NCBI GenBank assembly: GCA_027623675.1
Contig: JAQBVF010000001.1
Coordinates: 64,001 to 128,000 of the forward strand
Reading direction: 5' to 3'
DNA from: Chloroflexota bacterium
Lineage (GTDB): Bacteria > Chloroflexota > Dehalococcoidia > Lucifugimonadales > UBA3495
Length of the DNA: 64,000 nt
Shown piece after piece: positions 1 through 64,000 of the stretch. The position numbers and the translations under genes are program-made. The notes below the pieces were generated by a model. The model saw only the letters and a list, made by a program, of their open reading frames with translations. It ran no database searches and was not told the DNA's origin. How positions within the stretch are numbered: position 1 is the stretch's first letter; every line of letters starts with the position of its first letter.

Positions 1-266
1 AGCGAAACCGGGATGCCGGCGGTCTCAAGTATGATCTGCTCGTAACGGCCAAAGAAATTCAGGCGGTCTTCGTCCGACCGCAGCGATAGTGAACGCTCTT
101 CATTCTCGCGGTTGAAAAATACGTCGGCCACGGCATAGCCACGGGTTATGTCGTCTTCATGGACGGTCAACCCAAGTTCGTGGCAAGCGGCCTGTTGTAT
201 CTCCTCCAACGGGGGCCAGAACTGGACCAGGGTGTTATAGAAATCGAAGGAGACCGCTTTGATCAT
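1..266 (-). CDS. HAD-family hydrolase, N-terminal part (runs off window start)
   Basis: Manual translation from ATG at 266 gives MIKAVSFDFYNTLVQFWPPLEEIQQ..., with HAD motif I (DxxxT). The frame is open to position 1. Confidence 0.8.
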   Translation of the reverse strand, partial: MIKAVSFDFYNTLVQFWPPLEEIQQAACHELGLTVHEDDITRGYAVADVFFNRENEERSLSLRSDEDRLNFFGRYEQIILETAGIPVS

Positions 267-521
267 CAGTCCGCCATTCTCAGGATAGTCCAGTAGATAC
301 AATGGATCGAGGCAATCTGGAGCGAGGGCATTCTAGCATACGCCAATGGTGATGGGAATCGATTTTGAACGTGGGGACCTGATATTACGGGCGGCCGTTT
401 ATAGCGATTTCCGGGGTTGGTTTCGAATCTCCAAGGGCGAACGCCTTGCGTGCGCCGTGCCTAATCGGTATGCTTGGGACACCGCCTGGGTGGGCGGTAT
501 TTCGCCGGATTGGAGTTGTGA

Positions 522-977
522 ATGATAGTCGCGGTCGGCGCAGACCACGCCGGTTTCGAGTTGAAGGGCGAGATGATTAGCTGGATGGAGTCGAACGGGC
601 ACCAGGTCAAGGACCTGGGCGCCTACGAGATGGACACCGACGACGATTATCCGGATTTCGCCGCAGCGGTTGCCGGTTCGGTATGCGCCGGCGAGGCCGA
701 AAGAGGTGTTGTCATCTGCGGCAGCGGGGTGGGCGCCAGCATCGCCGCCAACAAGGTGAAGGGCATCCGGGCCTGCCTCTGCCACGACACCTACACGGCC
801 CACCAGGGTGTGGAGCACGACGGCATGAACGTGGTGTGCATCGGCGGCCGGGTGATCGGGATCGAAACGGCCAAGGCCGTGTTGGAGTCATTCCTAGGCG
901 CCAGCTTCATGCCCGAGGAGCGGTTCCAGCGGCGGTTGGACAAGATCATTCAGTTAGAGCAGAACGGACTGGGCTAA
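522..977 (+). CDS. rpiB: Ribose-5-phosphate isomerase B
   Basis: GADHAG, DYPD, CGSGVG, AANKVKGIRA and RRLDKI motifs. Confidence 0.95.
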   Translation: MIVAVGADHAGFELKGEMISWMESNGHQVKDLGAYEMDTDDDYPDFAAAVAGSVCAGEAERGVVICGSGVGASIAANKVKGIRACLCHDTYTAHQGVEHDGMNVVCIGGRVIGIETAKAVLESFLGASFMPEERFQRRLDKIIQLEQNGLG

Positions 978-984
978 GGCCTCG

Positions 985-1785
985 CTACTGCCGGTCCAAT
1001 CGGGCCAGCAGCGCCAGCACCTGGGCCACCTCGGTGGGCGATTCCAGTTGGTGCAGGGCCAGGGTCTGTTCCCGGGGCCGCCCGATAAACACGGCCAACC
1101 CACCGGCTTCCTGCACCACGGCAAATCCTTCTTCATCCGTCTGGTCGTCGCCGAAGAACATGGTGAATGGGCTATCCCCGCCGTCACCCAGATCCCGGCG
1201 TATCTTCTGGATCGCCTTGCCCTTGCCCCAGTCCAGGTTGGGCCTGACCTCAACCACCTTTTTGCCCCGGGTGATCCGCATCATACCCGACTCCACATAC
1301 GGCGCGGCGATGGTCACAACCGTGCGGTCGACCTGATCTGCACTCGATTCGGCGGCGTTCCTGAAATGGACGCTAAGGGTCAGCCGCTTGTTGTCCACTT
1401 CCACACCTGGAACACCGGCCAACCCCTCCCGCAATAGACCGCTAACCTCGGCCACGGACGCCTCGAATGCCGCAGCCTCCGGATGGACAAAGTCCATCCC
1501 ACAGCCCGTCATCTCCAATCCGTGATTGCCGGCGTAGACCAGGCCGGGGATGCCCACCTTTTCGGCCACGTCGGCCATTTCCCGGCCCGAGACCACGCCA
1601 ACGGTGAACCGGTCCATGCCAGCCAGTTCGGCCAGCAGCCGGCGCGTGTCTTGGGGTAACAGCGCCATCTCAGGACGGGCAACAATGGGCGTGAGGGTGC
1701 CGTCATAGTCGAACAGCAGGAGAACGTGGGACGCAGCGGCCAGTTGCCGGGACACGCTGGGCCACACATTTAGCAGATGGGGCAT
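985..1785 (-). CDS. otsB: Trehalose-6-phosphate phosphatase
   Basis: FDYDGTL, VVSGR, AGNHGLE, GKKVVEVRP and GDDQTDE motifs; downstream of otsA. Confidence 0.93.
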   Translation of the reverse strand: MPHLLNVWPSVSRQLAAASHVLLLFDYDGTLTPIVARPEMALLPQDTRRLLAELAGMDRFTVGVVSGREMADVAEKVGIPGLVYAGNHGLEMTGCGMDFVHPEAAAFEASVAEVSGLLREGLAGVPGVEVDNKRLTLSVHFRNAAESSADQVDRTVVTIAAPYVESGMMRITRGKKVVEVRPNLDWGKGKAIQKIRRDLGDGGDSPFTMFFGDDQTDEEGFAVVQEAGGLAVFIGRPREQTLALHQLESPTEVAQVLALLARLDRQ

Positions 1786-1811
1786 GGAATCAGCCTACGG
1801 GGGTTGCCGGA

Positions 1812-3320
1812 CTAGAAGCTGCGGATGGGGCGTCGGGCCCGGCGCGTGCCCTGCATCATGTCCACGAAAAGCCTGGCGGCCCACTTGAAGATGTTGTTTT
1901 CTTCAACCACGTTGCGCATGCGGACCATCCGTTCCCGGCGCTCCTTGTGGGGCATTATCACGGCGTCCCGGATGGCGTCGGCGAAGTCGTCGGTGGCGTA
2001 GGGATTCACGATCAGGGCATCGGTCAACTCGCTGGCCGCCCCGGTGAAGGGACTCAGTATCAACACGCCGTCTTCATCGAACCGGCTGGCCACGTATTCC
2101 TTGGCCACCAGGTTCATCCCGTCGTGGAGCGAACTGACCACGCAGAAGCGGGCGATACGCCTTAGTGCGGCCAGAGTGACCGCGGATAGGTTGTCGGGCA
2201 GATAGATTATAGGCAGCCAATTTCCGGTGCCGAACCGGTCGTTAACCGCCTTTAACTCCTCGTCTATCTCGGCCGAGAGATGCTGATAGGCGTCGATCTT
2301 GGTGCGGCTCATCACGCCGGCCTGGACGAACACAACCTTGCCGATGTAGTCGGGGTACACCTCGAAGAACCGCCCGATCGCCCGGATGCGGTGGGGAATG
2401 CCCTTGGTGTAGTCGATGCGGTCGATGCCGAGACCGACGACTTTCCCTCCCAGGTCCATCTCCTCCATCACCCGGCCCATCTCATCGGTCACTTCCTGGC
2501 TCTGGGACTCCTGGGACACATGCTCGAAGTCGACGCTGATGGGGAAGGGCCGCACCAGTGTGGGCTCTTCATTCTGATAGACCACGTTGTATTCGTCGTG
2601 GACCCTAGCGCCAAGCACCCTGGCCGCCGCCTCCATGAAGTTGTTGCAGTGGTCGCCGATGTGGAAACCCAACAGGTCGTTGCCCAGCAGGCCGTCCAGC
2701 AGTTGGTCGCCCCAGGGGCAGATGCGGAATATCTCGTAGGTGGGCCAGGGGATGTGCCAGAATTGGCCGGTGATGATGGTGGGGTCGGCCTGCCTCAGCA
2801 TCCGGGGCAGCAGGGCCAGGTGATAGTCCTGGGTGAAAACCGCGGCGGGGCGGCCGTCCACCTCGTCTAAGACCTGCTTCGCGAAAACACTGTTCACCGA
2901 TTTGTACGTGTGCCAATCGGAGGTCTGGAAGGTTGGCTCGATGAACGCGTTGTGGCACAGCGGCCACAGTCCCTCATTGGAAAACCCGTTGTAATACCCC
3001 TGCTGTTCCTGCTGTGTCAGCCAGACCAGTCTCAGGGTGTAAGAGGGATCGTCGGAAGGAACTTGGATCCGGTTCTTTTCGTCCACGGCATAGAGGTCTC
3101 CCTCTCCGCCGCCATAGGCGACCCAGGTGCCGCCGCATTCCTGCATCAGTGGGTCTATGGCAGTGGTCAGCCCGCCGGCGGGAGATGCGATATGCATCTT
3201 CCCTTCGATAAGTTCATGGATGTATGGCTGGCGGTTGGATACGACGATTAACCGGTAGTCGCCAATCTCGCGGTGGACCAACCGCCGGAGTTTTTCACTG
3301 GTCCAAGTGGGTTCACTCAT
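1812..3320 (-). CDS. otsA: Trehalose-6-phosphate synthase (GT20)
   Basis: [31 protein letters not shown] and [10 protein letters not shown] motifs. Confidence 0.93.
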
Positions 3321-3640
3321 TGCCCTACCCCATTTGCCCTTTATGTATGATGGATGCGCCGGGCCGGTTCTGCGGTTTCAGGGTTGCGTGGAACTCGGGG
3401 ACGCCTGAGGTTTGGCACTGGACTTTTCCCGGTGCCTAGCCGGAGTAACTCAGACTTATGACAAGCCAAATTCTTCCATATCAGGCGTCAAACGTCAAAC
3501 TGTCCAACCGTAAAAACCCGATCTCCGGTGGCTGTCCGGGGCAAATTGACAGAGCGCCCGCCGGTGAGTACGATAGCCCAATCCCGCGCCTGGCCGACCC
3601 GCCAGACGTGACCAATCAGATTGAGGTAAGAAGGGGCCCC

Positions 3641-4435
3641 ATGTTCGTACGCCGAGACCTGACCGACACAGTTCCAACTCCCTCCGGAAAGATGCATTTC
3701 GTTAAGAAGGGCAGCGGCTACCCGGTGGTATTGCTGCACCCTCTGGGGACATCCATCTGGACGTGGGAGGGCGTGATCGAATCCATCAGCCAGAATTACA
3801 CCTGCTACGCGTTCGACATGCTGGGGCACGGCAATTCCGACAAACCCACCAGAAAATTCAGCCTGCCGGATTACGCTCAGGCGCTTGACCACGCCTGTCA
3901 GGTGCTGAACATCCACCGGGCCCACGTGGTCGGCAACTCGGTGGGCGCGGTCCTGGCCGCCGAGACCGCCGCCAGCTTCCCGGACCGGGTCGACAAGTTG
4001 ACGCTGGTTGGCATGCCGGTTTGGAGTCCATTCACGGCCAAGGAGCGGTTGAAGGAGTCGGCCGGCCAATACGACGCCAAAGGGCTGCCCAAGCCGCGGA
4101 CCCTGAAAAGCCTGAAGGAAGCCACGACCTTCGCCAATCCCAAGCAGGAGTGGCTAGACGCCAACAACCAGAGCAGGGCCAAGGCCGGCATCTGGGTCAA
4201 GAACCTGATGGAAGCGCTGGCGAATTACGACGTTATGTCCCGGCTGCCCATGATCAAGGCTTCCTCCACCATGGTCATGTACGGCGAGGTCGACCGCCTG
4301 CGGGACGGCGCAGACCTGCTGCACAACAACATCATCAACGCCTCCAAAGTCATTCTGCCGGGCATCGGCCATATCCCCCAGGTGGAAGACCCGGAGGCGT
4401 TCTTGGGCGCGCTGATGCCCTTTCTTGACGCCTAG
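3641..4435 (+). CDS. Alpha/beta-fold hydrolase
   Basis: HPLG oxyanion region, DMLGHGNS, GNSVG nucleophile elbow and C-terminal GHIP. ATG 3641 follows a purine-rich RBS. Confidence 0.85.
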   Translation: MFVRRDLTDTVPTPSGKMHFVKKGSGYPVVLLHPLGTSIWTWEGVIESISQNYTCYAFDMLGHGNSDKPTRKFSLPDYAQALDHACQVLNIHRAHVVGNSVGAVLAAETAASFPDRVDKLTLVGMPVWSPFTAKERLKESAGQYDAKGLPKPRTLKSLKEATTFANPKQEWLDANNQSRAKAGIWVKNLMEALANYDVMSRLPMIKASSTMVMYGEVDRLRDGADLLHNNIINASKVILPGIGHIPQVEDPEAFLGALMPFLDA

Positions 4436-4491
4436 GGACGCATAAGCTCCCTGACCCGCACCACCATAGACCAACGTTTCCAGGAGACAGA

Positions 4492-5469
4492 TTGGCTTCC
4501 ACCACTAACCGGCTGCCCCTTAGGCTCATCGAAACGTTCCGCTCCGTGTTCTACACACCGATCTACGTCTCGGTGGCGGGCGGTTTCCTGGAGGCTCAAG
4601 GACTGGACGTCGATTTCAAGACCTGCCCATCCGAGTTCGCCCACCCGCTGAGCTGCCTGAACCGGGGCGGCGCGGACATCGCCCAAAGCGGCATCATGCG
4701 CTCGATAATCTCCTCGGATTGGGGGGCCGAAACGGTCCCCATGCACTTCGCCAAGATCAACTCCCGCGACGGGTTCTTCATCTTGGGCCGCACCGGCCCC
4801 GACGCCGTTCCAAACGCGGTTCCAAACGCCAAGGGGGAGGCCGCCTTCGACTGGGATCTGCTCCGGGGCGCCAAGCTGATTCCCGTGGGATTTTCCCCCA
4901 TGCCCTGGGCGTCGCTCCAGTTCGCGATGCGCCGCCACGGGGTCGAGCCGTCGGAGTTGGACCTGGTTACCGGTCTGGACCTTGACGGCGCCATGGCCGC
5001 TTTCCGAGCTGGCGAGGCCGAATACATCCACGTGCCCCAGCCCGCGGCGGAGCAGCTTCTGGACGACGGGTCGGGCCATCTGGCGGTTGCCTTGGGGCTG
5101 GAAAACGGACACCTGGCCTACAGTTCCTTCGCCGCGACCCACCATTTCCTGGAATCCCAGCCAGAGATCGTCCAAAGGTTCACCGTGGGATTCGCCAACG
5201 CCCTGGACTGGCTGGCGGCCCACGACGCCCCGGAGGTTGGGGAGGCGGTCGCCGGGTTCTTCCCTCAGGTGAATCCTGAGCTGATAGTGAAGTCGGTCGC
5301 CAGGCTGAAGGCCCAAGACAATTGGCCCACCGATCCCACCCTGGCCCAGCCCGAATACGAGAACCTGCACGACATACTGGTCGCCGCCGGCCTCGCGAAC
5401 GAGCGCCAGCCCTACACCAAGGTGGTCCGAACCGACATCGTTGAGACTGCCCTGGCTTCGCGCAGATAG
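4492..5469 (+). CDS. NMT1/THI5/SsuA-like substrate-binding protein, no obvious signal peptide
   Basis: RSVFYTPIYV..GGFLEAQGLDV N-terminus and a QPEIVQRFT motif typical of this family. Confidence 0.75.
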   Translation: MASTTNRLPLRLIETFRSVFYTPIYVSVAGGFLEAQGLDVDFKTCPSEFAHPLSCLNRGGADIAQSGIMRSIISSDWGAETVPMHFAKINSRDGFFILGRTGPDAVPNAVPNAKGEAAFDWDLLRGAKLIPVGFSPMPWASLQFAMRRHGVEPSELDLVTGLDLDGAMAAFRAGEAEYIHVPQPAAEQLLDDGSGHLAVALGLENGHLAYSSFAATHHFLESQPEIVQRFTVGFANALDWLAAHDAPEVGEAVAGFFPQVNPELIVKSVARLKAQDNWPTDPTLAQPEYENLHDILVAAGLANERQPYTKVVRTDIVETALASRR

Positions 5470-5599
5470 CTCCTTAGCGCGCCTGGGACACATCTACCTG
5501 GAGTGCCGGTTGCGTACTTAATGGTGTAAGATATCCTCAGGCAAACAGGCGGCTCGATTCTCCTAATAACGTCACAAATGCCGGACACGGAGGCGCTCT

Positions 5600-6613
5600 T
5601 TGACCACAATAGCGATCGTCGGCACGGGCTTGATCGGAACTTCCCTAGCCCTGGCCATCAAGAACTCGAATCTCCAAGTGGATCTCGTGGGCACCGACTA
5701 CGACAGCACTGCCCGTTCCGGCGCCCAAAAATCCGGGGCATTCAAGAGGGTAGAGGCCCGTCTCGCCAACGCCATCCGGGGCGCCGACGTTGTTGTGTTC
5801 GCCACCCCAGTCATGGCCATGCGCGAGATGATGGAATCGGCCGCCCCCGAGTTTGAAGACGGCTGCGTCGTGACCGACGTGGGCAGTTCCAAGCGCGTCG
5901 TGCTTGAGTGGGCCGACGAAGTGCTCCCGAAGACCGTCAGCTTCGTGGGGGGGCACCCCATGGCCGGCCGGGAAAAATCTGGTCCGCAGAACGCCGACGG
6001 CGAGATGTTCAAGAACCGGGCCTACTGCATCATCCCCAGCTCCACCGCCGACCGCGCCGCCGTTTCCTCCGTCACGACCATGGCCGAGGCCATCGGCGCC
6101 AAGCCATTCTACATCGGAGTGGAAGAACACGACAGCTTCGTCGCCGCAGCCAGCCATCTGCCTTTTATGATGTCGGTGGCGCTGATGGGGGTCACCTCCA
6201 AGAGTCCCAACTGGGATGACATCGGCCCCCTGGCATCCACCGGCTTTGGCGACCTCTCCCGCCTGGCATCGGGCGACCCCGTGATGCACCGCGACATCTG
6301 CGTGACCAACCCCGAACCCATCGTCGCCTGGATGGACGCCTACATCAAAGAACTCTACGACCTGCGCAACCTGCTGGCGGCTGAGGGCGGCCCCAGCCCC
6401 GAAGCGGTGGAGCAGGTGTTTGTCAACGCGATGGACGCCCGGGCCAGGTGGCAAGCGGGCATCTACTCCAAGGTTGACAATATCGCCGGGCCGGCCACCG
6501 AGATTCCATCATTTGCCGAGAGCATGGGCGAGATGTTCGTGGGCCGGCGCGGCATGGACGCCCAGAAGAAAATCTTTAGCGGCCTCAAGAATGACCCGGC
6601 CAACAAGGGCTAA
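5600..6613 (+). CDS. tyrA: Prephenate/arogenate dehydrogenase
   Basis: GTGLIGTS Rossmann motif, TDVGSSK, GGHPMAG, EEHD..VA..SHLP and RLASGDP; next to aroA. Confidence 0.9.
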   Translation: MTTIAIVGTGLIGTSLALAIKNSNLQVDLVGTDYDSTARSGAQKSGAFKRVEARLANAIRGADVVVFATPVMAMREMMESAAPEFEDGCVVTDVGSSKRVVLEWADEVLPKTVSFVGGHPMAGREKSGPQNADGEMFKNRAYCIIPSSTADRAAVSSVTTMAEAIGAKPFYIGVEEHDSFVAAASHLPFMMSVALMGVTSKSPNWDDIGPLASTGFGDLSRLASGDPVMHRDICVTNPEPIVAWMDAYIKELYDLRNLLAAEGGPSPEAVEQVFVNAMDARARWQAGIYSKVDNIAGPATEIPSFAESMGEMFVGRRGMDAQKKIFSGLKNDPANKG

Positions 6614-6673
6614 ACGCGTCCCGGCGGGCAACACCTTCAGCCGGCCCAAGCAGGCCGGCAATAAGGTCAGACC

Positions 6674-8014
6674 ATGAGCGCATCCTCGCTATCCAGCGCC
6701 ATTCCTCCGTCCAGCCCCACCCGCGCGATCAGAAGGGCCAGGTCCCTGGGCGGAGTGCTTTCCGTTCCCGGCGACAAGTCCATCTCCCACCGCTCCATGA
6801 TTCTGAACGCCATCGCCCAGGGAGACGCCCTGGTGCAGGGACTTTCCAGCGGCGAAGATGTGATGTCCACCATGCACTGCCTCCAGGCCATGGGTGTCAG
6901 CATCGAACCGGCAGGAGGCCCCGGCAGCTACACCGTTAAGGGACGCGGCCCCCAACTGGCAGAACCCTCCGACATCCTGGACGCCGGAAACAGCGGAACA
7001 TCCATGCGCCTTCTATCGGGCATACTGGCCGCCCAGCCCTTCATGTCGGTCATCACCGGGGACCGTTACCTGCGGGAACGGCCCATGCTGCGGATCGTCC
7101 AACCTCTGAAACAGATGGGCGCTCAGATCATGGGGCGCCGCGACGACTCGCTGGCGCCGCTGGTGGTCCGGGGCGGCAGCCTCAAGGGCATCGAATACGA
7201 CCTGCCCATGGCCAGCGCCCAGGTGAAATCGGCGATCATGCTGGCCGGTCTGTGCGCGCAGGGCGAGACAATCATCCACCAACCGGCCCTTTCCCGGGAC
7301 CACACCGAGCGCATGGTCTCGGCTATGGGCGGCCTGGTTGAGGAGAACGGGCTGGACCTGAGCATCCAACCGGCCATGCTGAACGCCGTGGACATCACCG
7401 TGCCCGGCGACATCAGCTCCGCCGCCTTCTGGATGGTCGCCGCACTCTGCCATTCCGATTCCCGGGTGCTCATCCGGGGGGTGGGCCTGAACCCCAGCCG
7501 CACCGGGATCGTTGACGTGCTCCAAGAGATGAGCTCCGGCGGCGGCATCGAATTGCTGGACCAGCGCGTCGAGGGCGGAGAACCGGTGGCCGACATACTC
7601 GTCACCCCAGCCGAACTGCACGGCGTGGAGATCGGGGGCGACATGATTCCGCGTCTGCTGGACGAGATACCGGTCCTGGCCGTGGCCGCATGTTTCGCCA
7701 GCGGCGACACCGTGGTCCGGGACGCCGCGGAGCTCCGGGTGAAGGAATCGGACCGCATCGCCACCACCGTGGAACAGCTCACCCGACTCGGCGCCGACAT
7801 CGAGGCCCGCGACGACGGCATGGTGATCCATGGCACCGGCAGGTTGACCGGGGCCGAGTGCGAGAGCCACGGCGACCACCGCTTGGCCATGTCGATGGCC
7901 ATTGCCGGTCTGCTGGCCGACGGCGAAACAACCGTTCATGGCGCGGCCGACGCCTCTGTGTCTTATCCACAGTTCTGGCAGGACCTGGACCTGCTGCTAG
8001 AAGACGTCAGGTAA
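6674..8014 (+). CDS. aroA: 3-phosphoshikimate 1-carboxyvinyltransferase (EPSP synthase)
   Basis: PGDKSISHR, GNSGT, SAQVKSA, RDHTE, ELRVKESDR and DHRLAM motifs. Confidence 0.97.
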   Translation: MSASSLSSAIPPSSPTRAIRRARSLGGVLSVPGDKSISHRSMILNAIAQGDALVQGLSSGEDVMSTMHCLQAMGVSIEPAGGPGSYTVKGRGPQLAEPSDILDAGNSGTSMRLLSGILAAQPFMSVITGDRYLRERPMLRIVQPLKQMGAQIMGRRDDSLAPLVVRGGSLKGIEYDLPMASAQVKSAIMLAGLCAQGETIIHQPALSRDHTERMVSAMGGLVEENGLDLSIQPAMLNAVDITVPGDISSAAFWMVAALCHSDSRVLIRGVGLNPSRTGIVDVLQEMSSGGGIELLDQRVEGGEPVADILVTPAELHGVEIGGDMIPRLLDEIPVLAVAACFASGDTVVRDAAELRVKESDRIATTVEQLTRLGADIEARDDGMVIHGTGRLTGAECESHGDHRLAMSMAIAGLLADGETTVHGAADASVSYPQFWQDLDLLLEDVR

Positions 8015-8019
8015 GCAGG

Positions 8020-8661
8020 GTGCCCGAAACGCCGCCACAGCGATCATCGAACCAAGAACCATCGAAAACGCCGCCGCTGCTGGTGGTGCTTTCCGGGCCG
8101 TCGGGGGTGGGCAAGGATGCCGCCCTGGCTGAACTTCGCAAGCTGGGCCGGCCCTGGCATTTCGTGGTCACCGCCACCACCCGGAACATCCGGCCCGGCG
8201 AGACCGACGGCAAAGACTACATCTTTCTGGACGAGCCAACCTTTCTCCGCATGAAGGACAACGGCGAATTCGTGGAGTGCGCCCAGGTCTACGGCCATTG
8301 GTACGGCGTACCCAAGAGCCAGGTGACCACCGGACTGGACGCGGGCAAGAACGTGATCTTGAAGATCGACGTCCAGGGCGCCGCCACGGTGCGTAAGATG
8401 GCCCCCGATGCCCTGTTCATCTTCATGGTCCCTCACTCGTTCCATGAGTTGGAGGACCGGCTTTCTCAGAGGATGACCGAGTCCACCCCCGAGATGGAGC
8501 TGCGCCTCGAGACCGCCGCCGAAGAGATGAAGCTGGCCGGCGAGTTCGATCACCAGGTCGTGAACCGGGAGGACCACCTGGACCAAGCGGTGGCTGAAAT
8601 CGACTCCATAATCGATTCCGAGCGGCGCCGCGATGGGCGAACTCCCTTGCGGCTGTTGTAG
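8020..8661 (+). CDS. gmk: Guanylate kinase
   Basis: LSGPSGVGK P-loop, TTR..RPGE.DG.DY and IDVQGA. GTG 8020 was chosen as start inside ORF 7690..8661. Confidence 0.92.
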   Translation: MPETPPQRSSNQEPSKTPPLLVVLSGPSGVGKDAALAELRKLGRPWHFVVTATTRNIRPGETDGKDYIFLDEPTFLRMKDNGEFVECAQVYGHWYGVPKSQVTTGLDAGKNVILKIDVQGAATVRKMAPDALFIFMVPHSFHELEDRLSQRMTESTPEMELRLETAAEEMKLAGEFDHQVVNREDHLDQAVAEIDSIIDSERRRDGRTPLRLL

Positions 8662-8742
8662 CCCTTGGTATAATTGCCTGAACTTCTCAGAAAAGGCGTT
8701 TCTTCCAAGACGTTCTTAACTAAGCCGTTTACTGGAGACCCC

Positions 8743-9651
8743 ATGGCCCAAGGCCCCGAAAAACTAGAGATCAGGCCCCGCCTGCCCGAATGGCTCAAGG
8801 TGAAGATGCCGGGCAGCCCGCGCTATCTTGAGTTGCAGAACCTGATGAAGGGCCAGCAACTGCACACGGTCTGCGAAGAGGCCCACTGCCCCAACATCGG
8901 CGAGTGTTGGGACCGGGGCACGGCCACATTCATGATTCTGGGCGACATCTGCACCCGGGCCTGCCGCTATTGCGCGGTGACCACGGGCCGCCCCAATGGC
9001 CTGGACCTGCAGGAGCCACGACGCTTGGCCGAGGTGGTCCGGACGATGGGTCTGCGCTACTGCGTGATCACGTCGGTCAACCGCGACGACCTGCCCGACG
9101 GCGGCGCCCATATCTTTGCCTCGTGCATCACCAAGATTAAAGAGACCAGCCCCGGCTGCCGGGTCGAGGTGCTGATACCCGATTTCGCCGGGTCCTGGCC
9201 CGCCCTGAAGAGGGTCATCGAATCCGGGCCGGCCGTCTTGAACCACAACATAGAGTCCACCGTGCGCATCTTCCCCAAGGTGCGGCCCAAGGGCGACTAC
9301 CAGCTTTCACTGGAGTTGCTGGCCAAGTCAAAGGACATCAACCCCGCCACGGTGACCAAGTCGGGCATCATAGTGGGCATGGGCGAGACCACGGATGAAG
9401 TCCTGGAAACCATGTCTGACTTGCGTAAGGTTGATTGCGACCTTTTGACCATCGGCCAGTACCTGCGCCCGTCCAGCAAGCACCTAGCCATCGACCGTTT
9501 CTACCGGCCCGAGGAATTTGAAGAACTACGGAAGGCCGGGGAGGCCATGGGCTTCAAGCACGTGGCATCGGGGCCTCTGGTGCGCAGTTCCTACCACGCC
9601 GATGAGCAGCACGACGCGGCGGCCGCCCGCTTGCCGGTTCAGCCGGTCTAA
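8743..9651 (+). CDS. lipA: Lipoyl synthase
   Basis: CEEAHCPNIGEC and CTRACRYC motifs plus RSSYHA; ATG 8743 follows GGAG. Confidence 0.97.
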   Translation: MAQGPEKLEIRPRLPEWLKVKMPGSPRYLELQNLMKGQQLHTVCEEAHCPNIGECWDRGTATFMILGDICTRACRYCAVTTGRPNGLDLQEPRRLAEVVRTMGLRYCVITSVNRDDLPDGGAHIFASCITKIKETSPGCRVEVLIPDFAGSWPALKRVIESGPAVLNHNIESTVRIFPKVRPKGDYQLSLELLAKSKDINPATVTKSGIIVGMGETTDEVLETMSDLRKVDCDLLTIGQYLRPSSKHLAIDRFYRPEEFEELRKAGEAMGFKHVASGPLVRSSYHADEQHDAAAARLPVQPV

Positions 9652-10670
9652 CCGGCCTGAGCTTTGACCTTGGGCGCCTCTCGGAGCACTCGCCAGTAGA
9701 GCGACACGCTCAGCCCCAGCGGCACCAGCTGGAATATGATGCGGAACAGCAGCGCCACGACCACGGCTTCTTCCAGCGGCATGCCCAGCAGGTGGTAGGT
9801 GCCGGCCATGGTGCCCTCTTGGATGCCGATCCCTCCCGGCACCATGGACATGACTCCCAATGCGATGCCGATGGCGAACCCGGTGACCACCACGCCAACC
9901 CCTACGTCTTGGACGCCAAGAGCCTCGAGACAGAACCACAACACCGCCAACTGGGCCACGCGGTCCACCAGTATCCAAGCCACCGTCACGCCTAAGGCGA
10001 CTGGCCTATTCCCCAGTGCGGCCAGTCCCCGGTCAAGGGTCTCCTCGTATAGCGTGATCGAAGGGCTGATGTCGATTCGGGCGATGCGGCGTGCTCCGAT
10101 TACGAACCAAGCCAGCACCCTGGAGCGCACCGGCCGGTAGAGGAAGACCACGGCCGTGATGGCAAAGGCCACTCCCAACACCGCCGTGCCGATGCCGACG
10201 ATCACGGCGATATGGGTGTCCAATGGGTGGGTCAGCAGCAGGTAGGTCAGGCCGCCGGGTATGAAAAGGAAGAATGCCAGACTCTGGAAGTAGCCGTGGA
10301 AGAGTGACGGGGCCACGCCCTGGCTGCGCCGGACGTTCCGCCGGGTGAGGAGCAGTATCCGCACCGAATGGCCGGCCAGGCCTCCAACCGAGGCGATCAT
10401 GGTCGATGACACCATGCCTATCTCGATCAGGTCGCGGATGGGCAGGCGGATACCGAACCAGCGGTTGACCAACGCGTAGCCGCAGGCCTCCGCCGCATAC
10501 GACAGGGCCGTTAACAACAGGGCCCCTGCGATCCACCGCCAGTCGGCATCCGCTAGCACCCGGCCTGCTTCATGCCAGTCCAGCGCCGTGACCAGGTAGA
10601 TGATCAGTCCCAGGATCGCGGCGGCCGCGACCGCTGCCGGACCGCTGAGACGCCGAAACGCCTGTGGCAT
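9648..10670 (-). CDS. Lysylphosphatidylglycerol synthase TM-domain / flippase-like membrane protein
   Basis: Multiple hydrophobic helices and a PGGIGIQE...LFR signature. Confidence 0.8.
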   Translation of the reverse strand: MPQAFRRLSGPAAVAAAAILGLIIYLVTALDWHEAGRVLADADWRWIAGALLLTALSYAAEACGYALVNRWFGIRLPIRDLIEIGMVSSTMIASVGGLAGHSVRILLLTRRNVRRSQGVAPSLFHGYFQSLAFFLFIPGGLTYLLLTHPLDTHIAVIVGIGTAVLGVAFAITAVVFLYRPVRSRVLAWFVIGARRIARIDISPSITLYEETLDRGLAALGNRPVALGVTVAWILVDRVAQLAVLWFCLEALGVQDVGVGVVVTGFAIGIALGVMSMVPGGIGIQEGTMAGTYHLLGMPLEEAVVVALLFRIIFQLVPLGLSVSLYWRVLREAPKVKAQAG

Positions 10671-10673
10671 CAG

Positions 10674-11339
10674 CTAGACCCTTCTCAGGTTAAGGCTGAC
10701 TCCCACGTCGCCGACGCGGTCCCATCGGAACTCAGGCTCGAGCGCCAACACCAGCTCCGGCTCCACCGACGCCCATAGCGCCGCTCCGCTCCTCGCCCCG
10801 GCCCGTTGGGCACACTCGATATCACGGTGGCTGTCCCCGACGTATAGGCATTCCTCGGGCGTCACTTCCAGCGACTCCATCACGTCTTGGAGTCCGGCCG
10901 GGTCGGGTTTGGGGCGCATGCCGTCTGTGATGAACAACGCCCGGTCGATGGACGGCGCCAGGTTGGAATATTCAAATTCTGGAACGCCGAAGTGCTGCCG
11001 CTTATCGGATAGGATGGCGGTCCGATAGCCGTTCGCCTTGAGCTGGTTGAGCAGCTCGGCGATGCCCGGATACAGGCGGCGCTCCTGCCAGACGGCGGCG
11101 TGGTAAAAGCCCAGGTAGGTTTCCATGACTCGTTCCTGGTCGCCGGGGAAGAACCAAGCAAGGTGCTCAAGGAACGGCCGCGAATACTCCCGGCCCACGT
11201 CGGCTTCAGCGGGGTGGGCATGACCCAGAACGTCGGCGGTCTGCTGCATCAGGCTGAGGTGGATATCCCAACTGTTCCACAGAGTCAGGTCCCAATCGAA
11301 CACCACCGCTTTCAACTGTATGTCGCCGTTGTCCCGCAC
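10674..11339 (-). CDS. HAD-family phosphatase
   Basis: FDWDLTL, KPDP and YVGDSHRD motifs. Confidence 0.88.
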   Translation of the reverse strand: MRDNGDIQLKAVVFDWDLTLWNSWDIHLSLMQQTADVLGHAHPAEADVGREYSRPFLEHLAWFFPGDQERVMETYLGFYHAAVWQERRLYPGIAELLNQLKANGYRTAILSDKRQHFGVPEFEYSNLAPSIDRALFITDGMRPKPDPAGLQDVMESLEVTPEECLYVGDSHRDIECAQRAGARSGAALWASVEPELVLALEPEFRWDRVGDVGVSLNLRRV

Positions 11340-11459
11340 TGGCCGTCCTTTGCCCGGCAGCTTTCAGCCGGCAGTTGTTCACTAGCAAAGATTCTACAGC
11401 ACCCGGTCCGCGTCGGTCTCAGATACGGGTGGGATGGGCTGGCCAGAATCATAAAATAG

Positions 11460-11488
11460 TTGACATTGCAACTTTTTTCCGGTATATT
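11460..11488 (+). promoter_or_regulatory. Sigma70-type promoter for the VOC gene
   Basis: TTGACA-17 bp-TATATT. Confidence 0.65.
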
Positions 11489-11613
11489 AATCCTAATGTT
11501 ACTTGCATCCGCAACTATTTTGCACCCGCAAGTACCTGCAGGGCCGGTAGAAGGCCCGATGATATACTGAATCATCCGATGGCTGTAAAGCCCGGAGGCG
11601 CACGGGAGGGACT

Positions 11614-12141
11614 ATGAAGACACGCGGAATCAATCACCTGGCATTAGTAACCAACGACATGGAAAAAACCGTTCGCTTCTACCGGGACGTTATGGGATTC
11701 CCCTTGGTCGCCGCCATCGGCAACAGGCCCGGCGGACTGAGGGCCAGGCACTACTTCTTCGAGACCGGCCCCAACTCGACCATCGCCTTCTTCGAGTGGG
11801 AGGGCGCCGAGGACTTCCACAAGCCGGCCGGCCTGGAAGCTTCGGGCCGGATCCAGTTCGACCACGTTTCCTTCGATGTGGAGACCGAGGACGAATTGCT
11901 GGAGCTGCAGAAGAGACTGGACGACGCCGGACAGGAAGTGACCACGGTGGTTGACCACAACTTCATCCACTCCATCTACTTCCACGACTTCAGCGGCATC
12001 GCGCTGGAGGCTTCCGTCTGGATCACCAATCCCACCGGAAAGGCGCCCGACTACTCCAACAAGGACATTTTCGGCGACCCAAACCCGGTGCCGGCCCTGC
12101 AGGAAGAGATGGACAAGGCCCGGATGGTCAAGTCCAGTTAG
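11614..12141 (+). CDS. VOC/glyoxalase family protein
   Basis: INHLAL..DMEKTVRFY, DHVSF and HSIYFHD..G..LE motifs. Confidence 0.88.
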   Translation: MKTRGINHLALVTNDMEKTVRFYRDVMGFPLVAAIGNRPGGLRARHYFFETGPNSTIAFFEWEGAEDFHKPAGLEASGRIQFDHVSFDVETEDELLELQKRLDDAGQEVTTVVDHNFIHSIYFHDFSGIALEASVWITNPTGKAPDYSNKDIFGDPNPVPALQEEMDKARMVKSS

Positions 12142-12178
12142 AGCTTTCCCAGCAGCGATCGCCCATAGAGCGTAAAGT

Positions 12179-12209
12179 AGGGGACGGCCAAATGGCCGTC
12201 CCCTTTTTT
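12179..12209 (+). terminator. Intrinsic terminator
   Basis: GGGGACGGCCA-AA-TGGCCGTCCCC hairpin followed by a T run. Confidence 0.8.
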
Positions 12210-12252
12210 GCTGTCCGATATCCTCAGATACACCGACGAGAGAGAGCCACAC

Positions 12253-13809
12253 ATGACACGGAAACCCGACCTGGTCGTCGTCAATGCCAACGTCATCACC
12301 ATGGACCCGTCCGGTCCCCACGCCCAGGCGGTTGCCGTGTCCGGTGAGCGGATCTTGGCCGTGGGCAGTGACGACGAAATAAAAGGGCGGGCGGGACCGG
12401 ATACTCAGGTGATCGACGGCCAAGGTCTCACGCTGCTACCGGGGCTGATCGACTCCCATTGCCATCTGCTGTCGCTGGCCCGCACCACCCAGGAACTGGA
12501 TTGCCGCCCGGACAAGGCGGCTTCGGTGGCGGCCATATCCTTCCGGGTGTTCGAGTGGGCCCGCATCGTGCCGCCGGGCGAGTGGGTGCGCTGCTACGGA
12601 TACGACGACCTGGCCTTGGAAGAATCGCGCCACCCAACCAGGCACGACCTGGACGAAATCTCTCCGCGGCATCCGGTGCGGCTCGACCACCGCTCGGGCC
12701 ACGCCACCGTGCTGAACAGCCTGGGCCTGCGGATGGCGGGAATCACCGCCGACACTCCGGACCCGGTTGAAGGGGTGATCGAGCGGGACGCCGACGGACA
12801 GCCGACCGGCGTTCTGCTTGAGATGTCCGGTTACCTGTCGCAGAGGACCGACAGCAGCCGGACCCGGAACAAGATGCGGCAGGGCGTGGTTGCGGCCAAC
12901 CGCCTGCTGCTGAGCCACGGCATCACATCGGTCCAGGATGCGGGCCCGGAGAACGGCCCGGAACGATGGCAGGCCTTCCGCGACCTGATCGACGCGGAAG
13001 CCCTGCAAACCCGGATCGCCATGATGGCCGGCGCTGGCCGCCTGGCGGAGCTAACGGATTCCGGTCTTGCCTGGGGCTCGGGCGGCGATTCTCTGCATCT
13101 GGGCCACGTCAAAGTCATGTTGACCATGACCACGGGCGCGCTTCACCCCAACATCGAAGGGCTAAGGGAGGCCGCCGCCCATGCCTCCAGAGCGGGGTTC
13201 CCCATCGCCGTTCACTGTGTGGAGCAGGAGGCGGTCATGGCGGCGGCCCAGGTAATATCAAAGCTTCCACCCCTGCCGGCCGGGGTGCCGCCCCACCGTA
13301 TCGAGCACTGCTCGGAATGCCCACCCCACGTCCTGGACGCCGTGCGTGGGAGCGGCGCCGCCGTGGTCACCCAACCTGGCTTCATCCACTGGAACGGTCC
13401 CAGCTACCGGAAGAATGTCGACCCGGCATCCCAGCCCCACCTGTACCCAGTGGGCGCATTGGATACCGCCGGAATACCCACCGCTTTCGGGTCCGACGCC
13501 CCGGTGGCCAACCCCGATCCGTGGCCGGGCATCCACAGCGCCGTCACCCGCCGGGACCGTGAGGGCCAGCCCTTCCCGGAGACCGCCGGCTCGGGACAGG
13601 TGAGCGCCGCATCGGCCCTGCGCATGTACACCCAGTCCGGCGCAGACCTGGAGGGCGCCGGTGGAAACAAGGGGTCCATCACGCCGGGCAAGTTGGCGGA
13701 CCTGGTCTTGGTGGACGCCGACCCACTATCGTGCGATCCCCAGGCGCTGAAAGATATCAAGGCAAAGATGAGCATCGTCGGGGGAAAGGTGGTGTGGGAG
13801 GGGCGGTAG
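12253..13809 (+). CDS. Amidohydrolase_3 (YtcJ-like) metal-dependent hydrolase
   Basis: PGLIDSHCH, HRIEH, GSDAP and GKLADLV motifs. Confidence 0.9.
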   Translation: MTRKPDLVVVNANVITMDPSGPHAQAVAVSGERILAVGSDDEIKGRAGPDTQVIDGQGLTLLPGLIDSHCHLLSLARTTQELDCRPDKAASVAAISFRVFEWARIVPPGEWVRCYGYDDLALEESRHPTRHDLDEISPRHPVRLDHRSGHATVLNSLGLRMAGITADTPDPVEGVIERDADGQPTGVLLEMSGYLSQRTDSSRTRNKMRQGVVAANRLLLSHGITSVQDAGPENGPERWQAFRDLIDAEALQTRIAMMAGAGRLAELTDSGLAWGSGGDSLHLGHVKVMLTMTTGALHPNIEGLREAAAHASRAGFPIAVHCVEQEAVMAAAQVISKLPPLPAGVPPHRIEHCSECPPHVLDAVRGSGAAVVTQPGFIHWNGPSYRKNVDPASQPHLYPVGALDTAGIPTAFGSDAPVANPDPWPGIHSAVTRRDREGQPFPETAGSGQVSAASALRMYTQSGADLEGAGGNKGSITPGKLADLVLVDADPLSCDPQALKDIKAKMSIVGGKVVWEGR

Positions 13810-14023
13810 CCCGCTGCTCTCAGCCGGTTCGCGCCCTCATGCCAACGCGCCGGAGACCCATAGCAAGCGCAGGGATACCAGGCAGCAGTTCTACGGGTAC
13901 CTAAAAAACGGGTACCTAAAAAACCGCATGGATACCAAGCACGACCCCGATGGAACCATACCTTTGCCGGAAGCCGGACACGACCCCCCAAAGCTACCGC
14001 GCGCGTCCGAATGAGACCCGGTT

Positions 14024-15007
14024 TCACCGGCGGCGGGATATCACGTAGCTGGATAGGTCGTCCAGCGAGCGCTTGGGGCCGCAGTCGGGGAGGTCCTGAA
14101 TCGCTTGGCGGGCCTTGTCGCAATAGTCCTGGACCACCCGCTCGCAATCGGGCAGGATGGTCGAGTTGTTGATAACTTCCAACACCTTTTCCAGCTTGGC
14201 GGAATCGGTCGGGTCTTTGAACAGGGCCGGGACCAGGTCGTCGTTGGGGTAACGCTCCATCAGCATGATCGTCGGCAGGGTCAGCACCCCGTTCAGCAGG
14301 TCGCTGCCCACCGGCTTGCCCAGGTTGGACGCGTCACCCTGGACATCCAGCAGGTCATCGCCAACCTGGAAGGCCATGCCGATGTTGTATCCGTAATCGC
14401 GCAGCGCCTGCACCTCATTCTCCGGCGCCCCGCCCAGCAGCGCGCCCGACTCGCTGGCCGTGCAGAACAGAGAAGCAGTCTTGCGGTAGATGCGGTCGTG
14501 GTAGAGTTCGCGGGCTTGGGCCGCGTCGAAGGCGTTGAAATATTCCAGCAACTGGCCGCTGGCCAACTCCATGATCGTCTCGGAGAAGCGGCGGATCACC
14601 CGGATGTTCTGGGTGTCGCAGACGAAGGTGGCCGAGGTGGCGAAAACGTAATCCCCGAAGAGCACCGCCACGTGGGGATTCCAGGTGTTGCTGACCGTGG
14701 ACCGACCGCGGCGCAGGGGCGAGTTGTCCACTGTGTCGTCGTGAATCAGGGTGGCCAGGTGCAACAGCTCCACGGCGCTGGCCATGAAGACCGGCCGCTC
14801 CGGGTCGTGGGGGTGGAACTGGGCCGCCAGCAGAGTTATCGCCGGACGCACCCGCTTGCCGCCCACATCGGTTACGTACTTGAGCAGGGGCTGGACCGGG
14901 GAGGTCTCGGTCTCCGCCAGGCTGCGGAGCTTATCTTCCACCCGGGCCAGTTGGTCCTGGACCGGGGCGTAGATGGAGGCTGTGCGTTGGTCTAGGCCGT
15001 GGAGCAT
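14024..15007 (-). CDS. Polyprenyl diphosphate synthase
   Basis: GGKRVRP, LIHDDTVD..RRG (FARM) and FQVGDDLLD..GK (SARM). Confidence 0.93.
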   Translation of the reverse strand: MLHGLDQRTASIYAPVQDQLARVEDKLRSLAETETSPVQPLLKYVTDVGGKRVRPAITLLAAQFHPHDPERPVFMASAVELLHLATLIHDDTVDNSPLRRGRSTVSNTWNPHVAVLFGDYVFATSATFVCDTQNIRVIRRFSETIMELASGQLLEYFNAFDAAQARELYHDRIYRKTASLFCTASESGALLGGAPENEVQALRDYGYNIGMAFQVGDDLLDVQGDASNLGKPVGSDLLNGVLTLPTIMLMERYPNDDLVPALFKDPTDSAKLEKVLEVINNSTILPDCERVVQDYCDKARQAIQDLPDCGPKRSLDDLSSYVISRRR

Positions 15008-15008
15008 G

Positions 15009-16709
15009 TTACTCGCCGGAGGTCCCGATGCCTAATCTCTCGACCTCTTCTTCGATGATTACCGGGTCCAGCTTAGTATACAGCGGCGAGGGCTGCCGCA
15101 GGCCGGCCCCGGCCTTGATGCCGTCCACGCACGAATCGAACTCCCACACGCCATCTTCCACCGGGCCGTCGAACCCCAGGAATTCGTGGACCTTTTGGGA
15201 GCTGAAGGGCATGAATGGGTACAAGATGGTCTTGAGGCAGTTGATGGCCTGCATGGCCACGGTCAGGCTGGAGCCCGCCAGGTCGCGGTCTTCTTTGATG
15301 CTCTTCCAGGGAGCCTTGGTGTCCAGGTAGCGGTTGGCTTCCTGGGCCAGGCCGAACGCCTGAGTGACCGCCGCCTTGAATCGGCAGTTATAGAGGCTGT
15401 CGCTGACTGAATCCATGGTCTCGCGGGCGGTCCGGAGCAGGCCCTCGTCCACTTCATCCAGGGACTGGACCCCCGGCACCTTGCCGTCGAAGTTCCGGAA
15501 GGTGAAGGACAGCACCCGGTTGACCAGGTTGCCGTAGGTTGCCACCAACTCCTCGTTGTTGCGCCGGACGAACTCCGACCAGGAGAAGTCGGAGTCTCCC
15601 GACTCGGGCATGTTGATGGAGAGCAGATAACGCAGCGGGTCGGGGTCGTACTTCGCCAGGTAATCGGGCAGCCAAACCGCCCAGTTCTGGCTGGTGGAGA
15701 ACTTCTGGTTCTCCAGGCTCAGGAATTCGTTGGCGGGCACATCGTAGGGCAGGTTCAAGCCCTTGCCGTAGGCCATGATGATGGCCGGCCAGATGATGCT
15801 ATGGAAAGGGATGTTGTCCTTGCCGATGAAGTAGTAACTCTTGGTTCCGGGGTCCTTCCAGAAGTCCTCCCAGTTGCCGCCGGTCTTCTCGGCCCATTCC
15901 ACCGCCGCCGACAGATAGCCGATGACCGCCTCGAACCAGACGTAGATCTTCTTGGAGTCGTAGCCTTCGATGGGAATGGACACGCCCCAGGAGAGGTCGC
16001 GGGAGATGGCCCGGTCCTTGAGTCCATCCCTAAGGAATTGCCGGGTGAAGTTCTTGACGTTGTTGCGCCAGTGGTCCTGCTTCTCCACCCACTCCAAGAG
16101 CGGCTGTTCAAAGGCCGACAGCTTGAGGAAGAAGTGCTCCGACTCCCGGAACTCGGGGGTTGTGCCGCAGATGGCGCAGCGGGGTCCGACCAATTCCTGG
16201 GGGTCCAGGGTCCGGCCGCAGGCGTCGCATTGGTCGCCGCGGGCGCGGGTGTTCTGGCAGTGGGGGCACGTGCCCTCAACGTAGCGGTCGGGCAGGTAGC
16301 GGTCGCACTGGGAGCAGTAGGCCAGCAGCATGTTATCGGTGTAGATGTAGCCCTGCTCGTGCAGCGAATTGAAGACGTCGTGGACCACCCTTTCGTGGTT
16401 CTCGGTCTGGGTCGAGGTGAACAGATCGAAGGAGATGCCCAGTTGCTGCCACGACTCCAGGAACATGGCGTGGTAACGCTCGACCACTTCCTTCGGGGTG
16501 ATGCCTTCCTGGTCGGCCCGTATGGTGATCGGCGTGCCGTGGGTGTCGCTGCCGGAGACCATCAGCACTTCGTTGCCCTTCATGCGGTGGTAGCGGGCGA
16601 AGATGTCGGCGCTCAGGTAGCAGCCGGCGATATGACCCAAATGAAGGGGACCGTTGGCGTAGGGCCAGGCCACGGCCACAAAGATACGTTCTGAAGTGCG
16701 TTCAGGCAA
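15009..16709 (-). CDS. metG: Methionine--tRNA ligase
   Basis: PYANGPLHLGH, two Zn-knuckle CxxC pairs, YVWFEA and KFSTS. Confidence 0.97.
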   Translation of the reverse strand: MPERTSERIFVAVAWPYANGPLHLGHIAGCYLSADIFARYHRMKGNEVLMVSGSDTHGTPITIRADQEGITPKEVVERYHAMFLESWQQLGISFDLFTSTQTENHERVVHDVFNSLHEQGYIYTDNMLLAYCSQCDRYLPDRYVEGTCPHCQNTRARGDQCDACGRTLDPQELVGPRCAICGTTPEFRESEHFFLKLSAFEQPLLEWVEKQDHWRNNVKNFTRQFLRDGLKDRAISRDLSWGVSIPIEGYDSKKIYVWFEAVIGYLSAAVEWAEKTGGNWEDFWKDPGTKSYYFIGKDNIPFHSIIWPAIIMAYGKGLNLPYDVPANEFLSLENQKFSTSQNWAVWLPDYLAKYDPDPLRYLLSINMPESGDSDFSWSEFVRRNNEELVATYGNLVNRVLSFTFRNFDGKVPGVQSLDEVDEGLLRTARETMDSVSDSLYNCRFKAAVTQAFGLAQEANRYLDTKAPWKSIKEDRDLAGSSLTVAMQAINCLKTILYPFMPFSSQKVHEFLGFDGPVEDGVWEFDSCVDGIKAGAGLRQPSPLYTKLDPVIIEEEVERLGIGTSGE

Positions 16710-16906
16710 GGAGAAAAGTCCCGTGACGATTTACGGATTTTGTGGGGGTATTCTATCATTGGGGGGAGCGGGGAGTCCAAATAATGTTAGTCACTCATCA
16801 AGGTGCAAATTTACGATTCACGATGATGAAATCAATATTTACAGTACCGTAATTAGAATGGTACGGTGCATTAATCCGTAACTAAATCGGTAAATGAGGC
16901 TGAAGA

Positions 16907-17824
16907 ATGGCACGGCGTAAGATTTCGTTTTATCAATTGCGACCGACGCGGGTGACGAACGCAGGTTGGATATTTGACACAACCAAATTCATTTCTGAGC
17001 TAAACTCTCTCGCGCCAAATAAGAGGAGGGTGTTCCCAGCCAGCGAAAATGGAATGATTGCTGAGGCAATCAAGGACGTCACCCATAATAGCATCAGGTT
17101 CGGACGTTGCAGGAGGATTGGATTACCGTTGATTGAAAAGGGCGGAGTGTTTTCGTTGGATACGGTCGACAACGATGAATCCCGGGCAGAGGCAACACAC
17201 CTCGTATTTTTCAAAGAAAACGTGATTGGTGCCGAGGTCACAAGAGACGGATTACGCCCATCGTCATTGATAGAATATTTGAAGGCTATATCGCCTGACT
17301 TGATGCCAGAAAATAAGCGGTTGCGATGCTCGCCTCTTTATGAAAAAGGGACTCTGGATTATCTAGATTCCGCAAAGCAAGTGCGTTCGGTCGAGATAAA
17401 GTTCGCGGGGTTGCTTCAACCTAGTGTGTCCAACCAGGCAAATCCTGGCCCCGAAGAACAATTAGCGAATATTGCTCGTGGATTCCAGGGGGCTAGAGCT
17501 GGATTCTCCTTGAGCAACCTTGACGGGCTGGATGGCTCTGGTTTAAAAGACTTTGTGTCTAATGTGTTTGGAACCTACTCTGTCTCCGTCGCCAAAGCAA
17601 CAATCCGCCTAGAAGACGATCAAATCACAATTGTCGACCTCATTAAAGGGCACATCGGCACAGAAAAGGACATAGAATTGGAGAACGGCTCATCAGGCTC
17701 AGTCAAACCTTCATCGGCCTACGAAGCAATTATCGAAGCATATGGAGAATTTGAGCACCAAATCATGACCTCTGTAGCCGCTTATCAAGAGGGCGACATC
17801 AATAATCCGGAATCCCTCGAATAA
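16907..17824 (+). CDS. Hypothetical soluble protein (resembles DUF6731/DUF4747-type proteins); gene 1 of an AT-richer insert
   Basis: 305-aa ORF with GAGG RBS and codon usage visibly different from the flanks. The family resemblance is from memory only. Confidence 0.7.
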   Translation: MARRKISFYQLRPTRVTNAGWIFDTTKFISELNSLAPNKRRVFPASENGMIAEAIKDVTHNSIRFGRCRRIGLPLIEKGGVFSLDTVDNDESRAEATHLVFFKENVIGAEVTRDGLRPSSLIEYLKAISPDLMPENKRLRCSPLYEKGTLDYLDSAKQVRSVEIKFAGLLQPSVSNQANPGPEEQLANIARGFQGARAGFSLSNLDGLDGSGLKDFVSNVFGTYSVSVAKATIRLEDDQITIVDLIKGHIGTEKDIELENGSSGSVKPSSAYEAIIEAYGEFEHQIMTSVAAYQEGDINNPESLE

Positions 17825-18309
17825 TGACGGTCTTGTGGGGTTGGTATCAACGCTCCCACTCGCGGGTCGACATTGTTTGGGCAACTGCCCTCGTCGCTTT
17901 AGGTTTTACAGTGTTTCGCGGCCATTGGCAAGCCGAGTCGGTATCTCAAGACACGACTGTGTATGCAACTATTGCAACCATTTCCGGAGCGCTCTTAGGA
18001 TTTGCAATCACCTCAATTTCAGTTCAGCTAGCCTTCTTAGGCGGAAACGAATTCGAAGCCGTTCGAAAAAACCCGGAGTACCTTCGATTGTTCAGCGATT
18101 TTAAGTGGGCAATATTCTTGTTCGGAATCACAACTCTAGTGGCGCTGGTCGGGTTAATGTTCAAAAATCCAGAAGAGGAGATAACGGGATTAGTCTTGTT
18201 ATCAACGATGCTTTGGTTTTCGATATTGAGCGCGGCTAAATTGGCTCACGCGCTTCGAATATTATGGCTTGCAGCAGGCGCCCATGGCATGGCCAGCCGA
18301 GACCAATAA
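17824..18309 (+). CDS. Hypothetical 4-TM membrane protein; gene 2 of the insert
   Basis: 161 aa with four hydrophobic segments. Its start overlaps the upstream stop (TAATG). Confidence 0.75.
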   Translation: MTVLWGWYQRSHSRVDIVWATALVALGFTVFRGHWQAESVSQDTTVYATIATISGALLGFAITSISVQLAFLGGNEFEAVRKNPEYLRLFSDFKWAIFLFGITTLVALVGLMFKNPEEEITGLVLLSTMLWFSILSAAKLAHALRILWLAAGAHGMASRDQ

Positions 18310-18373
18310 TACAGAAGTATGTTCTGAAGTAGGTTGGTCCGTTATTACACGTAATTAACCACATCACCCCCGA

Positions 18374-18402
18374 TTGACAACCCCCACGCCTGCTGATACG
18401 AT
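18374..18402 (+). promoter_or_regulatory. Sigma70 promoter of the ilv/leu T-box leader
   Basis: TTGACA-17 bp-TACGAT directly before the T-box. Confidence 0.7.
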
Positions 18403-18427
18403 TCATCAGTTACATAGTTACGATTTC

Positions 18428-18686
18428 CGCTGGGAACGGGAGTAGTAGGGATACCCTGCCTGAGAGAGCCGGTGGCTGGTGCGAATCCGGTGGCAGTAGG
18501 GTCCCGAACTCGCCCGGGAGCGGCCCGCCTGAACAACGAGTAGGGCGCGGCGGTTGACACCGATATAATGTCTTCGAGTGGCCAGGCGGCCGGTCTAGCA
18601 ACGACGGGACCGAACGCAGGGCCAGAAGAAGGGTGGTACCACGAGCCTATTGGCCCGTCCCTTCCATGGGGGATGGGTTTTTTTAT
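18428..18686 (+). ncRNA. T-box riboswitch, Leu specifier (CTC)
   Basis: Stem I has AGTA / GAGAG / GGTGCGAA motifs and a specifier loop GAA-CTC-G (CTC at 18509-18511). T-box GGGTGGTACCACG at 18631-18643. Terminator GCCCGTCCC...GGGATGGGT plus T run. Confidence 0.9.
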
Positions 18687-18699
18687 TGGGATTTTTTGG

Positions 18700-18789
18700 G
18701 TCCTTCGACAGGCTCAGGTTGAGCCGGGGCAGGCGAGGACAGGATGAGCGTAAGCTTTCGAGTCCTCCGACGGGCTCAGGATGAGCGGG
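18700..18789. repeat. REP-like direct repeats (GTCCTYCGACRGGCTCAGGWTGAGC)
   Basis: Two near-identical copies plus a partial copy between the T-box terminator and ilvB. Confidence 0.6.
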
Positions 18790-18824
18790 ATAGATAAACG
18801 GAATCTGCGGGATAGTGGAATCTG

Positions 18825-20558
18825 ATGGAATTAACCGGCGCTGAAATAGTTTGCGAAAGCCTGCTCAAAGAGGGCGCTGATGTGGTGTTTGGACTGCCCG
18901 GCGGGGCGGTGCTCCCCCTATACGGGGCGCTCTCCAGCTACCCCGGCATCCGCCACATCTTGGTGCGCCACGAGCAGGCCGCCGCCATGGCCGCTGACGG
19001 CTACTCCCGCGCCACCGGCAAGGTCGGCGTTTGCGTCGCCACCTCCGGCCCCGGCGCCACCAACCTGGTCACCGGCATCGCCGCCGCCCAGATGGACTCG
19101 GTGGCCATGGTCGCCATCACCGGACAGGTGCCCAGGCCCGCCATCGGCCGCGACGCCTTCCAGGAGACGGACGTCACCGGCGTGACCTTGCCCATCACCA
19201 AACACAACATGCTGGTGATGGACGTTAAAGATGTGGCCCAAGCGATCCATGACGCCTTCCACATCGCCCGCACCGGGCGGCCAGGGCCGGTGTTGGTGGA
19301 CATTCCCAGGGACGTTTTGCTGGGCGAAAAGACCGAGTTTGTCTGGCCCACCACGACCAAACTGCCCGGCTACAAGGTCCCCGGCGAGGCGCCGGAATCG
19401 CAGGTTGCCGCCGCCGCTGAACTGATCAACAAGGCCGAGCGTCCGCTGATCATGGCCGGACACGGCGTGCTCATCTCCCATGCCTACGGTCTGATGACCG
19501 AGCTGGCGGAGAAGGCCCAAGTGCCGGTGATCACCACCCTCTTGGGCATCAGCTCCATCCCGTCGGACCACGAGCTGAACCTGGGCATGTCGGGCATGCA
19601 CGGCATGGCCTACGCCAACATCGCCATCGACGAGGCCGACCTGATCATTGGCTTGGGCATGCGCTTCGACGACCGGGTCACCGGCCGGATATCCGACTTC
19701 GCCCCCAACGCCAAGATCATCCACGTGGACATCGACGACTCCGAGGTGGACAAGAACGTCAAGACCACCGTGGGGTTGGTCGGCGACCTGAAAGCGGTAT
19801 TGGGACAGATGCTGCCCAAGGTGGAAGCCAACGTCCACATCGACTGGCTGCGTCACATCGAGGAACTAAAGATCCAGCACCCATCGCATCTGGTGCGCGA
19901 TTCCAACGAACTATTGCCCCAGTACGTGCTCCAGCGCTTGACCGAGGTTACCCAGGGCCGGGGCATCGTAGTTACCGGCGTGGGCCAGCACCAGATGTGG
20001 GCCGCGCAGCACTGCAAGTTCACCGAGCCCAATACCTTCATCACATCCGGCGGATTGGGCACCATGGGATTCGAGGTCCCAGCCGCCCTGGGCGCCCAGG
20101 TGGGCCGGCCCGACTCGGTGGTTTGGTCGGTGTGCGGCGACGGCGGCTTCCAGATGACCATGTGCGACATCGCCACCGCCGTGGAGAGCGGCGCCGACGT
20201 TAAATTCGCCATCTTGAACAACACATCCCTGGGAATGGTCCATCAATTGCAGGACATATTCTTCGAGAAGGACTACGTGGCCAGTGAGTATACCGCCAAC
20301 CCCGACTTCGTGAAGATCGCCGAGGCCTACGGCATCCGGGGCATCCGGGTCACCCAGCAAGACCAGGTGGTCAACGCGGTGCAGCAGGCAATGGAGACCG
20401 CCGGACCGGTGATCGTCGACTTCATGGTCAAGGAAGACGAGATCGTCTATCCGTTCATCCCTTCGGGTCAGTCGGTCAAAGAGATGTTGGAAGAACCGGC
20501 GCCCGGGGAACCTTCTTCAAAAAGTTCTTCAAAACGTTCTTCAACAGGGCGTTCCTAA
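18825..20558 (+). CDS. ilvB: Acetolactate synthase large subunit (paralog 1)
   Basis: RHEQ, SGPGATN, RFDDRVTG, VGQHQMW and GDGGFQM motifs. Confidence 0.96.
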   Translation: MELTGAEIVCESLLKEGADVVFGLPGGAVLPLYGALSSYPGIRHILVRHEQAAAMAADGYSRATGKVGVCVATSGPGATNLVTGIAAAQMDSVAMVAITGQVPRPAIGRDAFQETDVTGVTLPITKHNMLVMDVKDVAQAIHDAFHIARTGRPGPVLVDIPRDVLLGEKTEFVWPTTTKLPGYKVPGEAPESQVAAAAELINKAERPLIMAGHGVLISHAYGLMTELAEKAQVPVITTLLGISSIPSDHELNLGMSGMHGMAYANIAIDEADLIIGLGMRFDDRVTGRISDFAPNAKIIHVDIDDSEVDKNVKTTVGLVGDLKAVLGQMLPKVEANVHIDWLRHIEELKIQHPSHLVRDSNELLPQYVLQRLTEVTQGRGIVVTGVGQHQMWAAQHCKFTEPNTFITSGGLGTMGFEVPAALGAQVGRPDSVVWSVCGDGGFQMTMCDIATAVESGADVKFAILNNTSLGMVHQLQDIFFEKDYVASEYTANPDFVKIAEAYGIRGIRVTQQDQVVNAVQQAMETAGPVIVDFMVKEDEIVYPFIPSGQSVKEMLEEPAPGEPSSKSSSKRSSTGRS

Positions 20559-20559
20559 C

Positions 20560-21111
20560 ATGGCCCAGACGAATCACACCGAACAGCACACGCTGATCGC
20601 CCTGGTGGAAGACAAGCCGGGCGTGTTGACCCGCGTGGCCAGCATGTTCCGCCGCCGCGGCTTCAATATCGCCAGCTTGGCCGTGGGCAACAGCGAACAG
20701 CCGGGCCTCTCCCGTATGACCTTCGTGGTCAACGGCGACGACTACACCGTGGGCCAGGTCGCCAAGCAACTGGACAAACTCATCGACGTGATCGAAGTCT
20801 CCGACATCACCAAAGAGTCGATTGTCACCCGGGAGTTGGCCCTCCTAAAGGTCACCACCACCCCGATGACCCGCGGGGAGATCATCCAGATCGTCAACCT
20901 GTTCCGGGCCAACATCATCGACGTCGGCAGCGAGTCGATGGTCATTGAGATCACCGGCGAGCAGGACAAGACCAACGCGCTGAACGCCTTGCTGCAGCCC
21001 TTCGGCATCATCGAGATGCACCGGACCGGCGTGGTGGCGATGGTGCGAGGCCAAGCCAACGGTCTGGCCACCGGATACGCTGGGCGCTGCAACGGCAGCG
21101 TGCACAACTAG
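20560..21111 (+). CDS. ilvN: Acetolactate synthase small (regulatory) subunit
   Basis: DKPGVLTRVASMFRRRGFNIASL ACT domain and RELALLKV. Confidence 0.95.
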   Translation: MAQTNHTEQHTLIALVEDKPGVLTRVASMFRRRGFNIASLAVGNSEQPGLSRMTFVVNGDDYTVGQVAKQLDKLIDVIEVSDITKESIVTRELALLKVTTTPMTRGEIIQIVNLFRANIIDVGSESMVIEITGEQDKTNALNALLQPFGIIEMHRTGVVAMVRGQANGLATGYAGRCNGSVHN

Positions 21112-21152
21112 CGGCGAGACTCCATATATGAGAGAAAGTGGCTGAGAACATT

Positions 21153-21219
21153 TCACCCCCGTCATAACCTTCCCCCGTGAAGTGGAAGGGAGCAACTCTC
21201 CCACGAAGGTGAGAGAGTT
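21153..21219. repeat. REP-like palindromes between ilvN and ilvC
   Basis: CCTTCC..GGAAGG and AACTCTC.CAC..GTGAGAGAGTT hairpins preceded by a CACCCCC tract. Confidence 0.45.
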
Positions 21220-21314
21220 CGAGTGGCGGCGACGGCACACGGCAAACCACCCCGCACCGGCGACAACGGCACACCGCGGCAAAAGTCTAATACTTGGGAA
21301 GGACAAAAGGAAAA

Positions 21315-22310
21315 ATGGTAGACGTTTATTACGACAAGGACGCAGACCTGGCCCACTTGGCCGGCAAGACCATCGGCATGGTTGGCTACGGCAGCCAGGG
21401 CCACGCCCACGCCCTGAACCTGAAGGACAACGGCCAGAACGTGGTGGTTGGCCTTTATCCCGAAAGCCCCAGCCGGGCCGTGGCCGAAGCCGCCGGTCTG
21501 CGGGTTGCGGATGTGCCCGAGGTCGCCAAAGAAGCCGACGTGCTGATGATGGTCATTCCCGACCACATCCAAGGTCGCGTCTACCGCGAGCAGATCGAGC
21601 CGCACCTCCGGCCCGGCAGCGCCTTGATGGTGGCCCACGGGTTCAGCATCCACTACCGCGAGATCGTTCCGCCGGAAACCGTGGATGTCATGATGGTGGC
21701 CCCCAAGGCCCCCGGTCACCGCATGCGCGAGCTTTTCACCGAGGGCGTTGGCGTCCCCAGCCTGTTGGCGGTGCACCAAGACGCCACCGGTCACGCCAAA
21801 GACATCGGCCTGGCCTATGCCAAGGGCATCGGCAGCACCGGCTCCGGCGTGCTGATGACCACCATCAAGAACGAGACCGAGAGCGACCTGTTCGGCGAGC
21901 AAGCCATCCTCTGCGGCGGCGTGAGCGCCCTGGTCAAAGCAGCTTTCGATACCCTGGTGGAAGGCGGCTATCCCCCGGAGATTGCCTTCTTCGAGTGCCT
22001 CCACGAGCTTAAGATGATCGTCGACCTGATGTACCAGGGTGGCTTCAACTACATGCGCTACTCGGTCAGCGACACCGCCGAGTACGGCGACCTGACCCGC
22101 GGACCGCGCATCATCGACGAGCACGTCCGGGACAACATGCGGGCGGTGTTGAAAGAGATCCAGGACGGCACCTTCGCCAGGGAATGGATCGCCGAGAACG
22201 ACGAAGGCCGCCCCCGGTTCAATCCCCTGCGCGAGCAGGCCCAACACAGCCAGATCGAGGACATCGGCAAGGAACTTAGGGCCATGATGCCCTGGATGGA
22301 CCCGAAATAA
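21315..22310 (+). CDS. ilvC: Ketol-acid reductoisomerase
   Basis: [36 protein letters not shown] and SDTAEYG motifs. Confidence 0.97.
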
Positions 22311-22327
22311 AGGCCTCACCGCGGACC

Positions 22328-22405
22328 TGTCATTCTGACGAGTGAAGCGAGGAAGAATCTTCCAATCATCTAATTGGCAGACCCTTCGCTACGCTCAGGG
22401 TGACA
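22328..22405. repeat. REP/MITE-like inverted-repeat element (TGTCATTCTGA...TCAGGGTGACA)
   Basis: Terminal inverted repeats TGTCA/TGACA with internal GAAGCGA..GAAGAATCT / AGACCCTTCGCT arms. Confidence 0.65.
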
Positions 22406-22545
22406 TCTTGGCAGTGCTGTTTATGCCCCCCAACAGACACTGACGGTGCTCTTGGGGCAAAGCGTTAAATAGTGATCTCGCAACCTGGATATTTCGGCAG
22501 AACGAATCATTGGGAGCAATGTCATGAGAAATCTGGAGGCGCTGA

Positions 22546-22600
22546 GTGTAGTCCACCATCGCCCGCTGGTCCTGGCTGGGCTGGCGGCGGTGGACTACAT
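22546..22600. repeat. Long palindrome starting with GTAG (REP-doublet-like)
   Basis: TGTAGTCCACC...GGTGGACTACA perfect 11-bp arms extended by GC pairs. Confidence 0.55.
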
Positions 22601-22686
22601 GCCCCTGCGACACCTTTCTGAAAGCCGCAGTTAGTGGACATAGCAGCTCAAAACCACCAACATCAGAAAGGGACTAGGTAATTAAA

Positions 22687-24252
<1,566 letters not shown>

Positions 24253-24359
24253 GCGGAGGCTGCAAAAGCGGCAAAAAACATGGGCTCCGGCGTCTCCCGG
24301 CATATCGGGAAGGCAGTCGGACCGGCTAAACCGGGGTAACTCCGGACGGCAAGGATCGG

Positions 24360-24399
24360 AAAAGCGGCATCGCTACTTAGCGGTGCCGCTTTCTTGTTT
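24360..24399 (+). terminator. Intrinsic terminator after leuA
   Basis: AAAGCGGCATCGCT/AGCGGTGCCGCTTT hairpin plus TCTTGTTT. Confidence 0.7.
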
Positions 24400-24467
24400 G
24401 GCGGAGCCGGCGCGTGAGTAGGGCGCGGAACAAGAGTCCGGAGCGCCTCTGACTTAAGCCGGCGTGA

Positions 24468-24513
24468 TTGACGAGACCGGCAGTGGCTAAGTATTATCGA
24501 TAATCGATATCGA
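24468..24513 (+). promoter_or_regulatory. Promoter with overlapping palindromic operator upstream of the padR gene
   Basis: TTGACG-18 bp-TATTAT, overlapped by ATTATCGATAAT and TCGATATCGA palindromes. Confidence 0.55.
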
Positions 24514-24515
24514 AT

Positions 24516-24866
24516 ATGGATACCAGACGCGACATACTCAGGGGCTTCATCAAAGTTCACATCCTCTTCCATGCCACCGAAGAACCGGTGTATGGATCGG
24601 GCCTTATTGAGGAACTGGGCCGCCACGGCTATCACGTGAGTCCTGGAACATTGTACCCATTACTGCATTCGATGCAGGAGGAGGGCTATCTGGTGAGTCA
24701 GCAAGAGGTCGTGGCGGGCAAGGCACGCCGGTATTACCGGTCAACGCAACTTGGAAAAGAGACACTGGTGGATGCTCAGGACAAGATCAGGGAACTGGTG
24801 TCCGAAGTTCTCGGACCCTTGCCGGGAGATGGACCAGGAGATGGGCGGGAAGATGGGACTCTATGA
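24516..24866 (+). CDS. PadR-family transcriptional regulator
   Basis: VYGSGLIEEL..GY.VSPGTLYPLL and RRYYRST.LG winged helix. Confidence 0.92.
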   Translation: MDTRRDILRGFIKVHILFHATEEPVYGSGLIEELGRHGYHVSPGTLYPLLHSMQEEGYLVSQQEVVAGKARRYYRSTQLGKETLVDAQDKIRELVSEVLGPLPGDGPGDGREDGTL

Positions 24867-26131
24867 GCGGGGACCCGCACGACGTTAGCCGATCGGCCGC
24901 CAGTCCCGTTGGGCCGGAAACCGAAACCTCCCCGCCGTCCGGTGGGTCGCCTTTCGAGGTGTTTTGGGTTGCTTTGCGCTTGGGCCTGACCTCTTTCGGA
25001 GGTCCTATCGCCCATCTGGGCTACTTCCGCGATGAGTATGTCGTGCGGCGGCCGTGGCTGAATGAGCAAAGCTACGCCGATATCGTGGCCCTTTGCCAGT
25101 TCCTGCCGGGTCCGGCCAGCAGCCAGGTGGGAATCATCGTTGGAATCGTCCGGGCCGGTCTTCTCGGTGGACTGTTCGCCTGGTTCGCCTTCACCCTGCC
25201 GTCAGCCATCGCCCTCGTCCTGTATGCCTATGGGGTCCGGGAATTCGACGTCAGCGGGGCGGCCTGGCTGCATGGCCTAAAAGTGGTGGCGGTGGCGGTC
25301 GTGGCCCAAGCGGTCTGGGGGATGAGCCGAAGTCTGGCTCCCGACCGTGAACGGGCGACCATAGCTATCTTGGCCATGGCCGCCGCTTTAGCCTGGCAGA
25401 CCGCAGCCGTGCAGGTGCTCATCATCTTGGGGGCGGGATTGGCCGGCTGGCGGTTGCTCCCCACGTCGCCCATCCAAGGTGAGCAAAAGAACCTGTCCAC
25501 CCGGATTCGCCCGTGGCTTGGCATCACGGCCCTGGCTCTGTTTGTTGTCATCTTAGGCGGGCTGCCTCTGCTGCGGCAGATAGAATCAAATCAGTGGCTG
25601 GCCGTGTTCGACAGCTTCTTCCGAGTGGGGTCGTTGGTGTTCGGCGGCGGCCACGTAGTATTGCCGTTGCTCCAATCAGAGGTCGTGGGGCCGGGCTGGT
25701 TGACCAACGAGCAGTTTGTTGCCGGGTACGGCGCGGCACAGGCTGTGCCAGGCCCGCTTTTCACATTCAGCGCGTATCTGGGTACGTTACTCCAAACCCA
25801 GCCGAACGGGGTAGCCGGGGCGGCCTTGGCGCTAGCGGCAATATTTGCGCCGTCTTTCTTGCTTGTGATAGGTGTGCTTCCATTCTGGGACGCGTTGAGG
25901 ATGCAGCCGGCACTCCAATCAGCGCTGCGGGGGATCAATGCCGCGGTGGTCGGTCTGCTCCTGGCCGCGTTATACACTCCGGTGTGGACCAGCGCCATCG
26001 AAGGCCCTTCCGACTTTGGCCTGGCGGCCGTGGCCCTTGGGCTGCTCATGCTCTGGAAGTGGCCTCCTTGGCTGGTCGTCGTATTGACCGCCGGCGGCAG
26101 CTCGGTTTTGGCCGCCCTGCCTAGCCTATGA
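24863..26131 (+). CDS. chrA: Chromate ion transporter (long-chain CHR)
   Basis: LGLTSFGGP, QFLPGPASSQ, FGGGHVVLP and QAVPGP motifs; ATGA-coupled to padR. Confidence 0.92.
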   Translation: MSGDPHDVSRSAASPVGPETETSPPSGGSPFEVFWVALRLGLTSFGGPIAHLGYFRDEYVVRRPWLNEQSYADIVALCQFLPGPASSQVGIIVGIVRAGLLGGLFAWFAFTLPSAIALVLYAYGVREFDVSGAAWLHGLKVVAVAVVAQAVWGMSRSLAPDRERATIAILAMAAALAWQTAAVQVLIILGAGLAGWRLLPTSPIQGEQKNLSTRIRPWLGITALALFVVILGGLPLLRQIESNQWLAVFDSFFRVGSLVFGGGHVVLPLLQSEVVGPGWLTNEQFVAGYGAAQAVPGPLFTFSAYLGTLLQTQPNGVAGAALALAAIFAPSFLLVIGVLPFWDALRMQPALQSALRGINAAVVGLLLAALYTPVWTSAIEGPSDFGLAAVALGLLMLWKWPPWLVVVLTAGGSSVLAALPSL

Positions 26132-26208
26132 AAACCATGGAGGCGGTCTCCGTCTGACACTGGCAGCGCCGGGGAACTACGGATTATCACGATTGGGCTG
26201 AGAGCGAA

Positions 26209-26238
26209 CCTGTCTTGACAGCGATCGCAAATAAGGTT
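26209..26238 (+). pseudogene. Short remnant encoding PVLTAIANKV (second copy of a cytochrome P450-like C-terminal fragment)
   Basis: Same 10 amino acids as 26505-26534; all nucleotide differences are synonymous. Confidence 0.5.
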
Positions 26239-26286
26239 TGGACGGCTTCCGCCGTACTCCCAGGGGCGTTAGGCCGGTGAGAGCCC

Positions 26287-26499
26287 CTAAACCAGCTTCA
26301 TCTGGAAGCCCTTGTCCTGCTGCTGGCCTCGGGCGTTCAGGTGGACGGCCGGGTAGCCCAGCTCCCGCTGCCGCGCGGATAGTTCAGGGAAGCCGCTGAC
26401 GGTGTGGACCTGCTTGGGACCGACTGCTTTCACGAATTCGACCAGCATGTCGAATCCGAGGTGGCCGCTATCAGGTACACTGGCATCGGCGGCCCAGCC
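26287..26499 (-). pseudogene. Diverged duplicate of the last ~70 codons of the MBL-fold nuclease gene (29518-29730)
   Basis: Translates GWAADASVPDSGHLGFDML...PAVHLNARGQQQDKGFQMKLV* versus intact GWAADASLPYSDHPDFNEL...PAVHLNARGHKQDAGFQMKLV*. Confidence 0.9.
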
Positions 26500-26504
26500 C
26501 CCTG

Positions 26505-26627
26505 CCGGTGCTAACGGCCATCGCGAACAAGGTGGAGCCCATCGAACTTGCAGGCGATGCGGTGTGGCGTCGCAACAACTCCGTCCACACCCTGGTCCGG
26601 TTGCGAGTAATGATTCGAGGCGGTTGA
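26505..26627 (+). pseudogene. Cytochrome P450-like C-terminal remnant
   Basis: PVLTAIANKVEPIELAGDAVWRRNNSVHTLVRLRVMIRGG* resembles the helix-L end and beta-4 region of bacterial P450s. It has no start and no heme Cys. Confidence 0.55.
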
Positions 26628-27325
26628 TGCAGGCGCTCTTCGGTAATGGAGATGACCCATAGCGACCGGAAAACTGGGCTGCTGTCGGCGGCCCAGTTTT
26701 GTCTCTGATCTTCAGATAAGCTGTCCCCTATAGGCGGCGCAAAAACGATTATCATGAATAGGATTCTTTGAGAGATGCCGACCTAGCCGATGGAAAACCC
26801 GAAAACCACGTCTGAAATGACTCAGATCGCGGCTGGAAAACAGGCCCGGCCAGTCTGGTCATCTCAGCGAATCTTTATCATCGCGTCGATCGCCGGAGTG
26901 GTCGGCCTAGGCAATATCTGGCGTTTCCCCTACATGGTGGGGCAGAACGGAGGGGGGACGTTCATCGTCGCCTACGCCATCTGCATCTTTGCCATCGGAT
27001 TTCCCATCATGGTACTCGAGTCGAGCGCCGGTAATCTCACCGACCGTGGCCCAGTTGGGACCTTCCGTCACCTCAACAAGCGGTGGGGACCATGGATCGG
27101 ATGGTTCCTGGTAGCTCTCACCGTTTCGATCATGAGCTACTACTTCGTTGTGACCGGATGGACCCTTGGCTACATGGTCGATGCGATCCTTGGCAGGCTG
27201 GAATCGTTCGACGATTTTACGTCCGGTTTTTCTTCGCTGGGTTATTTCTTCGCGGTGGCCATACTGGTTCTGGTGGTGATGTCCAAAGGGATCGAATACC
27301 TGGAGAAGTGAGGTGGACCCCATCA

Positions 27326-28267
27326 TTAAGACAGGATTGGGGCAGGATTAAGTGAGGGTCCCGCTGTGTTTCCAAAGTCTACCAATTCTCTGCCTGGCAG
27401 CCACCTCCTCTCTTTCGCCTCTTCGTTCCATTCCGCCGTCTTTGAGTTGAACACCTCAGCGGGTGTCCGGTAGCCCAGCGCCTGATGGGGCCTCTGGATG
27501 TTGTAGAACCGGAAGTAGTTGTCGATCCCGTCCCTGGCCTCCCGTCCGCCTGAGTAGGCCTTCAGGTAGACCTCCTCGTACTTCACCGTCCGCCACAGCC
27601 TTTCCACGAAGATGTTATCGGAGTACCGCCCTTTCCCGTCCATGCTGATCCTGACTCCGTGTCGCTGTAGGAGCCCGGTGAAGGCCTCGCCGGTGAACTG
27701 GCTCCCCTGGTCGGTGTTGAAGACCTCCGGTTTCCCCCTGCACAGCGCTTCTCCCAATGCTTCGACGCAGAAGTCGGCGTCCAGGGTGTTGGACAGACGC
27801 CAGGCGACCACGTGGCGGCTGTACCAGTCCATGATGGCCACCAGGTAGAGAAAGCCACGGGCCATCGGGATGTAGGTGATGTCCGCCGCCCACGCCTGGT
27901 TGGGCCTGGTGATCTCCATCCCTCCCAGCAGGTACGGATAGACCTTGTGCCCTGGTCCCGGCCGGCTGGTCCTCGGACGCCGGTAGATGGCGGTAAGCCC
28001 CATGGTCTGCATCAGCCGCTGCACCCGCTTCCGGTTCACCTGGCAGCCCTGACGTCCCAGCCAGGCCTTCATGCGCCGGGACCCGTAGAAGGGCGTGGCC
28101 AAGTACTGCTGATCGATCTGCTTCATCAGGGCCAGGTCCTCGCAGGATGTTCCCCTGGGCCGGTAGTAGAGGCAGGAGCGGCTGACGCCCAGCAGGGCGC
28201 ATTGCCTAACTGTGGACAAGGCCGGGTGCCGCCGGTCCACCATCTCCCGCCGCCGCTCCCGGCTCAT
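27326..28267 (-). CDS. IS3 transposase OrfB (DDE integrase core)
   Basis: [36 protein letters not shown] and RPHQAL motifs. Confidence 0.93.
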
Positions 28268-28548
28268 GGACCGGACCTTTCCCACAGAAAATCTCGCTCT
28301 ACCTTGAGCTGGCCGATCTGCTGGTAGAGCCGGGCCACCAGGGCGCCCTCGCCCTTCTGTCCTTTGTCCTGTTTCCCGTTGAAGATACCCGCCGCTCCTT
28401 CCAACAGAGCCTTCTTCCAGGCCTGGATCTGGCCGGGATGGACCTCGTACCGGATGGCTAGCTGGGCCACCGTTTCCTCGCCCTTGATGGCTTCCACGGC
28501 CACCTTGGCCTTGAACGTTGGGCTGTGCTTCCTCCGCTCTTTCGACAT
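28264..28548 (-). CDS. IS3 transposase OrfA (HTH)
   Basis: [13 protein letters not shown]...[15 protein letters not shown]; its stop overlaps the OrfB ATG in the -1 frame. Confidence 0.9.
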
Positions 28549-29517
28549 GTCCCACTCCTCTTCCACAGCGACAGCTGCGGGTATTTTAGGAGCAGAACTC
28601 TCACTTAGCCAGCTGTCTGAAAAACCGGGTCCACCTCAAAGATCAGCCGGGTTATGTTGCCGCTGCTGGTGGTTGGAGTGATCGGCCTCGCTGTCTATTC
28701 CCAGACGCTGGAAGGGGCAGGCCAGGCTAATGACTTCTACTTTAGTTTTGACTCAGACCACTTCTGGAAGCTTCAAACCTGGCGGATGGCTGCCGGCCAA
28801 GCGTTTTACTCCCTGAGCATCGGCCTGGCGTTGTTAATCACCTATGGCAGCTACACACCTAATGGAGTCAATTTAGTTACTTCCTCGGTCGCCATCGTCG
28901 CCACCAACTCGTTCGTATCATTGATGGCCGGACTCATGGTGTTTCCCATCGTGTTCACCTTCGGAATCACTCCTGAAACTGGCAGCCAACTCTCCTTCAC
29001 AGCCTTTCCCGCCGTGTTTGGCGACCTGGCGGGAGGCAGGGCCATCAGCATTGTGTTCTTTGTCCTACTTTTCCTCGCCGCGTTTACGTCGTGCACCGGT
29101 GGGCTGGCAGTGGTGCTAGCCCCCATACGCGATGAATTTCAGACGCCAAGGTGGGCCGCCGCTGCCATCGGTGTGGCATTTGTCACGCTGCTGGGGATCC
29201 CGTCGGCGCTCAGCTTTACTTCGGTAGGCCTAGATATAAACGGCAAGCCGTTCTTAGACCTGATGGATCAAGTCACCGGATCAGGCGTGGTGATCGTCGC
29301 CGGCATATTGGGCGCCGGCCTGATTGCCTGGGGAATCGCGAAGGCGGACCTCTTGGCGGCCATGAATTCCAGATTGTCCAGCGAGTGGATCATCTACGTA
29401 GGCCGGTTTCTACCGGTCGGTGCCGTAGTGCTTCTCTTGGCCACTTATCTGTTCTGACCCTGGCCATTGCATCAAAAAATTGGAGCGGGGCTGTACGGTC
29501 GGTTGAAAACTAAGGGA

Positions 29518-30513
29518 CTAAACCAGCTTCATCTGGAAGCCAGCGTCCTGCTTATGGCCGCGGGCGTTCAGGTGGACGGCCGGGTAGCCCAGCTCCCTCA
29601 GGCGGGCGGCAAGCTCGGGGAAGCCGTTAACGGTGTAGACCTGCTTGGGGCCGACCGCTTTCACGTACTCCACCAGTTCGTTGAAGTCGGGATGATCGCT
29701 GTAGGGCAAACTGGCATCGGCGGCCCAGCCCCACGGAGTGTTGCCGCCCACCGCCCAGCCGGTCAGTTCCAGGGTCCGCTTCCTTGAGAACCCCTTCAGG
29801 ACCTCGCGCTTCTTGCCCGGTGGAAACAACAGCACCCAGCCGTCGGGCCATTCGCCCTCGAACATCCGCACGTGGCCCGGAAATTTCACACCTGCGTCCA
29901 GGTAGACCTGGGTTCCCAGGTAGATGCTCTCCTCGGCCATGACGTCGAACCCCTGGGCCAACAGGTGGTGGAGAATCTCTTGTGACTTGCCCAGCCGCCA
30001 GCCTTTAACCACCGGCCTCTCACCGCGGGACAGCCACATGCGAAGGGTCTTGTAGGCGGTGTCTAAGACCTGTTCTTGCTCCGGGAAAACGTACTCGGGC
30101 CGGCCATAGGTGCTCTCCATGACCAGGGTGTCGCACGGCACCACCTCCAACGGCTCGTTGGTGGGGCTGGGGCGGCTCTTGATGTCGCCGGTGTAGAGCA
30201 GCCGCTCTCCCGTCTCCTTGGACACGATCAAAGCCTGAGCGGAACCCAGGCAATGCCCAGCGGGATGCAGGGTCATGGTGTAGGACGGGGTCTCGTATGG
30301 TTGGTGGTAGTCGAGGAGCACTGGCGCCGATCTGTCGAGGTAATCGCCCAGCAGATTGGCCGTGTTGGGGGTGAGCACGGGACGGGCGTGGCGGCCGGTG
30401 TGGTCGGAGTGGGCGTGGGAGATCAGGGAGAATTCGCGCTTCCTGGTGGAGTCCAGCCAGAGGTCAACTTCGGGCAGGTAAACGCCGCTTTTGAACACTG
30501 CCTGCACAGACAC
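29518..30513 (-). CDS. MBL-fold/beta-CASP nuclease (ligase-associated exonuclease-like)
   Basis: SHAHSDH, AGHCLGS, YTGD, ESTYG, GKSQE and YSDH motifs. Confidence 0.88.
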   Translation of the reverse strand: MSVQAVFKSGVYLPEVDLWLDSTRKREFSLISHAHSDHTGRHARPVLTPNTANLLGDYLDRSAPVLLDYHQPYETPSYTMTLHPAGHCLGSAQALIVSKETGERLLYTGDIKSRPSPTNEPLEVVPCDTLVMESTYGRPEYVFPEQEQVLDTAYKTLRMWLSRGERPVVKGWRLGKSQEILHHLLAQGFDVMAEESIYLGTQVYLDAGVKFPGHVRMFEGEWPDGWVLLFPPGKKREVLKGFSRKRTLELTGWAVGGNTPWGWAADASLPYSDHPDFNELVEYVKAVGPKQVYTVNGFPELAARLRELGYPAVHLNARGHKQDAGFQMKLV

Positions 30514-30714
30514 ATCCCCACATCAAATATCCGGCCGTTCCCAGGCTGGCCAACGCGGCCAAGTATATCACGCAGCGCGGCGGTGATAAGCTGCCGGACC
30601 GCCTCGCCCATCGGCAGAAACAGGTGCCTCCCATCCCATTGTGCGGTATACTCTGCTGGGCGCTCCCGCGGACTCGATCTCCCAGCGCTCAAATCTTTAT
30701 CTTAAGGCGGGAAT

Positions 30715-31176
30715 ATGCCAGCAGAGATTGGCGATGTGGCCCCCGATTTCAAACTTCCCTCCCCGGATGGGGACGTCTCACTGAGCGACTACAAGGGCAA
30801 CAAGACGGTTGTTCTTTCGTTCCACGTATTTGATTTCACCTCTGGTTGAACCACGCAAGCAACCTCGTTCCGTCAGGAGTACAAGCGGTTCGAGGATGGA
30901 AATGCCCAGGTCCTGGGCATCAGTTGCGACACCGTCCCATCCCACCGGGCCTGGAGCACGGCTCTGGGCGGACTGCCTTATCCCGAGCTATCCGACTTTC
31001 ACCCCAAGGGCGAAACTTCCAAGGCCTACGGATTGTGGAACGAAGAGCGCGGGGCCAGCAACCGGGCTGTGATCATAATCGACAAAGAGGGTGTGGTCCG
31101 GTTCCGGGAGACCTATCAGCCGGGCATCCTGCCTGACCCGAGTGTCATCATGGATTTCGTGGAGGGCCTTGGTTAA
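30715..31176 (+). CDS. Peroxiredoxin (AhpC/TSA, AhpE-like), probable selenoprotein with Sec at codon 45
   Basis: MPAEIGDVAPDFKL...SLSDYKG..VVLSFHVFDFTSG-TGA(30847-30849)-TTQ...QVLGISCD...RAVIIIDKEGVVRF...*. The Prx fold continues in frame across the TGA. Confidence 0.88.
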
Positions 31177-31204
31177 CAGGGAAACCACCGGGGCTTAGCT
31201 CATC

Positions 31205-31240
31205 AAAAAGGCGTCCAAAACAATGGACGCCTTTTTCTTT
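31205..31240. terminator. Bidirectional terminator after prx
   Basis: AAAAAGGCGTCCA...TGGACGCCTTTTT. Confidence 0.8.
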
Positions 31241-31282
31241 GGTTTTTATGCCAGCTCATTCACGGGTCATATTTTGGCGATA

Positions 31283-31318
31283 AGAAAGGCTGACCTGCAA
31301 ATGCGGGCCAGCCTTTCT
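31283..31318 (-). terminator. Terminator after greA
   Basis: AGAAAGGCTG..CAGCCTTTCT hairpin. Confidence 0.65.
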
Positions 31319-31341
31319 GCGTTCGAAGGGTATCCGGGGGG

Positions 31342-32187
31342 TTAGCTGATGCCGGTGATTCGCTGCACCTGGTAACGCAGGGTTCCCTTGGGGACGTTGA
31401 TGGTCACTTCATCGCCAACTGAGCGGTCCAAAAGGGCCTGACCCACGGGGGATGTGGTGGATATCTTGCCCTCTGTAACGTCGGCCTCGCGGACATCGAC
31501 CAGGGTGTAGGCCACGGTCTTGCCCGAGTTAGTGTCTTTCAGGGTAATCTTGGCGCCGACCGAGGAACGCGCAACCTTGGAGGAGGCGCCCACCGGCAGT
31601 ATCTGGGCGTTGTTGATGCTGGCTTCCAATTCGCGGATACGGAGTTCGATGATTCCCTGTTGGTCTTTTGCGGCGTCTAGAGGAGCGTTTTCCCGGAAGT
31701 CTTTGTCGGCCATGGCCCGTTTGATGTCTTCAAGAACGAGGGCCCGCTGGTCTTTTAAATCTTCCAACTGGGCAACCAAGCGGTCATAGCCTTCTTGGCT
31801 GAGTTGGGAACCGGAGTGAATAGCACGGGAGGCGGAGCGGGTGGAGGTTTTAGAAGCTCCGGTGGTGCGGCGGGTGCGGGGGACTCGGAGGTGGGATGCC
31901 AAGCCATTGTCGATCCAACCCTGGTCCTTCCAATAGGCCAGGAACACTTTTACTGGGGCCAGACGGTTCGCGGACTCTGATCCGCCGAGACCGATCTGTT
32001 GAGCGTATTCTGCCACTTCAGAGGGCGAGAGCTCGGACACCTTTCGTTCTCTGCCACACCAGGCCACGAACCGGCCTAGTTCCTGGTGGCTCTGCTGGAC
32101 TGTTTTGGCAGATTTCTTTGCCGCCACAAATTGGGTCAGAGCTTCCGAGATTGAAATATTTGTTGAAATGCCTTGCTCAGTCGCCAC
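31342..32187 (-). CDS. greA: Transcription elongation factor GreA with a ~105-aa N-terminal helical domain
   Basis: C-terminal LSQEGYDRL...ADKDFRENA...GKISTTSPVGQALL is GreA; extra N-terminal domain plus a basic linker. Confidence 0.9.
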   Translation of the reverse strand: MATEQGISTNISISEALTQFVAAKKSAKTVQQSHQELGRFVAWCGRERKVSELSPSEVAEYAQQIGLGGSESANRLAPVKVFLAYWKDQGWIDNGLASHLRVPRTRRTTGASKTSTRSASRAIHSGSQLSQEGYDRLVAQLEDLKDQRALVLEDIKRAMADKDFRENAPLDAAKDQQGIIELRIRELEASINNAQILPVGASSKVARSSVGAKITLKDTNSGKTVAYTLVDVREADVTEGKISTTSPVGQALLDRSVGDEVTINVPKGTLRYQVQRITGIS

Positions 32188-32710
32188 TCAAGTACCTCCA
32201 CCGTCAGTCAATTTTCAGATTGCGTAGAAGGACACCATGAATCTTAGGGATATTTCGAGGTTTTGCCGGAGAGCCTAGAGGGGACGCCGCCGGACCAAAC
32301 CTTGGGTGACGCGGCTCCGAATCGTCCGAAAAATCGGCTTTTTTCGAGACGAACACTAAGCTAAATATAGCAGTTTTCACCGGTTAAGGCAATCAGAAGA
32401 CACAACCCGGACGGCGGCGGATGGCCTGGAAAATCCGCCAGATTTGGGGTTGCTGATTGGTCGCAACCGAACCCGGGAACCCACTGTCCATAGAATGCCC
32501 CCTGGGTGCATAGGTCTCCCGGAGAAACGGAAATTCCGGTCAAACCAGACGGTCCTCGTCCCTCAGATGCACATCTAAAATCTTTGACTATGTGCCTGCG
32601 AGGATGTAGCATACGTTCGCATTTGCGCAATATGTTTACCTAATCACCGTCGCCGGCCCCACCATGCCAGCACGGTGTTGGTTCGCCACCCTAACTAAGA
32701 GATAAGAAAC

Positions 32711-34999
32711 ATGAGCCCCCAAATTCAGCCCAATCCTGGCTCGGCGCTGGCCGGTCCCGCAGCCAATCCGGCGTTCGTGAAAGAACTGGACCGCCTGGTT
32801 GCCCTGGCCCGCCAAGGCCACAAACCAGAAACTCCCTTCAACAACCCCTCCAACGATTGGCTCATCAGCCACATGAATGTGCTGCAAGACCTTCCCGACA
32901 GCGACCAGCAGAAATTTCTCAACGAAGCCAGCCTCATAAACAAGGAGGCCGAAGAGGCCAACGCGGCCGGAAGGGCGGCTGGACGCGCCTGGCCCGGGGT
33001 CGTCGTGCGCCTGGACACCGGCGGGTTCGCCTTCTTCAGCCAACTGGGCGTCGTCCGCCGGCCCGACCTGACACAGTATTTCATCGACGGGTTCGCCAAG
33101 AACCGGGACGGCGTGTTTTTCAGCGAAGCGAGCCAGGCCCTGTTCGCCGAGGTGTTTACCTACCTGAACGCGTACCTGGAAGAGAAACTGGCGTCCGGCG
33201 ACACCATTGTCCAGACCGACCGGCAGATCGGCGACGCTCCAGGGCGCTCTTTTCACGCCCGGCAGATGCTGTTCGGCACGCAGTACATGCAGATCCCCCT
33301 CATGTGGCGTCAACTAACGTTCGATGCCAGCGAGGAGGTCCGCCGCCAGGAACCGGACATCCTTGAAGTTTCCCTGCCCCACTGGTTGGATGACCTGGGA
33401 ATGCCCGAAGGACTGAAGCAGCGGATCCGAGATTCGGGTCTGACCCAACTGGTGTTCAAGGCGCCCACCCGCGGCCTTTCCCTGCACCTGGGCTTCGACT
33501 ACGTGGGCGAACACAAGATGGGACCTCTGTCCATCGCCATGTTCAAGGTGAAAGAGGTCGACGGACTGGCCATTCAAGCCGCGCTCAGCATGGCCCGGGT
33601 CAAGACGCTGTCCGGCCAGACCAAGAACACGGCCCTGATCACGGTGGGGCCGTCCCTACACGGCAAGAGCACGCTGACCATCATGCTGGAGTTGGCCAAC
33701 AGCCAACTGGCCAAGACACTCAAACTGAAGACCGACGCCGATGAAGGCGTCTACCCCATGAACGACGACATCGTGCTGCTGCAGCCGCTAAAGGACCCGG
33801 TCACCGTCACCAAGGACGGCAAGCAGTCCACCCTCTACTACGGCATCGACGGCACCGAGAACAACCTCTACGCCATGCCCTTCGGCCTGAACAAGTCGGA
33901 AGACCCCATCACATTTGAAGCCGTCAGGGGCACCGAACAGGACCCCAACTCCCAGGAGACACTGGAGAACGTTCCGGTCGACCTGGACTCATGGACCCCC
34001 AATTTCCTATCCAACCCGGTCCGCAACATGCGGGTAACCCTTTCCCGCACCCGGTTGGTGGCCCGCAAGGGCGCCGCTGACCTGCTCAAGAAGATCACCA
34101 ACGGCCGGGAGACCGAGGGCGTCCACGTGCCCATCGAGAACACCGACCAGGTGTACTGGCAGGCCGTGATGCGCCAGAACACGGTTGTGCCCCCGCTGCG
34201 GCGCCTGACCCCCGAGGCCTACATCCGCATCCTGATGTACGGCGAAGCGGTCCAGATGGGCGCCGCCATCGGGGCCATTGGCCGTCCCTACGTGGAATAC
34301 TTCTCCGACCCGTTCATCATCGGGCTGGAAGACGAGAACGCCAATAACCTCTACAAGATCGTCAAAAAGATCGAGGAGGGCGGCCTGCACCAGCAATACT
34401 ACGTGTTCAACACCGGTGGCGTGGGAGCCGACAACAACGACCAGGCCAGCGGCGCCAAGTACAAGAAGATACCCCGAGAACTGACACTGATGCTCCAAGA
34501 GGCTTTGCTTCGGGACGCAGTCAAGTTCGAACGTGAGCCTAACTTGGGCTCAGATCTGGCCGTGGCCATCGTGGACGCAGCGGGCAATGAGGTAGTCGAC
34601 CTGCGGGCCGAGTGGCTGCCGCAGAACATCTACGGAGCGGACGATTACTCCCATCGCATAACCGAGTTGAGCCGCCGCCGGTTCTACGGCGAGAGTCAGG
34701 AAGACAAAGCCGGGATACTCCGCTACACCAAGGTCCTGAACGACCTGTACGACCTGTCGGACATTCCGGTCCCGGCCAACGAACGCGAATTGACCTGGCT
34801 GCTGTCCTTCTACTGGAACGCCGACCAGGCATACAGCACCCTTTCCGAGCTTGACGCCCACCGAGGCGAGGGAAGCGCACCCGGCGGAGACGTTTTACGG
34901 CAGTTGCAAGAGCAGTACGCCGCGGCGGCCGCCAACGGCATCACCCTGCCGTCCGGCTGCGCCGCTCTGTTAGCCAACCTGGGCATCAAGGCTTCCTAG
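32711..34999 (+). CDS. Divergent phosphoenolpyruvate carboxykinase (ATP)-like protein
   Basis: YVGEHKMG, GPSLHGKST P-loop, NDD kinase-2, GTEN, ENV, N.R and FNTG, in PEPCK order. Confidence 0.7.
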   Translation: MSPQIQPNPGSALAGPAANPAFVKELDRLVALARQGHKPETPFNNPSNDWLISHMNVLQDLPDSDQQKFLNEASLINKEAEEANAAGRAAGRAWPGVVVRLDTGGFAFFSQLGVVRRPDLTQYFIDGFAKNRDGVFFSEASQALFAEVFTYLNAYLEEKLASGDTIVQTDRQIGDAPGRSFHARQMLFGTQYMQIPLMWRQLTFDASEEVRRQEPDILEVSLPHWLDDLGMPEGLKQRIRDSGLTQLVFKAPTRGLSLHLGFDYVGEHKMGPLSIAMFKVKEVDGLAIQAALSMARVKTLSGQTKNTALITVGPSLHGKSTLTIMLELANSQLAKTLKLKTDADEGVYPMNDDIVLLQPLKDPVTVTKDGKQSTLYYGIDGTENNLYAMPFGLNKSEDPITFEAVRGTEQDPNSQETLENVPVDLDSWTPNFLSNPVRNMRVTLSRTRLVARKGAADLLKKITNGRETEGVHVPIENTDQVYWQAVMRQNTVVPPLRRLTPEAYIRILMYGEAVQMGAAIGAIGRPYVEYFSDPFIIGLEDENANNLYKIVKKIEEGGLHQQYYVFNTGGVGADNNDQASGAKYKKIPRELTLMLQEALLRDAVKFEREPNLGSDLAVAIVDAAGNEVVDLRAEWLPQNIYGADDYSHRITELSRRRFYGESQEDKAGILRYTKVLNDLYDLSDIPVPANERELTWLLSFYWNADQAYSTLSELDAHRGEGSAPGGDVLRQLQEQYAAAAANGITLPSGCAALLANLGIKAS

Positions 35000-35304
35000 T
35001 AGGCCAATACCGGGTAAGCCACTACCGTAAGCCACTACTGGACCCGGACCGGCCCTCAGCCGGTTGCGTGTCCGGAGCCGGCCAGCGTAGGTATTCTACT
35101 GGTTGCCTTGCTGTTCGGTCGTCTTCGGCCGGTCCCGGTTTTTGACTGTCCTCGATTCATCGAACACCCGCTATACTGAGACCCGAGCGGGGCCAAACCA
35201 GTCTGGCCCGACGCCAGGCTTATCGGTCCGGTATCCACGGGCAATCTCCACGGGCGCAATATCATTGGGCGAGATCCATTGGCCAAAACACAGGAGGGCG
35301 CGAC

Positions 35305-36273
35305 ATGAAAGCAGTACAGATCACCGAATTCGGCGGCCCCGAGGTAATGAAGTACACAGACGTGGCCGACCCGGTCCCCGGCGAAGGGGAAGCGCTGGTC
35401 CAGATACAGGCTGCCGGCGTTAACTTCACCGATGTCTACAGCCGCCAAGGCGTCAACCCCGGCCCCCCTCTGCCCCGGATCATCGGAGTGGAAGGCGCGG
35501 GTGTGGTCAAGGCCGTCGGCCCCGGCGTGACCGAGGTCAAGGCCGGCGACGAAGTGACCTATTGCACCGCCCCCGGCACCTATGCCGAGTTGGCCATCGT
35601 GCCCGCCTGGCGGCTGATGATCCGCCCTCCCGGAGTGGATGCAAAAGCCGGGGCCGCGGCCATCCTCCAGGGGATGACGGCGCACTATCTGTGCCACTCC
35701 ACCTACGCCGTGCAGAAGGGCGACAAAGTCATAGTCCACGCCGGGGCCGGCGGAATGGGCCTCCTGCTCACCCAGATGATCAAGAAGTTGGGCGGCTACG
35801 TGTTCTCGACGGTCTCCACCGAGGAGAAAGCCGAGCTCTCCAAGCAGGCCGGCGCGGACCACGTGATCATGTACACCCAGCAGGACTTCGCCGAAGAGGT
35901 CAAGAAGGCCACCAACGGCGAAGGCGTTCAGGTGGTGTACGACGGCGTTGGCAAGACCACCTTCAACCAGAGCATCAGCTCGCTAGGCCGCCGTGGCCAC
36001 ATGGTGCTGTACGGCGCTGCCAGTGGAGCCCCCGACCCCATCAGCCCCGGCATCCTGGGCGCCGGGTCACTTTCGCTAACCCGTCCCGGGCTGGGCGACT
36101 ACACCGTGAACCGGGCCGAGCTGGAAAAGCGGGCCGGCGACGTTCTCGGCTGGGTCAGTTCCGGTGAACTGAAGCTGCGCATCGGCGGCGAGTTCCCGTT
36201 GTCGGAAGCCTCCGAGGCCCACCGTGCTCTGGAGAGCCGAGCCACCACCGGCAAACTGCTGCTGATTCCCTAG
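35305..36273 (+). CDS. qor: NADPH:quinone oxidoreductase (zeta-crystallin-like MDR)
   Basis: GGPEVM, GVNF.D, GMTAHYL, HAGAGGMG, VYDGVGK and TTGKLLL motifs. Confidence 0.9.
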   Translation: MKAVQITEFGGPEVMKYTDVADPVPGEGEALVQIQAAGVNFTDVYSRQGVNPGPPLPRIIGVEGAGVVKAVGPGVTEVKAGDEVTYCTAPGTYAELAIVPAWRLMIRPPGVDAKAGAAAILQGMTAHYLCHSTYAVQKGDKVIVHAGAGGMGLLLTQMIKKLGGYVFSTVSTEEKAELSKQAGADHVIMYTQQDFAEEVKKATNGEGVQVVYDGVGKTTFNQSISSLGRRGHMVLYGAASGAPDPISPGILGAGSLSLTRPGLGDYTVNRAELEKRAGDVLGWVSSGELKLRIGGEFPLSEASEAHRALESRATTGKLLLIP

Positions 36274-36397
36274 ACGGATCAGACGAGCAGGGCCGAACGG
36301 CCCTTCACCAGCCTAGAGACCAGGCCGCATGATAATTGTTGACCAAGTTAGTCGACTTTAATATAATCGTGGCAGGCGAACCCATTAGGAGGCAGAC

Positions 36398-36706
36398 ATG
36401 CCAGAGGCAACCGTCACCACTGAAGCCATATATGAGGCATTGAAATCGGTGTACGATCCGGAGATTCCGGTCAACATCGTAGACCTGGGACTGGTTTACG
36501 ACGTCCAGATCAAGGATTCCGATGTTTACGTGCAGATGACTCTGACCTTCCCCGGTTGCGGCATGGGCCCGTACATCGGCCAGCAGGCTGAGTGGGCGCT
36601 GCAGGAACTGGACGGCGTCGAAGAGGTCCAGATCGAGATGGTATTCGACCCGCCCTGGTCTCCCGAACTGATCAGCGCGGAAGCCCGGGAACAACTGGGC
36701 ATCTAA
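36398..36706 (+). CDS. DUF59/SufT-like Fe-S cluster assembly protein
   Basis: DPEIPVNIVDLGLVY, MTLTFPGCGM and FDPPWS motifs. Confidence 0.92.
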   Translation: MPEATVTTEAIYEALKSVYDPEIPVNIVDLGLVYDVQIKDSDVYVQMTLTFPGCGMGPYIGQQAEWALQELDGVEEVQIEMVFDPPWSPELISAEAREQLGI

Positions 36707-36826
36707 ACCGCGCCCCGACCCGTTTTCACGAACCATGCGCTCCTATTTGGACGCATGGTTCCCTTGCCCCTGAATATAGGGCCACCAAACGGCAATCAGA
36801 AACCCTGAGCCACAGCCGGAGGACGC

Positions 36827-37636
36827 ATGCCCACGCCCCAGGAAACCGCGCGCCTGGAACAGATCAAACGAACCTGGCAGCAGAAACGCCAGATCACCGA
36901 GCGCCTGGACAAGATCAAGACCAAGATCGGCGTTTACAGCGGTAAAGGCGGCGTGGGTAAGACCACGGTCGCCGTTAACCTGGCCGTGACTTTGGCCGCC
37001 CAGGGAAACACCGTGGGCCTCTTGGACGTGGACATAGACTGCCCCAACGTCACCAAGGTCATGGGCATCACCGACAAGCCGGACTATGTTGACAACCAGA
37101 TCATTCCCTCGGAGAAATGGGGCGTGAAAGTGGTCTCAATGGCCTTCTTCCAAGAGAAAGAGGACGAGGCCATCATCTGGCGCGGACCCATGATTCATAA
37201 CGCCATCAACCAGTTCCTCCAGGCCACCGATTGGCAGGAACTGGATTACCTCGTCGTAGACCTGCCGCCGGGCACGTCCGACTCTCCGTTGACCATCATG
37301 CAGGGCCTGCCCATGGACGGGTTCGTGGTCGTCAGCACCCCTCAGGACCTGGCCAACCTGGACGCCAAACGCTGCATCAACATGATCCGCAAGTTGAACC
37401 TGAACGTGCTGGGCGTGGTGGAGAACTACACCGGCGAGGTCTTTGGGCACGGCGGCGGAAAGAACCTGGCGAAAGAGACGGATGTCCCCTTCCTAGGAGA
37501 CCTGGCGCTCAGGTCCGCCTACCGCGACTCATCCAAGCCCACAGCCCTCCTGGACAAGTCGGTGGGAGAAGAGTTCACCGCGCTGTCTGAGGCGATCAAG
37601 AAAAGCCTCAAGGAATTTGGCTGCCAGGCGGCTTAA
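36827..37636 (+). CDS. Mrp/ApbC/NBP35-family P-loop ATPase lacking the CxxC motif
   Basis: SGKGGVGKTT, IWRGPM, DLPPGTSD and VVEN motifs. Confidence 0.9.
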   Translation: MPTPQETARLEQIKRTWQQKRQITERLDKIKTKIGVYSGKGGVGKTTVAVNLAVTLAAQGNTVGLLDVDIDCPNVTKVMGITDKPDYVDNQIIPSEKWGVKVVSMAFFQEKEDEAIIWRGPMIHNAINQFLQATDWQELDYLVVDLPPGTSDSPLTIMQGLPMDGFVVVSTPQDLANLDAKRCINMIRKLNLNVLGVVENYTGEVFGHGGGKNLAKETDVPFLGDLALRSAYRDSSKPTALLDKSVGEEFTALSEAIKKSLKEFGCQAA

Positions 37637-37705
37637 CACAAAGGGGTTAAGGACGGGCGCGGTGGACCAAACGTGCTGTCCGGCCCGCGCCGCAGCTACC
37701 GGCGA

Positions 37706-39541
37706 CTAATCGTCGGAAGAAACCTGGGCCTCCGCAGGTTCTTCCGGCCGGTCCTTTCTTTTTTGTCTGCGGGATGGCCGCTCGGCCGGCGCATCGCCCG
37801 ACGAGATACTCATCAGCAATTCCACTTCGCGGTTCATCGCTTCCTGAGAATGGCCGCTGCCCTCACCCATCCTGCGAAACTTTTGGTACCGCTTCTTCAA
37901 CAGCTTGCCCTGCGACAACCGCGACAGTTGGGCCAGGTTGGTCAAGATCGCCGCCTGCAACGCCGCCGAAGCCTCGCGGGGGTCAACGTGAGCCCCGCCC
38001 TTCGGCTCGGGAACGATCTGGTCGGCGATGCCCAATTCCAGGCAGTCCCGGGCCGTCAGCATCAGGGCCTCAGCCGCTTCACGGTCCAGCATGTGGTCGT
38101 GGTGGCCGGCGCCCAACGTGCGGTTCACGGATATGGGCGAATAGATGGCATACTGCTGCATCAAGATCCGGTCCGACAACCCCAGAGCCAGGGCTCCCTC
38201 ACTGCCGCCCTCGCCGATAACCACGGAAACCACGGGCGTTGGAACGTTCAGCATGGAAGAAAGCGTCATGGCGATGGCGTTGCCGATGCCCTGTTCCTCG
38301 GCTTCCAACCCCGGGTCCGCGCCTTGGGTATCTATCAGGGTGACCAACGGCAACTTGAACCGGGAGGCCAGGTCGATCACCCGCTGCGCCTTGCGCAGGC
38401 CGTCGGGGAAAACGTGGTACCGCTCGCCTTCCGCCAGAGGCCGCCGCTGCTGGCCGATCACCGCCACCGGCTCGCCTTCTAGAAACCCCACTCCGGCGAC
38501 CACAGACCGGTCATCGCTGTTCAACCGGTCGCCGCGCAGTTCGATGAACGGGTCGAGAATCGACCGGAAATATGCCCCAGCTTGCGGGCGCTCCGAATTG
38601 CGGGCGGCGGTCACTGCCTCCCATGGCTCGATATCGGCGCACTCCTCGGGTTCCACTTTCAACAGATGTTTATGGTTGAACTTTCCCTGTTTCTGAGCCG
38701 TCAGTATCTGCAGCAACGAAGCGATCCTGGGCTGCAGATTCTCACGGTCAACCACGTTGTCCAAAAGGCCATGACCAACATGGGCTTCGGCGGTGTGGGC
38801 GTCGAGCGGCAGAGGCATCTTGGACACCTCCCGCAGCGTTCGCAGGGGAGATAGCCCGATCAAGGACCCCGGTTCGGCCAGGATCACATCTGCCAGGTTG
38901 GCGAAGCTGGCGTAGGCCTGCCCGGTGGAGGGGTTGGCCAGGACCACGATGAATGGCACTTCGGCGTCACGCAGCCGGTTGGCGGCGGTAACCGTCTTGG
39001 CCATCTGCATCAGCGACAAGACGCCCTCTTGGATCCGGACTCCGCCGCCGGAGACGACGGCCACAACCGGCAATCCCCGCCGGGCCGCGCTCTCAAAGGC
39101 CATGGAAACCTTTTCGCCGACCACGCTGCCCATGGTCCCGCCCATGAACCCGAAGTCCAGAACGACCAGCATGGCCTCGGTATCGCCGATGCGGCACCTA
39201 CCGGCGACGGCTGCTTCGGTGAGGCCGGTGCGGTCCTGGTCCTGGGTGAGGAATTTCTTGTAGCGGCTCCGGCGGGAGAACGACAGGGGCTCCACCGAAC
39301 TGACGTACTTATACGACTCTTTGAAGGTTCCCTGGTCGGTCAATAGCTCGATGCGCTGCCGGGCCGTGACGGTGTAGTGGAAACGGCAGAATGGGCAGAC
39401 GCGGTAGGTCAGGTAGGAGGGGGAATCGCTGATTGGCTCTTCGCAAAACAAACACCGGTCATGGATCACCGAAAGGTAGGTCCGGTCGGGTTCGCCGTCA
39501 CGGTTAAAAAGATGGACGAGGAAGTTGGCCAGGTTACGCAA
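37706..39541 (-). CDS. Fused acetyl-CoA carboxylase carboxyltransferase beta-alpha (AccD-AccA)-like protein
   Basis: C4 Zn finger (CLFC..CPFC), FMGGTMGSVVGEK, QEGVLSLMQMAKT, then ELRGDR, IDTQGA.PG..AEE.G and RYQKFR. Confidence 0.85.
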   Translation of the reverse strand: MRNLANFLVHLFNRDGEPDRTYLSVIHDRCLFCEEPISDSPSYLTYRVCPFCRFHYTVTARQRIELLTDQGTFKESYKYVSSVEPLSFSRRSRYKKFLTQDQDRTGLTEAAVAGRCRIGDTEAMLVVLDFGFMGGTMGSVVGEKVSMAFESAARRGLPVVAVVSGGGVRIQEGVLSLMQMAKTVTAANRLRDAEVPFIVVLANPSTGQAYASFANLADVILAEPGSLIGLSPLRTLREVSKMPLPLDAHTAEAHVGHGLLDNVVDRENLQPRIASLLQILTAQKQGKFNHKHLLKVEPEECADIEPWEAVTAARNSERPQAGAYFRSILDPFIELRGDRLNSDDRSVVAGVGFLEGEPVAVIGQQRRPLAEGERYHVFPDGLRKAQRVIDLASRFKLPLVTLIDTQGADPGLEAEEQGIGNAIAMTLSSMLNVPTPVVSVVIGEGGSEGALALGLSDRILMQQYAIYSPISVNRTLGAGHHDHMLDREAAEALMLTARDCLELGIADQIVPEPKGGAHVDPREASAALQAAILTNLAQLSRLSQGKLLKKRYQKFRRMGEGSGHSQEAMNREVELLMSISSGDAPAERPSRRQKRKDRPEEPAEAQVSSDD

Positions 39542-40127
39542 ATAGATCCTCCGGCGTTCGCCAAAAGCGGACCACGCCGCCCCAAAGGCCAGCGTCAGCC
39601 CCGCATTCTGCTCTGTTCATCATACAAAACCTACACTGATATTGAAATCCTGCACAGTGGCATTTGACAGGTCAAAATCCCGATCTACGCCGCAAAACCG
39701 CTCGATCGATATTCCGGCTGATATTCCGGGTGATATTCCGGCTAGGCACCAGGTCCTCGATGGCGTTCCGGCCTGGAGCGTTGGGTTCAGAGAAGCCTAC
39801 ATTAGTCGTTCAACGAAGGACGGTTCTTTCGGTTAGCATTCATCCATTTTATCCGGACCCTGGAATTTTATCCGAACCCTGGTAGAATCTCCCCTGAAAT
39901 AGTTTCCCATTTCAGTTATGCCGGCCGTCGTTTAACGCTGCCTGGTCTTTGTGGCGCGGCCCCCAATATGGAATACGAACGTACCCAGCGCGATTGATCG
40001 CTCTGATGCTCATCCCGTCATATAACTACTACGAAATCTCAGACCGTTCCGGCTTTCAGTTGGACCGGGCCCCATGGGTAATTCCTTTAATCGCGGTCAA
40101 CAAAAGCGATAACCAGGAGCCTGATAG

Positions 40128-40861
40128 ATGCCAGCAACTTGAGTGTATATCGACGTCAACGCAAGCACCATGGAAAGATATCTGACACAGCCGGAGACGG
40201 AAGGGCGGCACCCGGCGGTGGTGGTGATTCAAGAGATCTGGGGGGTGAACTTGCACATACAACGCACATGCAATCAGGGGTGGACCGGCTGCCGCCCCAC
40301 GGCTACGTTGGACTGGCGTCGGCCATGTTCCACCGCGAGGGCCGCATGGTTACCGGACTGCACGAGGAGATGGACACCGCCATCGGCTGGATGCGCCGGT
40401 GCACCGACGCCACCATACTCTCAGATGTCACGGCCGCGGTCGACTACATCAAAGCACAAGCGTTCGTGCAAGGCGACAAGATCGGCATCGTCGGATTCTG
40501 CTTCGGTGGCCGGGTGTCTTACCTGGCTTCCTGCAACATCTCCGACCTCTCGGCGTCGGTCGTTTTCTACGGCGGTGGTATCGGCGTGGCCATGGGCGAC
40601 GGCCCTTCGCCATTGGACCAGACCGCCAACGCCGGTTGTCCCATATTGGGGCTTTTCGGCGAGGAAGACGCCAACCCGACGCCGGAAGACGTGGCCAAGA
40701 TGGACGCAGCGTTGAATCGGCACGGCAAGGCCCACAGGTTTCATAGCTATGCGGGCGCGGGGCACGGTTTCCACTGCGAAGCCCGGGCCAGCTACCGCCC
40801 GGAAGCAGCCTCGGATGCCTGGGCTAAAACCATCGCCTGGTTCGACAAGTATCTAAAGTAA
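40128..40861 (+). pseudogene. Dienelactone hydrolase family pseudogene
   Basis: AGGAG RBS then ATG CCA GCA ACT TGA (stop at codon 5). VVIQEIWGVN is in one frame and GFCFGG / AGHGF in another; an 11-nt tandem duplication at 40253-40274 explains the shift. Confidence 0.85.
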
Positions 40862-41120
40862 GGCCGCGGAGCGCCACTAAATCATCGGCACCGGGCCGGT
40901 CTGCGGTCCGAACGCACCGGCCCTCCGCGTAAGACTCCCCGGTCTCTCAATATCCAGACGCACCCGTTGGGGCCGGGCCAGTTGCGGCGTGGTAAGCTTT
41001 CTCCGATGAATCTCCGAGATATGGATCCCGGCTCAATATTCGGTTTGCACCCTGCAGCCTCTCCGGTTCGGGCGATGGCGCAGGTCGGACCAACGAGCGG
41101 GCCCACGAAAAGGCGTTGCA

Positions 41121-42428
41121 TTGGCCCATAGCCCGTTTCCTCAGAGCACCCCACCCGAAGCCAAGGAGCCACGACGGCCGGTCCAGAGACAGAGCAACTT
41201 CTGGGTGGTCTCCAAATATCCTGATTTCCGGTATCTCTGGATCGGCAATTTCTTCATGGTCGGCGCTCAGTGGATCCAGATACTCACAGTGGGCTGGCTG
41301 GTGTTGCAACTGACCGGAGGCAACGCCTTTTTAACCGGCACCGCGGTGGGCATCCGGACCTTCCCCGTCCTGGTCATTGGCCCATGGGCCGGGGTGTTGG
41401 CCGACCGGATAGACCGCCGCAAGCTCGTTATGGTAACCCAGATCTACATGGCGGTGGCGGCATTGGTCTTCGCCTTCATGGTCCTGGCCACGGACCTGGA
41501 TGCCGAGCCGGTGACCGGCTTCCTCAAGTGGTGGCATGCCTTCATCTATATGGGGATCTCGGGCGTGGCCCACTCCATCGTCCAGCCAGTTAGACAGGCC
41601 ATGGTTTCCAACACAGTGCCCATAAAAGACTTGGGCAGCGCGCTGGCGTTGAACGGCATGGCCCACCCAAGCATGCGCATCGCCGGACCCGCCATCGGCG
41701 GATTGCTTATCGCCACCCTGGGGTTCAACTGGAACTTCTTCATCGAAGCGGCGGCCTACGTGACCATAGTCCTCGTCTATATCCCCATGAGACTGCCCTA
41801 CAGTGAGCGTATGACCTCCCGAGGGACCTCTCTGCTGGCGAGCATGCGGGAGGGTCTGGCGTACGTGGTGCAAGAAAAGACCATCCGGCAGTTGATCCTG
41901 ATGGCCGTGATTCCCAACTTGGTGTTCCAGCCGGTGGTTTTCGTGCTTCCCATCTTCACCACCGAGGTGCTGGGCCGCGGGGCCGACGCCGGCGGCATAC
42001 TGGCCGGAGCGGTGGGCGCCGGAGGGATAGTGGCTGCGGTGATCGTGGCCGGCCGCGGGTTCATCATCGGGCGCGGCCCTGCGACGCTGGCGGGGTTGGT
42101 CGGCGGTTGCTTCTTCATCCTGCTATTTTCCCAGTCCACCTGGTATCTCGCGTCGATGGGCTTCCTGGCCGGGCTGGGGTTCTTCCAATACCTATTCCGG
42201 GTGGGCAACAACACCCTGATACAGACCATTGTCCCCGACGCGCTCCGGGGCCGGGTGATGAGCATCTACATGCTGGACAATGGCCTAACTCCACTGGCAA
42301 CCATGGGCATCAGCTTCGCCATATACATCTGGAGTCCCGCCGGAGCGTATACAACGCTGGCTGGGATCAGCCTCTTCTTGGCGGTCCTGCAATTGATGTT
42401 TTTCCGGCGGGTCAGAGAACTGGACTAG
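41121..42428 (+). CDS. MFS transporter (MFS_3/DHA3-like)
   Basis: GVLADRIDRRKL motif A, about 12 TM helices and LRGRVMSIY. Confidence 0.9.
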   Translation: MAHSPFPQSTPPEAKEPRRPVQRQSNFWVVSKYPDFRYLWIGNFFMVGAQWIQILTVGWLVLQLTGGNAFLTGTAVGIRTFPVLVIGPWAGVLADRIDRRKLVMVTQIYMAVAALVFAFMVLATDLDAEPVTGFLKWWHAFIYMGISGVAHSIVQPVRQAMVSNTVPIKDLGSALALNGMAHPSMRIAGPAIGGLLIATLGFNWNFFIEAAAYVTIVLVYIPMRLPYSERMTSRGTSLLASMREGLAYVVQEKTIRQLILMAVIPNLVFQPVVFVLPIFTTEVLGRGADAGGILAGAVGAGGIVAAVIVAGRGFIIGRGPATLAGLVGGCFFILLFSQSTWYLASMGFLAGLGFFQYLFRVGNNTLIQTIVPDALRGRVMSIYMLDNGLTPLATMGISFAIYIWSPAGAYTTLAGISLFLAVLQLMFFRRVRELD

Positions 42429-42578
42429 CCCCAACGCGACTGGACCATTCACCAGATTCGCATCGCCCGCCGGCATCGGCCTTCCCCTCAATCGTGGTCC
42501 ATCGAATAGAACATAGTCGTGGACAAACGATGCTGAATCGCCACGATTATTCACCATTCCAAATCGCAATAAAGCCTA

Positions 42579-42607
42579 TTGACGACTGCGTAGCTATTGT
42601 TTATACT
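42579..42607 (+). promoter_or_regulatory. Sigma70 promoter about 450 bp upstream of dctQ
   Basis: TTGACG-17 bp-TATACT. Confidence 0.55.
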
Positions 42608-43055
42608 TCCGCACCAATCGGGCCTCAGGCAAAACTGGATTTAGCTACGTTTTACAGGTGTATTTCTCCGCATATCACGCAAATGGATATCACATAGCTA
42701 GAAGCATCAATATCATACCGTGCGAAAGTCCATCCGGTGATGACATTACGAAGCTCTCGACACCCGAGAGGAACGCTCCGGGGCGTCACCGGCAGCTAAT
42801 GACGAGCCTACTCGGCGATCTGACCGTAAACGCACCCTCAACTACTAGCCGCCAGCCACAGTCATCAACCTGGCGGTCCAAGTTCCCAAGACTAGTGCCG
42901 CGAATAGGAAGCAAGAAAGAAAGCTCCCACTAACCAAGTACCAGACGAAAATCGGCGACCGGCCCGCATCCAGGGGCCGAAACGCATCATATAGCCTCTT
43001 TCGGGTCCGGCGTGTCCAATCAAAAGGGCCACGATGCCAGTATGGAGGAGACCTC

Positions 43056-43730
43056 TTGAGCGAAGTTGCAGCCGTAGGTCAAGTTGAAGAAGCCCCCAAG
43101 CTGGAAAGGGTACTAGAGGGGCAGTCTACCGCGCTTACCATTCTCAACGCCATGAGAACGCTGACCAGGACTCTGGACCGGACCTACCTGACCATGGGTT
43201 ATATCTGCGGGACGATGTTTCTCCTGTTGGCGTTCTTCATCACCTACCAGGTGATCGCCCGGAAGCTGGGATGGATCATGGCCCCCGGCATGGACCTGAT
43301 GAGCGGTTACACGCTGGCGATGGCCTCTACTTGGGCGTTCTCCTACGCCCTTCGGACCGGTTCCCACGTGCGCATCGACGTCCTGCTGCCGTTCATGTCC
43401 CCCCGGGTCAGGTGGTCGGCGGACTGGCTAGCCCTTTTCTCCATCGCCTTCTTTGCCGGCATCACCTGCTGGAAGACCTGGGTCATGGTATTAAAGTCCT
43501 ACGATATCGGCGCCGTAACCAACACCTATCCGCTTACCCCCCTCTGGATACCCCAGACCGTGGTCGCCGTCGGTTTCAGCATGCTGGCGTTGACCGCGAT
43601 CCACATGATGGTCCACATGATCGCCGAAGCAACGCTGCCCGTTTTCCACAAGTGGCAGGGCGGAACAGAAAGCTACCGTGAGGTCTCCGCCAATTCAATC
43701 TTGACCGAAGAGGTTGCATCCGGAGTATAG
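43056..43730 (+). CDS. dctQ: TRAP transporter small permease
   Basis: Four TM helices, YALRTGSHVRIDVL and TPLWIPQ; TTG start after GGAGG. Confidence 0.9.
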   Translation: MSEVAAVGQVEEAPKLERVLEGQSTALTILNAMRTLTRTLDRTYLTMGYICGTMFLLLAFFITYQVIARKLGWIMAPGMDLMSGYTLAMASTWAFSYALRTGSHVRIDVLLPFMSPRVRWSADWLALFSIAFFAGITCWKTWVMVLKSYDIGAVTNTYPLTPLWIPQTVVAVGFSMLALTAIHMMVHMIAEATLPVFHKWQGGTESYREVSANSILTEEVASGV

Positions 43731-43820
43731 CCGGAAAGCCCTTGCTGGCAACTCGATCAGAACAATTAGTCCCCTTCCGGCGTCGGATACGGCGCCCATA
43801 GATTTGGAGGACCGACAAAG

Positions 43821-45284
43821 ATGGCCATAACCTCAGCGTTCGTAATGATGGGCGGATTTTTCCTGATCGGCTTGTATGTAGCCGGCGCTTTGGGTGTATT
43901 GTCACTGGTCTTGATGTACTTCTTCTCGGATGCTCCCCTGTGGAACATCATGGGGAACAAGGCCTGGGAGACCAACACTAACTTCATCTTGATCGCCGTC
44001 CCGCTCTTCCTTCTGATGGGAGAGTTGATGCTGCGCAGCGGCATGGGCGAGCGGATGTACAGCGCGGTTTCCCGCTGGATATCGTTCCTACCGGGAGGGC
44101 TGATTCACACCAACATCGCCTCCTGCGCCATCTTCGCGGCCTGCTCCGGCTCCAGCGTCGCCACCTCAGCCACCATCAGCCGGGTGTCCCTGCCCACGTT
44201 CCGCACCCGGGGATACAGCGAGCGTTTGGTGATCGGGTCGCTTGCGGCCGGCGGCACCCTTGGCATCTTGATTCCACCCAGCATCGGACTGATTGTCTAC
44301 GGCGTGCTGGTTGAGGAGTCGATCGGGCGCTTGTATCTGGCCGGGTTCATCCCTGGGTTCATGTTGGCCGGCATGATGATGGCCATGATCATCGGCGCAT
44401 CGATCATGTTCCCCAGCATCGCCCCGAAAGAGCCGGGCACGAGTTGGCGGCTGAAGTTTATCGGCCTAATATCCATGATCCCCATCGCCGTCATAATTCT
44501 GGTGGTGCTGGGCTCGATCTACCTGGGCTGGGCGACCCCCACTGAAGCGGCGGCGTTCGGTGTTACCGGGGCGATGATTCTGGCCTTAATCAACAACTCA
44601 GGCCCGCCAATCACGGCCTGGCTGCTCAAGAAGCTGAACAATTCCGGTTCCCAGACGGGCCTCGTCGCCACCTTGCAAGAGAGGTACCCAATCATCGACG
44701 GACAGATGCGCGAGTCTATGACCATCAACTGGGACATGATTAAAGACTCGATCCTTTCCACGGTCAGGACTTCGTCGATGATCATGCTCATTGTCATCGC
44801 GGCGTTCACCCTGAGCTTTGCCTTCGCCCGGCTGGGGATATCTCACGACATCTCCACCTGGATCATCGACATGGACCTCAGCTCGACCCAGCTTGTGATC
44901 GTACTGGTAATCTTCTACCTGCTGCTCGGGACCTTCATGGAGAGCTTCGCCATGCTGGTGACCACGGTGCCCATTTTGGCGCCGGCCCTGGTGGCCACCG
45001 GGGTGGACCTGGTGTGGTTCGGTATCATCATGGTCCTCTTGGTGGAGGCCGCGCTCATCAGCCCTCCTGAGGGCATCAACCTGTACGTGCTCCACGGAGT
45101 GCGCCGGGATGTTCAGGCGGAGATGGAAGAGGCTTCCGGTCTGCAGGAGCAGGCGGGAACCATCACGGATGTTTACATCGGAGTGCTGCCCTTCATGGCG
45201 GTGATGGCGATGATGATTATCCTGTTGATCATCTTCCCAGAGATCGCCCTTTGGCTCCCGGACCAGGTCAAGGGCTCCCGGTAG
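43821..45284 (+). CDS. dctM: TRAP transporter large permease
   Basis: AVPLFLLMG, SGSSVAT, GTLGILIPPS, ATPTEAA and ISPPEG.NLY motifs. Confidence 0.93.
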   Translation: MAITSAFVMMGGFFLIGLYVAGALGVLSLVLMYFFSDAPLWNIMGNKAWETNTNFILIAVPLFLLMGELMLRSGMGERMYSAVSRWISFLPGGLIHTNIASCAIFAACSGSSVATSATISRVSLPTFRTRGYSERLVIGSLAAGGTLGILIPPSIGLIVYGVLVEESIGRLYLAGFIPGFMLAGMMMAMIIGASIMFPSIAPKEPGTSWRLKFIGLISMIPIAVIILVVLGSIYLGWATPTEAAAFGVTGAMILALINNSGPPITAWLLKKLNNSGSQTGLVATLQERYPIIDGQMRESMTINWDMIKDSILSTVRTSSMIMLIVIAAFTLSFAFARLGISHDISTWIIDMDLSSTQLVIVLVIFYLLLGTFMESFAMLVTTVPILAPALVATGVDLVWFGIIMVLLVEAALISPPEGINLYVLHGVRRDVQAEMEEASGLQEQAGTITDVYIGVLPFMAVMAMMIILLIIFPEIALWLPDQVKGSR

Positions 45285-45314
45285 ACCCACCGGCTTCCCG
45301 GCCACCGCAAACAG

Positions 45315-45352
45315 GAAAAGGCCCATCCTTCAGCCGAAGGATGGGCCTTTTC
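45315..45352. terminator. Bidirectional terminator between convergent dctM and SDR genes
   Basis: GAAAAGGCCCATCCTTC-AGCC-GAAGGATGGGCCTTTTC. Confidence 0.85.
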
Positions 45353-45385
45353 TATTGGCTTTGAGTAGCGGTTAGCCGAGCTTGA

Positions 45386-46177
45386 TCACATGACCGACCG
45401 GACCACGCCGCCATCCACCAAGATGGTTGCGCCGGTGGTGTAACTATTCTTCTCCGAGGACAGAAAGGCCACCAGGTCGGCCAACTCCTCGGGGCGTCCC
45501 AAACGCCCCACGGGAATGGTGGCGGAGTGGGCGTGCAGCAGGTCTTCAACGTTGGCGCCAGTGTCCGCCGAACGGGTCTCGAAGATGTGCATCATCCGGT
45601 CGGTTAACAGATATCCTGGCGCCACATTGTTCACCAGGATGTTATCCCGGCCAACCTCGTCGGACAGGCTCTTGGCGAATGCCACGGCGCCCATCCGTGT
45701 CACTCCCGACGTAACCAGGTTGTCGATAGGCTGAAACACCGAACTGGCCAGGACGTTGACTATACGCCCCCAGCCGCCGGCCTTCATGTGCGGAACAGCC
45801 TCCCGGCTCATTCGGATGAAGAACATGAGGGCCATGTCCACCGACTGGGTCCAGACCGCTTCGGTGGTGTCGACGGCCCGGCCCGCGGGCGGCCCACCGG
45901 AGTTATTTACCAAAACGTCGATGCGGCCGAAGTGGTCAACCGTCCTCTGCACCAACCTCTGGATATCCGCCAATTGGGATAGGTCGCCGGCCACGCTCAG
46001 CACGTCGACACCCGTCGCGGCCCGAATCTCCCCTGCGGCTTGGTCCAACTCGCGGGCGTTGCGGCTGCAGACCACCAGGTTCGCGCCCTCCTGGGCCAGC
46101 GAGTCGGCGCAAGCGCGCCCCAGCCCCTTGCTGCCGCCGCCAACTATGGCCACCCGGCCCTTCAGTCCCAGGTCCAT
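45386..46177 (-). CDS. Short-chain dehydrogenase/reductase
   Basis: GGGSKGLG, VNNSGGP, S...R in place of YxxxK, and VDGG. Confidence 0.9.
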   Translation of the reverse strand: MDLGLKGRVAIVGGGSKGLGRACADSLAQEGANLVVCSRNARELDQAAGEIRAATGVDVLSVAGDLSQLADIQRLVQRTVDHFGRIDVLVNNSGGPPAGRAVDTTEAVWTQSVDMALMFFIRMSREAVPHMKAGGWGRIVNVLASSVFQPIDNLVTSGVTRMGAVAFAKSLSDEVGRDNILVNNVAPGYLLTDRMMHIFETRSADTGANVEDLLHAHSATIPVGRLGRPEELADLVAFLSSEKNSYTTGATILVDGGVVRSVM

Positions 46178-46393
46178 CCGTTTCCTCCAAGCCTGCGTGT
46201 TTCTAGTGCCAACATGCTACCAATCGGCTATTCCAGTGGCAACCGGCCTGCGACCCGGTCTTCTATTGACACCCATAGAAGCCTGACATATGCTGGCCCA
46301 AGCCTCAGAATCGGCGCATGCAGGCCCTTCGGCCCGCGCCGAAAATGGGGTGTTTAACCCCTCCCATTCCTCAATCAGCCGCATGGTGAAATC

Positions 46394-47236
46394 TTGAGCA
46401 ACGTAGACCGCATACTGGAAGGCGCCCTGGATATCCACGTGCATTTCGGCCCCGACCCCAGGGTTGAGCGCCGGGCCGGCGCGGTGGAGATCGCCCTACA
46501 GGCCCGGGACATGGGGATGCAGGGGGTGGTCCTAAAGAGCCACGAATACCCCACCCATCCGGTGGCGGCCACCACCAGCGACCTGGTGCCGGACGTTACG
46601 GTCCTGGGCGGCATCGCCCTGGATCATGAGGTTGGCGGGCTCAATCCCAGCGCGGTGGAAGCCACGGCCAACATGGGCGGCCGGATCGTCTGGATGCCAA
46701 CCTACTCGGCCAAAGCGGACCGGGAAGCCAAGGGGCTGGATGGCGGCATCTCCCTGCTGGACGACTCGGGAAAGCTGGTGCCCGAGGTCTACTCCATCCT
46801 GAAAACCATCAAATCCCACGACATGGTCCTGGCGACCGGGCACATATCCACGGCCGAGAGCATGGCTCTAGTGGCGGAAGCCCGCAACATGGACATTCAG
46901 CGGGTGGTGGTCACGCACGGCACCACGATGGCATTCTGGACCGGCATGACAGTTGAGGACATGAAAGCCCTGGCCGGAATGGGGGCGTACATCGAACATT
47001 GCCTGCACGTTGTGATGCCGACCACTCACCGGTTGGACCCCAAGGACCTGGCCAAGACCATCTTGGCCATCGGCCCGGAGAAGTGCATCCTCAGCACCGA
47101 CTTTGGCCAGGACTTTCACCCCATGCCCGCGGAAGGGATGCGGATGGGTATCGCCACCATGCTCCGCTCGGGCCTGGAGGAAGTGGAAGTGGGCATGCTG
47201 GTGAAGGACAACCCTTCCCGGCTGATGGGAACCTAA
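46394..47236 (+). CDS. DUF6282-like amidohydrolase-fold metalloprotein
   Basis: DIHVH.GPD, LKSH, WMPT, ATGH, THG and STDFGQ motifs. Confidence 0.75.
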   Translation: MSNVDRILEGALDIHVHFGPDPRVERRAGAVEIALQARDMGMQGVVLKSHEYPTHPVAATTSDLVPDVTVLGGIALDHEVGGLNPSAVEATANMGGRIVWMPTYSAKADREAKGLDGGISLLDDSGKLVPEVYSILKTIKSHDMVLATGHISTAESMALVAEARNMDIQRVVVTHGTTMAFWTGMTVEDMKALAGMGAYIEHCLHVVMPTTHRLDPKDLAKTILAIGPEKCILSTDFGQDFHPMPAEGMRMGIATMLRSGLEEVEVGMLVKDNPSRLMGT

Positions 47237-47259
47237 ACGGAACCCGGTCCTCGAGCAGG

Positions 47260-48759
47260 CTAGTCTGCCGGGTCCAGGCGAAACCTGAGCCACAGCACCG
47301 GACGACCGGCATCGGCATCGACCTTGGCCCAGTCGGCAATGCGGTGGCCGACCACCCAGGCGATACCCTTTTCGGTCTCCAGCAAGGGCACTTTTCCCCG
47401 CCAGGGCCGTGGCACCCGCAGGTCGGTGAACAGGTCCTGCAATTTCTTCTGCCCCGTCATCCCCAATGGCTGGATACGGTCACCGGGACACCACGTCCGC
47501 ACCGTTGCCCCATCCCCCAGCGCCCTTCGGTCCAAGCGGGCCGTCCACTCGTCCCATACTCCCGTTGCCCAAGCAGGCTCAACGCCAGCCATGCCGAGCT
47601 GCATCCTCAGACTCCAAGGTCCGGCCGAAACCGCAATCGCAGCGCCGGGCGTAGCGGGCAGCTTGATCTGGTATTCGCCGTCAAACTCGGGGTAAGGGCA
47701 GTCCGCCTCCTGCTGGCGGGTAAGGGTCAGGTTCGAGTAGTCCTGCCGGAGGACCACCCCTCCGGGCAACTCCAGTCTCCGGCCCCCGCGCCCGCCCTGG
47801 GCCAGTTCTTCCATCGCCACCAAATGGCTCTCTCGAAGCCGGGTGGCGTCGCCGGTAACCAGAATGTAGCCACGCCGCAGGGCCAGCCTTTGCAGCGCCG
47901 GGTGTATGGCCGCCAACTCCGGCCTGGCAAAGCAGACCTCGTTAACCGGTTGGGAGCTGTCGGCCGGCGTGGTCTCAGCCAAGCCCGGCCACACCCGGTC
48001 CAGTTCCCGCTCCACGAAGTCAAGTTGGTCAGCGGCGGTTCGAGAAAGGCGCACCAGGGCGTTGCGCACCTGCGGGTTATAGTCCTGGGCCAGGCGGGGC
48101 ATAAGGTCCTGGCGCACCCGGTTGCGGGTGAACCGCCACATATAATTCCCGCTGTCGGTCCGGTACGGACGGTCAATCTCGCGGCAGTAGTCGCCGGTCC
48201 GGGCTTTGGTGACATCCAACAGGGGCCGGAACAACTGCAGCCCATCCGAACCGGCGGGCCAGGGCCACTTGGAAACCTCGGCCATGCCCCGGAGACCGTG
48301 CAGACCGGCGCCCCGGAGCACATGGAGCAGCACCGTCTCGGCGAGGTCGTCTGAGGTATGACCCACTGTCACCGCCCGCGCCCCGGCTGCCTTGGCGACC
48401 CGGGCCAAGAAGGCGTACCGCATCTCCCGGGCGCCCTGCTCGAATGACGAGATGCCCCGCTCTCTCTGATACTCGTGGGGGTCTTCTTTAACCACGGTCA
48501 CCGGCAGGCCCAGCTCCCCGGCGATCTGGGCCACGAAAGCCGCGTCGTCCTCGGCCTCCTGGCCCCTAAAGTTGTGGTTCAGGTGGGCGACGTGCAGCGA
48601 CAGGCCGTGGGCTTCTTTCAGGCGGTCCAGGGCGTAGAGCAGGGCGGAGGAATCGGGGCCGCCAGACGCGCCGACGACGAGAGTGGCGCCGGAGTTGGAG
48701 TAGCCGGCCCGCTGTAGCGCAGACGCCACCTGTCGTTCTAGATCGGCGGCGTTGGCCAA
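47260..48759 (-). CDS. tilS: tRNA(Ile)-lysidine synthetase
   Basis: SGGPDS PP-loop, AHLNH.FRG, GHTSDDLAET, RNRVR and a C-terminal KKLQDLF..VP. TTG start is estimated. Confidence 0.93.
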   Translation of the reverse strand: MANAADLERQVASALQRAGYSNSGATLVVGASGGPDSSALLYALDRLKEAHGLSLHVAHLNHNFRGQEAEDDAAFVAQIAGELGLPVTVVKEDPHEYQRERGISSFEQGAREMRYAFLARVAKAAGARAVTVGHTSDDLAETVLLHVLRGAGLHGLRGMAEVSKWPWPAGSDGLQLFRPLLDVTKARTGDYCREIDRPYRTDSGNYMWRFTRNRVRQDLMPRLAQDYNPQVRNALVRLSRTAADQLDFVERELDRVWPGLAETTPADSSQPVNEVCFARPELAAIHPALQRLALRRGYILVTGDATRLRESHLVAMEELAQGGRGGRRLELPGGVVLRQDYSNLTLTRQQEADCPYPEFDGEYQIKLPATPGAAIAVSAGPWSLRMQLGMAGVEPAWATGVWDEWTARLDRRALGDGATVRTWCPGDRIQPLGMTGQKKLQDLFTDLRVPRPWRGKVPLLETEKGIAWVVGHRIADWAKVDADAGRPVLWLRFRLDPAD

Positions 48760-48772
48760 GATTGGTATCCGG

Positions 48773-49390
48773 TTACCGGTTTTCAGGGGACAGGTGGCTG
48801 GTGGAGTTATAGGAGATGAGCCGGCGGCCCCGGTCGTCGCTGTCAAACTTGCAGACCGATGCCAGGTCCAATGACATGCGGTGGAAGTTCGCCAGGGGCA
48901 CCCCCAGCAGCTTACCAACGATGCAGCGGATGGCGAAATTGTGGGAGATAACCACGACTGAATCTTCGCCGGCGTGTTTCTGCTCGATACCGAGGATCGC
49001 CTGCCAGGTCCGTTCGCGAAGTTGGACCAGCGACTCGCCGTTGGGCAAGAGCACGGTCTCCGGATGCGAGCGCCATTCCGAGATGAACTCGGGCCAGCCA
49101 ACCCGCATCTCATCTCCGGTCACCCCTTCCAGGTCACCCAGGGAGAGCTCTTTCAGGCCGGGCTCCTGGTGGATGGTCACCGGAGTCACCGCCGCCAACT
49201 CTTCGGCGACCTTTACGGTCCTCTGCAGCGGACTCGTGTAGATGGCGTTCATGCCCCAGCCGGCGGCGGCCTGGGCCGTCTCTTTGGCCTGGGACAGACC
49301 ACGCTCGTTAAGCTCGATGTCCTCGTGACCCTGGAAACGGCCCAGCTTGTTCCATTCAGTCTCGCCGTGACGCACCAGAAAGAACCTCAT
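48773..49390 (-). CDS. Histidine phosphatase family protein
   Basis: RHGETEWN, SPLQR, GES and VISH motifs. Confidence 0.9.
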   Translation of the reverse strand: MRFFLVRHGETEWNKLGRFQGHEDIELNERGLSQAKETAQAAAGWGMNAIYTSPLQRTVKVAEELAAVTPVTIHQEPGLKELSLGDLEGVTGDEMRVGWPEFISEWRSHPETVLLPNGESLVQLRERTWQAILGIEQKHAGEDSVVVISHNFAIRCIVGKLLGVPLANFHRMSLDLASVCKFDSDDRGRRLISYNSTSHLSPENR

Positions 49391-50718
49391 CGATTTGAAC
49401 CCGGATCCGGGCGGGGGCCAGGCTCGATCCGGCCTAAGTCGGCCCCATGATTTATCCGACGCACTTCCACTTCTTCGATCCTGACCCCTTCCATAACCTT
49501 GATGGTTATGCGCAGGCCTCCGAATTCCATGACATCCCCAACCTCGGGGATGCTGCCCAGGCGGTCCAGGATATATCCGGCCAACGTCTGGTAATCACCT
49601 TCCGGGATTCCCAGTTCCAATTCTTCGTTGATATCAGAGATTGCCAGACCCGCGTCCATGCGGAACCGCCCGCGGCCCAAGGCGGTAACCGCTTCTTCAG
49701 GAGCTGAGCCTTCATCGCCCATCTGGCCGACGATCACAGCCATCATCTCTTTCATGGTCGCCAAGCCGGCGATGCCGCCGAACTCGTCCACGGTGAGCAC
49801 CATGCTATGCCCGCCCTCTCGCATCTCGTTGAAGGTCTCGCTGACACTCTTGGTCTCGGGGACGAAGAAGGCCGGCCTGATCTGGTCGGTGGCCGCCACT
49901 CCAGAATCTCCGCCGGATTCCCGTTGCAGGTCGCGCACTCCGGCCAGAACGTCCTTCACCGAAAGAACCCCCACCACGTTCTCCATCGACCCTTCATACA
50001 CGGGGAACCGGGTGTGGGTGTTCTCGGAATAGATGGACAGGAACTCGTCCAGATTTGAGCCATTCTCGATCCAGATTATCTCCGGCCGGGGCGTCATGAT
50101 CTCCCGCATCTGTCGGTCGCCGAATCGGAATACTTTCTCCAGCAGAGCGGCTTCACCAGCCTCCACCGTTCCGGTCTGGGCGCCGGCGGCAATCATGGTG
50201 CGAATCTCTTCCTCACCCATCAGGGGCGTCGACACGGTGATGCCGAGCACCCGGTTGCTCAGGGTGCTGAAGAGTTGGAGCAGCGTCACCAGGGGTGAAA
50301 GGGCTAGCTCGAACAGCCGGATGGGCCGGGACACCGCGAACGCGACGCGCTCGGAACGCCGCCAGGCTACGTTCTTGGGCAACGTTTCGCCGAACAGTAG
50401 CAGGAACGTGGTCACGCCGGCGGTGGCGATCAGTACGGACAAGCTCTCGTTGGCAAACAGGTTCAGGGCCAAGACGGTGGCCAGGGCGGCGGCGGCGGTG
50501 TTAACCAGATTGTTGCCCAGCAGCACTGTCGCCAGGAAACGCTCGGGACGCTGGATGATGTGGGAGACGCGGTCCGCGCCTGGCCGTCCGCTACGGACCA
50601 GGTGCATGAGACGCGCCCGTGGGAGAGCGATAAACGCGGTCTCAGACGCAGAGAAGAATCCGGATAAGGCTAGACTAACTATTAATAATGCTATACGCCA
50701 TGTATCACCGGCTTCCAT
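49387..50718 (-). CDS. CNNM/hemolysin-family protein (DUF21-CBS-CorC)
   Basis: FFSASETA, GETLPK, IMTPR, VDEFGG and YQTLAG; ATG 50718 follows GGAGG. Confidence 0.9.
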   Translation of the reverse strand: MEAGDTWRIALLIVSLALSGFFSASETAFIALPRARLMHLVRSGRPGADRVSHIIQRPERFLATVLLGNNLVNTAAAALATVLALNLFANESLSVLIATAGVTTFLLLFGETLPKNVAWRRSERVAFAVSRPIRLFELALSPLVTLLQLFSTLSNRVLGITVSTPLMGEEEIRTMIAAGAQTGTVEAGEAALLEKVFRFGDRQMREIMTPRPEIIWIENGSNLDEFLSIYSENTHTRFPVYEGSMENVVGVLSVKDVLAGVRDLQRESGGDSGVAATDQIRPAFFVPETKSVSETFNEMREGGHSMVLTVDEFGGIAGLATMKEMMAVIVGQMGDEGSAPEEAVTALGRGRFRMDAGLAISDINEELELGIPEGDYQTLAGYILDRLGSIPEVGDVMEFGGLRITIKVMEGVRIEEVEVRRINHGADLGRIEPGPRPDPGSNR

Positions 50719-50864
50719 TATCGGAGGCCACCTCCATAGACCTCGAAAAGTTGCCGCTTGGCAATATCGGGTCTGTTCACGATGATAGCATCGGTCGTAA
50801 ATTAGTGTAAAGTTGAACGCAGACCGGCATATCAACCACAGCCATAGATACTCACCAACGAACA

Positions 50865-51893
50865 ATGACGACAAAGATACTTGGCATAGAAACATCTTGC
50901 GACGAAACGGCGGCGGGGGTTGTTGAAGACGGGCACAATCTTCTATCAAACGTCATCTCATCTCAGACCGACCTGCATGCGGCCACCGGCGGCGTGGTGC
51001 CCGAGGTTGCGTCACGGCAGCATATACACGACCTGGTCCCCGTGTTGGAGCAGGCCGCCGCCGATTCCGGCTACGGGCTGGAAGATATGGACGCCATCGC
51101 CGTAACCTACGGGCCGGGACTGGCCGGGTCTTTAATCACGGGACTGAACGCCGCCAAGGCCATCTCCTACTCCCTGGGGATACCTTTGATCGGCGTGAAC
51201 CACCTTGAGGGACACATCTACGCTTCTTGGTTGGCCCACTCGGACCTGGCCGACGACCCCGGCTTTCCGCTCGCCTGCCTGGTGGCGTCGGGAGGCCACA
51301 CCGACCTGCTACTGATGGAAGGGCACGGCCGGTACAAGCTGGTGGGCCGTTCCCGCGACGACGCGGCCGGCGAAGCCTTCGACAAGGCGGCCCGTATCCT
51401 GGGGCTGGGCTTCCCTGGCGGCCCGGAGATACAGCGGGTATCCCAAGGGGCCACCGGCGAAGAGAGGCTGCCCCGCGCTTGGATGAAAGACACTTTGGAT
51501 TTCAGCTTCAGCGGACTGAAGACCGCCCTGCTGCACATGGCCCAGGACCGTGGCGTCTACCCGTCTCCGCAAGAAGGGACGGACGCGGCGCGGCTGGTGC
51601 GCGAGATGGCGGCGGCGTTCCAGGAGTCTGTGGTCGACGTCATATCGTCCAAGTTGATCAGCATGGCGTCCGACTACAAGGTCAAGGGATTGGTGTTGGG
51701 CGGCGGCGTGACGGCCAATTCCCGTCTGCGTGAGGAGATCGTCAGGCGTTCACCTCTGCCGGTGGTCATACCTCCGCCGGTCCTCTGCACCGACAACGGA
51801 GCCATGATCGCGGCCTGCGGCTACTTCCAATTCAAACGGGGTGAAGAGACGGCTCTGGACATAGATGTGGACCCCGGACTGCCCCTGGGTTAG
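50865..51893 (+). CDS. tsaD: tRNA N6-threonylcarbamoyltransferase
   Basis: GIETSCDET, HLEGH, SGGHT, DDAAGEAFDK, FSFSGLKT and TDNGAMI motifs. Confidence 0.97.
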   Translation: MTTKILGIETSCDETAAGVVEDGHNLLSNVISSQTDLHAATGGVVPEVASRQHIHDLVPVLEQAAADSGYGLEDMDAIAVTYGPGLAGSLITGLNAAKAISYSLGIPLIGVNHLEGHIYASWLAHSDLADDPGFPLACLVASGGHTDLLLMEGHGRYKLVGRSRDDAAGEAFDKAARILGLGFPGGPEIQRVSQGATGEERLPRAWMKDTLDFSFSGLKTALLHMAQDRGVYPSPQEGTDAARLVREMAAAFQESVVDVISSKLISMASDYKVKGLVLGGGVTANSRLREEIVRRSPLPVVIPPPVLCTDNGAMIAACGYFQFKRGEETALDIDVDPGLPLG

Positions 51894-51927
51894 GGCCATC
51901 ATCAGCCGCGCGGGGAGTGAGATGCAG

Positions 51928-52731
51928 TTATCCTACGATTCTCTGCCGGGCGGCGAAGGTTGAGTTCACAACCTCAAATATCTGCTCTTCCGCGGTAGCC
52001 CCTTTGAAGGGAAACGTAACTCTCACGCCGTCTCCCTGGAACGTCACTTCGCCGTCGGGTTTGCCGAAGTAGAACTGGGCCATGATGCCGACCCCCGACA
52101 GAATTGCCAGAAATACCAGGAAGGCCGACAGGTCCATGCGGATCACGGGAACAGTCGGACCGTCTATCCGGCCCGTCAGCCAGTACGCCAACAGCACGTA
52201 CAAGAAGACGCCGGCGACAACCATCAGGCCGCCTTGGATCAACGAACCCTTGCTGCGCCGGGCCGAATTCACCGCCACGGCCTTGACCTCGTTCAGCGGC
52301 ATCACGACGACTTCTCTGTTGCCGTCTTTCTGGCCGAAAGCGATGACCCTCTGGTTGGTCAGCACCAGCATCCGGCCCTGGTCTTCGGGCTGCGGAACCA
52401 GTCCTCTTTCGTGACTGAACGTATGGGACACCGACTCTCCGGGGAGCAGGCTCACCATCCGGATCTTTGCACCGGTGCCGGGCGTTGCCACGCCGCTGGG
52501 CGGGCTGGCTTCGGGTTGCCGCGGAACTGGGGATGGGGTGGGGGGCGGCGCAGGTGAGGGTGTTAAGCCCTGATGCAGGCCTTTGGTCAACTGCTGCCAA
52601 AGAGGTTGATACTGGCCCTGTGAGAGTCCCACGGTGGCGCCCGTTCGCGTCACCGGCCGTCTTTTCCCTGGGTTACTAAATTGTTTGGGCCGCCGTCTGA
52701 CCGGCGGGTCCGTTGGCAGATTACGGTACAA
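51928..52731 (-). CDS. Hypothetical membrane protein (PH-like segment plus 2 TM helices)
   Basis: Pro-rich N-terminus, LVLTNQRVIAF PH-like strand pattern and two hydrophobic helices. The start is uncertain. Confidence 0.6.
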   Translation of the reverse strand: MYRNLPTDPPVRRRPKQFSNPGKRRPVTRTGATVGLSQGQYQPLWQQLTKGLHQGLTPSPAPPPTPSPVPRQPEASPPSGVATPGTGAKIRMVSLLPGESVSHTFSHERGLVPQPEDQGRMLVLTNQRVIAFGQKDGNREVVVMPLNEVKAVAVNSARRSKGSLIQGGLMVVAGVFLYVLLAYWLTGRIDGPTVPVIRMDLSAFLVFLAILSGVGIMAQFYFGKPDGEVTFQGDGVRVTFPFKGATAEEQIFEVVNSTFAARQRIVG

Positions 52732-52876
52732 AAACGACTCCTTCCAAAGGCCATATTATCATAGGGAAGAGGCTAACTCACACCTGCGGCAAGGCCCTGA
52801 TTCGGACAGCGGCAGAGCCCTGCGCTTGCGCAGTTGACGGCGTTGCCCGGTGATTCGCCAGACTAGGCACGATGTA

Positions 52877-52906
52877 TTGACACCGGCTGGCGGGCTTTGT
52901 TAATCT
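52877..52906 (+). promoter_or_regulatory. Promoter of the second T-box leader
   Basis: TTGACA followed by an extended -10 TGnTAATCT. Confidence 0.6.
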
Positions 52907-52915
52907 TTATTATCA

Positions 52916-53197
52916 AAGGCTGAGATGGAGACGAGTAGGCAGGGGTAGGCGCCTAGCGAGCCTGGTATGGTGAAAGCAGGCGCGCCGAAGCTGACTGAAA
53001 ATCCCTCCGGAGCCGCCAGTCGAAAACCCTCTGAAGATGAAAGAGGGCCAGTAGACCGAGCCGGGGTTCGTTCCCCCGTTAAGAAAGACGGGACATGTTG
53101 GTGTCCTGCTAGAGAGGTCCCGGTAAAACGGGATTATTAGGGTGGTACCGCGGGAACGTAATGTCCCGTCCCTATGTTGGGATGGGGCTTTTTTATT
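52916..53197 (+). ncRNA. T-box riboswitch, Ile specifier (ATC)
   Basis: AGTA / GCGAG / GGTGAAA stem I motifs and specifier loop GAAA-ATC-C (ATC at 53001-53003). T-box GGGTGGTACCGCG at 53140-53152. Terminator GTCCCGTCCC..GGGATGGGGC plus T run. Confidence 0.88.
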
Positions 53198-53276
53198 GCC
53201 CAAAAGCGGCTCTCCGGTCCTTTCTCTGCAGGAGGAATTCTTGCTAGTGAAAGTTTTGCCAGTTATGGAGGCTGCC

Positions 53277-54974
53277 ATGCAAATGAAAGGCTCTGAGATC
53301 CTCTGCGAAAGCCTGCTCCGGGAAAGTGTCGAGGTTATCTTCGGCTATCCCGGCGGGGCGATCCTCCCCTTCTACGACGCGCTCTGGTCATACCCCCAGC
53401 TGCGCCACATCTTGGTGCGCCATGAGCAAGCCTCTGCCCACGCCGCCGACGGCTACTCCAGGGTCACCGGCAAGGTCGGCGTTTGCGTGGCCACCTCCGG
53501 ACCCGGCGCCACCAACCTGGTCACGGGAATCATGGGCGCCAAGGCCGACTCCGTGCCCATGGTCGCCATCACCGGCCAGGTCGCCCGGGCTTCCCTGGGT
53601 ACCGAAGCCTTCCAAGAGTGCGATATCTGCGCCATCGCCGCCCCCACCACCAAACAGGTGTTCATGGTTATGTCCGCCGCCGACCTGGCGGACACGGTGA
53701 GAGAGGCATTCCACGTCGCCCAAGAGGGCCGGCCAGGCCCGGTGTTGATCGATATTCCCCGGGACGTCCAGCTAGAACTCGCCGAAGCCAATTTCCCCGA
53801 AGTGACCCCCATCACCGCGCCCGCTGTTTCCGATGAGGCTTTGGAGCGCCTGAAAGAGGCGGCCCGCCTGATCAACGAAGCCGAGCGCCCGCTCATCATC
53901 GCCGGCCACGGCGTGATGACCTCCGGCGGATCCAAAGAACTTCTGGAACTGGCCGAGCGGTCCGGCATACCGGTCATAAACACCCTGTTGGGACTGGGCA
54001 GTTTCCCCGCCGGCCACCCCCTGAGCATGGGCATGCTGGGGATGCATGGCATGTACTGGGCCAACATTTCGGTGGACCAGGCCGACCTGCTGATCGGGGT
54101 GGGCATGCGCTTCGACGACCGGGTTACCGGCAAGGTCGACACCTTCGCCCCACACGCCAGGATCATCCACATGGATATCGACGCCTCCCAGATCGGGCGC
54201 AATGTTCCGGTGGAGGTCCCGGTGGTCGGCGACGCCAAGGCCCTACTACAGAAGTTGACGCCCATGGTGACCAACGTTCCCAGGCCCGACTGGATGCAGT
54301 ACATCCAGAACTTAAAGCAGGACCACCCGTCGCTGACCATCCCGCCCAGCGATAAGCTCCAGCCCCAGCAGGTGATCCGTGCTCTGGATACCATCTTGCA
54401 AGACGACCCGGAGACCACGGTGGTCACCGGAGTGGGCCAGCACCAGATGTGGGCCGCCCAATTCCTGTCGTTCAAACACGCCAACACTTTCGTGTCGTCC
54501 GGCGGGCTTGGGGCCATGGGGTTCGAGCTGCCAGCCGCCGTGGGCGCCCAGGTTGGCAAGCCGGGCGCGCCGGTATGGGCGGTCGCCGGAGACGGAGGCT
54601 TTCAGATGACGCTTCAAGAACTGGTCACACTGTCGGAGGAGAAGCTGCCGGTGAAGATCGCCTTGATCAACAACGGCTACCTGGGCATGGTGAAACAGTG
54701 GCAGGAGATGTACTTCGACAACCACTTGAAGGCGGTGCCGGTGAACGGCCCCGACTTCATCAAGCTGGCCGACGCCTATGGCATAGCATCCCTCCGGGTC
54801 ACGGAGCATGAGGATGTGCTGCCTGCGCTGCGAAAGGCCCAGGCCCACGACGGCCCGTTCCTGATCGAGTTCGTGGTAGACTCAGACACCAACGTTTATC
54901 CCATGGTCCCGCCGGGCGGCTCTCTAGCCGACACGCTGGAGGACCCGGCCATGAGCAACCACAAAGGGATCTAG
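53277..54974 (+). CDS. ilvB: Acetolactate/acetohydroxybutyrate synthase large subunit (paralog 2, no adjacent small subunit)
   Basis: GYPGGAIL, RHEQ, RFDDRVTG, GDGGFQM and LGMVKQWQ; ATG follows GGAGG. Confidence 0.95.
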   Translation: MQMKGSEILCESLLRESVEVIFGYPGGAILPFYDALWSYPQLRHILVRHEQASAHAADGYSRVTGKVGVCVATSGPGATNLVTGIMGAKADSVPMVAITGQVARASLGTEAFQECDICAIAAPTTKQVFMVMSAADLADTVREAFHVAQEGRPGPVLIDIPRDVQLELAEANFPEVTPITAPAVSDEALERLKEAARLINEAERPLIIAGHGVMTSGGSKELLELAERSGIPVINTLLGLGSFPAGHPLSMGMLGMHGMYWANISVDQADLLIGVGMRFDDRVTGKVDTFAPHARIIHMDIDASQIGRNVPVEVPVVGDAKALLQKLTPMVTNVPRPDWMQYIQNLKQDHPSLTIPPSDKLQPQQVIRALDTILQDDPETTVVTGVGQHQMWAAQFLSFKHANTFVSSGGLGAMGFELPAAVGAQVGKPGAPVWAVAGDGGFQMTLQELVTLSEEKLPVKIALINNGYLGMVKQWQEMYFDNHLKAVPVNGPDFIKLADAYGIASLRVTEHEDVLPALRKAQAHDGPFLIEFVVDSDTNVYPMVPPGGSLADTLEDPAMSNHKGI

Positions 54975-55057
54975 CGGGGGACCCAACGGAAAAATAACTG
55001 AACAACCCCCGGCCAAATTTATCTAACGATGGCCGGGGCGTATTTACGGGAGTCCAC

Positions 55058-55471
55058 GTGGAAAAGCTATCTATTCAGGACGCTTCCCGCCGGCTGAATA
55101 TATCCCAACGCGATGTGCGGGAATACATCCGGAAGGGCGAACTCAAGGCTGAACGCGACCCAGACTCGGAGCATGGCCGCTGGCTGGTGATCATGCCCGA
55201 GGAAGGCTGGCAAGACCATTTCAAGGCCTACCTGGATGAGTTGGACGCCAGCATCACCCGGTGGTGGTGGGTCAACGAGCATAAGACCGGGTCGGTCCAT
55301 TATCTCGAGAGGACCGGCATCGAAAACGTCGAGCCCGATTACCTCTGTGGGCTATCCTCCGAGAACCTCTGGCCGTCTGCCGGCCATTCCCGGAACGACC
55401 GCTGCCTGGAATGCCTGATGCGGGCCACGGAACAGGGACTGCCTCTGTTCGAGGAAGACCTCACAGACTAG
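55058..55471 (+). CDS. Excisionase-like HTH (HTH_17) protein with a C-terminal His/Cys cluster
   Basis: LSIQDASRRLNISQRDVREYIRKGELKA N-terminus; H...CG...CLEC at the C-terminus. Confidence 0.7.
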   Translation: MEKLSIQDASRRLNISQRDVREYIRKGELKAERDPDSEHGRWLVIMPEEGWQDHFKAYLDELDASITRWWWVNEHKTGSVHYLERTGIENVEPDYLCGLSSENLWPSAGHSRNDRCLECLMRATEQGLPLFEEDLTD

Positions 55472-55514
55472 GGTTTATCCGGGGCCTATCAATGGTCGGT
55501 GCCGGCTGGAACGC

Positions 55515-56939
55515 CTAGCCCCCACCGCCGGGGCCGCCTGCGCCGATGCCCGGCTCGGTCATGCCGGCAGGGTCGAGAAGCTTGTCCAACTCGGCGTCGG
55601 ACAATTCTGTCTTCTCCTTGGCCATCTCTCTGATGGTCGTACCTTTGGCCGAAGCCTCTTTGGCGATGGAGGCCGCGGCGTCGTAGCCGATGGCCGGCGC
55701 CAGGGCCGTCCCCAGCATCAGCCCCTTCTCAACCATGTCCGGCCCTACACTGGTGGCCGTGATCCCCTTGACGCACTGGTCGGCAAAGTTATGGGCCGAC
55801 GCCGCCAGAAGGGAGATTGACTGCAGGATGTTGTAGGCCGCCACGGGCATCATGGTGTTCAACTCGAAGTAACCGCCCTGACCCGCCAGGGCCACCGAGG
55901 CGTCGTTGCCGATCACCTGGGCCACCACCTGAATCACCGACTCAGAGATCACCGGGTTGATCTTGCCCGGCATGATGGAACTGCCCGGCTGCACCTCCGG
56001 CAGGGATATCTCGCCCAGGCCCGCCCGGGGTCCGGAGGCGATGAACCGGATGTCGTTAGCGATCTTGTGCATGCTGATGGCGATGGTCTTCAACGCGCCG
56101 CTGGCCTCGACCAACGCATCCAAAGATGACTGGGCCTGGAAGTGGTTGGCCGTCTCTTTGATCACGATCCCCGAAGCCTGGGAGATCGTTAGGCAGGTCC
56201 GGCCGGAGAACTCCTCGTGGGTGTTCACTCCGGTGCCCACGGCGGTGCCGCCCAGAGCGACCTCAGCCAAGGCTTCTTGAGCGCGGTGCAGGCGCTGGAT
56301 GCTGTACTCGGCCTGCCCGGCATAGCCCCGGAACTCCTGCCCCAGCCGAACTGGAGTGGCGTCCTGCAGGTGGGTGCGTCCCGTTTTGACGATGGGCCAG
56401 AACTCGTCGGATTTCTTGGTCAGTTCCTCGGCAAGAAATTCCAGCGAAGGAATCAGGTCTTCTTTGATGGACAGCAGCGCCGCCACGTGGATGGCCGTGG
56501 GTATCACGTCGTTGGACGACTGGCCCATGTTGACGTGGTCGTTGGGATGGACGAGCCTTGAGCCCAGGTCTCCGCCCAGGATCTGGCTGGCGCGGTTGGC
56601 GATGACCTCGTTGGCGTTGGTGTTGGTGGAGGTGCCGGAGCCGGTCTGGAATATGTCCAGGACGAAGTGCTCATCCAGCGTGCCGTCGATGACCTCTTGG
56701 GCCGCGGCGACGATGGCGTTGCCCGCCTTCTCCTCCAACAGGCCCAGCGACATATTGGTCTTGGCCGCCGACTGTTTAACCAGGCCCAGCGCCCGGATGA
56801 AGGCCCGGGGAAAGACCAGGCCGCTGATGGGAAAGTTCAAAACCGCCCGCATGGTTGACGCGCCGTACAGGGCGTCGGCTGGGACTTCCATCTCACCCAT
56901 GGAGTCCCGTTCAATTCTCACTTTGGGGCGCGTGGACAT
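55515..56939 (-). CDS. fumC: Fumarate hydratase class II
   Basis: QTGSGT, HPNDHVN.GQSSND, GRTHLQDA and GSSIMPGKINP motifs. Confidence 0.95.
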   Translation of the reverse strand: MSTRPKVRIERDSMGEMEVPADALYGASTMRAVLNFPISGLVFPRAFIRALGLVKQSAAKTNMSLGLLEEKAGNAIVAAAQEVIDGTLDEHFVLDIFQTGSGTSTNTNANEVIANRASQILGGDLGSRLVHPNDHVNMGQSSNDVIPTAIHVAALLSIKEDLIPSLEFLAEELTKKSDEFWPIVKTGRTHLQDATPVRLGQEFRGYAGQAEYSIQRLHRAQEALAEVALGGTAVGTGVNTHEEFSGRTCLTISQASGIVIKETANHFQAQSSLDALVEASGALKTIAISMHKIANDIRFIASGPRAGLGEISLPEVQPGSSIMPGKINPVISESVIQVVAQVIGNDASVALAGQGGYFELNTMMPVAAYNILQSISLLAASAHNFADQCVKGITATSVGPDMVEKGLMLGTALAPAIGYDAAASIAKEASAKGTTIREMAKEKTELSDAELDKLLDPAGMTEPGIGAGGPGGGG

Positions 56940-57111
56940 GGCGGTACCGTCCTAAATCAAATCTCATGTTGGGCCAAAGCCCAAACCCACATGATTCTAG
57001 CGGCTGCAGGTCGACTTGGGTAGTGGGCGGTATCAGACACAAGGTTTCTGGGCCGCACGCCTCCCCGGGAGCGGCTCGATATTTTATGATTGCTGACTGT
57101 AATATATCCAG

Positions 57112-58533
57112 ATGATTCGACGGATCGGGCGCAGACTGATAATCGCTTTCCTGGTGACGCTTGCCGTCGCCTGCGGCGCAGCGTCACCGGGCCCGTCCGA
57201 GGTTGTTCTGGCACAACCAACCGATACACCGGTCACAACCCCCGCAGAGAGGGCGCCGACGCCCACTCTAGTGGCTACCGAAAACCCCGCGGCTTCACCG
57301 ACCCGGCCGCCGGCGCGCTCTTCCACAATCGCTCCTCGGCCCGCCAGCCAGCAGGCAGCTTCGGAGCCCCTGCTGGATTGCACTCCGCATTCCCTACCTC
57401 AGCGCACCCAGCGGTCGTTGGCCGTGGACCCGAATGACGATGACAAGATCTATATCGGCGTCGAGCAAGAGGGCTTCTTCAAAACGCATGACGGTGGAAA
57501 AACGTGGCAAAGGGCCGTAACCGGCATCAAAGCCTGGGACAGGACTGACGGGACGGGCCTCTGCTATGAGGAGTTTTACTCGACAATCATCGACCCCGAT
57601 GACCCGGACCACATCTGCATCGCCATGGCCGGGGGTCCGGGCACGGTCAGCGTCACAAACACCAGCGCCGGAAACAACGGAGTGTACTGCTCGGTGGATG
57701 GAGCGGAGTCGTGGACTCAGAGAGTGAGCCCCCACATGAATACAGCGGTATATTCCATCTCCGCTGACCCGGAAGATTTCGACGTTATGTACGCCGGAGT
57801 GAACGGCGGTTCCTGCTCCAACCTGCCACCTGTGTGCGACCCCGACACCTATTTCAACTCGGTGGGGTCGGTGTACCAGACCAAGGACGGGGGTCTGACT
57901 TGGTCGGAACTCAACACATTGGCGGCGCGAGACGTTAGGGTAATCTCGGTGCGCGTTCACCCATTGGACCCCCATCTGATAGTGGCGGCGACCTTTTCCA
58001 AGGTCACGGTTCAAGGGGGAAACGCCGGCAATTTTGAAGGATCAACCCAATTGGGACTCATCCGGTCCCAGGACGGCGGGAAGACCTGGAGTAGTTCGGT
58101 GAACGGAATGAACGATTCTCCACGGGAACAGGCCCTTCTCGGCCTTGAGATATCACCTCGTAACCGGTCCCGACTGTACGTCACCGCCTCAAGCAACACA
58201 TCGTATTGGTCATCGGACTCAGGGGAGACTTTCCACCCGTCCCGCAGGATGACGGCCTTCGTCTTTGATCCGTTCGATAGCGCAGGCCTGCACATGCTGG
58301 GCAGCAATGGGGAATCGATACAGGAAAGCACCGACGGCGGTGAGACCTGGGGTATGATCTCCGCCACGCCTGGGTTTGTTTCCTTTCAGAGCGGGGTTCC
58401 AACCGCTCTGGTATGGAGCGGCAACGACCCTGACAAGGTATTCTTGTCCGGCCCGTACGCCACGCTTTATGTGTCGCCAGACGGTGGCGTCACCTGGTCG
58501 CAGTTGCTCTCCGCCGAGCGGCTACCCAAGTAA
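57112..58533 (+). CDS. Lipoprotein with BNR/Asp-box beta-propeller (sialidase/VPS10/YCF48-like)
   Basis: Lipobox LAVA-C, Pro/Thr linker and repeated S/T-x-D-G-G-x-T-W Asp boxes. Confidence 0.82.
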   Translation: MIRRIGRRLIIAFLVTLAVACGAASPGPSEVVLAQPTDTPVTTPAERAPTPTLVATENPAASPTRPPARSSTIAPRPASQQAASEPLLDCTPHSLPQRTQRSLAVDPNDDDKIYIGVEQEGFFKTHDGGKTWQRAVTGIKAWDRTDGTGLCYEEFYSTIIDPDDPDHICIAMAGGPGTVSVTNTSAGNNGVYCSVDGAESWTQRVSPHMNTAVYSISADPEDFDVMYAGVNGGSCSNLPPVCDPDTYFNSVGSVYQTKDGGLTWSELNTLAARDVRVISVRVHPLDPHLIVAATFSKVTVQGGNAGNFEGSTQLGLIRSQDGGKTWSSSVNGMNDSPREQALLGLEISPRNRSRLYVTASSNTSYWSSDSGETFHPSRRMTAFVFDPFDSAGLHMLGSNGESIQESTDGGETWGMISATPGFVSFQSGVPTALVWSGNDPDKVFLSGPYATLYVSPDGGVTWSQLLSAERLPK

Positions 58534-58636
58534 CCTCTCCGCCATTATAGAAAAGAGAAAGGCGGCGGCGCAGCCGTATTCCAGCCACGCCACCGCCTGA
58601 GTAAACACTGGATGGCCAGCACAACACGGCTGCCGT

Positions 58637-60187
58637 CTACTTGCCCTCTTTGATCCAGTCGGCAACGCGCTCGGCGATCATGATGGTGGTGGCGTTGGTG
58701 TTGGCCCGGATCACGTCGGGCATGACCGAGGCGTCAATCACGCGCAGTCCCTCCAGGCCATGGACCCTGGCGTACTGGCTGACCACGGCCATGGGGTCGG
58801 AGCTCGGCCCCATCTTGCAGGTGCCAGAGACGTGGTGCTGGGTGTAGCAGTTGGTCATGATCCAGCGGTCCAGTAGAGCATCCTCGGCCAACTCTTCCTT
58901 GGTGGGGTTGATCTGTTCCACCACATGGGCGGCGAAGGCCGGATGCTCGGCGACCTTCGCCGCCATGCGCATCGCCCCGCGCATCCGCTCCCGGTCGTAG
59001 TCGGCCGAGAACAGGTCATAGTTCAAGTAGGGCTGGTCGTGGGGGTCGGTCGTGTTCAGGGTAAGCTCACCGGCCGACGTGGCGTTCTGGAGGCCCACAC
59101 TCAGTCCAAAGTGGAACGTGTCGCCCTCGTAGGACACGCTGGCCGGGCGGTGCTCGCTGCTCATCAAAGTGGGCGTCATCTGGAAATCGCCCCGGGTCGG
59201 CGACCCCGGCAGACTGAACCGCAGGCCAACCTGGAGGCTGGGAGTGTCGATGTCGGGCGGGTCTCCCTCGCCCTTGAACAGCATGTAGGCCGCCGGATGG
59301 TCGCGCAGATTCTTGCCCACGCCGGGCAGGTCATGGACCACGTTGATGCCCATCCGCTCCAGTTCCTTGGCCGGGCCCACCCCGGACAGCAGCAGCGCCT
59401 GGGGCGAGCCGATGGCCCCGCCAGACAAGATGATCTCGCTGCCTTCCACGTTGAACACCTCGCCGCCGCTCTCAGCCTCGACGCCCACGGCCCGCTTGCC
59501 CTCGAACAGGACTTTGCGGATGGCAACCCCGCCGCGCACGGTTATGTTAAGTCGGTGCCGGGCCAGGTTCAGGTAGGTCAGGGCGGTGCTCATGCGGACA
59601 CCGTCGATATTGTTCAGGGGACGGGCCGCCACGCCGGTGGAGTCGGGGTTGTTCTGGTCGGGGTCTTCGGGGAAGCCCACGCCCAGGCAGGCCTGGTAGA
59701 ACGCCTCGGCGACGGGGATCCAGTCCTCCCGCTTGAAACGGCGCACGGGCAGCGGGCCCTCGTTGCCGTGGAAGTCGTCGCCGGGGAAATCCCAGTCATT
59801 CTCCATCTTGCGGAAGTAGGGCAGGATCTTGGTGTAGGCCCATTCATCGTTGCCCCACTCGGCCCACTGGTCGTAGTCCTCGGGCAGGCCCCTGAAGACC
59901 ACCTGGCCGTTGACGGCGCTGGAGCCGCCGGTGGCCTTGCCCCTGGGGATGATGATCGGTTCCGGTTGGAGCGGCGTGGCCGTGGCGCGGTAGTCCCAGC
60001 TATGAGGGCCGTAGGCCGACCGCCAGACGTTGTAGCCCTTCTTAAGGTCTTCGGGCAGGTGCTCGTAGTCGGGATAGTCGGGGCCGGCCTCCAACAGCAG
60101 CACCGTCTTGGTTGGGTCTTCAGAGAGCCGGGTGGCCACCACACAGCCGGCCGAGCCGGCCCCAACGATGATGTAGTCGTACTTCAT
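58637..60187 (-). CDS. GMC-family oxidoreductase
   Basis: GAGSAG, LEAG, GGSSAVN, GTCKMG, RVIDASVMP and NTNATTIMIAE motifs. Confidence 0.93.
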   Translation of the reverse strand: MKYDYIIVGAGSAGCVVATRLSEDPTKTVLLLEAGPDYPDYEHLPEDLKKGYNVWRSAYGPHSWDYRATATPLQPEPIIIPRGKATGGSSAVNGQVVFRGLPEDYDQWAEWGNDEWAYTKILPYFRKMENDWDFPGDDFHGNEGPLPVRRFKREDWIPVAEAFYQACLGVGFPEDPDQNNPDSTGVAARPLNNIDGVRMSTALTYLNLARHRLNITVRGGVAIRKVLFEGKRAVGVEAESGGEVFNVEGSEIILSGGAIGSPQALLLSGVGPAKELERMGINVVHDLPGVGKNLRDHPAAYMLFKGEGDPPDIDTPSLQVGLRFSLPGSPTRGDFQMTPTLMSSEHRPASVSYEGDTFHFGLSVGLQNATSAGELTLNTTDPHDQPYLNYDLFSADYDRERMRGAMRMAAKVAEHPAFAAHVVEQINPTKEELAEDALLDRWIMTNCYTQHHVSGTCKMGPSSDPMAVVSQYARVHGLEGLRVIDASVMPDVIRANTNATTIMIAERVADWIKEGK

Positions 60188-60349
60188 GCCTGTCTCCTCA
60201 AAGCGGTTATTCGTGTGACCTGAGATCTTGGTCCAAACGGGGTGTTCTCGAGAAGTTCCCTCGGGAGGTCTTGCAGGGACTCTTCCGGGGAGTAGACCGG
60301 CGAATTATACCCTGGCCGGTGGACAAAGGGGACCGGCGGCGCCAACGAA

Positions 60350-61558
60350 TCATCTGACGCTGGCCAAGATCCCTTTCAGGTCGTCCACGCTCTCGATCTT
60401 GCGGACGTTTCGGTGGAGGCCGAAATCGGTCATGGCGTCGGCTGCGATCTGGTCGATGTCGTCCTCGGAAACGCCCACCTGACTCAGCCTGACCGGCAGA
60501 TTCAGGCCGCGGAATAATTCTTCCACGGAATCTGCCGCGGCGGCGGCGGACTCGCGGTCGTCCAGTCGGTTATCAACCACTCCCATGGCGGCGGCGAAGC
60601 GGGCCTGCCCGGCGGCGTTGGCCTCGGCATTAAAACGCATACCGGGGGCGGTCAGGATGGAGTAGGCGTCGCCGTGGCCGCATTCGGGGTAGCGAGTGTC
60701 CAGCGAGTGGGCCAGGGCGGTCACCACCCCGAGTGCGCTGCCCCCGGCCCCGGCGTCGGTGGCCCGGTTGTACAGGAAGGCCGCGGCGCACAGGTTGATG
60801 CGCACCGCCGGGTTATCGGGCTGGGACTCCACCAGCGGCAGGTTCTCGGTCATGAAACGCAGCGCCTCCAGCAGGTCGCTCTCCGCCAGCGGGTTGAGGC
60901 CAGTGCGCTGCAGGGCGGCGGCGATGCCGGTGAAGCAGGACGCGGTGGCGTTCAGACAGAGCCAGGGTGATGCCGTGAGCAGCGCTTGGTCGTCCCAGAT
61001 GACCGCTTGAGGCCGGGTCTTGGGGTCGAACAACTCTAGCCGGTGGCCCGACTCTGGGTCGATTAGCGCGGTCCCGGCACGGGTGACGGCGGTGGTCGCA
61101 GTTGTCAGGACGATGAAGTTGGGAATCTTGGGGGCCATCAGGCGGGGACTAACCGGCGGCTTGCCCGCGGGATATTGGGTGCACAGTTCCTGGGCGGTCC
61201 CCTTCTCGGCCAGCAGGATTGTGATGCCCCGGGCGGTGACCACGGCGCTGCCGCCGCCGACCGCCACGATGCCGTCCGCGTCGACCTCCCTGGCCGCCGC
61301 GACACCCGCCAACACCGATGTCAGTGGCGAACCGGTCTTTCCTCCGCTGAACACACCGGCGAACCGCTCTACCAGGGCTTCCCGCACCCGTTCCACCAGG
61401 TCGGTATTGTTGGCGATGGACTGCCCGCAGACAACCAGCACCCGCTGTGCTCTCGTCCGATCGACCTCTTCGGTCAGCTTGCTGATGGCGTTCGGTCCGG
61501 CATGGACCCGCACGGGATAGCCGACGAAACGGAAGGGATCGGTGGTCACGGCAATCAT
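60350..61558 (-). CDS. Iron-containing alcohol dehydrogenase / maleylacetate reductase-like protein
   Basis: AVGGGS, P.AVIWD, ALAHSL and HG motifs; ATG 61558 follows AGGAG. Confidence 0.8.
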   Translation of the reverse strand: MIAVTTDPFRFVGYPVRVHAGPNAISKLTEEVDRTRAQRVLVVCGQSIANNTDLVERVREALVERFAGVFSGGKTGSPLTSVLAGVAAAREVDADGIVAVGGGSAVVTARGITILLAEKGTAQELCTQYPAGKPPVSPRLMAPKIPNFIVLTTATTAVTRAGTALIDPESGHRLELFDPKTRPQAVIWDDQALLTASPWLCLNATASCFTGIAAALQRTGLNPLAESDLLEALRFMTENLPLVESQPDNPAVRINLCAAAFLYNRATDAGAGGSALGVVTALAHSLDTRYPECGHGDAYSILTAPGMRFNAEANAAGQARFAAAMGVVDNRLDDRESAAAAADSVEELFRGLNLPVRLSQVGVSEDDIDQIAADAMTDFGLHRNVRKIESVDDLKGILASVR

Positions 61559-61808
61559 TCTCCTGGGCTTGGCTGGGGCAGTGACTAATGGTGCCACCCA
61601 CGTCAATATTTGGCAACCGGCGTATCCGGCCCCATTGTTGACAGTTAATCCCGGTGGGCTATCATGTGCAGAATCACCGGTATGCGGAGTCTGACCATGG
61701 CGCGGATGGCTGGCAATTCGGATCCCACCCCAGGGCGTAATCCGGCGTTCTTGTTGCAGCCTCCGGTGGTAGAATCGAGCCAAGTGTAGGACCCAAGACG
61801 AGAGTTTC

Positions 61809-62348
61809 ATGCCAGAACTGAGCAAGAAAGATGAGACCCGCATGGTGCGCTACCGGGGCCAGAGCCTGCGGTTGCTGCAAGACGCCATGGACGAGATTCG
61901 CGTCGGCCGCTGGCTGCGCTGCGAGGAACTTCTCTGGGGCAGCCTGACGCTGGCGGTGAAGGGCGTGGCCCTGGCCCGGGGGCGGGATCTGGACGGAGCC
62001 AAGGCCGTCGAGGAATACGCCATAGAGTTGGGCAACGAGAACCGGGACCGCCGGATCAGAGAGGCTTTCACGAAGCTGGGGACATTCGGCGAGACCGCGG
62101 AGAGGGTGAACGAGGCCCGGATCAGGGCCGACCATCTGGTAAACACGCTGGAAGATGTCACCGGGGCGGTCGAGCGGCTCTGGGACATGGCGCCCGGCGG
62201 CGACCTGCTCTCCAGGCTGGTCCAGGGCGACTTCGACGCACCGGAAGAAACAGACAATGATCACGGCCTAAGCCTGCTTAACGGCCCAACGCAAGAGGAA
62301 CTGGACGAACTGGAAGACATGGACGGAGGCCCCCTTGGCCAGGTCTGA
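61809..62348 (+). CDS. PaREP1-like (HEPN-fold) protein
   Basis: LLQDAMDEI..G...CEELLWGSLTLAVKGVA matches the PaREP1 pattern; acidic tail. Confidence 0.6.
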   Translation: MPELSKKDETRMVRYRGQSLRLLQDAMDEIRVGRWLRCEELLWGSLTLAVKGVALARGRDLDGAKAVEEYAIELGNENRDRRIREAFTKLGTFGETAERVNEARIRADHLVNTLEDVTGAVERLWDMAPGGDLLSRLVQGDFDAPEETDNDHGLSLLNGPTQEELDELEDMDGGPLGQV

Positions 62349-63693
62349 TCAACGGGCCGGCCAACCGGACGCCGCAACCGATATGGGGCGTCAGCCCACC
62401 GTGTCCATCCACACCCAGGGCTGCAAGCTGAACCAGGCCGACAGTCAGGCGCTGGCCCGGCAATTTGAGCAGGCCGGTTTCACCCTGGTGCGTACCCCGG
62501 CACGGGCCAACGTGGTGGTGTTGAATTCCTGCACCGTGACCGCGACCTCCGATGCCAAAGCCCGCCAGTACCTGCGACGCGCCCGCCGGACCAACCCCGA
62601 TGCCTTGGTGGTCGCCACCGGCTGCTACGCCCAGCGGGCCAAGCAAGACCTGGCGGCGATGGATGCCGTATCTTTGGTTCTGGACAACCGCGACAAGCCG
62701 CAACTGGTTTCAACGGTGGCCGGCAGGCTGGATGCCGCGCCGGTACGGTCCATGGCAAGCGGTGCTTCGCCCCTGGACCTGTACGCGGGCCGAACCAGGG
62801 CCATGGTGAAGATACAGGAGGGCTGCGACCAGGTCTGCGCCTACTGCATCGTGCCCAAGGTCAGAGGCCGGGAGAGGAGCATCCCACCCGAGGAGATAAT
62901 CGCCCAGATAAATGGGCGGGCCGCGGAAGGCTGCCGGGAGGCGGTATTGACCGGCACCCAACTGGGCACCTACGGGTTCGACCTGCCGGACATTAGCCTG
63001 AGGGACCTGGTGGCGCGGATATTGGCCGAGACGACCGTCGACCGGTTGCGGGTGTCTTCCCTCCAAGCCCAGGAGATCACCCCGGAGTTGTTAGACCTGT
63101 GGCAGGACCCGCGGCTCTGCCCCCATTTCCACATCCCGCTGCAGAGTGGCAGCGACACCATCCTGCGGGCCATGCGCCGCCGCTACGACACCGCCCGGTT
63201 CGCGGAAACGGTGGAGTTGGTGCGGTCTAGGATCCCGGACGCTGGTATCACCACCGATATCATTGCCGGCTTCCCCGGCGAGGGCGTAAGGGAGTTTGCC
63301 GAGAGTTACAGTTTCGCCGCGTCCATGGGCTTCAGCGACATGCACGTGTTCCCCTACTCCATCAGGCCGGGAACGTCGGCGGCCCATCTTGGCGGGCAGG
63401 TCAACGACGCCCGGAAACAGGAGCGGACCGGTGAGCTGCTGGAACTGGCGGCCGCCGCCGGCCTGGAATTCCGCCGGGCGGCATTGGGCCAGACCAGGCC
63501 AGTACTCTGGAAACCCGCCGGCCTAGATAACCGCCCAAAAAGCGCCGACGGGTATTGGACCGGACTCACCGACAATTACCTTAGAGTGCGGGCGCAGTCC
63601 GACCAGGACTTGGGCAACGTCATCAAAGACGTGCGGTTAACAGGTCTACCTAAGGAAATGGACCATGGCTTGGTCACAGGCGAAGTCGTCTGA
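62335..63693 (+). CDS. mtaB: tRNA t6A methylthiotransferase
   Basis: TQGCKLNQADS, NSCTVT, TGCYAQ, KIQEGCDQVCAYC, HVFPYS.RPGT.A and TDNY motifs. Confidence 0.93.
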   Translation: MARSDQRAGQPDAATDMGRQPTVSIHTQGCKLNQADSQALARQFEQAGFTLVRTPARANVVVLNSCTVTATSDAKARQYLRRARRTNPDALVVATGCYAQRAKQDLAAMDAVSLVLDNRDKPQLVSTVAGRLDAAPVRSMASGASPLDLYAGRTRAMVKIQEGCDQVCAYCIVPKVRGRERSIPPEEIIAQINGRAAEGCREAVLTGTQLGTYGFDLPDISLRDLVARILAETTVDRLRVSSLQAQEITPELLDLWQDPRLCPHFHIPLQSGSDTILRAMRRRYDTARFAETVELVRSRIPDAGITTDIIAGFPGEGVREFAESYSFAASMGFSDMHVFPYSIRPGTSAAHLGGQVNDARKQERTGELLELAAAAGLEFRRAALGQTRPVLWKPAGLDNRPKSADGYWTGLTDNYLRVRAQSDQDLGNVIKDVRLTGLPKEMDHGLVTGEVV

Positions 63694-63892
63694 TCGACTC
63701 CCCCGGACTTCGCGTGGGCTAGTCCAACTGTTCTTCCCTCGTCAGGGCAGTTAGGACATCGGCAGTTGGCTCCCGCAGCCGGCAGTCCTGCCGGCATCAA
63801 GCCTTTGCCAGATTGTGTTCCCCTTCTGGTTATCCGATATTAAGTTGTACGCCATCGGGCCGATAGTTCGGCCACCGGATGTTTAACCCGGT

Positions 63893-64000
63893 CTACAGAT
63901 CAACGGGTCTGAGATAGCCCATCTCACCGCGGCGCTCAAGATATCCCGCTTTGATATCGTGGCCGTGGGAGAAGACCAACAACCAGCCCTGTTGTTCGGC
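63893..64000 (-). CDS. C-terminal end of a gene entering from the right, probably an MBL-fold hydrolase
   Basis: Reverse translation gives AEQQGWLLVFSHGHDIKAGYLERRGEMGYLRPVDL*. Confidence 0.5.
   Translation of the reverse strand, partial: AEQQGWLLVFSHGHDIKAGYLERRGEMGYLRPVDL

Follow-up and report, generated by a model that had tools for sequence, protein, structure and literature searches.

The window analysed here is a stretch of 64,000 nt of contig JAQBVF010000001.1 (assembly GCA_027623675.1, Chloroflexota bacterium), and all coordinates are positions in this window. AHAS determines how carbon is divided between the Val/Leu branch and the Ile branch; IlvB and IlvN make up its textbook pair of subunits. 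Two genes for the catalytic subunit are found in the window, each behind a T-box of its own:

18374..18402, plus strand: sigma-70-like promoter, TTGACA-17-TACGAT, TG-extended, ahead of T-box 1 (consensus match only)
18423..18665, plus strand: T-box 1, transcriptional type, specifier CUC (Leu) at 18509-18511, antiterminator bulge UGGU
18652..18685, plus strand: intrinsic terminator overlapping the T-box 1 antiterminator
18825..20558, plus strand: ilvB1, AHAS catalytic subunit, Leu475 at the E. coli IlvG W464 site
20560..21111, plus strand: ilvN, AHAS regulatory subunit, the sole one detected in the genome
21294..22310, plus strand: ilvC, ketol-acid reductoisomerase
22687..24252, plus strand: leuA, 2-isopropylmalate synthase, not citramalate synthase; 377 nt past ilvC, putative operon member
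52913..53176, plus strand: T-box 2, transcriptional type, specifier AUC (Ile) at 53001-53003, antiterminator bulge UGGU
53163..53194, plus strand: intrinsic terminator overlapping the T-box 2 antiterminator
53247..54974, plus strand: ilvB2, stand-alone AHAS catalytic subunit, Trp at the W464 site

The promoter is a single site where 0.2 were expected in shuffled sequences, and citramalate synthase yielded zero matches above the cut-off in the genome. The start of ilvB2 is uncertain, being either GTG 53247 behind AGGAGG or one of ATG 53265 and 53277, and the start listed at GTG 53142 falls within T-box 2.

In class I T-boxes the UGGN antiterminator bulge pairs with the NCCA end of the tRNA, and the intrinsic terminator is mutually exclusive with this structure. 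Both leaders are T-boxes of the transcriptional type: each matches RF00230 over its full length (model positions 1-219, from Stem I through II, IIA/B and III to the antiterminator), carries a specifier and has two competing folds, an antiterminator whose 7-nt bulge contains UGGU and a terminator bearing a U-run. Rfam's gathering score is 93 bits; T-box 1 exceeds it with 99.5 bits, T-box 2 falls short of it with 88.1 bits (E 1e-19), and two orthologues of T-box 2 reach 104 and 108 bits. The specifier loops read GAA-CUC-G in T-box 1 and GAAA-AUC-C in T-box 2, the latter with C, not a purine, after AUC, and one of its 35 orthologous leaders reads ATC-A. The AUC register is supported by the observation that ATC is kept in 35/35 of these stand-alone leaders while the flanks vary, and the specifier of the operon leaders is conserved in 76 of 77. 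CUC and AUC both lie in the priority frame, as this is described in the available part of the TBDB paper (PMC7778990). The original prediction had placed ilvB1, with Leu encoded by TTG, behind a CTC (Leu) T-box and ilvB2, with Trp encoded by TGG, behind an ATC (Ile) T-box; the former is confirmed by the RF00230 match, the loop and the site alignment, the latter by the full-length RF00230 match and the orthologous ATC, and both specifiers, read in the priority frame, are the predicted codons.

The cognate tRNA-Leu(GAG) and tRNA-Ile(GAU) are both encoded in the genome, each with the discriminator A that matches UGGU. The genome (91% complete) holds three T-boxes, the third of which lies before trpE, and, as had been proposed, one ilvN; one ilvN was found in 39 of 41 genomes and two in none. 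No small subunit adjoins ilvB2 in any of 35 orthologous loci. A conserved leader peptide after the T-box was not found, an unconserved ORF with 30% Leu/Ile/Val being present in 3 of 99 leaders and in none of those in the window.

IlvB1 and IlvB2 are 54% identical and score 718 and 709 bits, respectively, against TIGR00118 (cut-off 538). The residues E47, F109, Q110, M250, R276, V375, D428 and N455 (IlvG numbering) are invariant in 100/100 sequences of the order, and IlvB1 retains the catalytic and substrate residues E50, F112, Q113, M258, R284, V386, D439 and N466. Judged by score and by conserved ThDP, FAD and substrate residues, both proteins are biosynthetic AHAS catalytic subunits. A shared motif reads LGMVHQLQ in IlvB1 (Leu codon TTG at 20247-20249) and LGMVKQWQ in IlvB2 (Trp codon TGG at 54699-54701), and its Leu/Trp position aligns with W464 of intact E. 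coli IlvG, with Q480 of IlvB and with L574 in the Arabidopsis W574L structures 7U25 and 7STQ. Trp464 is described as conferring preference for 2-ketobutyrate, its counterpart in AHAS I is Gln, and substitution by Leu loses the preference; this part of the original prediction is upheld through the accessible text of one secondary paper (PMC5727371). From this residue only, and on the strength of the same text, IlvB1 is predicted to be acetolactate-biased, that is, to have a low preference for 2-ketobutyrate over pyruvate.

IlvB1 is not an orthologue of enterobacterial AHAS I (PRK08155 612 against a cut-off of 870): it has Leu and Met at the Gln480 and Leu476 sites of AHAS I and groups with Chloroflexota Trp copies; an AHAS I-like function is nevertheless predicted for it. 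Neither is IlvB2 an enterobacterial AHAS II, since PRK08978 gives 627 against a cut-off of 738, no small subunit adjoins it and it belongs to a separate clade. Decay of ilvB1 was considered and rejected, its dN/dS being 0.092 against 0.087 for IlvB2. The Leu of the ilvB1 site is preserved across six synonymous codons, and a second AHAS I-like change, M460 to L, was seen in 13/34 Trp-less and 0/66 Trp copies of the order, in an alignment that, for this and the residue counts, leaves out 13 of the 18 genus-g1 ilvB2 proteins.

Within the bacterium's own Dehalococcoidia order, Trp was kept in 35/35 copies behind an Ile T-box, and 34/34 Trp-less copies lay behind a Leu T-box (CTC). Trp was replaced almost always by Leu, in the operon copy. 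On a tree built without the trait columns, which like one other tree leaves out 11 near-identical genus-g1 proteins, at least eight losses of Trp were placed, all in operon copies of two-copy lineages. Eight losses fell on 6.85 units of branch length in these copies, none on 5.25 in single-copy lineages and none on 6.79 in stand-alone copies; the chance of all eight falling there is about 0.01 and 0.004, for rows that were not drawn at random. A single ancient loss in the order was rejected, both by these counts and by an AU p of 2e-34 for one Trp-less clade.

Among the single-match genomes of the order, 94/95 have Trp, two chance pattern matches outside ilvB being left out, and the exception holds a second, truncated copy. 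Single-copy relatives combine a Leu T-box with Trp, families f14 and f41 possess the two boxes with Trp in each copy, and family f40 has a T-box on the Trp-less copy only. In the family, 46/114 operon copies are Trp-less (six chance matches left out); the other 68 gave no Trp-less match, though nearly all such genomes have the Ile copy. The covariation of specifier with Trp or Leu anticipated for Chloroflexota was hence found in one direction: no Trp-less copy is found by itself behind an Ile T-box, but Trp may well persist under a Leu T-box. In four of the 46 genomes, drafts that are 78-88% complete, no Trp partner of the Trp-less copy was detected. In the class outside the order, 0/280 genomes gave a match that was both Trp-less and readable as the AHAS motif, with a pattern that misses Gly, Arg, Cys and some Ser and with three matches judged from their letters to be chance. 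Two metatranscriptomes held only relatives, mostly below 95% identity.

Covariation across genomes extends well beyond Chloroflexota, and the pairing recurs in Bacillota and Atribacterota. Outside Chloroflexota, Trp-less copies with a T-box of their own read Leu (7) or Val (9) in 16/16 cases and never Ile; Trp copies with their own T-box read Ile in 13 of 15, the remainder being one Val and one Leu. Both boxes are readable in 11 genomes, of which ten combine Trp with Ile and its absence with Leu or Val, while the other one, with a Phe copy, has a Val specifier on both; reversed pairs were not seen, and one Ile call (G559) is ambiguous in register. Three of these pairings, in G533, G555 and G559, are genome-internal sister pairs and represent separate duplications, and G531, G554, G677 and G637 share the layout of the window, with a stand-alone Trp copy behind an Ile box. 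In Fusibacter and three other genomes a Val box is paired with an AHAS I-like enzyme that is not a drifted duplicate. The Trp-less copy of G146, which differs from a family-f1 copy by about 0.09 changes per column and may be contamination, was kept out of the T-box tree. G603, whose contig stops short of the leader, is not among the rows used.

A sample of 131 Bacillota genomes, tallied by hand and with four chance matches left out, had one Trp and one Trp-less copy in 35/38 multi-copy genomes and Trp in 58/60 single-match genomes. Trp-less copies without a detected Trp partner were the two remaining Bacillota singles and those of G534, G538, G548 and G557. In 15 separated Bacillota pairs that were fetched, the T-box lay on the Trp-less copy alone in four and on neither in five. 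Both isozymes lie under one T-box region in 17 Bacillota and Armatimonadota operons, with Ile in nine, Leu in five, Val in two and Ile plus Leu in one, which indicates that an Ile box can control transcription of a Trp-less copy too. A strict independent-pairs test with seven pairs gave four to five in the same direction, none opposite and two to three ties (p 0.06-0.125), which is not significant.

We consider it likely that the two catalytic subunits, under T-boxes that sense different tRNAs, divide work between the Leu/Val and Ile branches. Uncharged tRNA-Leu would induce the Trp-less IlvB1, whose main product, for leucine and valine, is predicted to be acetolactate, and uncharged tRNA-Ile would induce IlvB2, which keeps Trp and is predicted to capture scarce 2-ketobutyrate for isoleucine. 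By analogy, T-box biology suggests the tRNA-dependent read-through, and E. coli AHAS I and the W464L mutant suggest the substrate bias. IlvB2 would borrow IlvN and rely on basal expression of ilvC from the Leu operon, since ilvC and ilvN lie in that operon only and Ile starvation alone would induce neither. The trees suggest that a duplicate with an Ile T-box came first, common to families f1, f14 and f41, and that this duplicate freed the operon copy for repeated loss of Trp. The two-way specialisation proposed originally is partly supported: ilvB2 is no specialist but a common Trp-type AHAS, and the derived enzyme is ilvB1. As the pairing recurs in unrelated bacteria, each shortage likely induces the isozyme that is expected to serve the amino acid in short supply. 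With somewhat less assurance, we favour the broader view that a matched module of sensor and active site evolved repeatedly after duplication or acquisition of ilvB, the specifier and the acceptor-selecting residue having changed in step, so that Ile goes with Trp, and Leu or Val with one of Leu, Met and Gln. At least three phyla and about six regulatory lineages would be involved, along with some eight additional losses of Trp within a single Chloroflexota order. The riboswitch codon would then predict substrate specificity, and a Trp-less, AHAS I-like isozyme would be a common convergent solution and no peculiarity of enteric bacteria.

One may argue that the operon-copy Trp simply became dispensable once an Ile-controlled copy existed and drifted from TGG to TTG, the acetolactate bias being unselected. 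That about 60% of family members have Trp in both copies, that Leu is one base from Trp, that the Arabidopsis W574L enzyme retains fold and overall efficiency (PMC9188596, in the part available) and that the independent-pairs test is not significant all agree with such drift. Neutral loss should, however, sometimes strike the other copy, and neither the 35 Ile-box copies nor the pairs elsewhere hold such a case; loss was also accompanied by M460L in 3/8 lineages and by a changed nearby Met in 6/8, and the Val-controlled enzymes of Fusibacter and its three counterparts are no drifted duplicates. Passive drift therefore appears improbable to us. Selection of Leu for turnover at high pyruvate, or for escape from inhibitors of the substrate channel, with the Leu or Val T-box marking the high-flux copy, seems a quite improbable explanation. 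In Arabidopsis W574L, according to the same text (PMC9188596), kcat rises about 2.5-fold, the KM for pyruvate about 4-fold, and herbicide binding is 38- to 35,000-fold weaker. Yet inhibitor escape fails to explain why a Trp copy is nearly always kept and under Ile control, and higher turnover is compatible with a division of labour.

A further possibility, unlikely though deserving of some weight, is that IlvB2 works alone or uninhibited, valine-insensitive like E. coli AHAS II, so that isoleucine is made when valine blocks IlvB1-IlvN. The lack of an adjoining small subunit in the orthologous loci is in line with this, and of 179 columns that are conserved in ilvN-linked copies about 12 are altered in the IlvB2 clade. 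These changes are, however, mostly not shared by stand-alone copies of other lineages, a comparison of the 179 columns revealing no clear shared signature of interface loss, and lone catalytic subunits are often weak, with about 5% activity for E. coli AHAS III in the accessible part of PMC5668897.

In a literature search that reached a minority of subscription journals, no paper linking the T-box specifier to the AHAS Trp site was found, and an earlier mention of the pairing may exist. The purpose of the Trp-less AHAS I of E. coli has so far rested largely on one organism group. The pairing described here provides numerous natural replicates that couple a one-residue change in the enzyme to a three-base change in the RNA sensor, with recent sister pairs in G555 and G559. 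If the bias is confirmed, it would show plainly that the specificity of regulation and that of catalysis have evolved in concert, T-box codons could serve to annotate AHAS paralogues, and natural acetolactate-biased enzymes could be drawn on for valine or isobutanol strains.

The Trp-to-Leu change of IlvB1 is identical, in the same column, to that of the herbicide-resistant W574L mutant of Arabidopsis AHAS (7U1U, 7U25, 7STQ), which provides its top PDB matches; W574L is, however, a selected mutant of a single enzyme, and 2-ketobutyrate is absent from the available text on it (PMC9188596). An assay is also reported in PMC11579085, in its accessible part without Trp data. Paralogous transporters under Ile, Leu and Val T-boxes (Wels et al., PMC2494555) are likewise split by specifier; there, in the passages available, the specifier was used to infer transporter function and protein specificity was expected to be unchanged, whereas in the AHAS pair an active-site residue tracks the specifier. 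The ilvBNC-leuABCD operon of Bacillus subtilis (L328; PMC12452182, in part) likewise has a transcriptional CUC T-box before ilvB-ilvN-ilvC-leuA, but its IlvB, unlike IlvB1, keeps Trp; in the accessible text of that paper Ile and Val are sensed via CodY, with no second T-box on a second ilvB. The Bacillus cereus group has duplicated ilv operons (PMC5727371, in part), likewise with two ilvB copies, each under a T-box. It was rejected as a precedent for a Leu/Ile split, since Bacillus sp. N5-665 and G680, unlike the window, have Trp in both copies and AUC on all T-boxes, and the ilvB-leu operon of B. mycoides also combines Trp with AUC. E. coli likewise has a Trp-less AHAS I (ilvBN, Q480) beside the Trp-type AHAS II and III (ilvGM, W464; ilvIH), with the difference at the same site. 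The leader of its Trp-less ilvBN has Val and Leu codons and no Ile, and that of ilvG has Ile, Val and Leu. E. coli employs ribosome attenuation, a small subunit for each catalytic subunit and Gln at the site, while the window genome employs T-box sensing, one IlvN and Leu. As far as sequences can tell, the logic matches that of E. coli AHAS I versus AHAS II, rebuilt repeatedly with T-boxes.

The T-boxes, specifiers, genes and Leu/Trp site described in the original prediction are all present in the sequence, as RF00230 matches, CUC and AUC specifiers and residue 475 of the two acetohydroxyacid synthases (AHAS). Three T-boxes were found in the window's genome:

18423-18665: T-box 1, RF00230 match of 99.5 bits, CUC in the specifier loop.
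52913-53176: T-box 2, full-length RF00230 match of 88.1 bits (E 1e-19, slightly below the gathering score), specifier AUC.
L003:1501-1789 (G000:C6:20113-20401), outside the window: third T-box, 79.7 bits, specifier TGG (Trp), preceding a trpE-like ORF named from sequence alone.

T-box 1 and T-box 2 alike have an antiterminator with a UGGU bulge and a terminator that overlaps it, and tRNA-Leu(GAG) and tRNA-Ile(GAU), each with discriminator A, are encoded in the genome. Between the terminator of T-box 1 and ilvB1, a 34-nt repeat is present twice (18694-18789). It probably belongs to the small interspersed repeats; its core was counted 16 times genome-wide, and the length of this spacer differs among relatives.

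The genes are arranged as ilvB1-ilvN-ilvC-leuA, with ilvB2 alone. IlvB1 and IlvB2 are 54% identical, and the named relatives of the protein belong to the Chloroflexota, class Dehalococcoidia. Residue 475, Leu in IlvB1 and Trp in IlvB2, aligns with W464 in an intact IlvG of E. coli, with Q480 in the IlvB of that species, and with the substituted residue (Leu) in structures of Arabidopsis W574L; the remaining catalytic residues examined are intact in both enzymes. The genome has one ilvN; ilvD, ilvE, leuCD, leuB and a threonine-dehydratase-like gene are present and unlinked. No citramalate synthase scored above the cut-off in the genome, and 11 more distant ThDP-enzyme homologues were seen. The window also carries a sodium-dependent transporter gene in two halves (26790-29457) with an IS3-family transposase gene between them (27326-28555, minus strand), and a GMC oxidoreductase (58637-60187) above the cut-off for the mycofactocin dehydrogenase MftG.

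At least two ilvB copies are present in 110 of 121 family genomes. The expected covariation of specifier and residue stood for the solo copies, where a T-box, when present, read ATC and the enzyme kept Trp at all 35 loci read, and for the Trp-less proteins read, all 34 of which lie behind CTC. It did not extend to the operon copies at large, since leaders read CTC in 76 of 77 loci but Leu or Met replaces Trp in only 46 of 114 family operon copies (never at solo-copy coordinates). The remaining leader, apparently GTG (Val), precedes a single-copy Trp ilvB operon (L061, G036:C5). In the order sample of 111 genomes Trp was found in 94 of 95 single-match genomes, the lone exception carrying a second, truncated copy. 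In family f40 the operon copy is Trp-less in 8/8 genomes and the Trp partner lacks a T-box in both genomes that were readable; f14 and f41 are families in which both T-boxes occur and neither copy has lost Trp. Among 280 genomes of the class outside the order, no match read as the Trp-less AHAS motif. One Trp-less operon copy (L100, G146:C21) is nearly identical to that of genus g32 of family f1 but lies in another family's genome, through either contamination of the bin or a recent transfer.

A GTDB pattern scan returned at least 120 stretches, and among the matches listed Leu or Phe occupied the site in many phyla. In 50 of these genomes searched whole, Leu copies usually had a Trp partner. 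Phe copies (Dormibacterota) were mostly single in the same genomes, and the Phe variant LGMVRQFQ was common and mostly single-copy among loci L138-L216 (Dormibacterota and others), which suggests that Phe retains enough 2-ketobutyrate preference. A Leu T-box Stem I was seen at one Phe-variant locus (L207).

The Bacillota sample was drawn evenly and not selected on the trait (131 genomes, 98 with a match); it was counted by hand, its kin are not independent, and G554, the genome at its centre, was a chosen one. Of the 38 multi-copy genomes, 35 had a Trp copy together with a Trp-less one, and Trp was present in 58 of 60 single-match genomes. Outside Chloroflexota, in T-box operons with one ilvB only, the Trp-less copies read Leu or Val in 16/16 and the Trp copies (n=15) Ile in 13, Val in one and Leu in one; the register of the Ile call of G559 is ambiguous, and the CUC-U calls of G526, G628 and G608 are less certain.

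Genomes with a Trp-less copy behind a T-box, single-ilvB operons
Leu T-box: G531, G533, G554, G526, G628, G657, G694.
Val T-box: G555, G559, G532, G677, G637, G678, G604, G593, G549.

Where both boxes were readable, Trp went with Ile and the Trp-less copy with Leu or Val in 10 of 11 genomes, and the reversed pair occurred in none; the sole departure, G549 with its Phe copy, reads Val on both. An Ile box in front of a lone Trp-type ilvB, the window's layout, recurs in G531, G554, G677 and G637. Because the pairs of Atribacterota, Negativicutes and Oscillospiraceae are sisters inside their own genomes, and the Fusibacter Leu copy clusters with E. coli IlvB, the sensor-residue pairing arose several times; the sister pairs of G555 and G559 are recent. 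Tandem arrays of a T-box and a ykkC-type RNA precede ilvB operons at L271:22-388 and L276:3309-3688 (Atribacterota G533) and L295:3999-4434 (Negativicutes G555); the Guanidine-I model matches this RNA at 52-55 bits, under its cut-off of 63. We take this RNA to be, likely, the ppGpp-sensing variant. Such tandems before ilvB are listed in the accessible part of PMC12452182.

Other results count against the pairing. An independent-pairs test on seven pairs gave 4-5 in the same direction, none opposite and 2-3 ties (p 0.06-0.125). In 17 operons both isozymes lie under one T-box region (Ile 9, Leu 5, Val 2, Ile+Leu 1), with the Leu copy immediately before leuA or leuC and yet co-regulated. Of 15 separated pairs fetched from the even sample, six had both boxes, four a box only on the Trp-less copy and five none. 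Several draft genomes carry a Leu copy for which no partner was detected, and in the window ilvN and ilvC are confined to the Leu operon. The operon form ilvD-ilvB(Trp)-ilvN-(ilvC)-ilvB(Leu)-leuA/leuC was seen at L306-L320 and L361-L370 (Desulfotomaculales-type and other Bacillota), and Desulforamulus (L317) has Ile and Leu T-boxes in tandem.

On an ilvB tree of the order built without the trait columns, eight Trp losses are needed, all on operon copies of two-copy lineages; single-copy lineages and solo copies, which span a similar length of branch, show none. Together with the family counts, this indicates that the regulatory split came first and that Trp loss came later and repeatedly but reached no more than about 40% of the family. 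Grouping all Trp-less copies as one was rejected (AU p 2e-34; 6e-13 inside the family). That Trp merely drifted away is an unlikely account of these losses. In the window's genus dN/dS is the same for the two paralogues (0.092 and 0.087; 135/136 pairs). Two further positions tend to change along with Trp. At M460, 13/34 Trp-less versus 0/66 Trp copies carry the Leu that E. coli AHAS I has at this position. In the C-terminal VYPMIP motif, the Met, presumably close to the Trp site, is altered to Phe, Trp, His or Thr in 6/8 Trp-less order lineages versus 4/45 Trp operon copies (F544 in the window's ilvB1; L004-L100) and possibly fills the space vacated by Trp; the change is inconsistent outside Chloroflexota. 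Selection of Trp loss for turnover or inhibitor escape finds some favour in the Arabidopsis W574L kinetics (available part of PMC9188596), and we hold it to be slightly less probable still than drift.

The sequence evidence covers T-box anatomy, specifiers, residues, repeated pairing and purifying selection. An uncharged cognate tRNA stabilises the antiterminator (T-box biology, available part of PMC7778990). According to the accessible text of PMC5727371, Trp at the site makes the enzyme prefer 2-ketobutyrate, AHAS I carries Gln there and shows no such bias, and Trp-to-Leu abolishes the preference; at about 300 uM pyruvate and 3 uM 2-ketobutyrate, AHAS I makes almost nothing but acetolactate and Trp-type enzymes both products. 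An assay that detects the two products at once is described in PMC11579085. We consider it probable that Leu shortage would induce an enzyme routing pyruvate to acetolactate, with ilvC and probably leuA, and that Ile shortage would induce the Trp-type enzyme, capturing 2-ketobutyrate, probably with the shared IlvN. Exactly one ilvN was found in 39 of 41 relatives and two in none. An IlvN-free, valine-insensitive IlvB2 is a doubtful variant, though better placed than drift, and is compatible with this isozyme switch.

Among known systems, the window's pair most resembles AHAS I and AHAS II of E. coli, where the leader peptide of the Trp-less ilvBN holds Val and Leu without Ile and that of ilvG all three; the window's enzymes are orthologues of neither. 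In B. subtilis a Leu box is paired with a Trp enzyme, and duplicates of the B. cereus group have Trp and an Ile box on both copies, all their ilv-leu and ilv-ilvA operons (L357-L360, L326, L327) reading AUC (Ile). The ilvA operon of this group has tandem T-boxes, and NZ_CP093325.1 (5.5 Mb, entered as a plasmid) bears both operons. No earlier report of a specifier-residue pairing was found in the literature searched, whose coverage lacks key papers. The individual parts are known; judged from that literature, what appears to be new is their matched combination, which evolved repeatedly.
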